From Blasia pusilla (lineage: Eukaryota), in NCBI GenBank assembly GCA_050084515.1, contig CM114271.1, positions 31,930,001 through 31,994,000 on the forward strand: a stretch of DNA of 64,000 nt. Reading direction: 5' to 3'. This document shows, in pieces, positions 1 through 64,000 of this stretch. Each line of letters opens with the position of its first letter. The stretch's first letter is position 1. Both the position numbers and the translations under genes were made by a program. The notes below the pieces were generated by a model, which was given only the letters and a program-made list of their open reading frames with translations, searched no databases and was not told the DNA's origin.

Positions 1-3000
1 AAACGACGCTTGACACAGTTCCTACGTGCTTATAAGAGTTGTTTTGCCTTTAGCATGAAGGAGTTGGATGGTCTGGTTGGACCCGGTATACGGATTGATT
101 TGGCTAGTGATACGCCAATCTTTCGTCGTCCCTACCGATATAGTGATATGGAGAGGACCTGATTGAGTAGGGCGTTGGACCTTTTGGAGGCTGGATTAGT
201 GGAATTGTCGCATGGAGAGTATGCATCATCCCCTTTGTCATGCTGCTAAAAAGGATATGCATGGCAACTAGCACTACGGATAGGCGGATGTGTGGAGATT
301 ACCGTCCTATCAATCGGCAAACCAAGGCCGATAGGTATGCCATGCCTACACCTGAGGAGATCTTTGATGTGGTGGGACATGCAAAGATTTTCAGTACTTT
401 GGATCTTCGGGCAGGATACATTGGGGAGAGTGACAAGGCCAAGACAACATTTTGGGGTGTCAACTCTCATGGCAAGGATTGTTTGTACCAGTGGAAATTC
501 TTACCCTTTGGGTTGAAGAATGCACGTGCCGAGTTTCACACAGTGATGGACAAGATCCTAGCAGGGTTGGATTTTGTTCGGTGTTACATTGATGATATCT
601 TGGTATCAATAACACGGTGGAGGAGCATCAGATACATTTGTAGATGGTGTTTGAGCGGTTGAAAGCTCATGGTCTATGTTTGCATCCAGGAAAGTGTAAG
701 TTCTTCCATGAGGATGTTGAGTACTTGGGTCATGTGATCTATCCAGGTGGTTTGGGAGTTCAGCAAGCAAAGGTGGAGGCTATTGCACTTATTCCGCGTC
801 CGGTAGATGTGAGTAGAGTTCGAGCATTCATGGGATTGGCGAACTACTATCGGAGGTATGTGAAGAGATTTAGTGCTATGGCAAAGCCTTTGAACCAATT
901 GCTGAAATTAGATCAAGAGTGGCATTGGGGAGATGATCAGGAGAGAGCTTTTGTGGAGCTTAAGGCCCAGTTGGTGGCGACGCCTAACTTGAGGAGACCT
1001 ATCAGAGGGCGCCCATTTCAGTTACACAGTGATTGGAGTAGGTTGGGACTTGGAGCGGTGTTGACACAACATGATGATGAGCACATGGAGTTTGTGGTGG
1101 CCTATGCAAGTCGTTCGAATAATGCAGCGGAGTCGCGCTATAGTTCATATGCGGGAGAGTGCTTGGCAGTAGTGTGGGTGGTGGCACACTTTAGGTGTTA
1201 CTTGTTTGGCATACAGTTTACACTTGTTAGTGATCACCAACTGCTCAAGTGGTTGATGGAGACTGACAAGCTTACAAGGAAGCTTGCACGGTGGGCTCTT
1301 ATCTTATAGGAGTATGACTTCCAAGTGGTACATAGACCTGGAGTTGCCAACCTTGATGCTGATGGGTTGAGTAGGAACCCATGTACTAGCCAAGAGGATA
1401 CAATTGGGGCTAGATGGCATGGCGAGGTTGATGAGGAGATGGTGCCAGGTTGGCATGCACCCGCCTTTTTATGTTGGTTGGGGGTGGACTCTAGTATGGA
1501 CGACCACATGATATCTTACTCTAGTCAGAGGGTAGATGGCCAGCGTTCAGATCCTAAGGTTGGAGATGGCGGTACGGATCAGCGTGATATTCATGATGAT
1601 GTGTTGGTTTTGGAGTTCCTACGGACCAGTAGGATGCCAGGCATAGTGAGTGCCAAGGAGCGAGACCGTGTTCTTCAACGTGCTAAGAGGTATCGATTGG
1701 AGGGAACACATATTCTCCGTGTGTGGGAGGATGGTAGAGTACGAGTAGTGCCGCATTTGGCTCAAAGAGAGCGCATTGTGCAACATGCCCATGAGGAGTT
1801 GGGACATTTTGGGGTAAAGCGTACGTATAGCTTACTCCTTGGTCAATATTGGTGGCGTGGCATTCAACTCAGGTGCAGCAGTTGGTATCATGTTGTATGG
1901 TTTGTGACCGAGTGAGGGCATCATTCAATGCCCCTACACCACAGTTACACCCCTTGCCTATTATGGGGTTGGATTACCGTTGGAGTGTGGACTTTGCGGG
2001 ACCGTTACCGTTGACTGTACGACATCATCGATATGTGTTGGTGATGGTGGAGCACTTCTCCAAGTGGATTGAGTTGGTGGCATTACCTGACAAGGCAAGT
2101 GAGGGAACGGCGTATGTGTTTCTTGATAGAGTGCTTAGTCATTTTGGTGCACCAGCTGAAGTGCTGACCGACCAGGGTACAAAGTTTCAGGTCTTGTGTG
2201 ACAAGGGGTTGATTGACCATCGGACCATGTCTCGAGATCATCCAGAGGCGAATGGTTTGGCTGAGCGTGTGGTTCAGACGATGAAGAGGGCATTGCGCAA
2301 GTATGGCCTACAGAAGGGGCATCTTGGAGACTAGGATATTCAGTTGCCATGGTTAGCCATGGGGTATAGGTTCAGTCGCCAAGCATCCTTGGCTTCCTTC
2401 TCACCTTATTTTTTGTTATACGGCCGAGATCCAGACTTGCCAGCAGCAATTCGTTGGGATTCTAGTGAGGTGGTGAACCTTGATGACCCAGAGATGTGGA
2501 TGAGAGTGTGTTCTCAGCGGGCAGAGCTCTTTCGGAGAGTTATGCCAACAGCCTTTGAGAGTCTTGCCATTGCTCAACACAGGGATACGTTGCGGTATGC
2601 AACCATTCGGGATGGAGGTTATCGACCATCGATTCGTAGGTTCCATGTGGGGGACTATGTCTATTTGCAGCAGATTGCACCGAGAACATTGGATGTGACG
2701 GCAGGCCGCACTATTTTACGAGTGCGCGAGGTATTAGCTTCTGGAGTTCTCATGTTAGAGGGTCGTGATGGAGTTGTTTGGAAGGACCATGTGCGTAATT
2801 GTACGCCATGTCATCTTCCAAATGTGGATGGTCCTATTGACCCAAGCTTAGCCATGATACGTGCTAGCTTGAGGTGCATGTTGTGTGGGTGTGCTGGTAA
2901 CGCAGCCCGTATGTTGGTGTGTGATGGGTGTTCTAGGGGTTGGCACATGATGTGTTTGACTCCACGTATGGATGTTGTTCCTATTGGAAGGTGGGTTTGT

Positions 3001-3015
3001 CCTCGATGTACGTAG
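1..3015 (+). pseudogene. Ty3/gypsy pol (RT - RNase H - integrase) with C-terminal PHD finger, frameshifted
   Basis: ORFs 240-662 (RT: DYRPIN, FSTLDL, PFGLKNA, YIDDIL), 644-1309 (RNase H), 1325-2334 (integrase HHCC and core), 2344-3015 ending CMLC..LVCDGCSRGWHMMCL..WVCPRC (C4HC3 PHD). Stops and frameshifts lie between the ORFs. Confidence 0.92.
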
Positions 3016-3190
3016 GAGAGGTAGATGACTTGATCTTTGGATGATATGGATTACAGATGTGTGACTAACGATGGGGCAACCTAGTACCCGGCCTTCTGAT
3101 TCGTGCACCCAAGAAGGTGTATAACATGTAGTAGATGTATAGGGCTACCTGGGAGTTAGAGGGACCTAACCGCCAGTTAGAGGGGCGAGT

Positions 3191-3664
3191 TGTGGTACAC
3201 TTGTATTTGTGGATGCTCTCGTCTATGTTATGTATGTATGTGAGTATGGTATATTAGCGATGTATGTTGTATGACGATGTGGATTCGCACGACAGCTGTC
3301 ATGACCATACGGATTATGTCGTAGAGTATAGTGTGCTAGTAGAGGTCATACCTTATGTAGGGCTGCAATGTCTACGTAGAGATGCGATTTCATACATAGG
3401 GTTGGGGGTTACTCAGTTGAGGGTGATTTTTCCAGTAGGGCCCGCTCTTAGGTTGGAGGATATAAGGTGGAGTGCACTCAAAGAACAGTTAGTTCTTTGA
3501 GTTGAGCCTGTTGCGTTGGGAGTTAGCCTTGGTAGTGAGTAGAGCTCTTGGCTATGGTGTTTCCCGCAAGCTTCGACCTAGATTCTCCCATCGTGGAGTG
3601 AGTTTGGCTTGATCGTATATGATTCTATAAGTGTTTTATGACAGTAGGTCTTTCACGGATTTCA
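3191..3664 (+). repeat. Probable 3' LTR of the PHD-gypsy element
   Basis: Purine tract TTAGAGGGGCGAG is followed by TGTGG at 3191. Its first ~105 bp recur at 3668-3771. The right end (CA at about 3656 or 3664) is uncertain. Confidence 0.55.
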
Positions 3665-4150
3665 GTTGTGGTACACTTGTGTTTGTGGATGCTCTCGTCT
3701 ATGTTATGTATGTATGTGAGTATGGTATGTCAGCGATGTATGTTGTATGATGATGTGGATTCGCACGACAGAGGTCACCTAAGAGATTGGGACCTCTAGT
3801 TGTCGTGATTGGCGATGAGATATAGATTCAGCACGCAAGCATCCTTAGCGTCTTTCTCACTATACTTCCTACTTTATGGCCGAGAGCCAGATTTACCTAC
3901 GGCCATTCGTCGAGATGTTGAACTTTGATGACCTTGATGTATGGATGCAAGCATGTTCTCAGAGGGCTGAGTTGTTTTGGAAAGTGATTCCCACGAAGTT
4001 TGAGAACTTGGCGATTGTGCAACATCGAGATACGTTGAGGTATGCGACTATTCGGGGAGATGGTTATTGATCAACTATTTGGAGGTTTCATCTAGGAGAT
4101 TATGTCTACTCGGAGTAGACGGCACCCACGATGTTGGATGTGACTGTAGG

Positions 4151-7100
4151 TAAATGGTAAATGGTAAATAGATCAAGCCCGTGGGACCCAAAGGGTCAAA
4201 AGGCTAAAAAACACATAACAAGTCATTCATTCACTGACCCTGAAAAAGATCCTTAAGACCTTTTCCTAGCTACATCCTAGAGCACTTGAGCGATGAATGA
4301 TGACGTCCCTAAGATAACAACCTAAATCATAAGGCACTAGCTGTAGTAAAGAATAGAAATTCTCCACATCTATTTTATGAGCTAGTCTAATTTCTTCATA
4401 CCTTGGACATGTAACAAACACATGCTCTTCATCTTCAATATTTTCTCCGGCACATAACCTACAAATTTGTTCACTTCTATCAATTTTAAACCATCGTCCT
4501 TCCTCAATTCCTAGCCTATGTGACCCAGTTCTATGACGTGCGATAATATGTCGTAAGAACGTGGAGATCCCTGCAAGTAGGTATCCTTGTTCACAAGATA
4601 CAAGCATAGGAATAACATGAAGTTGATAAAACTCCATTTTGGTGCCCGCACTGCTCCAAATGATGTTGAGAGATTGCTTCTGTAGATGCTCACGGAGGGC
4701 CATCGGTTTCAAGTCCCAATCCCGTTCCGCCACATTCCACTTTGAAGACCAAGTCATCACATCCGCCATCCACCCTATGGAACGTGTGGCTCGCAAAGCT
4801 TGATGAGGGAGGCGAGAAACATCAAGAGATCTCACCCTTGCGATGTAAGTGATGGTCAAGTAAAGAGCTTCAGCTTCTAGAGGAAGAAAACTTGTTTCCG
4901 CAAGAAGAATAGCATACGGAGTTTGGTTTCTTACACCCAATTCCTCTTGTAGAAAGATCTTTGGCACTCTTTCCACGCGCTCCCAACCTGTCTTCTTACA
5001 ACAAGGGCCCCAAACTTGGGTCCCATGTAAGATCACCGGCAACACTAAGCTCTTAAATAAGAATTTCCTAAGACTCCAAGACATAAGATGAGCTCTTCTA
5101 CACCGGTTTAAAAATGAATATAGAGCTTTGTAACCAGCTTCTACTCTCTTTTGCACGTAAAGTGCCCAACTATAGTCATGAGAGAAATCGATGCCTAGAT
5201 ATTTGTAACTCTTCACTTGTTCTAATTGTAGACCTTTGTAAAAGAACGAGAACTTGGATCTAGTACCCACTATAATGACTTTAGACTTGTCCATATTAAC
5301 CTCCATATGATTCTGGGTACAAAACCCTGCCAAAATGTCGAGGTGCTTTTGTAAACTAATGCCATCACGTGCTAGTAATATGATATCATCTGCATACAAT
5401 AGAGCTTTGATGACAAAGTCCCCAAGCTTGACACCTTCATTATCACATTCCTCCAACCACTTTTCGATATCATCTATGAAAACTCCAAAAAGTGTAGGGG
5501 AGAGAGGGCAACCTTGAATGACTCCAATGGTACTCAAGATCTCTTGAGTTTGTGAACCTTTGATCTTGGCCCGAACGGAATGGTATAACGTGGCCACAGC
5601 TGCTAGGAGATTTGGTGGTACTCCAATGGATTGCAGCCTTTCCCATAAGAGCATGCGAGGTACAGTATCAAAAGCTTTCTTGAAATCGATGAAGCCGCAA
5701 AACAAAGCTTTTCCATTTCCCTAAGATTTCTCCCATAAAACACGCAAGGCCAAGATATGGTCGATGGTGTTGTATGTTGGACGAAAACCAGCTTGGACCC
5801 GTGCTCTCTTTTGGAAAGTCTCTGTCCATGTGCTCTACTTCGACTCCACCAATTTCCCAAACAACTTGGCAAAAACACTACCCACCATGATAGTGCGATA
5901 GTTTGTTACCAAGTCCTTCCTTCCTGATTTGTGAATAGGAACAATCTCCCGTAGCGACCAAGTTGAAGGAAAACCATAGATAGCAGCATCACCCAATACT
6001 TTGGTGAGGATCGGACCAATACAATCTCCTCCCCACTTGAAAAGTTCAATAGAAAGACCATCCAAATCCTCACATTTACCATTCGCCAATCGTCTAAGTT
6101 GAGTCATCACCTCTCCTTCAGAGAATAAGCCAGGTATTCCTTCACAACGTGGCATAGATGTAGCATCAGGGAAGAAATAGAGCTTTTCGGCAAAAGATAT
6201 CAAAGACTTGGGATCAAGAAAAGGTTTTGAAGACCGTACTACTAACCGTCTCCAAAATGATTTGGGGTCCTCATGTAGCTCCCTTGTCAAGGACTCTTGT
6301 TTCCGCCGCAAGAAAGCTCGTTTCTTAGATTTCACCAAGTATTTGTAAAGGCTCGTCATAATAAGCCGACTTGGGATATCCAAAGATTTATCAACTGATC
6401 GTGCCCTTGCTTGCTTGCATTCAGAGTCAAACCACCCATTACAAGGCAGCCTCCTAGCACTTCTATCCCTGTGGCGCGAAAAGAACTTAGATGCACTGTT
6501 TTTGAGCAATTCCGTTAGTTGCATACTTGCCGTGTTTGGATCCGGGCTCCATACAATGCGAGTCAAGAGTTCTTGTAAATGTAGCATATAAAGATCTTTT
6601 TTACCAGGATCTAAGCGAAACTTGGGAGAAGCCAAAATAGATTGACATGTCGAGAGAGGAATGGCCTTTGATAGTGAGAGAGTAAACAAAAGAGGTGCAT
6701 GATCTGATTCAGGCTGAGGTTCTAGAATATCAAATTTAGAGATAAGAGAGCTATCAGCGGGCGAGGACAGAAGATAATCGATGGTGCTAGCACCCGTAGA
6801 GGAGAAATAGGTATTGGAGTGAGAGTTGGGAAAATGAGAGGTTCCATTAAGAACTTTCAAATTACAAGTGGCTCCAAAGGTTAAAAAATGCTCTGTCAAA
6901 GGATTTGTAGAAAGATCTGAAGAGATTCTAGACCATAAACCATCCTCATATTCTTCGAGAAGAGGTGAAATCAAGGAATCACTGAATTGGGTAAATTGGG
7001 CAGTACGTGTGCGAGCATTGAAATCTCCAACTAGAAAGACTTCACCTTTGCTTTGATATTTGAGAACATCCCCAATAAGTCGATGGATCGGTTGACTTCG

Positions 7101-8703
7101 ATTGTGAGTGCGTGTTGAGTAGATAGGCATGGAGAGTGGTGCAAAATAACAAACTGCCAAATAACAATAAGATCCCCCAGCCAAACCAAGACGTAGCCAA
7201 TGATATTGGCCCCCGATATCTTGATCTTCTAGATGAATGAGAGGTAGAAATTGAGACCTTATGAAAGTAGCAATACCGCCATAACCCCTTCCTGCCCGTT
7301 GCCTTCTTTGATTCCATGTCGATCCCACCAAAGTAAACCCTTGCATCTCTGCAATAGTATTGCCCTCAATATTGATAATATCCGCCATCTCCCAAATTGG
7401 TAGAGCACTCACATACTTTGTTGTTGAAAGGCCTCGGATATATCAGCACTCTCAGCTTCTTGGATTGCTAGGTTGATAACTCTCTTTTTCTCTGGGTAAC
7501 AATTGCTCGCCCATCGCGTAGATAAGTAATAAAACCTGCTTCTTGAGCCTCTTTGACCTTTGCAAGCTCTTTTCTCCTAGCTTCGACTTGTAGAGGAGTG
7601 AGATCAGGATCCAACCATATCCTTCGTCTTTAGAGAATGGCCTTGTTAGCCATGGCAATATCACGTTGAGTTTGATCAACAAACTTGACTAGAATGGCAC
7701 GAGGTTGTGTGCACGTTTTCCCAATGCGAAAAGCTTGAGCCAAGTCCGGATTATGAACATGAAGTGTATCAACCAAGAACTTGGTGACAACACTCTTCAC
7801 CTCTTCGCTCTCTGTTTCCGGTAAACCTGAGATTCTCACATTCTTTCTACGGGAAAATTGGTTTTCTTTTTCTATCTCTTGCTCTTGACAGAAAGAGATA
7901 TGAGCAACCTTTGTAGCTTCAGCATAAGATTTCATTTTCACTTCTAAAGTTTCAACAACCTCATGCAATCCTGAACTGTTGGGGGTAGTCACCAAGGATG
8001 ATGCCTTCTCTTGAACATCCGCAACGGATTTGGAAAGATCGAGCATCACACTAGAACTATCTTTCAACACTTTCTTCAAAACCTCTTGCGTTGCCTTCAA
8101 CTCTTGGATTTGAATATCATCCTGTACTTGAATTTACTGCATCCTAGAAAGTATAATCAAATCTCCAACACCACACAACTTCTGCTTTAGAAGTCGGTTG
8201 TGCTTGCAATTCTGAGGGCAAGGGCGCCTTCTTATACTCCACGTTGCTTCCGAATCTCAGCTTCATATGACACTCCACCTCAAAGTTATGGCCTCGGCAA
8301 GATTCAGATCTGAAATCCTCAAATGTACAAGAGCAGAAACTCAAATCTCTCACAACTTCGTGTGTATAACTTGGGTGTGCTTGCAATTCTGAGGGCTAGG
8401 GCGCCTCCTTATACTCCACATTGTCTCCGAATCTCAGCTTCATGTGACACTCCACCTCAAAGTTATGGCCTCGGCAAGATTCAGATCTGAAATCCTCAAA
8501 TCTACAAGAGCAGAAACTCAAATCTCTCACAACTTCGTGTGTATAACTCGGGTGTGCTTGCAATTCCGAGGACTAAGGCGCCTCCTTATACTCCACGTTG
8601 CCTCCAAATCTCAGCTTCATATGACACTCCACCTCAAAGTTATGGCCTCGGCAAGATTCAGATCTGAAATCCTCAAATCTACAAGAGCAGAAACTCAAAT
8701 CTC
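4151..8703 (-). mobile_element. LINE family A, copy A1 (APE-RT, RTE-X-like), with 177-bp monomer 5' array and (TTTACCA)n tail
   Basis: ORF1 about 7480-8100 (RRKNVRISGL..PRAILVKF..WLDPDLT). ORF2 about 4266-7445 (APE VGDFN, SDH; RT QGCPLSP, YADD; C-terminal CxxC..H..C), frameshifted near 5830. TAGG is duplicated at 4147-4150 and 8704-8707. Confidence 0.92.
8170..8703 (-). repeat. ~3 tandem 177-bp monomers forming the 5' end of LINE A1
   Basis: TGACACTCCACCTCAAAGTTATGGCC recurs with a 177-bp period. Confidence 0.9.
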
Positions 8704-9211
8704 TAGGGCACACTATCTTGAGAATGCATGAGATTCTGCCATCTGATGTTCTCTTATTGGAGGGACGCGATGGTATGGTGTGGAAGGACCATGTGCGTAA
8801 CTATGCACCATGTTACCTTCCTCACATTGACGGTACAGTTGATCCGAGCTTAGTTGTAGTTCTTGCAGGCTTGCGATGTATGTTGTGTGGTTTTGCTCGT
8901 GGTGCAACCACTACATATACTAGTCTATGATGGATGTTCGAGAGGATGGCATATGGCGTATTTGACGCCACCTCGCACTAGGATTCCTCCACGACGATGG
9001 ATGTGCCCCAGACATACATAGAGTAGGTAGTTCTAGATTTTGACTTGTGTCTATGATATGGATGATAAGAAGGGGACTAACGATGGGGCCACATGAGCAC
9101 CTCGTCTTTTTGCTCTTAGTGTGCGAGAGATGTATGTCATGGTAGGTAGGAATATATGGCTATTTGGAGTTAGAGGGACCACACTATCAACTAGGGGGAG
9201 GGGGGATTGGA

Positions 9212-9870
9212 GATATTTTGGTACTTCTCATCTCATTGTGTATATTCCATGAGTTAGCAAGGGATCGTGTATGTTTGTGTGTTTTGTTCGATGACAACGA
9301 TGTATGTTGTATAGCGATATATATCCACACGACAACTATCACTTCTTTTAGGATAGATTGGCAAGATCTTGTAGAGTGCCTTCAAAGATACTGGAGGACA
9401 GCCTCAAGAGGTCGAGGATGACCTTCTAAGGCCACAGGTAATGTGTGAGAGCAGGTTTCCTTTGATGAGGTCCTACCTATGGCAAAGGTCCCGCAATCCT
9501 TTGAAGGCACTCTACAAGATCTTGCCGATCTATCCTAAAAGAAGTGATAGTTGTCGTGTGCATACATATCGCTACACAACCTACATCCCTGTCACCGAAT
9601 AAAACACACAAACATACACGATCCCATGCTAACTCATGGAATATACACAACGAGACGAGAAGTACCAAAATATCTTGGATATGTTTGTGTGTTTTGTTCG
9701 GTGACAGCGATATATGTTATGTAGCGATATGTATGCACACGACAACTATCACTTCTTTTAGGATAGATCGGCAAGATCTTGTAGAGTGCCTTCAAAGATA
9801 TTGGAGGACAACCTCAAGAGGTCGAGGATGACCTTCTAAGGCCACGGGTAATCTGCGAGAGCAGGTTTCC
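9212..9870. repeat. Direct-inverted-direct rearrangement in gypsy LTR-like DNA
   Basis: About 9212-9388 is inverted at about 9498-9673. About 9268-9460 is repeated directly at about 9678-9870. The near-identical translations 9164+, 9477- and 9544+ reflect this. Confidence 0.8.
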
Positions 9871-10915
9871 CCTTCATTTTTGCTCATTTGGAGCCATATT
9901 GAGGAACCTATTATTTTGGGTAAGTTACCATTTTTTGTATAGTTGACTTTCTATTTTGGGAAGTGGCTCTTGACCCGCTACTGCAGGTCAAAAGCCAAGG
10001 AGGTGACATGCGAGTATAGGTTATCATGGAGAGGGCTTGGGAGAGGGAAGGGGGTATACCTCCAAGAGAGAGAGCTTGAGAGTTTTGTTGAACCTCTTGG
10101 CATGAGGCGGAAGAGCTATGGTCCTCCTTGCCTTGTGTGTGTAACCCAAGCCTCTTATTAGGAGAGTGGGTTTGGTTTGACATGAGGGAGAGTGCACACC
10201 ATGGAGAGCTTGGTGTGAGACCCTGTTGTTATGATGGAGAGATTTGATCGAATTATTAGAGATATTTTGGAACTTCTCATATATGTATATTCCTTGAGTT
10301 AGCATAGGATTGTGTATGCTTGTGTGTTTGTTCGGTGACAGCAATGTGTGTTGTGTAGCGATGTGTATGCGCACAACACATATGTTCCCCTTTAGAGTTC
10401 AGGGACAGTCACAATGACCCGCTCTATATTGTAGTTGTAGACTTATACCATTTATTCTCCAAAGTCTTACTCCTAACTCTTGCCATACTACTTCCCCCTT
10501 GGTGTGTATGATCTCTACATCACTACTAGAAATTTATTTCCCTTTCAAACAACGTTGTTTATGTATTTCTCATGTGTTGCATGTGTCATAAATCCCCTTA
10601 TTTTCAACAATTGGATTGTCCGTGGATTCTAGGCTTTGCGGGACCTTTGCCATAGGTAGGACCTCATCAAAGGTATATGTTGTCCATGGTGGAGCATTTC
10701 TCCAAGAAGATAGAGGTGGTGTCACTATCACACAAGGCAAGCAAGGGAGTAACTTATGCATTTCTATATCTTGTGCTTAGTTATTTTAGTGCATCGGTAG
10801 AGGTGTTGACTGTCCAGGGTACTAATTTTAGAGGAGAGTCTTAAGCCTTATGTGATTAGGCGCTAATAGATCATCGCACCACGTCCAAAGATCATCTTGA
10901 GGCAAATGGATTGGG

Positions 10916-11917
10916 TGTCGCGACCCTCATGACCAAACAAGTGCCAAGCGGAACATCGGAACATTAGCGGGCTCACGCTAAGATGGTTTGCGCATTGGAG
11001 TTGTCTCAAAGAAGAGACAAGAGACGAGACGCGAGCGAGAAGTCGCGTTTCAGATGTGATGGTCGCGACTCAGAAACCTGGACCAAACGCGGAATGAGAC
11101 TTGAAAGAAGTCGAGTCTAGGAAATGGGTTGCCAAAGGAAAGATCCGGATTTGGAACGCCACTTGCGTTTGAGAGTTTCCGACTTGATTTATGGCCATAA
11201 CTTTTAGCACCAAGATGCGTTTGGAGCAAATAAGGATGCGTTGGAAAGCTTATAGAGAGCCGGTCCAAACGCACTAAATATCGCTGCAAGCACATAAGAA
11301 GCGGCCGAGATACGACCCGAAAACGATTGTAAGTGGAGTCGGGTTGAGGGCCACAATGAAGGGCCCGAACCTCTTTTCCCAAAGGGGAGGGGTTATTGGA
11401 GAACCCCAGAAGTACTAGTAAGGGGGAAGGTCTCCGAGAGTGCTTGGAACCCAAACCCCACTTTGAGCGCTGCGGGGCGGCTCAAGGGCATGGAACGGAA
11501 CGCGAGTTTGGGCGTTGGGTTGGAAAACCTGCACCAAGTCCATTGAGGCGATTTTAGACATCCCTCTTGGATTTCAAGCCGCGACTCAATTACTTGGGTC
11601 TCGGTTTGGAACTCACACAAGGACCGTTGAACAGTTGGGATCGCTAGGCGTGCAAGTGCCGTTTCAGATCCCTGGACTAACCAGGAAGTCTGTTCCAAGT
11701 CTTGAAGGACTTGCCATGTGTTGGGAGCTAGGAACTAAGGAAGGTTGAGCTTGATGAGACGCCGAGTTGAGGACTCAGTGGGTTGGAACGCCGGTTGACC
11801 AAACCCGACTAACGAGAGTGCGTGTTTGGGTGCAGATCGGCGATGAGTTCGTGACCTACTGAACGCACGCTTCCGCAACACTAAAGATTGACGTTCAAGG
11901 AGAGTAGGGGCGCGACA
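10916..11917 (+). repeat. 5' LTR (~1.0 kb) of chromovirus
   Basis: TG..CA termini with inverted TGTCGCG/CGCGACA, followed by the tRNA-Met PBS. The first ~360 bp recur from 17240. Confidence 0.9.
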
Positions 11918-12060
11918 AGTGGTATCAGAGCTTATCCTTGGTGAGCGAGAACTTGGGGTTGTGGGATCAGCCGGACGCTTGGGAAATTTCAAGGTAGCGG
12001 CTAGACTCGGACGCTCGAGGAGGGACGCAAGAAACGAGGAGGAGATCTGAGTGAGTTGGC

Positions 12061-15000
12061 TTGGAGATGGCGATCGAGGGAGAACAACCCAAGAAGCGCC
12101 GAATCAAGCGACGTGAACCGAGAGAGGAACCAATGCCGGACCGTGAAGCTATAGAGGAGACGGAGACTCCCGAAGAGCTGAACGCCAGTCGTGAGGACGT
12201 CCCAGTGGCGACTCCTTCCCCGGGGCCAGTGGGCACAAACTCAGGGGAAAGGACGGAGTCGAGCCAGACGTTGGACTTGTTGAAGATGTTGGTGGAGCAG
12301 ATGTCCCAGCAAAGCAAGCGAATTGCAGAGTTAGAGGCCACTCAAAACCCAAGTGCAGGCAAAAAGCTCTGCAGGGGCGAACCGCCACGCCATTTCTTGG
12401 AGTGGGCGCCATGAAAGTGAAGGATTTCCTTACGGAGGCGAATCAGATTTCGAGGCGCAGAGGGCTGCTGAGCAGGACAAGGTGACGGTAGCCGTTACTT
12501 TCCTCAAGGATCATGCTCTACAATGGTGGACCGCTCAACGAGAGGAATATCTGGGCGGCGAGTCACCTCTGAGTTGGGAGGAGTTTAAGGAGTTGATTGG
12601 GGATCGGTTCACTCCGGAGTACCAAGGGTTGCGTGACACGGTGGAATGCATGCGGATGCGGCAGAGTGGTTCCTTAAGCGCGTATGTGAGGGAGTTTAGT
12701 GCGAACTTCTAGTCCGAAGATGGATGAGCACGCGAAGAAGGCTATCTTCATTAGTGGACTCAAGCCGAGCGTTGAGAAGGCCCTTTACCGAATGCCGACG
12801 TTGCCAGAGACCTGCGCGGACCTTCTGAAGCTAGCGGAGGGGATTGGGGACGATGAGGTCCAAACCCAGAAACCCTTCGAGTCAAAAGTTTTTTCGAAGA
12901 AGTCGAAAAATAAGGAGGCGTTCAAAAGAGTCTAGAGTGGGGGCCAGCACAAACCAGGAGAGTCGTGCCCGGCAGCAAAGAAACGAGTGGAACTTCATGC
13001 GGCCGAAAGGAGGACAACACTCAAAGACAGGGAACGGCAAGGTCGTATGCTACAACCGTGTGGCGAACCGGGCACGCGGTCGAAAGGGTGTTCAAACCGA
13101 AGGTTAAGTAACGGGAGTATGATTGCGTTCTTTGCTAAGCATCTGTCGTGGCGATCTTGAGACGCCCCTTCAAGTCACCAAGAGGACGCACAAGTTGGTG
13201 TACCTAAGATCCAAGATTGCTGATCGCGATGTGTTGTTGCTCGTGGATACAGGTGCCGCACTCCTTCCTAAGCGAGAATCGTGAAGGAACCGGGTTGTCT
13301 ACCTCTAAGGCGGACGAGCCCATTCAAGTGGGATTTTTGCAGGAGGCAAGTCTCATCGGACTTTGATTTGGTCTTGGGTTTGTAGGATGCGGGGTATTCG
13401 AGTTGAAGGAGAATTTCATTTGATGCGAAATGGACGGCATTGACGGAGTTTTGGGAATACATTCCTAGATGCGTATGAGGTGGAGTTAAGACGCCGACCA
13501 TTGAGGTTGAGCGTCTTGCTAAAAGGCAAACGGATTCAAAAAGTGCGGTTGGTCCGTGAGGTTCAGCGAAGATGGAGTTGGTGAACTTCGATCACAAGGA
13601 GGAGCATGACTGAGTTGGAGGATGGATTTCTCGCTTGATGAGACAAGTGGAGGAGGCTACAAGCGATGAGACGAGAGATCAAGACGTTGCTTCAAGGGAA
13701 TCCCAGAACCACTCCAGGAAGTGGTCAAGGAGTTTGAGGATGTCTTGACAAATGAGCTTCCGACTAAATTGCCGCCCGCATAGAGCCGTAGATCATAAGA
13801 TAGAGATCATACCCGGTTCCCAACCGCCTTCAAAAGCACCATATAGGTTGAATCGGGAGGAACTTCTTGAGTTGAAAAAGCGATTAAGTGAGCTCTTGGA
13901 AAAGGGTTACATTAGGACTAGCAAGTCACCTTATGGAGCACTGTTCTCTTTGTAAAGAAGAAGGATGGAAAGATGAGGTGTGTGTTGATTACGCGACTTT
14001 GGACAAAGTGACGGTTCGGAACAATTATCCTCTTCCAAGGATAGATGATCTCTTTGATAGGTTTGGCAGCGCGAGATATTTCAGTAGGATTGACTTGAAG
14101 TCGAGGATATTACGATTCGGATTGCCGAGGCGGATGTGGAGAAGCTGCGTGCGTGGGCGAGATACTGTTCCTTTGAGTTTGTAGTGATGCCTTTCGGTCT
14201 ATGTAACGCCTCCGGCGTTCACCACATTGATGAACTCCATTTTTCACAAGGAAATGGATGAGTATGTTATCATCTATATCGATGACATACTTATCTATTC
14301 AAAGTCACTAGAGGAGCACGTTCGACATGTGAGAGCGGTCTTGTCTAAGCTAAGGGCAAATCAGCTGTATGCGAATGTAGAGAAGAGCGAATTTGGTTTG
14401 AGTGAGATCAAATTCTTGGGTCACGTGGTCGGTCTGAGATGGCGTCATCGGACATGGAAAAGGTAAAGGCGATTTCAGTGGGAACCCCATCCACTTTGTA
14501 AAGGGATGAGGAGGTTCATAGGTGCGGTGCAATTTTATCGTACTTATGTGAAAAACTTTTCGGGGATTATGAGATCTCTCACGGATTGGACAGCAAAGTT
14601 TGCCAACACAACTTGGACCCAGGAAGTTAATGAGGCATTCAACCGAGTGAAGCAGATTCTATCGCAGGAACCAGTGTTAAAGCTGCCGAAGTTTGACAAA
14701 CCGTTCAAGTGCATACCGATGCTAGTGATTTGTGGTTGCAGGAATGTTGGTGCAAGAAGGAGACCGGTGGCATATGAGAGCAAGAAGCTTAGCGACACTG
14801 AAAGGAGATGGCCTACTCACGAGAAAGAGTTGTTCGCGGTGGTACATTGCTTGAGGAAGTGGCGGCATTATCTAGGGCTCCACAGGACTCGAGTATTCAC
14901 CGATAATATATCACTCAAGTATTTTGAGACCAGGATCGAGTGACACGAAACAAGCTCGGTGGCATGATACCTGGCGCGATGGATGTAGAGTTGATCCACA

Positions 15001-16548
15001 AGCCAGGTAAAGATAATGTGATTCCAGATCGTTAAGTCGCAAGGAGGAACACATGCCATCGATTTACAGTCTTGAGAGCAATGTTCCCTAAGGAAACAGA
15101 TCTGGAGAGAAGGATTTGTGAAGGATATATGAAGGATGCTCAAGCAGGGGAATACGAGGAAGTTGAAGCAGGGTGAGAAGGTGGCCAACATAAGTTTGAG
15201 GTACGGTTTACTAAGGTTCAAACAGAGTAGGATCTATGTAGGGCAAGGCGGAATCGCGAACCAAGGTGTTAGCGGAATGTCACGACGGGCCCTTGGTAGG
15301 ACATAAAGGAGAGAAATCTCGCTAGTTGATTCATCAAAGCGGTTCTTTTGGCCCAACATGAAGGAGGATGTTGCTCAATATGTGAAGACTGTGTGACCGC
15401 TAGCTTAATAGAGTCTCTTATGATAAGAAAGCAGGGCTTCTTGCATCCCTTGCCGATCCCGAAGGACCCTTGCAAAGTGTGAGTATGGATTTCATCACGA
15501 GTCCTCCATAATCTGGGGCTACAACGCTATACTTGTGATTGTTGATCGGTTTAGCAAGTTGGCGAGATTCGTGCCGACGGTGGATTCCAGAACGGCGCGA
15601 TATGACGGCGCAACTATTCCTCGATAGCTGGTGGCGTGCTCATGGTTTGCCGAGGAGCATTGTTTCAGATCGGGATCCAAAGTTTACGGTGCTTTCGGAA
15701 GCACTTGTTCGAAGGTTTAAGACCAAGCTGAGTTTGATGACGGCTTTCCACCCGCAGACGGATGGCCGGTGAAAAGGTAAACTCTATCATGAATCAAGAT
15801 TTGAGGAATTATGTCGGTCTTTGATCAACGCGATTGGGTCGGTGGTGAGCATGGCGGAATCATTGCTACAACTCGACCAAGCATTTCGCGAATCGAGAAT
15901 CTCCGTTTCTCTGGAAAATGGACGAGAGCTAGAAGGGCCTCTTGATCTAGCCCTTTCGAAGGGTACTACATTGGCATGAACACGACAAGCGACGGCAGAA
16001 GGTTTGTTGGTAGAGATGCGAGAACAGGAAGAGTGCGCGAGGCGAAGTCTTGCAAAGGCTCAAAGGAGGTACGTTAAGCATGCTAACAAGATTCGGCGCC
16101 AATTACGATTCCAAATTGGAGAACAAGTGTGGTTGAGTGTAAAGAATCTCACTCTTCCGAAAGAGTTGTCTACGAAGCTGTCTGCCAAGTATGCTCGACC
16201 GTATGTGATTGTGGCAAACCCGTTTGAGGATGTGTATACGTTGAGGTTCTTCGGGCGTGTTCAAGATTCACCCGACCTTTCATGTGTCATTGTTGAAGAA
16301 ATATCTTCAAGATAATGGACGTTCGGCGGAGCAGTGGTGAGACCGCACCGGTCATCGTAAATGAAGAGCCGGAGTTTGAGGTGGAGACCATCTTACGTTC
16401 GAGGCGTCGGGCCAACAAGTATGAATACTTGGTAAAATGGAAGGGCTACCATGTGAAGGAGGCGACTTGGATTGCGGAGGCGGATTTGGAACACGCGCAA
16501 GAGTTGTTGCGTGACTTCAAGCGAACACAAGCGAAGCACATACGTTAG
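12061..16548 (+). pseudogene. Gag-protease-RT-RNase H-integrase-chromodomain polyprotein, heavily frameshifted
   Basis: Gag (ALQWW..WEEFK), protease LLVDTGA near 13240, RT YIDDIL, RNase H PVAYESKKL, integrase SIVSDRDP..HPQTDG, chromodomain FEVETIL..YLVKWKGY..ATW at 16315-16548. Confidence 0.9.
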
Positions 16549-17239
16549 TACAAGGAGAAGCTAGAGACATTACTTGTAATCAGTGGAATCTTGGGCCGAA
16601 GGCCGTTGTAACTAGAATATGCTAGTGTTGCAATAAAGGAGTGTATGGATTTGGAGATTCGATACCAGGGTTGATTGCAATTTGTATGTGGTAGTGCATG
16701 GCTATGAGTCGTTCATCATAGACTTAGAATGTACGACAAGAGGACAGACAAGGAGTATTTGAGGTGAGAGCTCGTATGTGGATAAGCATTTAGAACAGGA
16801 CCTTGTGTTGGATTACACTCGGGCTCGCCCTAGCGTCGGCGGGGCAGATGAAGTCTGTCTTGGGGCTTGGGGTGATCTTACTTGTGGCCACATAAGTAAA
16901 CTTAGTGACGCGCCTAAGTCGAATACGAGAGCGACCCAATAGTAGTACGATTTGTGGACCAGGTAAACACGTGTGATGTTTACATAAATGAGTCGAAAGA
17001 GTCTAAGGTTGCACACTTAGTTAGCTTATTTGATAGGTTAGTTCCTTGGAACTAGTCCAGGCTTATCGAAGATGAGAGGCTAATAATTCTAAGTGGGGCA
17101 AAGCGACAACTAGAGACTAAGAGGAATTGCGGATTAGCCACCAGAACGCAATTCAATGTCAAGGGGTAGGCTGCCCAGGAGACTTGACATAATAAAAGTT
17201 TGCGTTGATGAGGGCATCAACCTCTAAAAGAGGGGTGAG

Positions 17240-17897
17240 TGTCGCGACCCTCATGACCAAACAAGTGCCAAGCGGAACATTGGAACATTAGCGGGCTCAC
17301 GCTAAGATGGTTTGCGCGTTGGAGTTGTCTCAAAGAAGAGACAAGAGACGAGACGCGAGCGAGAAGTCGCGTTTCAGATGTGATGGTCGCCACCCAGAAA
17401 CCTGGACCAAACGCGGAATGAGACTTGAAAGAAGTCGAGTCTAGGAAGTGGGTTGCCAAAGGAAAGATCCGGATTTGGAACGCCACTTGCGTTTGAGAGT
17501 TTCCGACTTGATTTATGGCCATAACTTTTAGCGCCGAGATGCGTTTGGAGCAAATAAGGATGCGTTGGAAAGCTTATGGAGAGTCGGTCCAAACGCATCT
17601 CGGCGCGAAAAGTTATGGCCATAAATAAAGTCGGAAACTCTCAAACGCAATTGGCGTTCCAAATCCGGATCTTTCCTTTGGCAACCCACTTCCTAGACTC
17701 GACTTCTTTCAAGTCTCATTCCGCGTTTGGTCCAGGTTTCTGAGTCGCGACCATCACATCTAAAACGCGACTTCTCGCTTGCGTCTCGTCTCTTGTCTCT
17801 TCTTTGAGACAACTCCAACGCGCAAACCATCTTAGCGTGAGCCCGCTAATGTTCCGATGTTCCGCTTGGCACTTGTTTGGTCATGAGGGTCGCGACA
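17240..17897. repeat. Fold-back 3' LTR: palindrome with 310-bp arms (17240-17549 / 17588-17897) and 38-nt loop
   Basis: Direct reading shows 17588-17897 is the reverse complement of 17240-17549 with a few mismatches. Confidence 0.93.
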
Positions 17898-20109
17898 TTG
17901 GGGGGGGAGAGTATTTCAGAGAATGAAGAGAGGCTTATATAAGTATGGCTTGCAGTAGCAACATTTGAGGGAGTGGGACCTATAGTTGTCATGGTTGGCT
18001 ATGGGATATTGCTTCAGTCAATAAACATCCTGGAGAAATTAATTTTCATTATACTTTTTGTTGTATCGGAGAGAGCCAGACTTACCTGTAACTATTTGGT
18101 GTGATATGGCAAAGGTGACCTTGATGACCCGGATGTATAGGTACAAGCATGTTCTCAAAGGGCAGAGATTTCTCATAGAGTTATGCTTATGGCATTTGAG
18201 AAGTTAGCTATTGCTCAACATACGAATACGTTGAGGTACATGATCATTCATCGAGGGGTTTCTCATCTAGGGATAATGAGATTCCATCATGGAAGAACTT
18301 ACAGTAGGAAGCACCCCACAACACTAGGTGTTACTACAAGGTGCATGATTTTGCGTGTTGGCTTAGTTTTTGCTTCTAGAGTGCATCCCAACCTTGCTCT
18401 TCCTTGGTTCATAACTTGTTGAAAGTGAGTCTTTTAACAAGTTCTATGGAGTTGATAATTTCTTCAAGATTAATTTTGTGGCCAAGAAATATGTCTACCA
18501 TTTCTTGGTTTTAACCCACTTTGCAAAAAAAAATTTATTATACTGTATCCCAATTCTGGATTATGCTTCATAAATAAACAAATAAATAAAAGATCCAAAA
18601 GGGCTACAAAACTAGAAGATGACCTTAACTCACTCAGTCATAGTAGGATGACCATGTAAGTCATAAACTCACAACTAAGAACTGAAATGAGCATGAATCA
18701 ATGACTAACTGAGTCATTAAAAAAAGAGACAATCATTTGGAAAAGGCTTGAGTACCACCTCTTAGTCATTTGATGATAAGTGGGATGTTTTCATGATTGA
18801 AAGAGGATAATACTACTCATGCAATTATGAAAAATTTAACAACCTAGTCACAAAATACCAAATGTCACCGCTAACTTCATAGGTGTTACAACATTATTGG
18901 AGTATCTTCAGACACTTTATCTTGTGGTTGGTACCTATGAATGTCTATGTGAGTCGTAGCATATTATAATAGATGACTAGCAAATGACTAGACCATATAT
19001 TTTTTCATTTAATACATGTCACAAGCTAATGTGTTATTTCTCCACGTCATCTACATGACATGGCAATCCTGTTGTTACATCATCAAATTAATGTGGCAAT
19101 CATTACAATTTGCACATTAATTTGATTCCAATAATATTTTATGTCCATGTCAGCAAACCATGGTAGTTTTTGTAATCATTCAAGATGTATGACTTGACAT
19201 TGTGACTCTACGAGTAACCAATCAATCTTAATTGTAGAACATGATATGTGACTTGTTTAAGTCATAAAATAAAACCTACTCATAAATCCCTTGTTTTCTT
19301 CTAGTGCATCCATAGGGGAAATCTTCTAAGTTTGGGTAGTTTTTTGACGAAATGTTTTAGGTCACATATCCCAACACTCTTTCGCCAAGGATACACTTGG
19401 CGAAAGAGAATGAAAGTTCTTCTGTAAGTGATTTTCAAAAGTTGTGTGTGAATCATGACCCTAATAAAAACAAACTCACTTCATGATTTCATTTAATTTC
19501 ATGCCATGTTATTCCCCATGTTAATATAAATGTTGTGTTTGTTCTCCCTATCAAGTCACTCCCCGTGGTGCTCGTAAACTTGTGTTTTCCGGCTCTATTT
19601 AATGGCTATCTTCCTTAGTGTTATGTGCAATGCCCATGCCATGTTATTCTCTCTCTTATGTGCAGACGTGTTGGTCCCATGATGCTTCTCTCTGAAGTGT
19701 TATTCTCCTTGTTGTGTTACTCCCCATTGTGGATGTAAACTTGTGTTTAATGGGTATCTCCCCTCAGTGTTATGTGCAATGCCATGCCGTGTTGATGATG
19801 TCGTGTTAGTGTGAACGTTGTATGTTGGGCTAACCGGACTCCTCCGCAGTGTTACTCCCTTTAATGTCTCCAAACCCAAAACCGGGCCACATAGTGGTTC
19901 CATTAATGTCATAAATCATAGTAGTCCTACTAGTTAAATCCTGAAAGTCGTACCCTATGGACATACATTTGGCGCCCATCGGAAAACTCATTCTTACAAG
20001 GAAAATATACGTTGTTTGAAATGAAAATTTAATTCCGTAATATTAGCGAAGTCTCCCACATACTTTCTTGAAAATTATAGTTAATTTTCTAGCTAAAGAG
20101 GTGGTTTCC

Positions 20110-23100
20110 CATCACTAGATTTTCCTAGTTTTCTTCCCGGTCAATTTTAAATCCAGACTTAAAATATCCACTTTATTATAAAAATAAAGATAAACATCAA
20201 AAGAGGACAAAGAAAGGTAACAACATCTCAAAAGAGGAGTCAAAAAATGCATAATGGAACGCAAAAAGAAAATGACAACTGACCAGAGCAAACTCCAACT
20301 CAACGATCTACACGATTGATAGCCTGAAAAAAATTTGACAAGAACACAAGTGGTTGATCAGACGTGAATGGACGACGAGGCGAGCGATCCCCCACCACCT
20401 TCGCACAATGTATCAATGCCAAGGCTTGTGCACGTTGTAAGGCCACTGAGATGCATTGCCGAAAAGAAGTAGTAACTACAAAGAGAGAAGGACTACGAGA
20501 AGGGGCAACGTGATGATTCTCCAGGAAGTGATGAGCACATGTTTTCAAGAAAATATCAAAAGACACATGTAAATGACCGAATACTTCCACTGAAAAAGGA
20601 AGAAATGCATCACTCGAATGTTTCACAGAATTACTTAACTCCTTGATTCTTGCTGCAGTTTCGGCCGCCAAACCTTTGGTATATGCGGCTTGACACACCA
20701 AGTCAGAACGTGTTGGATCAACAACCACCACATCACCTTCTGTCTGGAATCCACCTCGAGACATAATATGATCAACTCTCGGACGAGAGGTTGCTTGTGT
20801 GGTTGAAGGTAGGACAAGGAGTTGCTCTTGCCCAACGACGTATCCTATAGTACGAGCCACCGATGCTACTGCCTCTGTAATGACATCATGTATGGTTGTT
20901 CATTCTCCACCATGTGCACATCGGAGAATATGGATACCCTTGGCATCAATGGAATCTCCGCATACACAATTCGACACACTTAACAGAGAAGGATGGGGAA
21001 GTCTAAGGCGTAACCGCAAAACCAAGAATATACTTTGAGAAAGACGAAATGGAAGAATAAGCGTATTTGCAGTCAGCCATATCCTCGCTCTAGTACCCGC
21101 ACATGAACGCACAAGCTCGATGAACGTCAGAGGATGCCTCAGAGAGAATGCTGGAAAAATTGATTTGATGCAGATTCTCGGAGATATGCTCTTGAAGTCG
21201 ATCAAGCCCTTGCGTAATCAATTGACTCAAAAGGGGGTAGAATTGCTTGTGTAGCAAGAGGAAGAAGAGCTCGGGCAGATTTTAGTTGTTGTTGAAATAA
21301 TAAGTCCCCCCCCTCTACATGGGCAATATGATCCATCAAGATAAGTGTTTCTCCTTGGAGAAACTTTGAAGCCATGATTCGTGCTACCAACGCCCAAGTT
21401 CCCAAAAAGGTTGTAGGATCAGATGCGACTGTGGAGTAAAGTCCCACCCCTCCAAAAGAAATAGGCAAGATAGCTTGTCGTGAAACCAAGACACCATCCT
21501 CTCCCTCAAATATATTTGGGCCAATAAGTTGACCAAAAGTTACCAAGATAGAAGCGTCAAAAGAGGCCAACCGATGTAAGAACCTTGAAGTGGGAGGACA
21601 CGTGCGAAGAAGGTAGGAGGGACGTCATAGGAAACATTGGGAGAGAATCCCATAAGTCACTTGGGGATCCCCTAGATGAGGTAACAAATGAAGGCATTCC
21701 ACGTCTTTCAAAAGGGCCCCATCCAAGAACTTTGAGACATACTCGATGAAGCCAATTGGGACCCCAAGAACCCTAACCCCTTCAATGCAGATGGAAAAAT
21801 CAGGAGTAGGCAAGCTGAATGTTGAGGGAAGGCATGAAGGAGACCATACTCCACATTTACTAGGTTGGAATTTAAGATTTAAGAAAGAGAGTTGCTCCAC
21901 GAAATGGGTATAAGCAAGAACCACTTCACAAGGAGGTCTTATAATGTGAGTGTCATCAACAATAGAAGGGAAAATAAAAGATGGAAATGCTTGCGCTGAT
22001 GTTCAAAGGGTACAAAAATAGACAATGGCAAAGAATGGGCCATCCATGGGATCACCTTGACATGTGTCACAAGCCGATTGGAGAATACTACATTTCCCAG
22101 AAGTAGTATGATGAGAATAGATAATGGGTGTATCATAGGCATAAAAGGAGCAAACAAATGGAATGAGACTCGCAACTTGTCCTCTTGCAACGTAACTCCT
22201 CAAAGGTGGTCGCATGAGAAATTGAATTGACTGTGTTAGCCACATTGTGGATAAATATCAAGAGTGGAGCGAATCCCATGCACCACAACCTCACAACCTC
22301 TAGGAGTTGCCATTCCAAATTGATGAGGAAATAAGTGGGCACTTAATTAAGTGAGGATGAAATTGCAAGCACAGGGATCGACTAACCAAGTGGTATAAAA
22401 CCTCTCCAATAGCCAAAGAGCATACACCTAAAGGAGGCTTATCCATAACCAACAAACGACAAGCCCCTAAGAGCCTAGAGCTAGAGAATGGGAGATGACC
22501 TGCGGCAATATGTGCACACACCTTATATAGAGAGACAAAGCCACTTGCTGAATGTGTCGGATAAAGAAATTGCGGAGATGCTAAAAACCATCATGATAGC
22601 CCGCTTGCTGATAAGCGAGGAGTATGAAGAGAATCCCTCGTGAAAACCTCCAAGTCAAGATCCGTTATATAGTCTTCCACAAAAGGTGATGCATCACCAT
22701 TTGAAGGAGGGTGAAGAGCTTCTAAGAGAGCCGCTGTATCCGCACTTGGAAGTGCCGGAGAGAGAGGACCTAATGCTCAAGCCGCACGTGAAAACTCACC
22801 AACCTGCCCCAAAAGTAGACTTCGCAAAAGGCGTTGTTGTATGGAAGGCCTTCCATGATTGGCATGTTCAATCGGTTATAAGACCTCTACTCAAAATACA
22901 TGCTCATTCAGAAGATTCTCACAATCCCCAGACATAAAATGTTGAATACGTGTGGAGGTTTCACAATAAACCGTCGCACCACCCCTTGGAGGAAGGACTA
23001 AAACCCATTGTGGGAAGAGTAATAGAAGATACCAAACATTAATATATGTGGGATCACGCAATAACCTTTCTAATGGGAAAAACAAAGCTTGTTGGGTGAT

Positions 23101-23790
23101 GCGGCGAAGAGTACTAGGAAAGCAAGTGTAGAGTCTAGGACGAGGGAGACCTAGATGGAAAGAGCGAAGGAGATCAATTTGGCTTAACCAGGTCCAAGCA
23201 GTTGTTGTGGGGAGTGCAGTAGGAGGTGGTATCGGGTTAGGGATTGAAGGCCCATGCATGGATCGACAATACCGTTGATGTCTTTTGATTCCATTAGGAG
23301 CAAACTCCTTACCACAAGATATGCAACGAGCCTTTGATACAAATGTAGAAGTAGAGGGGTTACAAGGAGAGGAGGTGGGAGATGCAAGAGGTGATGATGG
23401 ACGACGATGAGGGGGTAAGTAGGTTGGGGAAGGAGGAGGAGGATAAGGGTAGAATAGATGGGAGTTGGAACCAAGGGCATAGATGAGATATGTAAGGATG
23501 GCAAAGTAGTAGGATTGGATAATAATGGATCAAGATTAGGCTCAATAGATTGAGACGAAGAGGGAAGAAGAGGAGACTTTGGAAGAAATGTATCGAGTGT
23601 AATGGGTGTATTAGTATCTAGAGAAAAATGATGATATCTACGATGAGGAGGTGAACCAGGGGGAGAGGTTACGGATGTAGGAGGGCATGTAAAACCAGAG
23701 AAGCAAGTAGATGGAGAATCCAACTCCATCTCTAATGCCATAGGAGCAAAGGTAGGCAAATTATCGAAAACAAGGGAAAACATATGAAAC
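20110..23790 (-). mobile_element. Degenerate CRE-like non-LTR retrotransposon with restriction-like endonuclease (RLE)
   Basis: RT fragments (CRLLVMDKPPLGVCSLAIGE; QGDPMDG; GVRVLGVPIG). CCHC-type CVCG..HILRCAHGGE. RLE RVD..DVVVVDPT..KE..FLPFSVEVFG at 20300-20860. Many stops and frameshifts; ends are approximate. Confidence 0.75.
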
Positions 23791-24268
23791 GTGGTTTGGA
23801 GAAAGCATGAGGGTACGGAGAAAAAAAATCAATCCAAAAAAAATTTACATAAAAAGAGCAAGATTAGGCAATAATAAATTTATGATTAAAAATTATTTTA
23901 AGAAGTTTAACAAAAAATTGAAAAGAAAAGTAATTTATATGATACGGAAAGAAACGACAAGAAATTTCTTGGGTCATTTCTTGATGAAATGACCCAAGAA
24001 ATTCTAATCTCTTTAAATATAAAATAGACTTTACAAAGAATACCGGTACTAACTCCGGCATCAACTGAGGGTTCGGGGTTTATCGCCCTGGAATGAATGC
24101 CAACGCACGGCCAATTGCCGTCGTTTTGGACGGCCGGTTTGTCGGAAACGCCGTGACCAAATTCCCGAGGACGACAGACGACACATGTGGAAGGAGTGGA
24201 TTCTGCGAAGAGGTGGACGTCAAGCGATCTTCAGAGTAGTGGCGAAGACGATCAAATATTGAATTTCA

Positions 24269-26149
24269 ATGGTGTGCGACAAGTGTAAAGTTCCCAGCTC
24301 TTGTGGGCTTCGTGTATCTGCTCTGAAGTGGGGATCTGTGAGATGTCCTTAATATTTTCCTGCTGAAATTCATTGATCCACTCTACTTTGAGGAATCTAT
24401 TAAACAAGCAAGCACGGTCGTCGTGCTTGCTTGTTTAATAGTGGTTAGAAAGTGCATTCGTCTTTTAATGATCTATTATCAAGGAGATCGTGCTTTTGAA
24501 TTATATTTGTGTCTCTGCTGTGCAATCGATATCTCTAGAATGTATTTGATATGTCTCTGCGGCAATGGATTGGTCCGCTCTCTTTTCGAGGCTTTCCAGT
24601 TCCAGTTTCGTTTCTGTTCACTCGTGTTTCACAAGTCCATTAGTATGCCAAGTGATGGACGCTGGCCAAGACTATCGCACGTTTGTAGTGCACTCCTCTT
24701 CTTTCTTCTCATGTCTGGGCTGGTCGCCTCTGTGACGTTGAAGTAAACGTTTGTGTTTCTTTGTGGCTTTGGAATTCTTGAACGAGCTCAATTGTATGTG
24801 CCTATTGATAACTTGCATACGTCGTGTCTGAATCCTTCGCTGGTGATAAGGGCCCATGTAGGGAGTGATCAAGTTGAGAATGCTCTCTCTCTGGTAGAAT
24901 TGCGCTGTTCTGACTGGAGCTTTGTAATGCTGCAATTTGTTTCAGAGCTTCGGGAGGAGTTGTTTCGTTTGACCTGTAACGTCTCTACACTCTTCTCTAC
25001 ACTCTGGATCGAATCAGGGTGCGAGGTTGTTGGAAAGACGATGGATTAGGGTTTTTACGTGAACCATCTGAACCCAAGAAATTTCCCGTCGGGGGTGGAA
25101 TATTGGTTCACTGATAAACCTTAATGCATCGTCTTTCCCACAACCTTCCATAGCCGTGACAGCAATTGCGACTGTAGGGGTTTAGTGTAGCCAAACACTC
25201 TGACGTGTAGATTCAATGCACGTTTTGCAGGCCAGAAAAAGCTCACGAAAGTTATTGTTCCAGATAAATGGAAGGAGGGCGCCAGCAACACAACAGAAGG
25301 TGGTGGTCGGAAAATCAACGAGAACAAGTTACTGAGTAAAAAGAAGAGGTGTGTCCACGTCGGCTTGACTGGTTATCGTCCCGATCCTGTTGATTATGAA
25401 CAGTCTGTTGCTCTGGTAGTGTTATACTGTCGAGTGGACGAAGCAACACTCTATGCTACCTCAGTGGGTTTTCTACTGTCTAAGTCCGAGTGAACTTCAC
25501 GACACTACAGCTGGTTGCCTAAAGACTTTCGCTGTTGAGTGAAATTGCTACTTTTTGAAATAGAAGTTATTAAAAACTTAAAATTTCTTGAGAAAGTTTA
25601 GGAAATCGCTACATACCATCAGCCTTAGAATTAGAGAAGTTGGTGAACGAATGAATGAATGAATCTGACTGACTTCACTTCATTGCTTCAGATGGTCTCC
25701 ATATGGTGTAACCAAATGCATAATTTGTAAACAGCAGCTTCACCAGGATGCAAAATACTGCCAGTCATGTGCATACAAGAAAGGTATAAGTTGTGGCCTC
25801 CTCTTTACTTCTACAAATTTGTCCCATGACAGGGTAACATGACATTGTGTGGTAGTCTGTAATCAGTCGAGTAATTAAACATTTAACATGGTCAAATTGC
25901 CTATGATTCTTGAAGATAAGCTCTTGAATTTTCTTCAGCAAATGTGAGACATTCCTTGCAGTGGAGGTGGATAGCCCATAGTAGAATGTACGGTTTCTTG
26001 AGAATGGATAAGTACAGTAGAGCAGGTCGTTTCTAGACATGGCTCAAATATCCACATTGATTCCTAGGAATTGACTCTATGCAGGGGTTTGTGCCATGTG
26101 TGGCAAACAAGTGTTAGACACAACCTCTTACAAGCAGAGCAATGTCTGA
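24269..26149 (+). CDS. CRIPT: Cysteine-rich PDZ-binding protein (CRIPT), 4 exons: 24269-24284, 25231-25348, 25692-25783, 26085-26149; 96 aa
   Basis: Manual splicing at GT-AG sites gives an intact 291-nt CDS: MVCDKCQKKLTKVIVPDKWKEGASNTTEGGGRKINENKLLSKKKRWSPYGVTKCIICKQQLHQDAKYCQSCAYKKGVCAMCGKQVLDTTSYKQSNV. It is not in the ORF track because the exons are short. Confidence 0.95.
24984..25190 (+). ncRNA. Candidate intronic pre-miRNA-like hairpin in CRIPT intron 1
   Basis: GAGGTTGTTGGAAAGACGATGGATTAGGGTTT pairs imperfectly with AAACCTTAATGCATCGTCTTTCCCACAACCTT. There is an inner stem GTGAACCA/TGGTTCAC and an outer stem CTACACT..CTCTACA/TGTAGGG..AGTGTAG. Confidence 0.45.
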
Positions 26150-27667
26150 TCCGAGAATTCTGCTTGGCAATGTAGATATTAACATTAGTGCAAATCGTAA
26201 CCCATACCAAGGTTCAAATGTGGGTCCTACAGCAAAATGAAGCATGCCACACTGCAGGTAGGACATCTATGTCGAAACCATTCTGTGGGAGCCTGACGTC
26301 CAGCCCAGGCAACCATCGTGGTCCGCTCAGACCTGCATTACTTGCTTAGATGGGTTTTCTCCTCTAAATGCAAAAAAAAATAATGCTCCATGTAGCCACT
26401 TTGCGTTGAGGAGCAAGCTCACATTTCTTCCTGGTTGGGGAAGAAATGGTGTTCAATCTCTGAATTTGAAAAAGTTTCAGTATGATCCCTGTCATTGAAA
26501 TGTTAATGTCCACCATAGGCCCTTTTCTGAGTCATCAGATTAGTGCCAACTGGAATGAGTAGCTGATTAGCAGCTGGTAGTTCATGTGATTGTTCCTAAC
26601 TCCCACTCAATGACTTGTCTCTCGAATCAGCACCTCTACGTTGGGAATGGTCATCTTTACTCTATCCTTTCTCGAAGACATTGTTTGGATTGTTCATCTC
26701 TAGTCTGTCCATTCTTGAAGACATTTGCCACTAGAGAATTTGTGAGTGTACTATATTTATCCGTATCCCCTGTGCCAAATTCTTGATGAATCTGTAATGC
26801 ATGTCCGTATGATTTGTCTTGTTATTAGGTCAAGGTCAATAAGTTCACTCTGGTTATCATAATACACAACAGGCTTACCTTTTGGATATCTGATCTCTCC
26901 CAAGAAAGTAACAGGTTGCTTCTATGAAGGCTTGCACGAAAGTCTTCTACTTGACGGAAGGGTAGACCTTGCAACATATTTTTGTTTCTTCCCCAATAGA
27001 CTCACACTAGAAAAAAAGAAAGAACATTTATTAGTGGTTCAATTCTAAATCTGGTGCATCCCCTAGGACGTCTTGGTATTAGTAAGACTAGTAAGAATGC
27101 CTATGCTACGCACTGGCGCCAATTTTTATCACATAAAACTTCCTCGATGTAGTCCATATTATCATTACTGAGTTTGCTACTATGGGGCTTTTCTCATTTC
27201 ATCCCCTCTAGCCGGTTTTGGCCTTTCTCAGGTAAGGTAGTGCGCGGAGCTTATGCCCATCGTGCAGATTTTGTTCATTCAGGAATTTTAAATTAGAGCT
27301 CAAGAGGCTTCTGTAAATGCTGCAAGTCATCTCCAAAACAGAAGTTCTTATCCATTTCTGCCATGCAAATGTGTGGCTGGAAATATCTGTGTCAAAGTTA
27401 GACAATAAAATAATAATCTGAATCCTTCAGGAGCTCGAACCAAAATTTCGTCGAAGTATTTAGTTTCAAATCGGAATGAATCGAAATGAAGGCATAAGTC
27501 GAAGGAGCTACAGTAGTGAAGAAAGTGTCGACCGCCAAGTGCGAGGAATGTGGTGGGCTTCTTGGTATTTGTAGACCATGCGACTGCAACATATCATCCA
27601 TTCGACTGAACTTGATGGGTGTGTCGATATCCGCCACTAGAGGTGTATAGATTCTCGATCACATGAA

Positions 27668-27711
<44 letters not shown>

Positions 27712-27715
27712 ATCT
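27668..27715. repeat. (TC)n microsatellite, target of LINE B
   Basis: Direct reading. Confidence 0.9.
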
Positions 27716-30700
27716 ACATCCTTGGACGACCCTGTTTGCCACAAGAAAGAAGAGACTGACTCAGATTTCAAATCGATTTCCATGCTCGACTTGTCTCCTC
27801 CATAACTTCGAGTTCTCTTAGAGATGGTCCAACTATTCTGTCAAATTCCAACCCTGTTTTCACAGTCTCCCTAGTTCATACCCTTCTCTCTACTCAGGGA
27901 CCAGGAACTCCCAGCAAAATCGGGCTGCACCTCCTTGGACAGTCCTGCCTAACCATGGAACGGGCAAAAGCCAGGGACGTTGAGACGATTCTCAAGCTCT
28001 GACCTCCCTCTGACTCCACAGACGGGACTATGGTTTCTCTGGAGTAAAGCATACCCTATCTAATTGTTTTCCCCATTCCCACTACCTGAGCACATAGACC
28101 AGTATATCGAGTGAACACTGCACCCATGACTACCACAGAACAACCAGCGCTAGAAACCTCATCGGAGGAGGTCCAAGACACGACCAGTGTCAAGGATCTT
28201 TCCCACAAGCAAACGAAGAGCAGGGACAGTGGACGATCCGTGAGATCAAATGGCTCACGGAGATTGATCGCACCAAACTCATGCCACTATGTCAGAAAAA
28301 AAATGAGGCAGTGTGACAAGGAACGACTCCATGCAGTTGTCACACATTCAACAGAGGTTATACCATATCTGGAAGTGGCATCCATCACCATACGGTTCTC
28401 TGAACTAGAAGGAAAATGGGAAAGCTTTCAGGCCAACCAGATGTTGGCATGGAATACAATGATGCAGGCAGCAAAAGAAGAGCAGGGCAGATGGATGTCC
28501 AGCAAGGAATCGAACCTCCTCGAATGGACGGCTCAGAAGACAACTCTGGAATAAGAGCTGGTCGCTTTGAGGGCTGAAAACATGCAATTGAAGAAGGACT
28601 TAGCTGCTTGCTTCAAAGAGGATAACACTCAGCTTGGGAAAGCAATGCAAGAGTACCGTGTAATGGGAACAACGACCTGCAAATCCTGTTAGAACCTGGA
28701 CTGAAGTAGTGGGCAAGCACAAAACCACAACACAAATCACGGAGGTTGCAACACAGGTAGCCAAAGAGGTAGCAGATAGGGTCCTAGAAATCCAGGATAG
28801 GAAAACCAGAGAACTCAATTTAGTTATCATGGGACTGCACTTTTCCAAGGAAGAAGACTGTAATTCAGTTTTGCAAGAGAAGGTCTTCACAACTCGGGGG
28901 TCACACCAACAGTCACCTTCACAGGGATCAAACTTGGGAAAGGAACACGGGACCGACCAGCACCAATGTTGGTACAATTTGATCCCTCACAACGGGGACC
29001 AGCGATGGAAACGAGGTTGGCCATCCTCCGCAGTAAAGCAGTCCTCAAAGGATCTGCTATCCGTATCTTCCCAGATCTGACCACCAAGCAAAGAGCATCA
29101 CTCCCTATTGAAAGGGAGAAGGTTCTGGCTGCCCGCAACAACGGTCTTTGGAGTGAACTCAGGGAAGGAAAGGCCACGACACCAGTACCTAGGAGAAACA
29201 AAAATGCCGCACCAACACGACAAACAGGAGGGGCAATGAGCGAAAACTCGGATTCCAACCAGGGAATTAGCAATTTTACAACTCGGAACCAGGACTTGGA
29301 GGTGACAAACCTACATGACAAGACCTGCCTATAGGGAATGGAGGATGGGAAGGATATTACCAACCCATCCATTCAGGCAATTTTTCACAATTGTGGAGGA
29401 CCATTCTGGTCCAGAGGCAATGGCATTACATATCTGGGCACAAAACTGGACCTTATCTTTTTTGCTGAAACACATGAACATGATTCCAACCGCATTCCCA
29501 ACACACAGGACTTCCAGGTTTTTGCTACCCACAACCCACTCACCAACAGCAAAAGCAAAGGACACGGTGGCCTGGCATGCTTGGTAGCACCATGGTTACA
29601 ACCTTTTGTCTCCATAGCCAACATTGATGAGGAGAAACACTTCCTCTGGATTAAGGTCAACAAAGAAGTCTCGTTACCGAAAGATCTCCTCATTGCTGTT
29701 TGCTACTTCAGTCCCACTGTGCTCAAAAGAGAATTCCCGTATGAGGCTCTCTCTACATCTATTGAGCACCAAATGCACAGGAGAAATATCCTCCTAGTAG
29801 GAGATTTCAACCGGAGAACGGCCAACACTCAAGCTCCAATCTACATGGCAAACAACACCAACGTGGAAGGGATTGATACTCAGTCGGCTGATGGGTCTCT
29901 CAGAGAAGTATTCTTCCCACACATGCAGCGCAACTCAGTGGACAAGGAAAAAACAGCCAATGGAGAGAAACTTCTCCAACTTTGCTCAACACATTGTTTA
30001 GTACTCGCCAATGGCATGGCTATGTGGCCACAGTCAGGAGGTCGCACTTCCATTGGACACTTTGACTCCAACAGAGAAACCTCGACATCAGTGGTTGACT
30101 ACCTGATTGGGGAAGTACATCAACTACCACATCTGGTTGCCAATGTGCAGGTCACACCCGTTCTAGAATCTGATCATGAACCACTCTACTTTGACATCAT
30201 GGTCTCCAAAACCATCCCAGAGGCTGCAGAAAAATTAACCGTGCCGACCAAATGTCGATACACTTTCCTTCAGGAAAAGAAAGATGAACTCATCACACTC
30301 GTCAACAAGGCTCTTACAGAGTGCTCACCCACAGTGAACACGACTGAGTTCAGCGACATCCTACATCAATGTTGCAGAAAAGTCCTACCTTTCCAACTGT
30401 CTGGAGGCAAACATATTAGATCCACTTCTACGTTCTTCTCCCAACCCTGGTTTGAAAAGGACTGCAAAGAGGCCCGCAGGGAGCTGAATCACTGGCTGAG
30501 GGAGGATCCACACTCTCCACACACTTGATTATTGCAGAAAACTTACAAACGATTGGTATGTAGGAAGAAACACAAATACATTGCCATCAAGGTCACAGAG
30601 TTCACAGAACAGATGAAATACCAATCGGCCAAATTTTGGAGAATACTCAGGAATAGACCGAACATCATTCCACTCCAGGATCTACAGATCTGGACCACAT

Positions 30701-32867
30701 ATGGTACCCAACTTTACCACTCCAACACTGCCGCTCCCACCGACCCCTGGCCGAATGGGCTTCAAGATCTACCGGACCTCTTCACCATTGACGATGTCAC
30801 ATCAGGAATCAAAAGGCTACATAACAAACCAGAGGATGGCCTGGGGTGCCAGGCTCAAATGTTCAAATTCGCAAGTGAGGCAATTGGCCCAACCCTCACC
30901 AGAATGTTCAGTACTGCAGTTCAACAGGGCTTCCCACCAGAATGGCAAACGAATACGATCTACCCACTCTTCAAGGCTGGAGACCCAATGATACCATCCA
31001 ACTACAGAACGATCATGGTGAGCTCCCTCATGGCCAAGTTGTATGGGCTACTGCTGGAAAGGAAAGTCAGCGACTGGGCTGAAGAAAAGAAGGTGCGAGC
31101 CAGAGGACAAGCAGGTTTCCGACACTCACATAGCACCCTGGATCACCTTCTCACACTCCGGGTACTGATTGAAGAAACTTCCAAGTCGAGAATTGGTCAC
31201 AAGCCCGATAAATTGTTCTGCTGTTTTGTAGACTTCAAGAAGGCCTTTGACACAGTCCCAAGGGCGCTCCTTTGGAAACGACTTGAAGAGTTGGGTGTCC
31301 CACCACAACAACTTACAGCAATCAAGGTCTTATATGCTCAGGTGTTTGCACAGATTGCCACTAATAGGGGCAGATCTGCAACTTTATCTTCCAACACCGG
31401 AGTCAAACAAGGATGCCCCCTCTCACCTACATTGTTTTGGCTCTACATTGACAAACTTGAAGAGGTGCTTTCTAGAATGAATGGAGATCCACCAGAGCTA
31501 GCACACTGCCTCATCCCCCTGCTCCTGTATGCAGATGATATAGTTCTGATGTCTAGAACAGCACTTTACCTGAATGCACTTTCAAGCTTCTGCAACAAAT
31601 CGGGCATGGAAGTCAACTTGCTGAAAACGAAGATAATCATCTTTGGATCACAGCTCCCTACGGCGCAGCGGTCACACACTTTCACCTTCAGCCAGGGAAT
31701 GAGAAGGGAGATCATTGAGATTGTGGGTGAGTACATATACCTGGGGGTGCAACTCAAACCCAACAACCAATGGAGAGCCAATGGGAGTCGTAACAAGATC
31801 AATGCAGGCTTGAGGGGTCTACACCTGCTACAATCCAATTGCAGAAGAATGGAAATGTGGCATATTCCACAGAAACTCCATCTCTTCAAAGCTCTGGTGA
31901 TCCCAGCCACACTCTATGCATCTGAAGTGTGGGGCCCCAGCTCCAAGGCTTGGCCCCAGGGCCTTGAGGCCCCCCAGAAACTCTTCATGCGTCAGAGTCT
32001 GGGCATTAGGAAAACCACTCCCCACGACATTCTATTGGCTGAGTTTGGGGAGGTACCAATGGAGATCCATGCTGTTAAGAATCTGATCACATTTCTCCAA
32101 CACCTTGAGGATATCTACGAGGACGATCCCAATCGTCTATCCGCCAGGGCCTACGTGGTTTCGAAAAGTAGTGCCACCCTTGGGGCTAAAAATTGGTACT
32201 ATGACTGCACGGAGTGGCTCATGAAATGGGGAATATCCATCGGCTATGGCTATGGCCACCCACCAGGACCTTGCTGAAAAATTACACAACAATTACATTG
32301 CCATCAACTGGGGCCGACACCAGCGCCTATGGGAAAGCAGGGGGAATTTCTCTCACAAAAATGATGAAAGAATGAGGCGCTACCACACCCTCATGAACAA
32401 CTGCAGATCCATGCAACAAGCCTCCTACATCTCTACCCCCATTCCCACTAAGTTACGTCATACATTAGCGAGATTCAAATGTGGCTCTACTGACCTGGAG
32501 ATTGAGAAAGGAAAATTCTCACAGAAGAAAAGAGAGGACAGATTATGTAGATTTTGCAACTCGGGGCTTGTTGATGATGAACATCACTACCTCTTCGACT
32601 GCACCTTTCACGATCACATTAGGCTTGACTTCCCAGATCTCTTTGTTCACCGAGCTCCCAGGGTCCTCCCGTTCATGACTAGGCAGAATCAGACTCTGAT
32701 TGCTAAATTCTTGCATAGTTGTGTGAAGACCAGGGACACTCACCTGGCTCTGAGGACCCCTTAGGCCCTCGTTGGTGCTTGCTCTCTCTCCAAATTTGTT
32801 GTTAAGTGTCAAAACTAAGTCTCATGGCCCTGTGGGGTCCCCGTGGACAATAAATCTATTCATTCAT
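27716..32867 (+). mobile_element. LINE family B (APE-RT, RTE-X-like), near full length, (ATTC)n tail
   Basis: ORF1 28111-29334 (frameshifted; RELNLVIMGL, IFPDLT). ORF2 29338-32764 (APE VGDFN/SDH; RT QGCPLSP, YADD; C-terminal CRFC..H..C) with one stop at 30526 and a frameshift near 32270. AATAAA at 32849. TSD TCTCTCTCTATCT at 27703-27715 and 32868-32880. Confidence 0.93.
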
Positions 32868-33363
32868 TCTCTCTCTATCTGACATACTCTCTCTACACCC
32901 ATCCCAATCTCAAGCACCGTCCAACCAGGGCGCGGGGTCTATGGTCGCAAGGCTACGACAGGCACTACTTAATGAGTACAGTCTCTATCTGACCTATAAT
33001 CAATACAGGCTTTGCTCTGGCGATCGCAAGAGTAGTAATGAGAACTCGTGATTTCTTTTCGTTTGAGTTTTACTCATGATTCTATGAATGCAATTCGCGG
33101 TGGAGGGTGGGTTTGCTGGATGTGCTACGACTATCATGCTGAGATCGAGGCCAACGAAGGTTGAGCGGGCCTTATGGATTTGAGCTCTAGAGCTTTGATC
33201 CCATAATGAGGGAATGATAGTTGGTTCTTGCACTGAATTTGAGAGGCGAACTTGTTTTGAAGTGTAGATGCATTTCGTTGCCTCCTAGTTTGAAAACTTA
33301 TAATGCGCAATCCCACAATCAAGCCGCCCTCAATTCTGTATCATCCAACTATGGAATCATCCC

Positions 33364-33366
<3 letters not shown>

Positions 33367-33442
<76 letters not shown>
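33367..33442. repeat. (CT)n microsatellite
   Basis: Direct reading. Confidence 0.95.
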
Positions 33443-33446
<4 letters not shown>

Positions 33447-34027
33447 CTCCAAATCTTAGGGGGGACGAGGTCCCGCGAGGAGGGGGTGCCATGATGGCGC
33501 CGCCGTCGCCGAGACGAGAGGATAGCATAGCCTGGTTGGGTTTAAACCCCAAAACTACAAGTCCCGACAAGCTTGGTATGTTGGGACGACATGTTCTAAA
33601 GCACTACTTATAATGAGTGAACCGCGTGCAAGCAATATAGCAATACTCTCTATCGAGTTGCCCATTGATGTAGTTGGAACCTGTAGTGAGCTTGCGATTT
33701 CGTTCCCCTGGTTGATAGGTGTGGATTAGTGTGTCCTGTAATCCATGTGACTTGTGGCAGTTGTGCCACAAGTAAGGTGTCCAATGGACTTAGTTGGAGA
33801 AATGGAGACCTCTCCTTCTTTTGAAGCTGGATTCACAAGCCCTCCTCTGCAGCTTAATGCCAGGACTCTTCACCTTGGTAGTTAGTGATGATCTCTGGGG
33901 GTAACAAGCGGGCTCTCTTTGGGCACCCTACCGCTTGGAGGCAGCCCCTCCGCACAAATAGGACAGCGAGTCCCTGTTTGGACTCTCGGGCTGGGAGCTT
34001 AAACATTCTCCCCAGATCCTAAATCAG

Positions 34028-37000
34028 TTGTTTGCCAAACCTCTACATATAATCAGCGGCCTTGAGCCCAATATATCTCCGTCCTCCCAAGCTTGTGAGG
34101 AGTATCAGTTCACCTATCAAAGGCGCATACCAAAGCTCAGCATCCTCAAGCTGGGCGGGGAATACCGGCATGTTTATGTGAGACGATCAAAGGCCCCCTG
34201 CAGTTCGGATGTGGGCAGAGAGTTCAATCTGGTCTATAGGAGGAGACAACGGTTCCACATGATCGTTTTTGGTGTATGTCCCACAATAGACTTCGTCTCA
34301 TTTAAGATCATGTGCGCAACTTTGAACTTTGAATTCCTGGCTATTGCTGGAGTTACTCGGATGATGAATGGCCGTCAATGTATCTTCGAGGCGTCCATCA
34401 AGGGCAGAGGAGGCCAATACTTGGCTTGCCATAAAAACCAGGTGTCTCAAGAATTGAAATGTGCCTACAACTGGAGGGCTATGGTAGTCGAGGATGGTTC
34501 CAGCTTGAAGGAAAGGCCCATCTCCACAAAACCGTTGGTGATCTACACACCTAATGTCTTTAGTGCTCTCCAAGGAACCAGCGATGAAGAGCCTGCACAT
34601 GAAGAGGTTCCATGTTGTAAGCAACCACACCTACGCCAAAAGCGTGCCCGCCGACCCCCAACCCACTTAGCGACAAGTCTCCGTTTGGGTACCTGGAACT
34701 TCTGTGGACTCACCCATGCAATGAAGCAGCTGGAGGTTGCTGAAGTTTTGCTGAACAATCAAATACATATATGCGGTGGTAAGGAAACTTGGGAAACCAA
34801 GTTAATGGAGATACCCCATGTACCGCACTATGCATGGTTTGGAAAGATGTGCAGCATCCATGAGGACAACAACAGAGGTATGAAGGGTGTCACGTTCTTC
34901 ATCAGAGACTTCATGGTGGACAGGTGTGAGATCATCAGCACATGGCTCGAGTATAAAAACAACATATGGGTCAAAGTCCAAGCAGAGTGCAACTTGCAGG
35001 ATATGTATATTGGGTGTATTTACATGCCTACAAATAGTGAATCTGTTGCTGTAACAGAGGCAATTTTTGATAGTGTGAAAACTGATTACCTTGGGTTCCA
35101 AACAAAGGGGAACATAGTCTTGCTGGGAGACTTCAATAGTTGGGTGGGGCAAGGCACTAATTCCCAAGCGGAGATCGGGATGTTTGGAGATGTGAAAGTG
35201 AATGGCAATTGTGATACCCACAATTTTGTACTCTTGAAGAATATATCTTTTTTATTCAACGAAGACTCTTGTATATTATGATTGTTTATTATTATGAAGA
35301 AGAATGAGTGAATCACGAAGCTCCTGGGACAAGGCAGAGAGATGGAAGATCAAGGATTTGCCTTAGAAGAGAGGAAAACACAATAACAAAGCTCAACGAA
35401 GATGTACGAAGCTCTGTCTTTGAAGTGCTTCGCTACATAACGAAGCACAAAGCACGAGAAATCAGAACGAAGCATGAAGTACTTCGTCCTCAAACTAAGA
35501 GGAAGAGCTTCGTCCTCAAGGGAAGAAGAAGAATTCCAAACTTCGCAGTGAAGCGAAGCTAAGAAGGATTGTGATTTCAAGCGACACATAGTTAGAACAG
35601 TTAGACTAGGAAAGGGTGCGACCCTTTGTATCAAATTGGTAGTTAGGACAGTTTTGTACTGCGGATTCACAGGGATCGTAGGAAAAAGCTAAGAGAACCA
35701 TAGATCTAGGTAGTTAGAAATAGTGAAGAGACACTAGCTTCATCAAGAACGTTTCGAATCTTAGGATCACTTCCATTCCGGCGAATATTTAAGAAGCAAG
35801 GCAGAAGCCATAATCATCATTCTCTTACGAAGTCCTTATGTTGTAGGAATGGTCCGAGCAAGAGAGAAGTACCCTCTCGAGCTTGTATACACTTTGAAGC
35901 TTTCTCGTTCTTGATGTAGTAATAAAGCAACCATTCATTCATTCTGATGTGCGATGCTTATGTCTGAGTATTCTTTTTGGGTATGCAGAATGAAGAGTGA
36001 ATCAGGCGAACCTTTCTCATCAGTGAAATAATCAACATGAGTTGTAGGAAATCTGTTTGACAGAGAGTAACCTGCCGAGACGGATTGAGTTCCGAAAGTA
36101 GGAAAAGCCAGCTTTTGTGTTGAGATCTCTGTGAGGTTTCTTGATGTCGAGAGGAAAATCTACCTGAACATGCTGTCAATTCCACTAGAGAGAATTGAGA
36201 AAAGATCCTTTGGTACTAAGAAAGATCAAAAGATATTGATAAGACATTGAATATAACTCACACACCTTTAAATACAACTATTACAGCAGAATTGTAATTC
36301 CGAACTCTCTTTTCATCAAACAATGATCCTCTTGGGGATCGAACTTATTAAAACAATTGTAAAATAGAAACAGTTGTACATTACAGCAATGGCACACGGC
36401 TGATCACAATGTTGAGGGAACTTCAACTGATGGCACTGAATGATAGGCATAAGGTGGGTTCCCCTGCTTGGACTAGGGTCAACTTCAAGGAGAATGAAAG
36501 CTACATAGCTGTGGATGAGGAACTCTATGCATGCAGTGGGAAGATCACAGTGGATGCGTCAGACATTGGAAGATCAGATCATTCATTGGTTTGGACAGAG
36601 TTGCAGCAAAGGCTAAAATGCTCGACCAAACCAGTGAAGAGAGTGATTAAGAAATGGAGGATAGAGGACTTCCAAGATGAGGGCAACAAGAAGGTGTACA
36701 TTGGCAAGCTGGAAGAAAATCTCTTGGCATTTGACACTTTCATTGCATCTACCGTCAAGACCTTTGGGTTCACAAGAACAACTGTGGACATGGTGCTGGC
36801 ATGGTGGGAGCATGGAGTGACAGATGCCGCCGAGATTGCTGTCGGCAGGAAATTGATAATATGCGGCAGAACCGTCAGATGGTGATCCTTGGAACTCAAG
36901 GCAGCCATTGCCAAATGAAGGGAAGCGTACGTAACAAGTGCCAAAGCCAGGGACGATGCATCCTTGTGGGAAGAGTATGGGGCCGTACGCAAGGAAACCC

Positions 37001-38590
37001 GTCTTCTCGTGCACATGCACAAGAAGAAATTGAACCAAGTGACATACTTATCCATCAATGAGAATTTCACTGAGAATCAGAAAAAGTTATGGATGGAAGT
37101 GCAGAAATTGAGCAAGGCCAGGGACAAAAATGACGGAAAGGCCTTGAAGAGAAAAGACGGTGGAATGGTGACCACAGATCCAAAATGTGTTGGAAGACCA
37201 TTACAAGGAGTTAGGCAGGAAGCCCGCTCGGACATCCCTTGAAGAGCAGAACTTCAAGAGGGTGGTGGAGGATTTTGTTAAGATACAACGGGAGAAGGTA
37301 GATAATGAGGTTGAGCTGGGCAACCCATGTAAGGATTGGTTCTCCGTGGCTGAGGTGGGAGCAGCGATCAAAGAACTTGTTAACCACAAAGCAGGCGGTG
37401 GTGATGAGCTTATGAATGAGTTGTTGAAGTATGGCGATGCTGCTATGGCTCGTTCTCTAGTGAGTCCCTTCAACCTTGTCTGGCGGGCAGAAGTCATCCC
37501 ACAAAGATGGCGGGTGGAAGTCATCATGAACCTCTTCAAGAAGGGTGAGCAAGAAGACCCTGGAAACTACAGAGGTATTACATTGCTGAGTGTAGTCGGG
37601 AAGCTCCTTTGCCGTATACTCAACAATAGGATCTCTGTGTACCTGGAGGAGAATTCTGTCATCAAGGAAGGCCATGCTGGCTTCCGGCAAGCCCGAGGAT
37701 GCGTGGATCACATCTTCACCTTCGGTCAGATTATTGAGGGTAGGAAAAAAGAGGGGAAACCTACCTATTGCTTCTTCTTGGACCTCAAGAAGGCATATGA
37801 TATTGTATGGCGTGACGGGCCATCTTATAGCTTGTGGAAGGCGGGGCTGAGAGGGAAAATGTGGAGGGTGGTGGAGAAGATGTACCAGAACACAAGGAGT
37901 AGAGTTATGGTGAATGGCCAAAAGAGTGGGACATTCGACATCAAGCAAGGAGTGGCTCAAGGATGCCCGCTCTCCCCCACTCTCTTCAAAATTTTTGTGA
38001 ATTCCCTATTGGAAGAAATGGAGGATAGTGGACTAGGCATACGGGTGGGCAACAACTTTTTTTTTGCCCTAATGTTTGCTGATGACTTTGGTGGCCTCGA
38101 GGAAACAAGAGAGAAACTCCAAGAGATGATCTCCCTAAACAAAATATGGTATGACATGTGGGCATGGAGGCAAATGTACTGAAGTGCGGTGTGATGATTT
38201 TCAATGGCAAGGAGGAGGACCAAGACCAAGAGTGGTACTGAGGCGAAAAAGAGATCCTCCGTATGGCCGCTCACAACTATGTGGGCATAGAATTCTTGGA
38301 AGATTGCATGTGGAATGTACACATTAAGAAGACTACGTATACTGAGAAAGGCCACAAGAAGGTGAAGGGTCTGTCAAGATTTCCTATACCGTTGGGACAT
38401 CACATCAGAAGTAAAGTGCTTTGTCATTTTGCATACCATTCGTCCCTTGCTGGAATATGGGGCAGTAGTGTGGGATGCCAACACCAAACAAAGACATAGG
38501 CTTGAAGCTCTGCTATTGAAGGCGTTTCGGGATATGATCTCAACTTCCTCACAAACAGCTCCAGTTGGTGGAGGTGCGGTAAGAGGAGAG
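34028..38590 (+). mobile_element. LINE family C (APE-RT), degenerate, split by a solo LTR and cut at its 3' side
   Basis: APE (LGTWN, LLGDFN, SDH) at 34680-35209 and 36386-36600. RT (NYRGITLL, QGCPLSP, FADD) at 37187-38182. Coding similarity ends near AVRGE (~38590). The 5' end is not defined. Confidence 0.85.
35210..36385. mobile_element. Solo LTR (~1.18 kb)
   Basis: TGTGAT..ATTACA termini. 5-bp TSD GCAAT at 35205-35209 and 36386-36390. Removal restores the LINE C reading frame (NGNGTRL). Confidence 0.9.
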
Positions 38591-40466
38591 GAAGAGAGGA
38601 AGAGAGGAGAGAGGAGAGAGGAAACTACCTTCAACCGAAATAGATACTTTTTTTTGAAGAGAGTTTCCGTTGGGTTGAAGAGAGGAAATTTTTTTGTTTG
38701 AATTTTTTTGCACTTTTTTGTTCATATATTAAGCAGCCCCACAGTTTTTTTTTCCTCTTCCATATTTTGGCAACCCCTCTGAGTCCGACGAGTTGCAAAT
38801 TGCACAAAATTTAGAAAACTGAAAAATCAGTGGAATCATAAGTGTGGAACCAATCACTTTTTCCATCCAAGGTTTGGAAAAAATCTGTCATTTGCCCGGG
38901 GCTGAATAGAGTTCAAGCTCAAAGGGAAGGTTGAGAAAAAAAAAAAGAGTACAATCTAAAACCTCATTTTGCATCCTCAAAGTGGTTTGTTTAAAATACT
39001 TCGAACTTCTTTGAGGGACAGAATTGGTTGGTGGATTCCTACTCCTACCTCCGACTCTCTTAAAACTACCAGCAAAACATAGTACATGTGCTTACAAGGG
39101 AAATACCTTTTGCCACTTGTCTCTCTTTGGACAAAGTCATCACATGAACATGTAGGAAAGCAACAGATGTGCACCACATACATCCCTGTGACACTTGAAT
39201 TTACAGTGTTGTTCCTGACCCAATACATCCTTCCTATTCCATTGCCACTCAAGACATCTTTCGTGGCGATGATCTCCATTTTTGCCTCCCGAGCTGCTGC
39301 AATTCGCTTTGCTCTCTCCACCGTTGGCCTGCACATTCTGTTTCTCTTCACCCCATTTCTAGACTCAAATAGAAATAATGGATTGAGATCATCCACCTTC
39401 TCCGGGTACATGTTGACATCAATCTTGGGTTGAATACGAAATGCGAAGGTCTCTGTAATGCAAACATGCTCCGAACTTCCCTCGTCTACGAGTCTGAAAC
39501 CGGCACTTGTAAGATTGTCCACTTCGTCTTGAGTGCAGTTCGTACCTGCGGCGATGGGCCAAATCGTGGGGGTATTCCTGGGAGCTCCAATGGCAGCCGG
39601 ATAAGACTTCCGGAAAGCGCAAGATTCATTTGGGGGAAGAAGTACTTCAATTGATCCCGGTCCTCGTGAAACGATCAAAGGTTTTGAGTCCCCAAAACCC
39701 AGGCGGTCGCCCGTCGTCCTTGTATAGTTCTTATTTAGGAAAGTGCCGCATGCTCTCCTAATGCCATCAGATCCCGCCCTGCAGGTGGGTCCACGTCCTC
39801 GGTTGCTCCGAGATATATGCCACCGTTTTAGGTTGCAATCCACCTCCATTACCGAATCCCATATTGTTGAACCACCCCGGTGGGGATGTTGCGAACTTCC
39901 AGCAACGGAGGGCTTTTGAAATAAAACATTCACTGATTTTGGAGAAGTAACTCCATCACGGATTTGGGACGGGTCCGGGGTCCCTGAATACCTGGGCGGT
40001 GTAATTTCCTCATCCAAATCAATCACCGGATTCGCTCGATCTTTGCCTCTTCACTGCTCAAGTCAAGATACTTATATGGTCTCCACGAGTCTCGCTCGGA
40101 CTGCTCTACCACCATCTGTATGGGACGTCTTGAAACCCGCCCACGAATATCCCCACCAATGTGTACGTCTTGCTGGAGTGGACTTCCACCACGCACCGTT
40201 GAAGGCTTCCACATACATTTTTCATCACCAGATCTCACAGCCGCCTTGACATAGAGCTCGTAGATCGACGGCCCCTTTCCTTTTGTTATGCCTTTTGTGA
40301 GGAAGATATGGGATGCTGCAGAGTGTAGCATTGCTCTTGCCTGGTCTTGTTGGCATGCCTCCACAAGTGAAATTCATTGGCATGCTTGTGACGACCTCCA
40401 GGAGGAATGAACACTTTCTCCTCCACTTGTGTTGGGGCAGAGGGCATTTTCATGAACGTTCAATCC

Positions 40467-41077
40467 CAGCAACGACGGCAATGTTAGAACGGAATGAAAA
40501 TAACTCAGGAGTCAAAGAAATAAGTGACCTGTCGGAACCAGACGGGTTGCAGGCCCGAGGCATCCCATGAACGACTCTGCGACCCGTCGGGTCCCGACGT
40601 GTTGTAACCTTAAACCCACCTACTGCAACCCCTCGGAACCCGACGGGTTGCAAGGCCGAGGCATCCCATGAACGACTCTGTGACCCGTCGGGTCCCGACG
40701 GGTTGCACACTCGGGTTGCAAGGCCGAGGCATCCCATGAACGACTCTGTGACCCGTCGGGTCCCGACGGGTTGCACACTCGGGTTGCACCAAAAATCTGG
40801 ATGCAACTCGTCGGTTTCCGTCGGGTTGCACCCTCGGGCAACCCGTCGATTTCCGTCGTGTTGCACACTCGGGCAACCTGTCGGTTTCCGTCGGGTTGCA
40901 CACTCGGGCAACCCATCGGTTTCCGTCGGGTTGCACACTCGGGCAACCCGTCGCATCCGACAGCTTGCTTGGTTTCTTGAGTTTGAAATCCATATAGTTC
41001 CCACGCTTCTCACCCTGAGCTACAACTTTACAAAAAATTCTCAGCGTGAGCTTGACAAGACAAAATAGTGAACTCAC
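40467..41077 (-). repeat. Transposase intron filled with ~10 palindrome copies in ~35-bp and ~68-bp tandem units
   Basis: GTGAGT donor at 41077 (phase 0 after MRQ). Repeats such as GCAACCCGTCGGTTTCCGTCGGGTTGCACACTCGG run 40530-40960. Confidence 0.8.
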
Positions 41078-41465
41078 CTGCCGCATGAAGTTTCCCCATT
41101 GTCTCATACATACAGTCCACCAACTCAACCAAGAGCACAACTCTTTGTACTTCCCCTCAATCGCATGCTTCCTCCACCACCCATGAAGTTCTTCTTGGCA
41201 TTCCATGGCCTGCTTCAAGGTTTTGCTGTCCTTGCAGCGTTGGAGTAGAGTGACATGCTCTGTCCTCTTATTCTCCTTGATGCAAGATTTGGTGTACCAG
41301 GTCACAGACTGTTGCCAATGGAAAGAATCCGACCTTTCCCTCTCCGGTTGAACCTCTCCACCCCAGAACACTTCCCAGATAGCAATCCACCCTGGTTGTG
41401 CATTGTCGGCCATGAACCCATAAATTTCCGGAGGTGGCCTTTTGTTTTCCTTCACCACGTCCAAT

Positions 41466-44400
41466 GGTAAATGGTAAATGGTAAATAGATCAAGCCCGTG
41501 GGACCCAAAGGGTCAAAAGGCTGAAAAACACATTACAAGTCATTCATTGACTGACCCTGAAAAAGATCCTTAAGACCTTCTCCTAGCTACAGCCTAGAGC
41601 ACTTGAGCGATGAATTATGAAATTCCCAATAATACCACCTAAATCATAAGGCACAAGCTGTAGTAAAGAATAGAAATTCTCCACATCTATTTTATGAGCT
41701 AGTCTTATTTCTCCATACCTTGGACATGTAACAAACACATGCTCTTCATCCTCAATATTTTCTCCGTCACATAACCTACAAATTCGTTCACTTCTATCAA
41801 TTTTAAACCATCGTCCTTCCTCAATTCCTAGCCTATGAGACCCAGTTCTATGACGTGCGATAATATGTCGTAAGAACGTGGAGATCCCCGCAAGTAGATA
41901 TCCTTGTTCACAATATACAAGCATAGGATTAACATGAAGTTGATAAAACTCCATTTTGGTGCCCGCACTGCTCCAAATGATGTTGAGAGATTGCTTCTGT
42001 AGATGCTCACGGAGGGCCATCGGTTTCAAGTCCCAATCGCGTTCTGCGACATTCCACTTTGAAGACCAAGTCACCACATCCGCCATCCACCCTATGGAAC
42101 GTGTGGCTTGCAAAGCTTGATGAGGGAGGCGAGAAACATCAAGAGATCTCACCCTTGCGATGTAAGTGATGGTCAAGTAAAGAGCTTCAGCTTCTAGAGG
42201 AAGAAAACCTGTTTCCGCAAGAAGAATAGCATACGGAGTTTGGTTTCTTACACCCAATTCTTCTTGTAGAAAGATCTTTTGCACTCTTTCCACGCGCTCC
42301 CAACCTGTCTTCTTACAACTAGGGCCCCAAACTTGGGTCCCATATGAGACCACCGGCAACACTAAGCTCCTAAATAAGAATTTCCTTAGACTCCAAGACA
42401 CAAGATGAGCTCTTCTACACCGGTTTAAAAATGAATATAGAGTTTTGTAACCAGCTTCTACTCTCTTTTGGACGCAAAGTGCCCAACTATAGTCATGAGA
42501 GAAATCGATGCCTAGATATTTGTAACTCTTCACTTGTTCTAATTGTAGACCTTTGTAAAAGAACGAGAACTTGGATCTAGTACCCACTATAATGACTTTA
42601 GACTTGTCCATATTAACCTCCATCTGATTCTGGGTACAAAACCTTGCCAAAGTGTCGAGGTGCTTTTGTAAACTAATGCCATCACGTGCTAGTAATATGA
42701 TATCATCTGCATACAATAGAGCTTTGATGACAAAGTCCCCAAGCTTGACCCCTTCACTATCACATTCCTCCAGCCACTTTTCGATATCATCTATGAAAAC
42801 TCCAAAAAGTGTAGGGGAGAGAGGGCAACCTTAAATGACTCCAATGGTGCTCAAGATCTCTTGAGTTTGTGAACCTTTGATCTTGGCCCGAACGGAATGG
42901 TATAACGTGGCCACGGCTGCTAGGAGATTTTGTGGAACTCCAATGGCTTGCAGCCTTTCCCATAAGAGCTTGCGAGGTACAGTATCAAAAGCTTTCTTGA
43001 AATCGATGAAGCCGCAAAACAAAGCTTTTCCATTGCCCTTAGATTTCTCCCATAAAACACGCAAGGCCAAGATATGATCGATGGTGTTGTATGTTGACGA
43101 AAACCAGCTTGGACCAAGTGCTCTCTTTTGGAAAGACTGTCCATGTGCTCAACCGACTCCACCAATTTCCCAAACAACTTGGCAAAAACACTACCCACCA
43201 TGATAGTGCGATAGTTTGTTACCAAGTCCTTCCTTCCTGATTTGTGAATAGGACAATCTCCGTGAGCGACGACCAGGTTGAAGGAAAACCATAGATAGCA
43301 AAGATCACCCAATAATTTGGTGAGGATCGGTCCAATACAATCTCCTCCCCACTTGAAAAGTTCAATAGAAAGACCATCCAAATCCTCACATTTACCATTG
43401 GCCAATCTTCTTAGTTGAGTCATCACCTCTCCTTGAGAGAATAAGCAGGTATTCCTTCACAACGTGGCATAGACGTAGCATCGGGAAGAAATAGAGCTTT
43501 TGCAGCAAAAGATATCAAAGACTTGGGATCAAGAATAGGTTTTGAAGACCGTACTACTAACCGTCTCCAAAATGATTTGGGGTCCTCATGCACTCCCTTG
43601 TCAAGGACTCTTGTTTCGCCACAAGAAAGCTCGTTTCTTAGATTTCACCAAGTATTTGTAAAGGCTCGTCATAATAAGCCGACTTGGGATATCCAAAGAT
43701 TTATCATTTGCTCGTGCCCTTGCTTGCTTGCATTTGAGTCAAACCACCCATTACAAGGCAGACCTCCTAGCACTTCTATCCCGGTGGCGCAAAAAAGAAC
43801 TTAGATGCATTGTTTTTGAGCAATTCCGTTAGTTGCATACTTGCCGTGTTTGGATCAGGGCTCCATACAATGCGAGTCAAGTGTTCTTGTAAATGTAGCA
43901 TATAAAGATCTTTTTACCAGGATCTAAGCTTAAACTTGGGAGAAGCTAAAATAGATTGACATGTCGAGAGAGGAATTTCCTTTTGATGGTGAGGAGAGAG
44001 TAAACAAGAGAGGTGCATGATCCGATTCAGTGAGGTTCTAGAATATCAAATGTAGAGATAAGAGAGCTATCGTGGCGAGGACAGAAGATAATCGATGGTG
44101 CTAGCGCCTGAGAGAGGAGAAACACGTATTGGAGTGAGAGTTGGGAAAATGAGAGGTTCCATTAAGAACTTTCAAATTACAAGTGGCTCCAAAGGTTAAA
44201 AAATACTCTGTCAAAGGATTTGTAGAAAGATCTAAAGAGATTCTAGACCATAAACCATCCTCATATTCTTCGAGAAGAGGAGAAATCAAGGAATCACTGA
44301 ATTGGGTAAATTAAGCAGTACGTGTGCGAGCATTGAAATCTCCAACTAGAAAGACTTCACCTTTGCTTTGATATTTGAGAACATCCCCAATAAGTCGATG

Positions 44401-46145
44401 GAACGGTTGACTTTGATTGTGAGTGCGTGTTGAGTAGATAGGCATGGAGAGTGGTGCAAAATAACAAACTGCCAAATAACAATAAGATCCCCCAACCAAA
44501 CCAAGACGTAGCCAATGATATTGACCCCGATATCTTGATCTTCTAGATGAATGAGAGGTAGAAATTGAGACCTGATGAAAGTAGCAATACCACCATAACC
44601 CCTTCCTGCCCGTTGCCTTATCTGATTCCATGTCGATCCTACCAAAGTAAACCCTTGCATGTCTGCAATAGTATTGCTCTCATGTTCCCAAGTCTCCACA
44701 ATATTAATAATATCCGCCATCTCCCAAATTGGTAGAGCACTCACATACTTTGTTGTTGAAAGGCCTCGTATATTCCACATCAACACTCTCAGCTTCTTGG
44801 ATTGCTAGGTTGATAACTCTCTTTTTCTCTGGGTAATAATTGCTCGACCATCACGTAGATAAGCAATAAAACCTGCTTCTTGAGCCTCTTTGACCTTTGC
44901 AAGCTCCTTTCTCCTAGCTTCGACTTGTAGAGGTGTGAGATCAGGATCCAACCATATCCTCCGTCCTTTGAGAATGGCCTTGTTAGCCATGGCAGTATCA
45001 CGTTGAGTTTGATCAACAAACTTGACTAGAATGGCACGAGGTTGTGTGCCCGTTTTCCCAACTAAAAGCTTGAGCCAAGTCCGGGTTATGAACATGAAGT
45101 GTATCAACCAAGAACTTGGTGACAACACTCTTCACCTCTTCGCTCTCTTTTTGTAAACCCGAGATTCTCACATTCTTTCTACGGGCAAATTGGTTTTCTT
45201 TTTCTATCTCTTGCTCTTGTGAGAAAGAGATATGAGCAACTTTGTAGCCTCAAGATAAGATTTCATTTTCACTTCTAAAGTTTCAACAACCTCATGCAAT
45301 CCTGAACTATTGGGAGTAGTCACCAAGGATGATGCCTTCTCTTGAACATCCGCAAGATTTGGAAAGATCCAAAGATCACACTAGAACTATCTTTCAACAC
45401 TTTCTTGAACCTCTTGCGTTGCCTTCAACTCTCGGATTTGAATATGTGCATGGTTTAATTGAGAAGTTTGTACCTTGAATTCTTGTCGAAGCTCTTTAAC
45501 TTCATGCAAGACGACTTGCACTAGATTCAAGATTTCGTCTTGAGTGGTCATCCTGTAGTCGACTTCACTGCATCCCAGAAAGTATAATTGAATCTCCAAC
45601 ACCACACAACTTCTGCTCTAGAAGTTGGTTGTACTTGAAATTTCTAGGATCAAGACGTTTCTAGACATTCTACGTGGAGTCCAAATCTCAGCTTCATATG
45701 ACACTCCACCTCAAAGTTATGGCCTCGGCAAGATTCAGATCTGAAATGCTCAAATCTAGAAGTGCAGAAACTCAAATCTCTCACAACTTCGTGTGTATAA
45801 CTCGGTTGTGCTTAGAAATTTGAGGGCTAGGGCGCCTCTTTATACTCCACGTCACCTCCAAATCTCAGCTTCATATGACACTCCACCTCAAAGTAATAGC
45901 CTCGGAAATATTCCGATCTGAAATGCTAAAATCTAGAAGTGCGGAAACTCAAATCTCTCACAACTTCGTGTTTATAACTCGGTTGTGCTTGCAAATCTGA
46001 GGGCTAGGGCGCCTTTTTATATTCCCCGTCCGCTCCAAATCTCAGATTCATATGACACTCCACCTCAAAGTTATGGCCTCAGAAAGATTCAGATCTGAAA
46101 TGCTCAAATCTAGAAGTGCAGAAACTCAAATCTCTCACAACTTCG
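41466..46145 (-). mobile_element. LINE family A, copy A2, inserted in the transposase gene
   Basis: Collinear with A1. (TTTACCA)n tail at 41466. About 2.7 monomers at 45670-46145. Removal with a 2-bp AT duplication restores the frame MCRLLL-LDVVKEN. Confidence 0.92.
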
Positions 46146-47984
46146 ATAAGAGTAACCGGCACATCTTCAAACTGCCAACGTCTTCTGCCTTTACTTCACA
46201 GAGACATATAGTTTTGAGTCCCTTCTCCACATGGTCATAAACGTGAGCACCCATCCTCAACCATCCGTTCACCACTCTGCAGCAAATATCAAAGCTTACC
46301 CAGCTCCCGTAAAGATCTTCCCCTTCCCTCATTCGATCTATAAGATCAAGGCCACTCGACGGACCTGTGGTTGACATTTTGAAGACATAGGCCCTAGATC
46401 CCTTGCCTCCTTGGCCCATGAACTGCCATCTCTGAATGAATGGAAATCTGGAGTTGGCCTTGATTCTGGCAATGGCATCCATTTATTTGTCTTTCCATCC
46501 GAACTCGTATTTGACGCAAACAAATTCGAAGCATTCAGGATCAGCGAGAAATGCGAGATTTTCCCAGAGTTGTTTCTCCTCAACCGCCGTGATCTCGCCT
46601 TGTCTAGGGATTCCAAGCAATTGTTCACAAATTTGTGATGCCGTTGTGAGCTTGATCACTCCGGGCTTTGAACCCGGAGAGTTTCTGTAGACCTCGGCTA
46701 CTTTCTTCGCCACATCCTCCTTGATGTGTCTTTGAATTGCATCGGTCACAGGATGAGTGTGGGAGCCAACATGAACTGCCAGCCTTGTATACTCTGACGT
46801 GGAGCCGAAGTCGTGGACAATGAAAAATATGTATGCATGACACGCTCCAACACAGAAGGGCGATGCCTGACAATGAGGACATTGATGGCCTCCCGGCGGT
46901 ATGGTGGCACCGACCTCGTATGGAGTTTCTGCATTCTTGGGAGGGAATTGGGACGTATTGACTCGCCCGTTGCGCTCTAGATACGGGCATGCTGGACTTC
47001 TACACTCCAAGGCTCCCACGCATTGGCGGCGGGAGACAATCCAAGGACCATCTGGAATGGAAGCACTAGTCCGTTGAAGCCTGCACCATCGATGACAATC
47101 AAACTTTCTGTCCATACCCTTCAGGCGTCCTCCATCCTTCTTTTGAGCAGGAGCAGCAAGTGGAGGCAACTCAAAAATGCAATTACCATCGTACGTGGGC
47201 GGCAGCTCGTCGACAAGAATGTGCTTGAACATTTTCAAGGCCAGAGACGAAAGCAAACTATTGCCTGATACTCGCAAGAGGAACGAGTAGGCGGACAGAG
47301 GGCCCAATTGGTGTCCGACAAATCCACTGAGGTTGATAACATCCGGAATCTCTTCAGGAAGAACAACATTATTACGAGCGTGCGAAGTTGGAGTCGAAGC
47401 CGGATCTGCAAAGCTTGGAGTTGTAAACGTAGAGCTCGGAGCACTAGGAAATTCTAGACCGTCTACTTGGGAAACAAAAGAATTCAGGGGCAGGCCGTAA
47501 ACTATGTATTGACCATTTGCTAGAGGTAGGAGATTCCATACTTTACGGTCTGAGGTCACTGGCTGGACTGTCTCACCTATTATGTCTTCCGTACCGTCCA
47601 CCCTAACATCTTTGGATACAAAGATGGTTCCAATTTGGAGAAGAAATCGAACAGACAGAAAATTTTCATCCACTGCTATGAAAGACTCACGAGCTTGGGG
47701 TCGAATGATTTCTGATTGAGGAAGGGCCGCCAGATGACTGCCACAAGTGAGTTTAACATAATTATCCATTCCAAGAAGATTCCAACGGGAGGACACTGAG
47801 AATGAGAATGAGAATTTTTAATTTATAGTGAATAGGAAAATAGATACTTCTGACAAATTTTTACTAACAAGATGAATTCGGTGGGTGACATTGTTTGACA
47901 CAATGGATCCAATTCTGTAACACATTCAATTCTGTTGCAATATGTTACCGGATTTGGGAAGCAGAGGGTTGTGAATCACACTTG

Positions 47985-48665
47985 GAACCCGTCGGAGTCC
48001 TGGTAACTCCAAAATTACCCGAAGCTAACCGAAGCCTGCAACCCGTCGGCTTCGGACGGGTTGCACTCTTCTGCCAAACATTGTCGAAGTGAGCAACCCG
48101 TCGCTCTCCGACGAGTTGCTCGGATACCGCTGCTTCTTGCCCGAAGATGCCGGAGGCGTGCAAACCGCCGTCTGTTCGAGCGAGTTCGCGGGTGCCTCAC
48201 CTATTTGCCCAAAGACGGCGCGGCGTGCAACGTCGCCCTCTCCAACGGGTTGCGCAAGGGCCTCGCCTTGTGGTGTTTACATGAAGTGTGCAGCCAGCCG
48301 GACTCCGACGACTTGCACGGGAAGCCCGCGTTCTTAACCCTTGACGAGGGAAGCGTGCAACCCAACGGTCTCCGACGGATTTCTTGGGTACGTCCCGTTC
48401 CCGTCCCAAACACTGCGGAGGCGCGCAACATGTCGGTCTCCGACGGGTTGCGCGAGTACCTCGCGTTCTTTTCCGAAGACGATGGAGGCGCTCAACCCGT
48501 CGGTCTCCGACGGGTTGCTCGCGCACGTGGCGACGTACCCAGGATGGCGGAGGCGCGCAACCTGTCGGACTCTGACGGGTTGCCATTTTTCACCTCCGGA
48601 ATTCCGTAACCTCCGGCACGTCGCCGTCGAAAGGACGACGAGACCCAACGGTCAGCCCAACGGCT
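47985..48665. repeat. GC-rich array of ~11 palindrome copies (~55-68-bp period) between the two divergent genes
   Basis: Examples: GCAACCCGTCGGCTTCGGACGGGTTGC (~48038), GCAACCCGTCGCTCTCCGACGAGTTGC (~48093), CAACCCGTCGGTCTCCGACGGGTTG (~48493). Confidence 0.85.
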
Positions 48666-48672
48666 AGAAAAG

Positions 48673-48680
48673 TATAAATA
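48673..48680 (+). promoter_or_regulatory. Putative TATA box of the ParB/MTase-like gene
   Basis: TATAAATA lies immediately after the palindrome array and ~300 bp before the coding region. Confidence 0.5.
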
Positions 48681-50265
48681 GGGCAGAAATCGCTCATTTC
48701 CGGTTTCTCATTTCGCGATCTTCATTCCTCACTCTCCCGCGCAGCAGCTGATCATATACGAAGGGGCGTTTCACACAGCGACACATCGCGAGTCGATAGG
48801 AGGGAACGAGAGCGAGACGGTTCGACCGAACGACAACGAGACGGTGCGACTGAACGATCACAAGACGATTCGAGCTACCCATCAAGGCGATTCGAGCTCC
48901 CCATCTCGACATCAGCAAGGCGACTGATCAAGGGATTCGTTGTGGACATAGGTGGAGGCATTTCCGGAAAAAATGATGAGGAAAAAATAACAAGCCAACA
49001 AGTGTGGGAGCTTCATTCCGAAGTCCATTAGGACTCCTACGTCAGCATCTCCTGGGCCTCGTTCGGCGAATGAAATTAGGCAGCACGAAATCGAGGAGCG
49101 GGAAAGGGAAGCGGAGATGCACCACCAAGTGCTTCTTGCGAGACGTGTTCAAGAGGCGCTCGATAAACAGAACGCAGAGGCTGAGACGTCGCAGGCCTTG
49201 AAGAAAAGGATTGCCGACGAAAAGAGAGAAAAGAAGCGTCTGGACGCGTCGGTGAGGAGGGCAGAATTGGCTAAAGCGAGGAGGGAAAAAGCGATAGCCA
49301 TTGAGGATAGCCCTGCCCGTCCAACCGAAAGTGTTGAGATGTGGGAAATGTCCCCCATGAAGTCCAGGGACACAATCAACATAGTGGAAACGCCATAAGT
49401 TGAAATCGATGACGACGAGGTCATGAGGACCGCTAACGTGGACATGGTGGACATGGCCAAAGAAGCCGGAGAGCGGTCATTCCCGACTCCAAGCCGGGCG
49501 GAGGACATCGACGAGTTCCCAGTCGATTTGCCAACTTCTGTCTCAGACAAGTTAGCTGGTCAAGAAACCGACCCCATTTTCGAGCGGGTAAGAGAGGATA
49601 TGGATTTTTTGAATTATGTGAATTGCAATTCATTGGGAATTCAGTGTAGCTTATTCATCTTGTCCCGGTTCTGACTGGTGGTAAAGCAGATGGCACTCAT
49701 GGAGGGCCACAACGCCCCGAGGATTCCACTCTGCCGATTGCGGACAATGGAATACGTCCACGAAATTCAGTCCAACGAGGACATCGTGAAGCTTAAACAA
49801 TCGGCGGCGACAGCATCCTACATCGATAGCTTTCCTCCCTTCTATGTTCAGCCTTACGACGAGCATCGAACCCAAGCTCTGGTTACGGAGAAGGACTTGG
49901 AAAAGCTCGACACATTCTGGAGGATGCGAGACCAGGATTTCAGAAGGCAAGTTGAGGGCACGGAATTCAGCTAGATGAGGAATCTGCATTTCTTCATCTG
50001 GGATGGAAATCACAGGTTCATGACGTGGACCAAGTTTGCGGAGGAGCGGCCCAACTCATTGGAGGCACATTTCTGCGTGAAGGCAGTGGTCCTTCACCCA
50101 TTCCCTCATCACATGGCGACGGTGGAGATGGCAATGTATGCCATGAACACGTGAGTATCTTTAACACTTACGCAACTCGTCGGGACGGTTGTTGGGATGC
50201 TTTAACACTTACGCAACTCGTCGGACTCCAACAGTTGCTCGATTGATGAATGGGTAAGGTTTTTT

Positions 50266-50279
50266 TTTAGGGTTTAGGG
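50266..50279 (+). repeat. Two plant telomeric repeats (TTTAGGG)2 at an insertion junction
   Basis: TTTAGGGTTTAGGG read directly. Confidence 0.6.
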
Positions 50280-50515
50280 CGAGAAACATCTCTTGATGTT
50301 TCTCGCCTCCCTCATCAAGCTTTGCGAGCCACACGTTCCATAGGGTGGATGGCGGATGTGGTGACTTGGTCTTCAAAGTGGAATGTGGCGGAATGCGATT
50401 GGGACTTGAAACCGATGGCCCTCCGTGAGCATCTATAGAAGCAATCTCTCAACATCATTTGGAGCAGTCCGGGCACCAAAATGGAGTTTTATCAACTTCA
50501 TGTTAATCCTATGCT
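50278..50515 (+). mobile_element. Internal LINE A fragment starting with a snap-back hairpin
   Basis: Matches 57297-57525. It begins GGCGAGAAACATC-TCTT-GATGTTTCTCGCC. Confidence 0.85.
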
Positions 50516-50539
50516 TGACACGAAGTTGTGAGAGATTTA

Positions 50540-51746
50540 AACGGATTTCAAACGGATTGCAACACCGCAGACACAAGGTGTTGGGATCCGACGGGTTGCA
50601 TGCACATATGCAACCCGTTGGAGCTTGACGGGTTGAATTTTTGTTAAACTAAATTCTTTGAATAAGAGAACTTACCTGGACTTAACTCGTCGCCGATCGG
50701 AGTGGATACCTGATCGGAGTGGATATCCATGATTGTGTTGTCCTCCACTTCAGCGACCTCTTCATGCAGTGAAGCTTGAAGAGCTCATCTTTGCTCCCTC
50801 CAATGAGGACCAAGAAACAACCCCTGTCACTTAGATACGCGTCCGCAAAAGAAAACAACAACGCGATCTTGTCGTACGAAAGCGGGACATTCCAGTCTGG
50901 GACAGTGTCAGACGGATTGTTGTCCCACAAGAAAAACCTAGAAGGCAAATCCGCAATGAGGAGGTCCACCGCCACCTCCTCAACCACCCCATGCACCGTC
51001 TAGGGGGCGTGCCCGTTTCGAAGGAGTTTTCGTCCCAACACGGTCAATTTGTCGATGGCAAGTGTCGACTCCTGAGAACTGAAACTCAGCAGCTCATCGA
51101 CAAGATGAGTCAAGTGAACAAGGACATTTGTCCTGGTGGTTATTTTCCTATATCTGCCCAATGATGATGGAGTGTATTCCACATCCTTATCTCCTCCCTC
51201 GAACGAACCACGCGCCTCCCGCTTCCGCTTCTCCCAAGTCTGCTGTCGTGTTGGACGAGGACCTGGTCCTGCCCTCTTGCCATGCTTGCAAAACGATTCT
51301 GCCTCTCGCCTTGAGAACTCAGCCTCTTTTCTGGAAGACTCCGCCTCGTAATTCCTCGATCCCCTCGCCTTCCTCAAACCCGCTGTGGATTTGTCTTTGG
51401 CGGTGACGACCTTGCCCACCAACTCCTCTGTCTCAAGGGCTTGCTCCTCTGCATCTCCTTTGAAAAAATCTTCAGGTTGCACAAAGTTCGGAATGTTGTC
51501 CCTACCTACGACCACTGCATCATACACCACACGTAGATTTTTTTTTGTAATGTCCTCTGGGTCGTTGAAGTCCAACCAGATTGGACAATTGTTAACCTCC
51601 TAGTCGGACATGCCTTGTCCCATCTCCATGTCGTACATAGAGAATGCCTCTCCATCAAGCGGAGAAGCCCACAATCTACAGGCTATGGGTAATTTTTGCC
51701 AAGTTCTTGCATTCTTACAATTGATGAGGTACATGTACCCCATGTT
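50540..51746 (-). pseudogene. Inverted fragment of a diverged paralog of the ParB/MTase-like gene (3' part of exon 2 plus intron start)
   Basis: ORFs 51000-51575 and 50682-50996 align with residues encoded at about 60110-61207 (DFNDPEDIT, VDLLIADLPS, FADAYLSDRG). It has the same GTAAG donor position, and the palindromes continue in its intron. Confidence 0.88.
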
Positions 51747-54565
51747 CAAGCACAACCGAGTTATACACACGAAGTTGTGAGAGATTTGAGTTTCTGCGTT
51801 TCTAGATTTGAGCATTTCAGATCTGAATCTTGCCGAGGCCATAACTTTGAGGTGGAGTGTCATATGAAGCTGAGATTTGGAGGCAACGTGAAGTATAAAC
51901 TGGCGCCCTAGCTCTCAGATTTGCAAGCACAACCGAGTTATACACACGAAGTTGTGAGAAATTTGAGTTTCTACACTTCTAGATTTGAGCATTTCAGATC
52001 TGAATCTTGCCGAGGCCATAACTTTGAGGTGGAGTGTCATATGATGCTGAGATTTGGAGGCCACGTGGAGTATAAATTGGCGCCTTAGCCCTCAGATTTG
52101 CAAGCAGAACCGAGTTATACACTCGAAGTTGTGAGAGATTTGAGTTTCTGCGTTTCTAGATTTGAGCATTTCAGATCTGAATCTTGCCGAGGCCATAACT
52201 TTGAGGTGGAATGTCATATGAAGCTGAGATTTGGAGGCGACGTTAAGTATAAACTGGTGCCCTAGCCCTCAGATTTGCAAGCAGAACCGAGTTATACACT
52301 CGAAGTTGTGAGAGATTTGAGTTTCAAATCTGAATCTTGCCGAGGCCACTTCTAGATTTGAGCATTTCAAATCTGAATCTTGCCGAGGCCATAACTTTGA
52401 GGTGGAGTGTCATATGACGCTGAGATTTGGAGGCCACGTGGAGTATAGAGAGGCGCCGTAGCCCTCAGATTTGCAAGCAGAACCAAGTTATACACTCGAA
52501 GTTGTGAGAGATTTGAGTTTCTGCGTTTCTAGATTTGAGCATTTCAGATCTGAATCTTGCCGAGGCCATAACTTTGAGGTGGAGTGTCATATGATGCTGA
52601 GATTTGGAGGCGACGTGGAGTATAAACTGGCGCCCTAGCCCTCAGATTTGAAAGCAGAACCGAGTTATACACTCGAAGTTGTGAGAGATTTGAGTTTCTG
52701 CGTTTCTAGATTTGAGCATTTCAGATGTGAATCTTGCCGAGGCCATAACTTTGAGGTGGAATGTCATATGATGCTAAGATTTGGAGGCAACGTGAAGTAT
52801 AAAGAGGCGCCCTAGCCCTTATATTTGCAAGCACAACCCAGTTATACACACGAAGTGGTGAAAAATTTGAGTTTCTGCATTCCTAGATTTGAGCATTTCA
52901 GATCTGAATCTTGCCGAGGCCATAACTTTGAGGTGGAGTGTCATATGATGCTGAGATTTGGAGGCAACGTGGAGTATAGAGAGGCGCCGTAGCCCTCATA
53001 TTTGCAAGCACAACCGAGTTACACACACGAAGTGGTGAGAGATTTGAGTTTCTGCGTTTCTAGATTTGAGCATTTCAGATCTGAATCTTGCCGAGGCCAT
53101 AACTTTGAGGTGGAGTGTCATATGAAGCTGAGATTTGGAGGCAACATGAAGTATAAGCTGGTGCCCTAGCCCTCAGATTTGCAAGCACAACCAAGTTATA
53201 GACACGAAGTTGTGAGAAATTTGAGTTTCTACACTTCTAGATTTGAGCATTTCAGATCTGAATCTTGCCGAGGCCATAACTTTGAGGTGGAGTGTCATAT
53301 GACGCTGAGATTTGGAGGCAACGTGGAGTATAGAGAGGCGCCGTAGCCCTCATATTTGCAAGCACAACCGATTTACACACACGAAGTGGTGAGAGATTTG
53401 AGTTTCTGCGTTTCTAGATTTGAGCATTTTAGATCTGAATCTTGCCGAGGCCATAACTTTGAGGTGGAGTGTCATATGAAGCTAAGATTTGGAGGCCACG
53501 TGTAGTATAAACTGGCGCCCTAGCCCTCAGATTTGCAAGCAGAACCGAGTTATACACTCGAAGTTGTGAGAAATTTGAGTTTCTACACTTCTAGATTTGA
53601 GCATTTCAGATCTGAATCTTGCGGAGGCCATAACTTTGAGGTGGAGTGTCATATGACGCTGAGATTTGGAGGCAACGTGGAGTATAGAGAGGCGCCATAG
53701 CGTTGTTATTTGCAAGCACAACCGAGTTACACACACGAAGTGGTGAGAGATTTGAGTTTCTGCGTTTCTAGATTTGAGCATTTTAGATCTGAATCTTGCC
53801 GAGGCCATAACTTTGAGGTGGAGTGTCATATGAAGCTAAGATTTGGAGGCCACGTGTAGTATAAACTGGCCCTAGCCCTCAGATTTGCAAGCAGAACCGA
53901 GTTATACACTCGAAGTTGTGAGAAATTTGAGTTTCTACACTTCTAGATTTGAGCATTTCAGGATCTGAATCTTATGGAGGCCATAACTTTGAGGTGGAGT
54001 GTCATATGACGCTGAGATTTGGAGGCAACGTGGAGTATAGAGAGGCGCCATAGCGTTGTTATTTGCAAGCACAACCGAGTTACACACACGAAGTGGTGAG
54101 AGATTTGAGTTTCTGCGTTTCTAGATTTGAGCATTTTAGATCTGAATCTTGCCGAGGCCATAACTTTGAGGTGGAGTGTCATATGAAGCTGAGATTTGGA
54201 GGCCACGTGTAGTATAAACTGGTGCCCTAGCCCTCAGATTTGCAAGCAGAACCGAGTTATACACTCGAAGTTGTGAGAAATTTGAGTTTCAACACTTCTA
54301 GATTTGAGCATTTCAGATCTGAATCTTGCGGAGGCCATAACTTTGAGGTGGAGTGTCATATGACGCTGAGATTTGGAGGCAACGTGGAGTATAGAGAGGC
54401 GCCATAGCCCTGTTATTTGCAAGCAGAACCGAGTTATACACACGAAGTTGTGAGAGATTTGAGTTTCTGCGTTTGTAGATTTGAGCATTTCACATGTGAA
54501 TCTTGCCGAGGCCATAACTTTGAGGTGGAGTGTCATATGAATCTGAGATTTGGAGGCAACGTGGA
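51747..54565 (+). repeat. Tandem array of ~16 x 177-bp monomers (5' end of LINE A3)
   Basis: ATAACTTTGAGG occurs at 51841, 52018 and 52195 (period 177). There is a short internal duplication near 52325-52350. Confidence 0.95.
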
Positions 54566-57500
54566 ATGTCTAGAGGCGTCTTAATCCTAGAAATTTCAAG
54601 TACAACCAACTTCTAGAGCAGAAGTTGTGTGGTGTTGGAGATTCAATTATACTTTCTGGGATGCAGTGAAGTCGACTACAAGATGACCACTCGAGACGAA
54701 ATCTTGAATCTAGTGCAAGTGGTCTTGCATGAAGTGAAAAGGCTTCGACAAGAATTCAATGTACAAACTTCTCAATTAAACCATGCACATATTCAAATCC
54801 GAGAGTTGAAGGCAACGCAAGAGGTTCTGAAGAAAGTGTTGAAAGATAGTTCTAGTGAGATGCTCAAATCTCTCACAACTTCGTCTGTATAACTCGGTTG
54901 TGCTTGCAAATCTGAGGGCTAGGGCGCCTCTTTATACTCCACGTCGCCTCCAAATCTCAGATTCATATGACACTCCACCTCAAAGTTATGGCCTCGGAAA
55001 GATTCAGATCTGAAATGCTCAAATCTAGAAGTGCAGAAACTCAAATCTCTCACAACTTCGTGTGTATAACTCAATTGTGCTTGCAAAGAGAAGGCATCAT
55101 CCTTGGTGACTTCTTCCAATAGTTCAGGATTGCATGAGGTTGTTGAAACTTTAGAAGTGAAAATGAAATCTTATGCTGAAGCTACAAAGGTTGCTCATAT
55201 CTCTTTCTGTCAAGAGCAAGAGATAGAAAAAGAAAACCAATTTGCCCGTAGAAAGAATGTGAGAATCTCAGGTTTACCGGAAACAGAGAGCGAAGAGGTG
55301 AAGAGTGTTGTCACCAAGTTCTTGGTTGATACACTTCATGTTCATAACCCGGACTTGGCTCAAGCTTTTCGCATTGGGAAAACGGGCACACAACCTCGTG
55401 CCATTCTAGTCAAGTTTGTTGATCAAACTCAACGTGATCTTGCCATGGCTAACAAGGCCATTCTCAAGGGCGGAGGATATGGTTGGATCGATCTCACACC
55501 TCTACAAGTTGAAGCTAGGAGAAAGGAGCTTGCAAAGGTCAAAGAGGCTCAAGAAGCGAGGTTTTATTGCTTATCTACGTGGTCGAGCAATTGTTACCGA
55601 GAGAAAAAGAGAGTTATCAACCTAGCAATCCAAGAAGAGAGTCTTGATGTGGAATATACGAGGCCTTTCAACAACAAAGTATGTGAGTGCTCTACCAATT
55701 TGGGAGATGGCGAGATATTATCAATATTGTGGAGACTTGGGAACATGAGAGCAATACTATTGCGAGAGATGCAAGGGTTTACTTTGGTAGGATCGACATG
55801 GAATCAAAGAAGGCAACGGGCGGGGAAGGGGTTATGGCGGTATTGCTACTTTCATCAGGTCTCAATTTCTACCTCTCATTCATCTAGAAGATCAAGATAT
55901 CGGGGGTCAATATCATTGGCTACGTCTTGGTTTCGTTGGGGGATCTTATTATTATTTGGCGGTTTGTTATTTTGCACCACTCTCCATGCCTATCTACTCA
56001 ACACGCACTCACAATCGAAGTCAACCGTTCCATCGACTTATTGGGGATGTTCTCATAAATCAAAGCAAAGGTGAAGTCTTTCTAGTTGGAGATTTCAATG
56101 CTCGACATTAACGTCTTGCTCAATTTACCCAATTCAGTGATTCCTTGATTTCTCCTCTTCTCAAGAATATGAGGATGGTTTATGGTCTAGAATCTCTTGA
56201 GATCTTTCTACAAATCCTTTGTGAGTATTTTTAACCTTTGGAGCCACTTGTAATTTGAAAGTTCTTAATGGAACCTCTCATTTTCCCAACTCTCACCCAA
56301 TACGTGTTTCTCCTTTATTGGCGCTAGCACCATCGATTATCTTACATCCTCTCGCCCGTGATAGCTCTCTTATCTCTACATTTGATATTCTAGAACCTCA
56401 CTGAATCGGATCATGCACCTCTCTTGTTTACTCTCTCTTTGTCAAAGGAAATTCCTCTCTCGACATGTCAATCTATTTTAGCTTCTCCCAAGTTTCGCTT
56501 AGATCCTGGTAAAAAAGATCTTTATATGCTACATTTACAAGAACACTTGACTCGCATTGTATGGAGCCCTGATCCAAACACGGCAAGTATGCAACTAACG
56601 GAATTGCTCAAAAACAATGCATCTAAGTTCTTTTCGCGCCACTGGGATAGAAGTCCTAGGAGGCTGCCTTGTAATGGGTGGTTTGACTCTGAATGCAAGC
56701 AAGCAAGGGCACGAGCAGTTGATAAATCTTTGGATATCCCAAGTCGGCTTATTATGACGAGCCTTTACAAATACTTGGTGAAATCTAAGAAACGAGCTTT
56801 CTTGCGGCGAAAACAAGAGTCCTTGACAAGGGAGCTGCATGAGGACCCAAGTCTAAAGTCATTATAGTGGGTACTAGATCCAAGTTCTCGTTCTTTTACA
56901 AAGTTCTACAATTAGAACAAGTGAAGAGTTACAAATATCTAGGCATCGATTTCTCTCATGATTATAGTTGGGCACTTTGCATGCAAAAGAGAGTAGAAGC
57001 TGGTTACAAAGCTCTATATTCATTTTTAAACCGGTGTAGAAGAGCTCATCTTGTGTCTTGGAGTCTTAGGAAATTCTTATTTAGGAGCTTAGTGTTGCCG
57101 GTGGTCTTATATGGGACCCAAGTTTAGGTAAGAAGACATGTTGGGAGCGCGTGGAAAGAATGCAAAAGATCTTTCTACAAGAAGAATTGGGTGTAAGAAA
57201 CCAAACTCCGTATGCTATTCTTCTTGCGGAAACAGGTTTTCTTCCTCTAGAAGCAGAAGCTCTTTACTTGACCATCACTTACATCGCAAGGGTGAGATCT
57301 CTTGATGTTTCTCGCCTCCCTCATCAAGCTTTGCGAGCCACACGTTTCATAAGGTGGATGGCGGATGTGGTGACTTGGTCTTCAAAGTGGAATGTGGCAG
57401 AACGCGATTGGGACTTGAAACCGATGGCCCTCCGTGAGCATCTACAGAAGCAATCTCTCAACATCATTTGGAGCAGTGCGGGCACCAAAATAAAGTTTTA

Positions 57501-57975
57501 TCAACTTCATGTTAATCCTATGCTTGTATATTGTGAACAAGGATACCTACTTGAGGGGATCTCCACGTTCTTACGACATATTATCGCACGTCATAGAACT
57601 GGGTCTCATAGGCTAGGAATTGAGGAAGGACGATGGTTTAAAATTGATAGAAGTGAACGAATTTGTAGGTTATGTGCCGGAGAAAATATTGAAGATGAAG
57701 AGCATGTGTTTGTTACATGTCCAAGGTATGGAGAAATAAGACTAGCTCATAAAATAGATGTGGAGAATTTCTATTCTTTACTACAGCTAGTGCCTTATGA
57801 TTTAGGTTGTTATATTAGGGATGTCATCATTCATCGCTCAAGTGCTCTATGCTATAGCTAGGAGAAGGTCTTAAGGATCTTTTTCAGGGTCAGTGAATGA
57901 ATGACTTGTAATGTGTTTTTCAGCCTTTTGACCCTTTGGGTCCCACGGGCTTGATCTATTTACCATTTACCATTT
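51747..57975 (+). mobile_element. LINE family A, copy A3 (internal deletion of RT core at ~56850)
   Basis: ORF1 starts at ATG 54683. APE region about 55650-56420. The sequence jumps from HEDP to KSKVIIVG near 56850. ORF 57151-57861, then a (TTTACCA)n tail. Confidence 0.92.
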
Positions 57976-58428
57976 ATATTGTGAACAAGGATACCTACTT
58001 GTAGGGATCTCCACGTTCTTACGACATATTATCGCACGTCATAGAACTGGGTCACATAGGCTAGGAATTGAGGAAGGATGATGGTTTCAAATTGATAGAA
58101 ATGAACGAATTTGTAGGTTATGTGCCGGAGAAAATATTGAAGATGAAGAGCATGTGTTTGTTACATGTCCAAGGTATGAAGAAATTAGACTAGCTCATAA
58201 AATAGATGTGGAGAATTTCTATTCTTTACTACAGCTAGTGCCTTATGATTTAGGTTGTTATCTTAGGACGTCATCATTCATCGCTCAAGTGCTCTAGGCT
58301 GTAGCTTGGAGAAGGTCTTAAGGATCTTTTTCAGGGTCAGTGAATGAATGACTTGTAATGTGTTTTTCAGCCTTTTGACCCTTTGGGTCCCACGGGCTTG
58401 ATCTATTTACCATTTACCATTTACCATT
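57976..58428 (+). mobile_element. 5'-truncated LINE A 3' end in tandem with A3
   Basis: Near-duplicate of 57527-57975 with diagnostic differences, and it has its own tail. Confidence 0.9.
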
Positions 58429-58430
58429 TT

Positions 58431-59165
58431 ACTTACGCAACTCGTCGGGACGGTTGTTGGGATGCTTTAACACTTACGCAACTCGTTGGACTCCGACCAA
58501 TTGCTCGATTGATGAATGGATAAGGTTTTTTTTTGCCAAAAGCAACTCGTCGGACTCCGACCAGTTGCTCGACTCGACGCTTTTTTGGATGTTTTTTTAA
58601 GAATGCAACTCGTCGAACTCCGACGAGTTGTTCGATTGACCACACATTTAATTAGTTTTTGGCCGAAAGCAAACCGTCAGAGTCCGACGGGTTGCTCGAC
58701 TCGCCGCCTTATCATGATGTTTTTTGAAGAATGCAACTCGTCGGACTCCGACGAGTTGTTCGACTGACTGCAGGTTTAGAATGTTTTTTGCCCAAAGCAA
58801 CCCGTCGGAGTCCGACGGGTTGCTTGCCTCGAAACTGTTTTTGGCCGAAATAAACCCGTCAGAGTCCGACGGGTTGCATTTGGAAGTTGGTTCCCCAAAT
58901 TTCACGTCAAATTGCAAGTTTCCATTCAATTGCGCAACCTGTCGGACTCCGACGGGTTGCTATGTTCACGTTAGTATGTTCAGTTGCACAACCCGTCAGA
59001 GTCCGACGGGTTGAAACCAGGCATTAGCAAATCTGAATGCAATCGGTCGGACTCCAACGGGTTGCATCATTTAGCTCGTTGCTAGAATCCGACCTTGAGC
59101 TGTGACGACCCGTCGGAGTCCGACGGGTTGCAGGAACCCATGTAATTTCCTGACGGGTTGAGTTT
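58431..59165. repeat. Intron 1 (distal part) with ~13 palindrome copies, often ~62-65 bp apart
   Basis: Example: perfect GCAACCCGTCGGAGTCCGACGGGTTGC at about 58797-58823. Confidence 0.88.
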
Positions 59166-61319
59166 GGATGTGCAAGATTGTATCGGAGGGGAATGTCACC
59201 CACCACTAGATCCAGGACTGCGATTGGGTGAGGAAGGTGCTTACGACGCACCCGGGAGAGTACAGGGGGTTCTTGGGCGATGCCCTTGTCAATCAGATGC
59301 TTGCAAAGGGTGCTCAAATTAAAAAGAAAACTTGGGCAAATAAGTTTATTTCCCAAGATGCAGCCATAACCATCCTTTTCTGGTCGAAGATACAGGCCGC
59401 GAAGAAGAGCGCTGCACTAGAGCTGGAGCGGAGGGAGAAGGTATCTGCGTCTGAGCGCGGGAAATTCATCCAAGTTGCAGTATCTACAACAACAAAATAC
59501 ACGGCGAGCAAGATGCAGCGATACATCAGCATTCTCAACCCCGAACTTGGTCCGGAGTTCTACAAGGAGCTGAAGGCGATTATCAAGCGCCAACGGAAAA
59601 GGGATGAAGATCCGCATGGTCGGATTGGGGAGAAAGTGTCCCTAGATCGAGTGCATCGGTTTGCGTTGTCCGGCATAAGCGAGTTTAAGAGGATCCGACT
59701 GATGAAAATCAGTCTCGAGGGCACAGAGGCCCAGAAGAGGGCGGCACACCATCCTCCGGGTGTGTCCGATCCAGTGATCATCTCCCACTGGCTACGCGAA
59801 TGGTCGTTCTGGGACGCGTTGCGGGTTATCGGGAAGTCCGTGCTGGACGGTCTGCAAGCGGAGCTCAGAAGATTAGAGCCCATCCCGGATGAAGCAAACC
59901 TTGAAAGTTCTGGAGATTTCGAGGTTTGGCTCGACGACATCCGGGGCAAGCCAACCAAAAACCTAGGATTCAAGACAATGTTCAAGGTTTGCGTCCTCCC
60001 TCAGGCAGAGCTTGACGAAGAGGTAGAGGGGAACAAACGGGATCAAGCGAAGAAGAAGCGAGATCTACAAGAGCAGACGGCCAATTCTGTTCGACTAAAA
60101 GCTGCCCAACGGATGGTCTTCAGGTACCTCGTCCAGTGTAAGAATGCAGGTACGTGGGGAAAATTACCGGCAGCCTTGAAATTGTGGGCTTCGCTGTCGG
60201 ATGCAGAGACATTCTCCATGTATGACATGGAGATGGGGCAGCACATGTCCGATTGGGAGGTGGAGAATTTCCCCATTTGGCTCGACTTCAACGACCCTGA
60301 AGACATCACCGATAAGGATTTACAAGTGCTTCATGATGCAGTGGCCTCAAGACAAGACGACATCCCCAATTTCGTGCAGACTGAAGACTTCTTCGAAGGA
60401 GATGCAGAAGAGCAGGCCTACGAGACAGCTGAGTTGGCTTCCAAGGTCCGCACAGCCAAAGACAAATCCACAACGGGTCTCAAAGGCAAGGCGAGAGGAG
60501 GGAAAAATTCAGAGGCCGAGTCTTCCCAAAGAGAGGCTCAAGATTCAAGGCCAGAAGCGGAATCGTCCGGGCGAGCGGGGAGAGAGGGTCGGACCAGGTC
60601 CTCGACGAAAAAAACCCCACAAGAGTCTGAGGTCATAGAGACCCCGACAAGCCGTCCGCAGACTCGGGAGAAGCGGAAGCGAGAGGTGCCAGGGTTGTCC
60701 CAAGGAGAATACAGTCCATCATCCTTGGGAAGACACAGACAAAGTACGACCCGGACAAGTGTCCTCCTTCAGTTCACTCCTTTACTGGATGAGCTGAAGA
60801 GGTTCAGTTCTCAAGCGTCTACACCAACCATCGATAAATTGACAACGCTGGGACGGAAGCTCCAACAAAACGGGCACGCTGCCTGGACGGTGAATGGAGT
60901 GGTCGAAGAGGTTGCGGTGGATCTCTTGATCACTGATCTGCCCTCGGGGTTGCGACTTTGGGGCGAGAATCCGTCGGACGACGTACCTGAGTGGAATGTG
61001 CCGCTCTCTTATGACCAGATTGCACTATTGTTCTCCTTTGCAGACGCCTATCTGAGTGACAGGGGCTGCTTCTTGGTGTTGACTGGAGGGAGCGAGGACG
61101 AGCTCTTCAACCTCCAGTGCATCAAGAGGTCGCTAAAGTGGAGGACGGCGCAATCGTGGATCATCAAAAACGAGTACCCACTCCGATCCGCGACGAGTCA
61201 GATTCGGGTAAGGCTCAATTCCTGTACTATAATCTCAATTATATTTTAATGATGTGTATAATGAGTGTTCATCTCCGTTGAGTGAGTATAATGAGTGTCA
61301 ATCTCCGTTTTTTTGTCCG

Positions 61320-61700
61320 TGAGCAACCCGTCGGAAGGCGACGGGTTGCTGGCTTAGAGTAGCCCATGCTCGGCTGAGAGCAACCTGTCGGTTTCCGACG
61401 GGTTGCATCTTTCCCACATACACAGGGAAAACCGTGGTGTACCTGCAACCCGTCGGAACCCGACGGGTTGCAGTTGCTTTTGGTTTTTCCCTGTGTTTCC
61501 GGAAAGCTGCAACCCGTCTGATAGCGACGGGTTGCTCTCAGGCGAGCATGGGCTGCTCTAGGCCAGCAACCCGTCGCCTTCCGACGGGTTGCTCAATTTC
61601 ACTAACATAGCCCGACCGGGTTGTTTTAGTCCCTGACCAACCCGTCGGAAGGCGACGGGTTGGTCCGGGACAAAACAACCCGTCGGACTCCGACAGGTTG
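61320..61700. repeat. Intron 2 with 7 palindromes, five of them forming a ~275-bp inverted repeat (61320-61595)
   Basis: The left arm GAGCAACCCGTCGGAAGGCGACGGGTTGCTGGC..ACACAGGGAAAACC is mirrored by GGTTTTTCCCTGTGT..GCCAGCAACCCGTCGCCTTCCGACGGGTTGCTC. Confidence 0.88.
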
Positions 61701-63097
61701 ATCCAAAGTCAGTAATTGAAAATGTTCTCAAGCCGACTTCTTTAGTTGCTGACATTGTTTCCAACGTGCTGATTTACAGATGGACCACTCCTACGTGTAC
61801 TGCTTCGTTCGGCCCGAGCACAATTTCCAGGTGTTCAAGATCCAGGATCCTGTGGATCCATGCTCAGATGGGTACAGCTTAGATAGTTTGTACAATTCCC
61901 CCCCGGGAATTTACATGCAAGACAGTACCCCACTTCTCGGAGGAAGGGAAAAGTCGCGAGCCCTGATGCAAACGCTCATCGAGCTCTGCTCAAGGGGGGT
62001 GACTTGGTGTTTGACTTAGTGGGACTTTCAGGGGCAAGTATCAAAGGCGCCTGGCAGAGTGGCAGGAACATTCTCTGCCTCGAGGGAAGGCAGGAACTAT
62101 TTGACCTTTGCAAGGAGGCAAAGGCAGAATACGAAAGGCTCGTTGGGGCGTACAACTCTCCACCGAAGCCGAGAGCTCCGGTTCCAGACCCACCCTTGGT
62201 AGTGACTCCATCGTCACTTCCAACGATTCCAAAAATCGGGAGGGCAAGGCCGAAAGTAATTTTGCAAGAGCTCTCAGACGATGACGAGTGAGTTCAAAGA
62301 ACTCAACGACCCAGCTTGACTGCAGCGTTTGGAGTAGGGAGTTTTTTGATGATGAGGCAAAAGATTTCATAGAATAGATCAAATGTACAGTTCCGAGCTT
62401 TTTTCAGATGATATAAAGCATAAGATTTTTTCGAACGATGGTGGTGCTTGTAAAAGTTTGCTAAACATTTTTTGTCTTTTCGAATGTGATCGTCTATGTA
62501 CTCCGCGGACTTCTATTTTGCAACCCGTCGGATTTCTCCTACTTGCAACTTTTCACTTTTTGACCACAACACCTTTTTACCACTTCCAGGCAACCTGTCG
62601 GATTCCGACAGGTTGCCTGATCGGACTCTTTCCCTGTTGGTCCAACTTAAGAGGCAGTCTGGCAGGCTTCTTCCCTTGGCACCTTCCCCACAACTCGTAA
62701 AGGCAGGCGTAGGCTTCTTTTCTTCTCTCAGACGTGTTGGATTCCTACTACCTGTGCGATTGCCATAATGGTATTACCGGGACGGAGCACATATTGATAC
62801 TGGATGGGTGTCACATTGCAGAGCGTACAAGGTATACTGCCGAGGAAGGCGGTGGGACTCAAATCAGGTTACATGGGACCGTTATGGTGTACCTAGTGGG
62901 GGGGGGGCCAAGGCTCTCGAATTTGCCAACTTTTTTCGATCCCCGTCTACAATCGGCCAGAGGAGCCACTTGTATCCCAGGACATTCCTTTGGTACTATC
63001 ACCGAGGAGAGTTAGGAGTAAATTTGTAGATGACGAGGCTGAAGAAATCCTAGACTAGGTCAAATGTACATTTCCGAGGTTCCTTCGGAGGAAATGA

Positions 63098-64000
63098 TAA
63101 ATGGTAAATGGTAAATAGATCAAGCCCGTGGGACCCAAAGGGTCAAAAGGCTGAAAAACACATTACAAGTCATTCATTGACTGACCCTGAAAAAGATCCT
63201 TAAGACCTTCTCCTAGCTACAGCCTAGAGCACTTGAGCGATGAATGATGACATCCCTAATATAACAACCTAAATCATAAGGCACTAGCTGTAGTAAAGAA
63301 TAGAAATTCTCCACATCTATTTTATGAGCTAGTCTTATTTCTCCATACCTTGGACATGTAACAAACACATGCTCTTCATCCTCAATATTTTCTCCGTCAC
63401 ATAACCTACAAATTCGTTCACTTCTATCAATTTTAAACCATCGTCCTTCCTCAATTCCTAGCCTATGAGACCCAGTTCTATGACGTGCGATAATATGTCG
63501 TAAGAACGTGGAGATCCCCGCAAGTAGGTATCCTTGTTCACAATATACAAGCATAGGATTAACATGAAGTTGATAAAACTCCATTTTGGTGCCCGGACTG
63601 CTCCAAATGATGTTGAGAGATTGCTTCTGTAGATGCTCACGGAGGGCCATCGGTTTCAAGTCCCAATCGCGTTCTGCGACATTCCACTTTGAAGACCAAG
63701 TCACCACATCCGCCATCCACCCTATGGAACGTGTGGCTTGCAAAGCTTGATGAGGGAGGCGAGAAACATCAAGAGATCTCACCCTTGCGAGGTAAGTGAT
63801 GGTCAAGTAAAGAGCTTCAGCTTCTAGAGGAAGAAAACCTGTTTCCGCAAGAAGAATAGCATACGGAGTTTGGTTTCTTACACCCAATTCTTCTTGTAGA
63901 AAGATCTTTTGCACTCTTTCCACGCGCTCTCAACCTGTCTTCTTACAACTAGGGCCCCAAACTTGGGTCCCATATAAGACCACCGGCAACACTAAGCTCC
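63098..64000 (-). mobile_element. LINE family A, copy A4 (3' end; continues beyond window)
   Basis: ORF 63213-63923 is nearly identical to the A2 ORF2 C-terminus. It has the same 3' UTR and (TTTACCA)n tail. Confidence 0.93.

Follow-up and report, generated by a model that had tools for sequence, protein, structure and literature searches.

What keeps one short palindrome in some forty places within a single transposon is the question that this locus of Blasia pusilla raises. In the window (the whole stretch of 64 kb that was analysed), pairing of half-sites yielded 39 full palindromes of 27 bp each, spanning positions 38770-62616; the initial annotation, which had estimated about 40 copies, was right both in this number and in its cluster coordinates. 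We consider it fairly probable (roughly 0.6) that the palindromes form an array of putative sites for a binder encoded by the element itself. That any protein binds them, which protein this would be and what its binding would bring about are matters that we infer.

Copy number, geometry and position of the palindrome

The half-site GCAACCCGTCGGA, searched on both strands with up to 2 mismatches, had 72 matches against 0.73 expected, a number reached in none of 100 shuffles, and the exact 10-mer CAACCCGTCG had 30 matches against 0.02 expected. All 72 half-sites lie within 38770-62616, and the repeat-rich first 38 kb of the window, from which copies had been said to be missing, had none at this threshold. 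With up to 3 mismatches there were 97 half-sites in the window: 86 in the approximately 4.5 kb of non-coding, non-LINE DNA of the 24-kb span, 5 in the 19.5 kb that its exons and LINEs take up, and 6, all weak, beyond the span. The reported exclusion from exons is thus supported, and extends to the later LINEs, with these 5 half-sites as the exceptions.

The unit has a layout of 13+1+13 nt in 38 of the 39 copies, with outer arms of 11 nt, GCAACCCGTCG, and a variable centre of 5 nt for which the consensus is GANTC (GANTC-like in 15/39 copies). Information content falls from 1.0-1.8 bits at positions 1-12 to 0.70 bits at position 13, and conservation is lower in the inner CGG/CCG than in the outer arm. 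The earlier description of a variable centre of 3-5 nt is therefore apt for the weakly conserved innermost bases but not for the geometry, which is fixed. The arms deviate from the consensus by approximately 12% (120 mismatches at 1014 arm positions, summed over palindromes); complementarity is perfect over 13+13 nt in 2 of the 39 copies and over the outer 11+11 nt in 6, the remaining 33 being imperfect.

The transposase gene is followed, about 190 bp beyond its stop, by a single palindrome (38770-38796) in the 3' flank. Cluster A (40524-40968), with 10 palindromes in 55/68-bp and 35-bp (x4.3) sub-arrays, occupies most of a transposase intron (GT donor near 41078, minus strand) that has homologous protein segments on either side. 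Cluster B (47984-48583), consisting of 7 palindromes (48038-48583) plus half-sites at a spacing of 65-68 bp, is located between two divergent genes, transposase (minus strand) and ParB-like (plus strand), with TATAAATA beside it at about 48673. The group at 50172-50636 begins with half-sites at 50172 and 50213, after a GT donor at 50153; a LINE fragment (50288-50517) separates these from a palindrome (50610) with a half-site, which together occupy 50587-50636 within the intron of an inverted paralogue fragment. Cluster C (58437-59131), with 11 palindromes (58478-59131) and 2 half-sites spaced mostly by 63-64 bp, is directly 5' of a long plus-strand exon, while the 7 palindromes of cluster D (61323-61701) are in the intron downstream of a GT donor at 61208. 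Two palindromes at 62520-62616, one with a decayed right arm, follow 3' of the exon with the motif-I-like string. Isolated half-sites are found at 47984, 48241, 50172, 50213, 50587, 58437 and 58865.

Genes of the element and candidate binders

The host element is a dead giant DNA transposon with a MULE-like transposase. The transposase-like gene (38980-47817, minus strand; exons approximately 47817-46138, 41462-41079, 40463-40164 and 39855-38980) has a DNA-binding domain like that of GCM, a core with the pattern D..D..(C/D)xxH..ES and a C-terminus that resembles SWIM, and the family includes 198 relatives at E<=1e-3. It is disrupted by in-frame stops (46483-46485 and 40374-40376) and by LINE B (41463-46146, minus strand), a later insertion into the ORF that carries no palindromes at up to 2 mismatches and on either side of which the relatives align in order, with adjoining residue numbers. 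Element termini were not found; the 25 longest inverted-repeat pairs listed included only LINE-related and paralogue ones. The right end of the element is either cut by LINE D or beyond the window.

The initial annotation had named the GCM domain of the transposase as one candidate binder, and the predicted fold bears this out. The AF2 model of transposase residues 170-444 has a pLDDT of 92.8 and matched a single PDB entry with high probability, 1ODH_A, a GCM domain on DNA (E 8.6e-3, probability 0.99, TM 0.46 on target); for the model of a relative, P0034, 1ODH_A was likewise the sole match of high probability (E 2.8e-3, probability 1.00). Sequence identity to 1ODH is 11-13%, Pfam GCM gave no match for the transposase, and the Cys/His columns of the N-terminal finger are conserved. 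The models thus point to an N-terminal zinc finger of the WRKY-GCM1 type that characterises MULE transposases. The CGGGT of the arm, which had been likened to the animal GCM site, 5'-ATGCGGGT-3' (Hashemolhosseini and Wegner 2004, PMC2172107), is a lead only, as 5 of 8 bases match. Animal GCM proteins are comparable in the fold of their domain on DNA and in the CGGGT, but are transcription factors described on single 8-bp sites rather than on 27-bp palindromes (PMC2172107).

A MULE core is described as a DDE triad that comes with a CxxH motif and has a W between its second D and its E (PMC5225508). A DDE-like pattern (D341, D407, C436xxH439) is present in P0034, with a D-D spacing of 66 as compared to 69 in Muta1, and the window has GGESVH at 40424; Pfam MULE gave no match, so that the catalytic core is seen by residue pattern alone, in a part of the AF2 model with a pLDDT of 30-60. 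For the C-terminus, Pfam SWIM scored 14.6 bits (E=0.025), under its cut-off of 19.6 bits, and the CxC...CxH string is conserved in the relative P0012. This architecture agrees with the description of MULE transposases by Babu et al. 2006 (WRKY-GCM1 finger, DDE core and SWIM finger; PMC1702500), who suggest that the finger serves both site recognition and self-regulation.

Two further genes were labelled in the initial annotation. ORFs of a possible ParB/Srx-like protein (48700-50153, plus strand) are interrupted by 3 in-frame stops or unrecognised short introns and stop at the GT donor. The MTase-like gene (59210-62290, plus strand) comprises a long exon (59210-61207), a palindrome-filled intron and an exon at approximately 61887-62290, and part of it is repeated in the inverted paralogue fragment (50685-51746, minus strand; 75-77% identical to 60121-61198), which has its own donor and its own intronic palindromes. 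The introns of the two copies cannot be aligned past the shared donor, and the motif is present in both. LINE C (51747-58429, plus strand), which has 5' tandem repeats of 177 bp and a tail of (ATTTACC)n, is a later insertion with no palindromes at up to 2 mismatches.

Neither label has held up well. The first derives from a DGNHR-type motif at 50002-50016; the second derives from a string like MTase motif IV (TDLPSG, 60932-60949, in the long exon; DLPS rather than DPPY in both paralogues), a motif-I-like string (62007-62102) and weak Atlas leads to N6_N4_Mtase (0.81-0.84). Pfam, NCBIfam and PDB sequence searches returned nothing for either, profile searches gave no named family for any ORF, and 150 ORFs (at least 55 aa, 38.3-63 kb) had no Plavaka, Transposase_21, N6_N4_Mtase or SET match at E<=0.5.

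In the explanation that we favour, an element-encoded protein would recognise the element's own DNA through arrays of paired half-sites, the 27-bp unit being read as two inverted 11-nt half-sites 5 bp apart and hence suited to a dimer or two monomers. The arrays, which fill the introns and 3' flank of the element's genes as well as their bidirectional promoter, would expand and contract as units duplicate in tandem or by fold-back, with the sequence of the half-site retained. Their role would likely be cis-regulation or anti-silencing (self-marking) of the element, and possibly transpososome assembly. This is consistent with the enrichment, the exclusion from exons and LINEs, the conservation of arms relative to spacers, the independence of the two arms, the motif in the paralogue introns, the high CpG observed/expected ratio of the clusters relative to the LINEs and the whole window, and the GCM-type fold. 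It is also consistent with reports that binding of the Muta1 transposase grows with the number of subterminal repeats (PMC5499845), that the 9-bp motif bound by VANC21 has built up in tandem in VANDAL21 introns and upstream regions (PMC5735166), and that the AtMu1 transposase activates cognate copies sequence-specifically (bioRxiv 10.64898/2026.08.24.746577).

As the putative binder we tentatively and slightly prefer the MULE-like transposase, acting through its GCM-like domain or as an isoform confined to DNA binding, to the ParB-like protein, which is almost as likely. The arrays are internal here, whereas the sites of MULE transposases are usually terminal repeats. The half-site centres are 16 bp (about 1.5 helical turns) apart and therefore face opposite sides of the helix, which is awkward for a compact dimer. 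As this copy is dead and its arms have drifted from the consensus, present-day constraint cannot be demonstrated from it. Local duplication alone accounts for much of the copy number, which weighs against any element-encoded binder, and palindrome-derived peptides were present in none of 150 relatives' ORFs, a weak negative because such ORFs seldom extend into introns. The only published comment that we know of on similar arrays credits a ParB-like protein rather than a transposase (Petroll et al. 2025, bioRxiv 10.1101/2025.02.11.637652).

In this alternative, the palindromes would be landing sites for the ParB-like accessory protein, which may share a polypeptide with the MTase-like part; it would bind them in the way that ParB binds parS and SopB binds sopC, and would steer DNA or chromatin modification over the element. 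Such a model has been put forward for PAG3 in red-algal Plavaka elements by Petroll et al. 2025, who describe a ParB-like N-terminus for PAG3 and its association with PAG2, an N6-A MTase, among Plavaka, Mutator, Zisupton and Fanzor elements (bioRxiv 10.1101/2025.02.11.637652). A 1104-aa ParB-like plus MTase gene on the other strand from the transposase is likewise reported for the 21.5-kb Ectocarpus Sola1 element (Dinatale et al. 2025, PMC12477816), and in the case of VANDAL it is an accessory protein that binds, instead of the transposase (PMC5735166). At this locus, clusters B and C bracket the ParB-like ORFs and other clusters lie in introns of the MTase-like gene, but cluster A and the copy at 38770 are within or behind the transposase gene, away from the ParB-like one. 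Moreover, the ParB-like ORFs, recognised by their DGNHR motif without Pfam, NCBIfam or PDB support, show no evident helix-turn-helix or other specific DNA-binding domain, and the 27-bp site is far longer than the 16 bp of parS. A parS-like loading site with a CTP-dependent clamp, as had been suggested, is unlikely, since the domain is without the GERRxR box to which the CTP-dependent, parS-type clamp of ParB is tied.

Spacers, arms and explanations without an element-encoded binder

Palindromes are 0.76-0.79 identical between clusters, whereas the identity of their spacers (0.42-0.46) is at the level of shuffled spacers (0.42-0.47), in agreement with the initial annotation, which had noted spacers differing from cluster to cluster. 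Within clusters the palindromes are 0.78-0.82 identical and the spacers 0.49-0.56 (0.43-0.46 when shuffled). An ordinary minisatellite, with a unit that evolves as a whole and spacers as conserved as arms, is thereby rejected, except for one young 35-bp sub-array in which spacer (0.94) and core (0.91) are conserved alike. Units recur every 51-71 bp (35 bp in the young sub-array), and the 55-, 64- and 68-bp spacings have no common helical phase.

A reading without a dedicated binder is nonetheless worth weighing, although we consider it unlikely: a structure-prone minisatellite core would have spread by slippage, fold-back priming and gene conversion, leaving the arrays as neutral by-products. 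All large clusters are indeed tandem (TRF arrays of 35, 64, 67 and 68 bp), the young sub-array has a conserved spacer, and cluster D is itself a 276-bp fold-back (61320-61595) around a palindrome, with arms (61320-61414 and 61501-61595) that are 92% complementary. Tandem amplification is therefore clearly under way too, and the earlier contention of selection rather than tandem amplification is supported in its first half, by a motif kept amid unrelated spacers, but not in its second; the two processes are not mutually exclusive. Amplification by itself leaves unexplained why one 11-nt arm occurs at 7 or more distinct places among unrelated spacers, why the motif is found in the unalignable intron of a 75-77% identical paralogue, and why the repeat-rich neighbouring 38 kb lack it; the imperfection of 33 of the 39 copies over the outer arms also speaks against it.

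Pairing between the arms was compared with 500 shuffles for 37 of the 39 copies. Paired cells made up 85.9%, as compared to 85.4% in shuffles, and 126 of the 500 shuffles were equal or higher. Double-change cells numbered 8 against 3.9 expected (matched by 10/500 shuffles), an excess that template switching within a palindrome, as in the neutral reading, would yield. They fall at 4 pairs (2.9 expected), 4 of the 8 at pair 6/22, and copies with C6 changed to T are concentrated in related tandem units of cluster C. What is kept is the sequence of the arms, not their base pairing, and compensatory change preserving pairing, expected of a structured RNA or DNA hairpin, is not seen. Because the arms change independently, two sequence-specific half-sites fit better than a hairpin.

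Sites for a host transcription factor, or CpG-island-like promoter or enhancer modules for expression of the element, are quite improbable. Cluster B does lie in the bidirectional promoter, just 5' of a TATA box, and the clusters are CpG-rich islands (observed/expected 0.98-1.38) on a CpG-depleted background (0.55-0.69 in LINEs and in the whole window). The inner CGG-N3-CCG also looks like the type of site bound by fungal Zn2Cys6 dimers, but it is the less conserved part of the arm, the copies are mostly in introns and the 3' flank, and the motif is absent from the remaining 38 kb of the window.

Least probable of all is that the palindrome is the target of the element's MTase, a candidate of the initial annotation, or a functional hairpin (intron structure or small-RNA precursor), as the GANTC centre equals the CcrM/HinfI site of beta-class MTases in just 15 of the 39 copies, 27 bp exceeds the 4-8 bp of MTase sites and motif IV reads DLPS, while the stem-loop-like appearance of a variable centre between conserved arms is not matched by pairing above shuffles or by any Rfam family at gathering score in 38000-64000.

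Comparison with known systems and possible significance

Tandem units of tens of bp, each with one palindromic dimer site, are also known from F sopC, where SopB, a protein of the ParB family, binds a palindrome in each of the tandem 43-bp units, and from the family of repeats of EBV oriP, a viral centromere-like array. Both serve episome segregation, and unlike them the element has no ParA partner, episomal state or verified ParB domain that we could see. A bacterial ParB-parS centromere, which combines a palindrome of about 16 bp with a helix-turn-helix, a GERRxR CTP-binding box and a ParA partner, was rejected as a class for this locus, with its 27-bp site, its DGNHR motif and no ParBc, HTH or ParA profile match. 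Among transposons, En/Spm has repeated 12-bp TnpA motifs bound by the element's own protein, in terminal or subterminal position. The Muta1 repeats resemble our proposal in that the protein of the element binds a short motif that recurs, more copies giving more binding and more excision and palindromy mattering for terminal-motif binding; they lie within terminal inverted repeats or the subterminal few hundred bp, whereas ours are internal, in promoter and introns (Liu and Wessler 2017, PMC5499845).

The layout as such has already been reported in plant and algal transposons, with two close precedents. In the VANC arrays of Arabidopsis VANDAL21 and VANDAL6, which are likewise of the Mutator superfamily, the motif is described in introns and upstream regions, absent from coding sequence and in tandem repeats differing between related copies, and its binder is element-encoded (Hosaka et al. 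2017, PMC5735166). The same pattern, a motif in non-coding regions with tandem repeats varying between copies, is found here. VANC motifs are 8-9 bp and non-palindromic, as opposed to a 27-bp palindrome, and hypomethylation is demonstrated for VANC (PMC5735166) but no more than hinted at here by CpG retention; ORF profile searches found no VANC-like protein in our element.

The second precedent, the giant Plavaka elements of Bostrychia, is described as having tandem inverted-repeat arrays inside a giant DNA transposon and accessory genes of the kinds labelled here (ParB-like and N6/N4 MTase-like), for which self-binding was also proposed (Petroll et al. 2025, bioRxiv 10.1101/2025.02.11.637652). 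Tandem inverted-repeat arrays are present here as well, and the adjoining ORFs have the DGNHR motif only, with no profile or PDB match. The Bostrychia transposase is reported as Plavaka/EnSpm, whereas ours, for which Pfam gave no Plavaka match, combines a GCM-like finger with a core pattern of MULE/hAT type and a SWIM-like end; PAG3 is reported as ParB-like plus 2OG oxygenase, whereas no SET or 2OG domain was seen here, and the arrays are likened by description, not by repeat sequence. A Plavaka/EnSpm transposase with PAG2 (PF01555 + SET) was not found among the window ORFs (38.3-63 kb).

A bolder possibility, which we regard as doubtful, is a self-marking system encoded by the transposon and of bacterial descent, with the palindromes as its address labels and with a ParB/Srx-like domain and an N6A/N4C-type methyltransferase. 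The ParB/Srx-like domain, joined to or alongside the MTase, would nucleate on the approximately 40 dimer sites, and the DNA or chromatin of the element would be modified in cis, allowing it to escape host silencing. If so, the CpG-rich arrays would be the footprint of this system, and the element would show, in a eukaryote, the equivalent of parS-ParB loading turned to epigenetic ends.

Number, anatomy and placement of the palindromes

Searching both strands of the whole window with the half-site GCAACCCGTCGGA at up to two mismatches gave 72 matches, against 0.73 expected, and none of 100 shuffles came close. The exact 10-mer CAACCCGTCG occurred 30 times, with 0.02 expected. The palindrome feature is real and strongly non-random. 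All 72 matches fell within 38770-62616, in agreement with the initial annotation, which had seen no copies in the first 38 kb. When half-sites were paired, 39 full palindromes of 27 bp were called: one at 38770, ten in cluster A (40524-40968), seven in cluster B (48038-48583), one at 50610, eleven in cluster C (58478-59131), seven in cluster D (61323-61701) and two at 62520-62616, with several lone half-sites beside them. The cluster coordinates and the count by eye of about 40 were therefore correct, as was the description of a variable centre: conservation is concentrated in the 11 outer nt of the arms, with variation at the innermost bases and the centre. The geometry is 13+1+13 in 38 of the 39 copies. 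Only two copies are perfect palindromes over 13+13 and six over the outer 11+11, and the arms are about 12% off the consensus (120 mismatches in 1014 positions, summed over the 39 copies).

The copies avoid coding and LINE sequences. At up to three mismatches, 86 half-sites were present in approximately 4.5 kb of non-coding DNA as compared to 5 in the 19.5 kb occupied by exons and LINEs, and at up to two mismatches no palindrome was found in the four copies of the LINE family. Successive copies mostly lie 51-71 bp apart, in clusters that have unrelated spacers, and no helical phase common to successive spacings was found. The clusters also stand out in base composition, with a CpG observed/expected ratio of 0.98-1.38 as opposed to 0.69 for the window and 0.55-0.61 for the LINEs; they form CpG-rich islands (40524-40968, 47984-48665, 58437-59131 and 61323-61701) in a CpG-depleted background of 0.55-0.69. 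Cluster C shows far better preservation of the right arm than of the left (six exact 10-mers on the minus strand and one on the plus strand), with frequent C-to-T changes at position 6 of the left arm. This asymmetry suggests strand-biased deamination, which is perhaps linked to transcription.

Tandem amplification and competing explanations

The initial annotation had argued for a selected binding site rather than tandem amplification. The strongest competitor to such a site is a neutral, structure-driven minisatellite, and tandem amplification has clearly taken place. Within clusters, the palindromes are 0.78-0.82 identical and the spacers 0.49-0.56 (0.43-0.46 when shuffled), with some pairs as high as 0.81-0.93. 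TRF reported arrays in the clusters with periods of 35, 64/128, 67 and 68 bp, and in the young 35-bp array the spacers are conserved to the same degree as the core. In addition, cluster D is a fold-back whose arms (61320-61414 and 61501-61595) are 92% complementary. A minisatellite accounts for these local arrays and for the fold-back. However, between clusters the palindromes remain 76-79% identical while the spacers (0.42-0.46) are at the level of shuffled spacers (0.42-0.47), just as the initial annotation had noted in saying that spacers differ from cluster to cluster. Thus, tandem amplification is real, yet the core outlives the spacers, and equal conservation of spacers and arms holds for the 35-bp array but not between clusters. 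A minisatellite does not explain why one 11-nt arm should recur at seven or more places among unrelated spacers. It also leaves unexplained the presence of the motif in a diverged paralogue: no alignment can be made between the introns of the paralogue pair past the common exon end and donor, and the motif is present in both.

A second possibility is that the palindrome serves as a site for a host factor, which is difficult to reconcile with the absence of the motif from the remaining 38 kb of the window. That it is the target of the methyltransferase (MTase)-like gene product, one of the candidates put forward initially, is unlikely, as a GANTC-like centre is present in just 15 of the 39 copies. 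The earlier description was correct and its interpretation roughly so.

An RNA hairpin is not supported, because paired cells across the arms amount to 85.9% against 85.4% in shuffles and no Rfam family reached its gathering score in 38000-64000. This arm-pairing test covered 37 of the 39 copies, all but the 26-nt copy at 40943 and the decayed one at 62520. Double changes were seen in 8 cells with 3.9 expected; 10 of 500 shuffles matched this value, and pair 6/22 accounted for half of the changes. Both arms are kept as sequence and not as a stem. In a prokaryote collection, the perfect 27-mer gave no match, and a looser 25-mer gave three single, non-arrayed matches in 596 Gb, which, with 20 bases fixed, we estimate to be around what chance would give in a collection of this size.

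Genes and insertions within the element

A full HMMER scan with the minus-strand ORF at 46483-47817 found 198 relatives at E<=1e-3, and no Pfam domain was found in the 29 of them that were scanned. Translation of the window against these relatives revealed one minus-strand gene spanning 47817 to 38980. Residues 13-377 of the relative P0034 align to 47274-46177 and residues 390-553 to 41458-40976. P0031 aligns in the same manner across LINE B, and as the residue numbers adjoin in both proteins, LINE B represents a clean insertion into the transposase ORF. Further along the minus strand, residues 313-417 of P0009 align to 40463-40164 and residues 447-735 of P0012 to 39852-38989, the latter segment carrying a CxC...CxH string that is a sub-threshold Pfam SWIM finger (E=0.025). 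In-frame stops are present at 46483-46485 and 40374-40376; as read from its sequence, this transposase copy is dead. A minus-strand donor (CAG/GTGAGT) is located at ~41078 and the next exon begins near 40463. As cluster A sits between the two, it is intronic. P0034 continues from the same point into "VS...", and the sequence suggests that the position of this intron is old.

Residues 170-444 of the first transposase exon were modelled with AF2 using 42 relatives (mean pLDDT 92.8). A fold search of the PDB gave a sole high-probability match, 1ODH_A, a GCM domain on DNA (E 8.6e-3, probability 0.99, TM 0.46 on the target), with all other matches at a probability of 0.30 or less. Modelling the whole of P0034 led again to 1ODH_A as the one match (E 2.8e-3, probability 1.00); the search re-found just the GCM domain because the catalytic core was modelled at low confidence. 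P0034 carries D341, D407 and C436xxH439, and the window carries GGESVH at 40424. These residues follow the pattern described for MULE and hAT transposases, a DDE core in which a CxxH motif and a W occur (Muta1 papers, PMC5225508), and MULE transposases are described as consisting of a WRKY-GCM1 finger, a core and a SWIM finger (Babu et al. 2006, PMC1702500). Since the finger-core-SWIM order fits the latter description, we named the gene a MULE-like transposase. Its N-terminal GCM-like finger is shown by the predicted fold, and sequence patterns do no more than suggest the core and the SWIM finger. Identity with PAG1 of the Plavaka elements was considered and rejected given the D..D..CxxH..ES pattern. 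The GCM-like family (46486-47310, minus strand, and relatives P0006-P0155) has a two-part predicted fold without a Pfam model. In P0009 and P0012, the GCM-like domain is joined to the C-terminal region with the D..D part of the core absent, and in P0081 the start of the transposase is joined to a homologue of the long plus-strand exon (59168-59602); these may be DNA-binding-only splice isoforms or rearranged copies. In word-indexed homology searches, P0001 had no match and P0002 had none among longer proteins, and a profile search with A2 matched P0053 only.

On the plus strand, TATAAATA at ~48673 is followed by a gene that ends at a GT donor at 50153 and encodes IWDGNHRFMTW at ~49996-50030, a string that we take to resemble the ParB/Srx-type DGxHR motif. 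A 679-aa plus-strand ORF (59210-61249) has TDLPSG at 60932-60949 and then a GT donor at 61208, and another plus-strand ORF (61887-62291) contains a string similar to MTase motif I, VFDLVGLSGASIKGAWQSGRNILCLEGRQELF, at 62007-62102. The motif-IV-like string (60932-60949, and ~51000 on the minus strand in the paralogue) reads DLPS in both and so departs from D/N/S-PP-Y/F/W; should the gene encode an MTase, the catalytic loop would be unusual or inactive. Atlas gave weak leads to N6_N4_Mtase (0.81-0.84) and a weak GCM lead (0.75). The ParB-like and MTase labels are leads, and neither Pfam, NCBIfam nor PDB sequence searches supported them. Pfam scans of 19 and then 150 ORFs from ~36-64 kb of the window returned just LINE domains and the sub-threshold SWIM finger, 28 ORFs, most of them located in the first 38 kb, returned retroelement domains, and 29 and then 16 relatives or pieces returned nothing besides the same SWIM finger. 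NCBIfam returned nothing relevant, and PDB sequence searches with the A2 profile, the motif-I exon and the ParB-like ORF had no meaningful match.

The window is repeat-rich eukaryotic DNA. Self-comparison located the LINE family at 4149-8704 (LINE A, minus strand), 41463-46146 (LINE B, minus), 51747-58429 (LINE C, plus) and 63093-64000 (LINE D, minus), with a fragment at 50288-50517. Identity between the copies is 94-98%. The family carries tandem repeats of 177 bp at its 5' end, which number 15.8 units in LINE C, and its 3' tail is (ATTTACC)n; LINE C also has an internal duplication (57527-57976 and 57975-58423). Targeting of the palindromes by the LINEs was rejected, as LINE A has none near it and LINEs B and D end ~500 bp from the closest copy. 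An inverted fragment at 50685-51746 is 75-77% identical to the long exon. Direct repeats of ~105 bp (50166-50269 and 58431-58535, ~95% identical) bracket a block composed of the LINE fragment, this inverted paralogue exon and LINE C, an arrangement that resembles a single insertion accompanied by either a long target duplication or 5' transduction. At its left junction (50270-50283) there are two telomere units of plant type, (TTTAGGG)2. Ty3/gypsy-type pieces are present at 171-3015 and 10912-17897, one in which RT, RNase H and integrase precede a PHD finger (2335-3015), another with 362-bp repeats (10912-11273 and 17236-17597, 97% identical) and an inverted copy (17588-17897). At 36352-38623 there is a second, unrelated LINE-like RT ORF (37172-38182) whose (GAGAGGAA)5 tail (38586-38623) lies just before the first palindrome; this sequence may mark or hide the element's left edge.

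Proposed recognition of the element by its own protein

We propose that the palindromes form arrays of paired half-sites and that a sequence-specific protein, encoded by the element itself, would recognise them. At the level of this class, namely an element-encoded binder recognising its own non-coding DNA through palindrome arrays, we give the reading a probability of roughly 0.6. Which protein would be the binder is a separate matter. The GCM-like domain is a tentative choice, slightly preferred because it is the sole verified DNA-binding domain in the element (by fold) and because the arm contains CGGGT. This pentamer is also part of the animal GCM site (PMC2172107); the match pointed out in the initial annotation is present, but it covers just 5 of 8 bases. 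The putative ParB-like protein is a nearly equal candidate. A published parallel speaks for it, as does the accessory nature of the VANDAL binder, but it shows no specific DNA-binding domain. No palindrome-encoded peptides were found in the ORFs of 150 relatives, which rarely extend into introns.

The anatomy of the arrays matches, feature for feature, what is described of the VANC system of Arabidopsis VANDAL elements (PMC5735166), in which an element-encoded protein binds a short motif in VANDAL introns and upstream regions, the motif has accumulated as fast-changing tandem repeats, and binding strips DNA methylation from the element. Across VANC subfamilies, variants of the motif co-vary with residues of the protein. 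The giant Plavaka elements of Bostrychia, with an N6-A MTase gene, the ParB-like gene PAG3 and tandem inverted-repeat arrays beside the latter, likewise match, as far as the brief red-algal report goes (bioRxiv 10.1101/2025.02.11.637652), and a Sola1 element of Ectocarpus is reported to carry a gene that fuses ParB-like and MTase parts and runs on the other strand from its transposase (PMC12477816). For Muta1, binding and excision are said to increase with subterminal repeat number (PMC5499845), and a MULE transposase is reported to activate cognate copies sequence-specifically (bioRxiv 10.64898/2026.08.24.746577). The palindromes are best filed as a further case of a known class, that of motif arrays for self-recognition by transposon proteins.

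The molecular details of how transposons discriminate their own DNA from that of the host are known for very few systems, with VANC of Arabidopsis the chief one. For the giant algal transposons with ParB-like and MTase genes, self-binding or modification has been proposed, with no target sequence given in the portions of those reports available to us, and this hypothesis has so far just been stated in the literature. We regard the finding as of moderate importance because the window supplies for this hypothesis a precise 27-bp candidate site with clear half-site anatomy and two candidate binders. The GCM-like two-subdomain fold in this transposase family also bears on the proposed transposon origin of the WRKY-GCM1 transcription factors.

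Follow-up and report, generated by a model that had tools for sequence, protein, structure and literature searches.

The 64,000-nucleotide window analyzed here, i.e., the whole stretch of Blasia pusilla DNA under study, is best explained (roughly 60% probability) as holding a broken copy of a multi-exon gene from a methyltransferase-like family that serves as an accessory gene of a DNA transposon. Most likely, this transposon is of the cut-and-paste type. The copy itself (48974-62291, forward strand) is a dead, decayed, and rearranged pseudogene. An intact family protein has about 1200 aa and comprises a disordered N-terminus, a ~170-aa WDGNHR domain, a helical middle domain, a long K/E-rich linker, and a C-terminal methyltransferase fold.

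Three protein motifs had been reported in a preliminary description of this DNA, and all of them are present, namely, FFIWDGNHR at 49990-50016 in the frame of 48991, VDLLITDLPSG at 60917-60949 within a 679-aa ORF (59210-61249), and EKS..LMQTLIELCS from ~61948, followed in a different frame by GDLVFDLVGLSGASIKGAWQSGRNILCLE up to ~62085. Judged at the sequence level, these are not chance matches. The proposal that a single intron-containing eukaryotic gene spans 49-50 kb and 59-62 kb was borne out by protein alignments from Riccia to both segments: in tblastn with P0040, a Riccia sorocarpa protein of 1207 aa, residues 174-321 align to 49717-50148 (E 2.6e-19) and residues 321-1045 to 59192-61180 (E 4.7e-32), the two alignments joining at a single residue, 321. 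The segments are thus contiguous elsewhere, with P0040 covering both, and the window pieces align over the entire C-terminal domain of the Riccia family.

All exons lie on the forward strand. Exon 1 (48974-49587) encodes a charged, low-complexity N-terminal region; its start codon, ATG at 48974, is a predicted one because the Riccia proteins do not share this N-terminus, although theirs is of low complexity as well. Intron 1 (49588-49689; 102 nt, GTAAGA..CAG, phase 0), read from the sequence, removes a TGA at 49672. Exon 2 (49690-50150) encodes the conserved N-domain with WDGNHR at 49999-50016 and is covered by the P0040 alignment, and its start matches the Riccia block P(R/K)IPLCRL. Intron 2 (50151-59176), delimited by sequence reading and self-blastn, has the donor GTGAGT at 50151 and is disrupted. 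Exon 3 (59177-61207) runs from the helical middle domain through the K/E-rich linker into the methyltransferase-like domain, of which it encodes the first half, with the motif IV-like DLPS at 60935-60946, and is followed by intron 3 (61208-61779; 572 nt, GTAAGG..CAG, phase 0). Exon 4 (61780-62291) holds the second half of that domain, including the motif X-like EKS..LMQTLIE and the motif I-like GDLVFDLVGLSGAS, and an acidic tail that ends in TGA at 62289. As to the splice junctions predicted earlier, 61207/61780 corresponds to a clean phase-0 GT..AG intron, and at 50150/59176 (here corrected to 59177) the GTGAGT and AG are present with reading phases that are offset by one base; no spliced read was found among the RNA reads listed. 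A possible further 3' exon (62915-63058; ..IPVY..FVDDEAEE), in a region truncated by a LINE at 63093, resembles a C-terminal tail that only some Riccia members have. The match is weak: it aligns with the tail of P0049 in 45 columns at 40% identity, with E 0.041 for a search space of 0.9 kb.

Four in-frame stops and two one-base frame breaks interrupt the gene copy. The stops are TAA at 48988-48990 and 49396-49398 in exon 1, TAG at 49972-49974 in exon 2, and TAG at 59207-59209 in exon 3, where Riccia has W. The motif X-I block described previously is present, but its two halves lie in different frames, as the G run at 61994-61999 has lost one base. In intron 2, a 104-nt duplicate (50166-50268 and 58431-58534, 95% identical in self-blastn) flanks ~8.2 kb of inserted material. 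Within this span lie a LINE 3' fragment of family D17 (50288-50517, forward; 97% identical to 57297-57526), a partial paralogue of exon 3 that is inverted and diverged (50671-51743, reverse; 72% nucleotide identity to 60113-61212), and a full-length L1-like LINE (51744-58423, forward) with ORF1/EN/RT remnants, whose sister copies carry Exo_endo_phos and RVT_1. The paralogue stops at the same exon/intron boundary, with GTAAGT conserved, and has two TAG stops at positions that are W in the main copy, and the LINE contains an array of 177-bp monomers (51747-54565) as well as an internal 3' duplication of 448 bp.

The family is large, fast-diverging, and multi-copy, and is so far known from Riccia liverworts, the source organism, and a few further contigs. 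An exhaustive phmmer search with the 679-aa ORF against 1.84 billion representatives gave 37 matches at E ≤ 1e-3; among the 30 that were looked up, 14 were from R. sorocarpa, one was from R. fluitans, and none was identified as a close prokaryotic relative. In two word-indexed searches, R. sorocarpa models made up 26 of 26 and 49 of 52 matches. These models occur on all eight contigs seen (5.4 to 56 Mb), many of them truncated, and models of the N-part and C-part often have consecutive locus tags, e.g., R1sor_026403/026404 and 020454/020455. In one DNA run of the source organism, a 4.2-kb stretch was matched at 95% or more by 17,277 contig pieces, and the summed word depth, which includes palindrome repeats and is not a copy number, was 1,000-14,000 in exon bins versus 46 in one intron bin. 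The spread of the Riccia models and the abundance in this run agree with the marks of mobile, multi-copy sequence noted before. RNA support is minimal: three RNA runs had only 19, 30, and 24 reads on the stretch, nearly all of them at 95-99% identity and hence derived from other copies. The intron 3 span 61297-61719 had zero RNA reads, with some on both flanks.

A neighbour gene on the reverse strand is divergent from (head-to-head with) the methyltransferase-family gene across a 1.2-kb spacer. Its 5' part (46147-47817; ORF A, protein P0112) has Cys/His clusters and a frame that reaches the insertion point of a LINE (41465-46146, reverse strand), which splits the gene; the frame resumes at 41464 (FMADNAQ..AIWEVF..SFHW) in the 3' part (38977-41464), where ORF B (38977-40050) has a SWIM-type CxC..CxH (Pfam SWIM E 0.025 and 14.6 bits, under the cut-off of 19.6). 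The neighbour gene is broken too, by an in-frame TAA at 46483. It had no transposase HMM match, and we infer a resemblance to a DDE transposase with a C-terminal SWIM finger. Residues 49-252 of P0112 match the N-terminus of P0037, a Riccia model, at 30% identity (E 2e-19). P0037 is adjacent to model P0024 and is a chimera that joins ORF-A-like sequence and a family member on one strand, whereas the two are on opposite strands in the window. Furthermore, a 23-nt palindrome has 30 matches versus 0 expected, all within 38772-62614; none lies in 1-38,771, which makes up about 60% of the window. Its arrays lie between both genes and inside introns of both: 10 tandem units with a period of about 64 in intron 2 (58478-59129), seven units in intron 3 (61325-61699), five units with a period of about 67 in the spacer (48040-48581), and six units in the 3' part of the neighbour gene (40627-40932). 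Terminal inverted repeats and a target-site duplication were not found in the window, and the right end is presumed to lie past the LINE at 63093.

Alternatively, this may be a non-mobile, lineage-specific host family grown by segmental duplication, with the transposase-like neighbour and the LINEs as usual repeat-rich content. The missing element ends and transposase match are in line with this, as are the many unrelated retroelements in the window and the introns kept in the copies, which indicate that the copies arose at the DNA level. Nevertheless, this explanation is unlikely in view of the often truncated Riccia models on every contig seen, the very many near-identical variants in one DNA run, the ORF-A-like sequence that is linked with a family member in Riccia too, and the palindrome arrays that are common to both genes and confined to their part of the window.

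The C-terminal domain has the beta-class (circularly permuted) N6A/N4C DNA methyltransferase fold, and the order of motif IV before X-I, from which this class had been proposed, is corroborated by structure matches and by the family profile against the PDB. The domain model has a mean pLDDT of 58.6, with residues 23-135 at 73-88 and a poorly predicted second half (45-60). Foldseek against the PDB returned 146 matches at E ≤ 1e-3 (down to 1.3e-9), the best being CcrM, M1.HpyAVI, MboIIA, M.BceJIV, RsrI, PvuII, and the rotifer N4CMT. VIA-align gave Z ≥ 8 for 185 of 1000 chains, with best scores of 14.1 (MboIIA, rmsd 3.7, 180 aligned), 14.0, and 13.5; identity to solved methyltransferases is 12-20%. 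The family profile matched M1.HpyAVI among PDB sequences in two collinear stretches (E 1.1e-4). The Pfam N6_N4_Mtase HMM scored 23.7-26.2 bits on three Riccia members, but below the cut-off of 26.7; four of the 26 Riccia models have a precomputed PF01555 annotation, and PHROG DNA methyltransferase families matched at 8.7e-7 and 1.2e-5. In the family alignment, the SAM-loop motif I is retained, as GDI(V/F)xD-(F/Y)xGG in 17 of the 18 Riccia rows that cover it, and the usual catalytic (D/N/S)PP(Y/F/W) is replaced by D-hydrophobic-(P/S)-x, mostly D-hydrophobic-P-x-G. None of the 25 informative rows has the former, all 25 have D-[LMIV]-[PS]-x, and 23 keep the motif IV D and one P; because PP(Y/F/W) is found in no row, the base-stacking aromatic residue is missing.

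A horizontally acquired ParB-methyltransferase that is active and adds 6mA or 4mC to host DNA would fit the recovered fold, the retained motif I and motif IV D and P, and the low-level RNA from near-identical copies, and working bacterial-type 4mC enzymes are described for Marchantia sperm (preprint 10.1101/2021.02.12.428880) and rotifers (PMC8885841). Such activity is quite improbable given the stops and frame breaks of the window copy, the missing aromatic residue, the low identity to solved enzymes, and the lack of any prokaryotic protein among the exhaustive-search matches looked up. The earlier suggestion of a source of DNA marks is thus countered by a pseudogene copy and by the absence of the catalytic motif from 25 of 25 informative family rows.

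For the N-domain, the motif underlying the earlier ParB/Srx assignment stood, with the D, G, and N of WDGNHR kept in at least 90% of aligned family rows, but a ParB fold was not recovered by HMM, PDB profile, or structure model. ParB_N had no Pfam match at E ≤ 10 across 32 family members, PHROGs and NCBIfam searches gave no ParB match, a search of PDB sequences returned three chance-level rows, with ParB absent, for each of the profiles A3 and A4, and the predicted model had a pLDDT below 50. The motif, together with a language-model (Atlas) feature search in which residues 172-345 of P0011 brought up a ParB_N cluster at rank 18 (score 0.92), suggests that the domain may be ParB/Srx-like. The helical middle domain is confidently predicted as helical, with no counterpart among solved structures in the searches run. 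That the N-domain is instead a relative of DUF3723, described as conserved cargo of fungal Starships (preprint 10.1101/2021.12.13.472469), which would make the family the equivalent in plants of this mobile-element protein, is very doubtful: the two best named Atlas clusters for these residues were DUF3723 (score 0.95; 178 and 171 shared features; DUF3723 on 31% and 47% of members), but such scores have no E-value and are uncalibrated for protein parts, DUF3723 had no Pfam match at E ≤ 10 across the 32 members, and no paper naming both 'DUF3723' and 'ParB' was found in the literature.

If the gene is a transposon accessory gene, as we prefer, the N-domain would bind the palindrome arrays of the element itself, in the way that ParB recognizes parS, and would thereby place the methyltransferase-like domain on element DNA. 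This domain might then mark element DNA, or only bind DNA if it is a pseudo-enzyme.

Phage/plasmid ParB-methyltransferase fusions and the beta-class enzymes M.MboIIA, CcrM, M1.HpyAVI, M.RsrI, and M.PvuII share the motif order IV, X, I with the family, and the latter a fold match at Z 12-14 (VIA-align); one viral match, ranked 15th, is to a phage protein of 494 aa that bears the name ParB/Sulfiredoxin. In contrast to them, the family has 12-20% identity, no PP(Y/F/W), no ParB_N HMM match, and a ~1200-aa protein with a long linker, an extra helical domain, and spliceosomal introns. METTL14 carries a degenerate motif IV without the aromatic residue. METTL14/MTA9-type inactive MT-A70 partners resemble the family in having a methyltransferase fold with such a motif, but their clade is a different one and scores lower in structure comparison (Z 9-10 for MT-A70 complexes in VIA-align), and no sign of a catalytic partner was seen here. 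Marchantia MpDN4MT1a/b and bdelloid N4CMT (8s9m, Z 12.1 in VIA-align) are likewise bacterial-type amino-methyltransferase folds in a eukaryote. MpDN4MT1a/b are described as two tandem single-locus genes with TSPPY (preprint 10.1101/2021.02.12.428880), whereas the present family is high-copy, has other domains, and lacks a TSPPY-type motif.

By analogy, the closest precedent is probably found in red algae, whose giant DNA transposons carry ParB-like and PF01555 genes as accessories. As described for red-algal Plavaka, Zisupton, and Mutator elements (preprint 10.1101/2025.02.11.637652), PAG2 combines a PF01555 N6-adenine methylase with SET, and PAG3 combines a ParB-like N-domain, only weakly detected (HHpred E 0.29), with a 2OG oxygenase and adjoins tandem inverted-repeat arrays; element copies are mostly degenerate and weakly transcribed. 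Unlike PAG2 and PAG3, the present family has both modules in one protein, separated by a helical middle domain, with a D-hydrophobic-P-x-G motif, no detected SET or oxygenase domain, and a liverwort-type host genome. Compared by description, the systems share the DNA transposon setting, a PF01555-type fold, a weakly detected ParB-like N-domain, tandem inverted-repeat arrays adjoining the ParB-like gene, and copies that are mostly degenerate and weakly transcribed.

The locus at 48974-62291 (+) is a pseudogene, most likely one copy from a family of accessory genes linked to a transposon, in which a genuine beta-class methyltransferase fold lacking its catalytic motif is combined with a putative ParB-like module. 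The gene lies in a eukaryotic stretch that is rich in repeats. Exon 1 (48974-49587, +) begins with ATG at 48974 and is followed by the 102-nt intron 1 (49588-49689, +; GT..AG, phase 0), exon 2 (49690-50150, +) is followed by GTGAGT, and exon 3 (59177-61207, +) is joined to exon 4 (61780-62291, +) across intron 3 (61208-61779, +; GT..AG, phase 0). Given these boundaries, the junctions (50150/59176-7 and 61207/61780) had been placed correctly in the preliminary description; at 50150/59177, however, phase 2 meets phase 0, which breaks the reading. The three peptide stretches it had reported were also found, namely FFIWDGNHR at 49990-50016, VDLLITDLPSG at 60917-60949 within a 679-aa open frame (59210-61249), and EKS..LMQTLIELCS, followed in a different frame by GDLVFDLVGLSGASIKGAWQSGRNILCLE, at about 61948-62085. 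In the 1207-aa Riccia sorocarpa protein P0040, residues 174-321 align with 49717-50148 and residues 321-1045 with 59192-61180; the two distant segments are therefore contiguous in another copy and constitute one gene. At the 3' side, GTGAGT at 62288-62293 overlaps the exon 4 stop codon, and a frame at 62915-63058 encodes ..IPVY..FVDDEAEE, similar to an optional tail seen in certain Riccia members. A possible longer alternative 3' end is thus suggested, interrupted by a LINE at 63093.

The window copy has decayed. In-frame stops are located at 48988, 49396, 49972 and 59207 (the last being tryptophan in the Riccia proteins), the G run at 61994-61999 (between motifs X and I) is one base short, and intron 2 is swollen to 9 kb. 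No protein can be made from this copy; it is dead and itself functionless, and as a pseudogene it is not the source of DNA marks that had been proposed. Chance open reading frames were rejected as a reading of the gene, and an alternative genetic code was rejected as the cause of the stops, since these include both TAA and TAG and frameshifts occur as well. Within intron 2, a 104-nt duplicate (50166-50268 = 58431-58534) flanks three inserts: a LINE fragment, a piece of a diverged paralogue in inverted orientation, and a full-length LINE containing an array of 177-bp monomers. The paralogous piece (50671-51743) is 72% identical to 60113-61212, ends at the same exon boundary with the donor site retained, and has TAG stops at two tryptophan positions. 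Three stops are alignable to a conserved residue (59207; 51000-51002, -; 51600-51602, -), and each is a TAG replacing a tryptophan codon, i.e., a G-to-A transition; with n = 3 this gives only a hint of what may be deamination-type decay of a methylated repeat.

Most of the window consists of nested retroelements. One LINE family is represented by four copies (4146-8704, -; 41465-46146, -; 51744-58423, +; 63093-64000, -), with a 5' array of up to about 16 units of the 177-bp monomer and a 3' end that is not poly-A but a microsatellite of the (ATGGTAA)n type; within the 51.7-58.4 kb copy there is a 448-bp internal duplication (57527-57976 / 57975-58423). LINE-type EN/RT frames of other families (Exo_endo_phos, RVT_1, zf-RVT) are located at 29335-32764 (+) and 36352-38182 (+). 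Behind the RT-RNase H and integrase zinc domain of Ty3/gypsy-type pol remnants at 171-3015 (+) comes a PHD finger (Pfam E 5.8e-9), unusual as a C-terminal module of an integrase. A young LTR retrotransposon probably accounts for two 300-nt direct repeats (10912-11211 and 17236-17535; 98% identity, at a distance of 6324 nt), which would be its LTRs and which enclose RT-RNase H (14467-14943).

The C-terminal domain was modelled with AlphaFold2 on the Riccia fragment P0041, using a 31-row alignment that included the window pieces. The mean pLDDT was 58.6, with residues 23-135 at 73-88 and the second half at 45-60. In Foldseek, the best PDB matches of this model were beta-class N6-adenine and N4-cytosine DNA methyltransferases (CcrM, 1.3e-9); the top set included CcrM, M1.HpyAVI, MboIIA, M.BceJIV, RsrI, PvuII, and rotifer N4CMT, and 146 matches had E <= 1e-3. 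VIA-align gave Z 14.1 for MboIIA (rmsd 3.7 over 180 residues) and Z 12-14 for other beta-class enzymes, ahead of MT-A70 enzymes at Z 9-10. Viral structures agreed with the PDB picture, one match being a phage protein named ParB/Sulfiredoxin. At the sequence level, the family profile matched M1.HpyAVI (E 1.1e-4) along two collinear segments. The window carries DLPS at 60935 ahead of EKS..LIE at 61948 and GDLVFD at 61998, i.e., motif IV comes before motifs X-I. Taken together, the Foldseek, VIA-align, and profile results on P0041 with the aligned window pieces, and the motif positions, thus confirm the beta-class fold and its permuted order. In Pfam, no significant match was obtained for ten window ORFs, and PF01555 (N6_N4_Mtase) did not match the window pieces, which are split by the intron and the frameshift. 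Riccia members scored 23.7, 24.8, and 26.2 bits for N6_N4_Mtase, narrowly short of the gathering cut-off of 26.7, with further scores of 18.2 and 23.6 bits, and PF01555 is precomputed on 4 of 26 Riccia models.

The two key motifs of this domain have fared differently. The canonical motif I SAM loop is of the D-P-F-x-G-S-G-T-T type. Motif I is kept in the family as GDI(V/F)xD-(F/Y)xGG(W/C)G in 17 of 18 Riccia rows, the window having GDLVFDLVGLSGAS, and the domain probably still binds SAM. Catalytic motif IV, (D/N/S)-P-P-(Y/F/W), was found in none of the 25 informative rows, all of which have D-[LMIV]-[PS]-[STKNE] at this position (31 rows less five without the region and one misaligned). Because this family lacks the catalytic motif, PF01555-like domains in liverworts should not all be read as 4mC/6mA writers.

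The N-domain had been described as ParB/Srx-like. A DGxHR or GxxR-type motif is typical of ParB/Srx, and WDGNHR at 49999-50016 is nearly invariant, with D, G, and N in at least 90% of alignment rows. The motif is thus present, but no ParB match was found in Pfam (no ParB_N at E <= 10 on 32 members) or among PHROGs, NCBIfam, or PDB-sequence profile matches. The profile for PF02195 also gave no match to phage P1 ParB itself. A 59-aa window piece matched DUF1015 weakly (E 0.047). In the model of the relative P0011, pLDDT is below 50 over residues 112-231 and 267-329 of the N-domain, and the ParB/Spo0J rows (Z 5.1 and 4.8) fall on the helical part and within noise. An Atlas feature search with P0011 residues 172-345, the homologue of 49690-50150, ranked DUF3723 clusters first (score 0.95), with ParB_N represented by a cluster at rank 18 (score 0.92), both being leads only. 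The proximity to DUF3723 found no HMM support; one preprint describes DUF3723 as a conserved cargo gene of the fungal Starship giant transposons (10.1101/2021.12.13.472469). Beyond the motif no link to ParB/Srx emerged, and the ParB-like module is a putative one. The middle domain (P0011 residues 330-555) is a helical bundle with pLDDT >90, for which Foldseek returned no match at E <= 1e-3 and a wide VIA-align search gave a best Z of 6.4 (0 of 48,161 chains at Z >= 8), a lack of structural matches that does not in itself establish a new fold. In the Atlas, it gave low-score rows only (DUF6551 and DndB), which serve as leads.

The methyltransferase-like gene sits head-to-head with a broken gene on the minus strand. 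The latter starts with ORF A (P0112; 46483-47817, -), which contains Cys/His clusters and ends at an in-frame TAA, after which the same frame continues to 46147. It is interrupted by a LINE (41465-46146, -) and resumes from 41464 (-) with the pattern D..AIWEVF..SFHW; next come a palindrome array (40627-40932) and ORF B (38977-40050, -), which carries a SWIM-type finger with a Pfam E of 0.025, under the cut-off. From this layout and from our own reading of a D..(C/S)xxH-like pattern, we infer a putative DDE transposase of Mutator-like organization. The neighbour had no match in PDB sequences and no transposase HMM in Pfam or NCBIfam, and the literature retrieved on Zisupton with SWIM consisted of fish papers only. 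Over its first 200 residues, the Riccia model P0037 shares 30% identity with ORF A (E 2e-19); it then continues into the family middle domain, with the next model by consecutive locus tag, P0024, carrying on the family protein. As P0037 joins ORF A-like sequence to the family protein, the two genes are linked in another genus as well. A 23-nt palindrome, AACCCGTCGGA-N-TCCGACGGGTT, occurs in 30 copies against 0 expected, all within 38772-62614, arrayed in the spacer that separates the two genes and within the introns of both. Between the presumed flanks (38000-39100 and 62250-63150), no convincing inverted match was found, the presumed right end lying beyond both the LINE at 63093 and the window end.

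An exhaustive phmmer search of the 679-aa ORF against 1.84 billion representatives yielded 37 proteins at E <= 1e-3; the 30 looked up comprised 14 R. sorocarpa hypothetical proteins, one from R. fluitans, and 15 from Logan/ENA/JGI/SRC contigs. A word-indexed search with the same ORF at near lengths had given no match, and metagenome scans with the relative P0026 and with the window ORF recovered no relative. Among word-indexed matches, R. sorocarpa accounted for 26 of 26 with the C-terminal domain as query and 49 of 52 with the N-domain. Its models are spread over contigs of 5.4-56 Mb, many of them being truncated or divided between adjacent gene models. Public annotation fragments the family, numerous members being annotated as adjacent N-part and C-part models, and no description of it was found in the literature searched. 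The 4.2-kb segment 58900-63100 matched 17,277 contig pieces at >=95% identity in a single DNA run from this organism; summed word depth, which is not copy number, was 1,000-14,000 in exon bins vs 46 in one intron bin. This shows a large family of near-identical copies. The DNA-run pieces and the R. sorocarpa models together reveal many dispersed, mostly degenerate copies, as is characteristic of a transposon. Copy dispersal and linkage to the neighbour gene make the suggested carriage on a transposon probable. Three RNA-seq runs labelled as this species contained 19, 30, and 24 matching reads (0, 4, and 0 at >=99% identity), which sit on exons 3 and 4, with none inside 61297-61719. No spliced reads are listed for these runs, which at 19-30 reads each says little about expression or the 61207/61780 junction. 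The reads fit weak transcription of sister copies and prove nothing for the window locus. Overall, what the preliminary description had observed stands, and its interpretation is supported in part.

A more far-reaching reading, to which we would give about one chance in four, is that one liverwort transposon accessory protein combines a parS-type recognition module with a re-tooled amino-methyltransferase fold, and that it would load on the palindrome arrays of its own element and mark or shield the DNA. The middle domain would then be a fold absent among solved structures, and the logic, perhaps the descent, would be shared with the PAG2/PAG3 cassette of red-algal giant transposons. If true, a plant transposon would possess an epigenetic device directed at itself. 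A ParB-like/methyltransferase-like fusion serving as accessory gene in a land-plant lineage, with candidate binding arrays in cis, would be a tractable system. Direct tests are possible on the protein as well as on the 23-nt palindrome that is its putative target. Such a system is relevant to the ways in which mobile elements escape or enlist silencing by the host.

It is rare for a transposon to bring along accessory genes that modify chromatin or DNA; examples are the VANDAL anti-silencers and the red-algal Plavaka cassette, both cited in a recent preprint (10.1101/2025.02.11.637652). As described there, giant Plavaka elements of the red alga Bostrychia, and related Zisupton and Mutator elements with the same accessories, carry one gene combining a PF01555 methylase with a SET domain and another combining a ParB-like N-domain with a 2OG oxygenase, the latter adjoining tandem inverted-repeat arrays; its authors suggest that the transposon is itself bound and modified by the ParB-like protein it encodes (10.1101/2025.02.11.637652). 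The ingredients of the liverwort family are alike, whereas the arrangement is different: it is a single protein, with a non-canonical motif IV and with neither a SET nor an oxygenase domain detected. The family also differs from the Marchantia enzymes MpDN4MT1a/b, described as two tandem genes with TSPPY (10.1101/2021.02.12.428880), in that the window has TDLPSG and the family is without SPPY.
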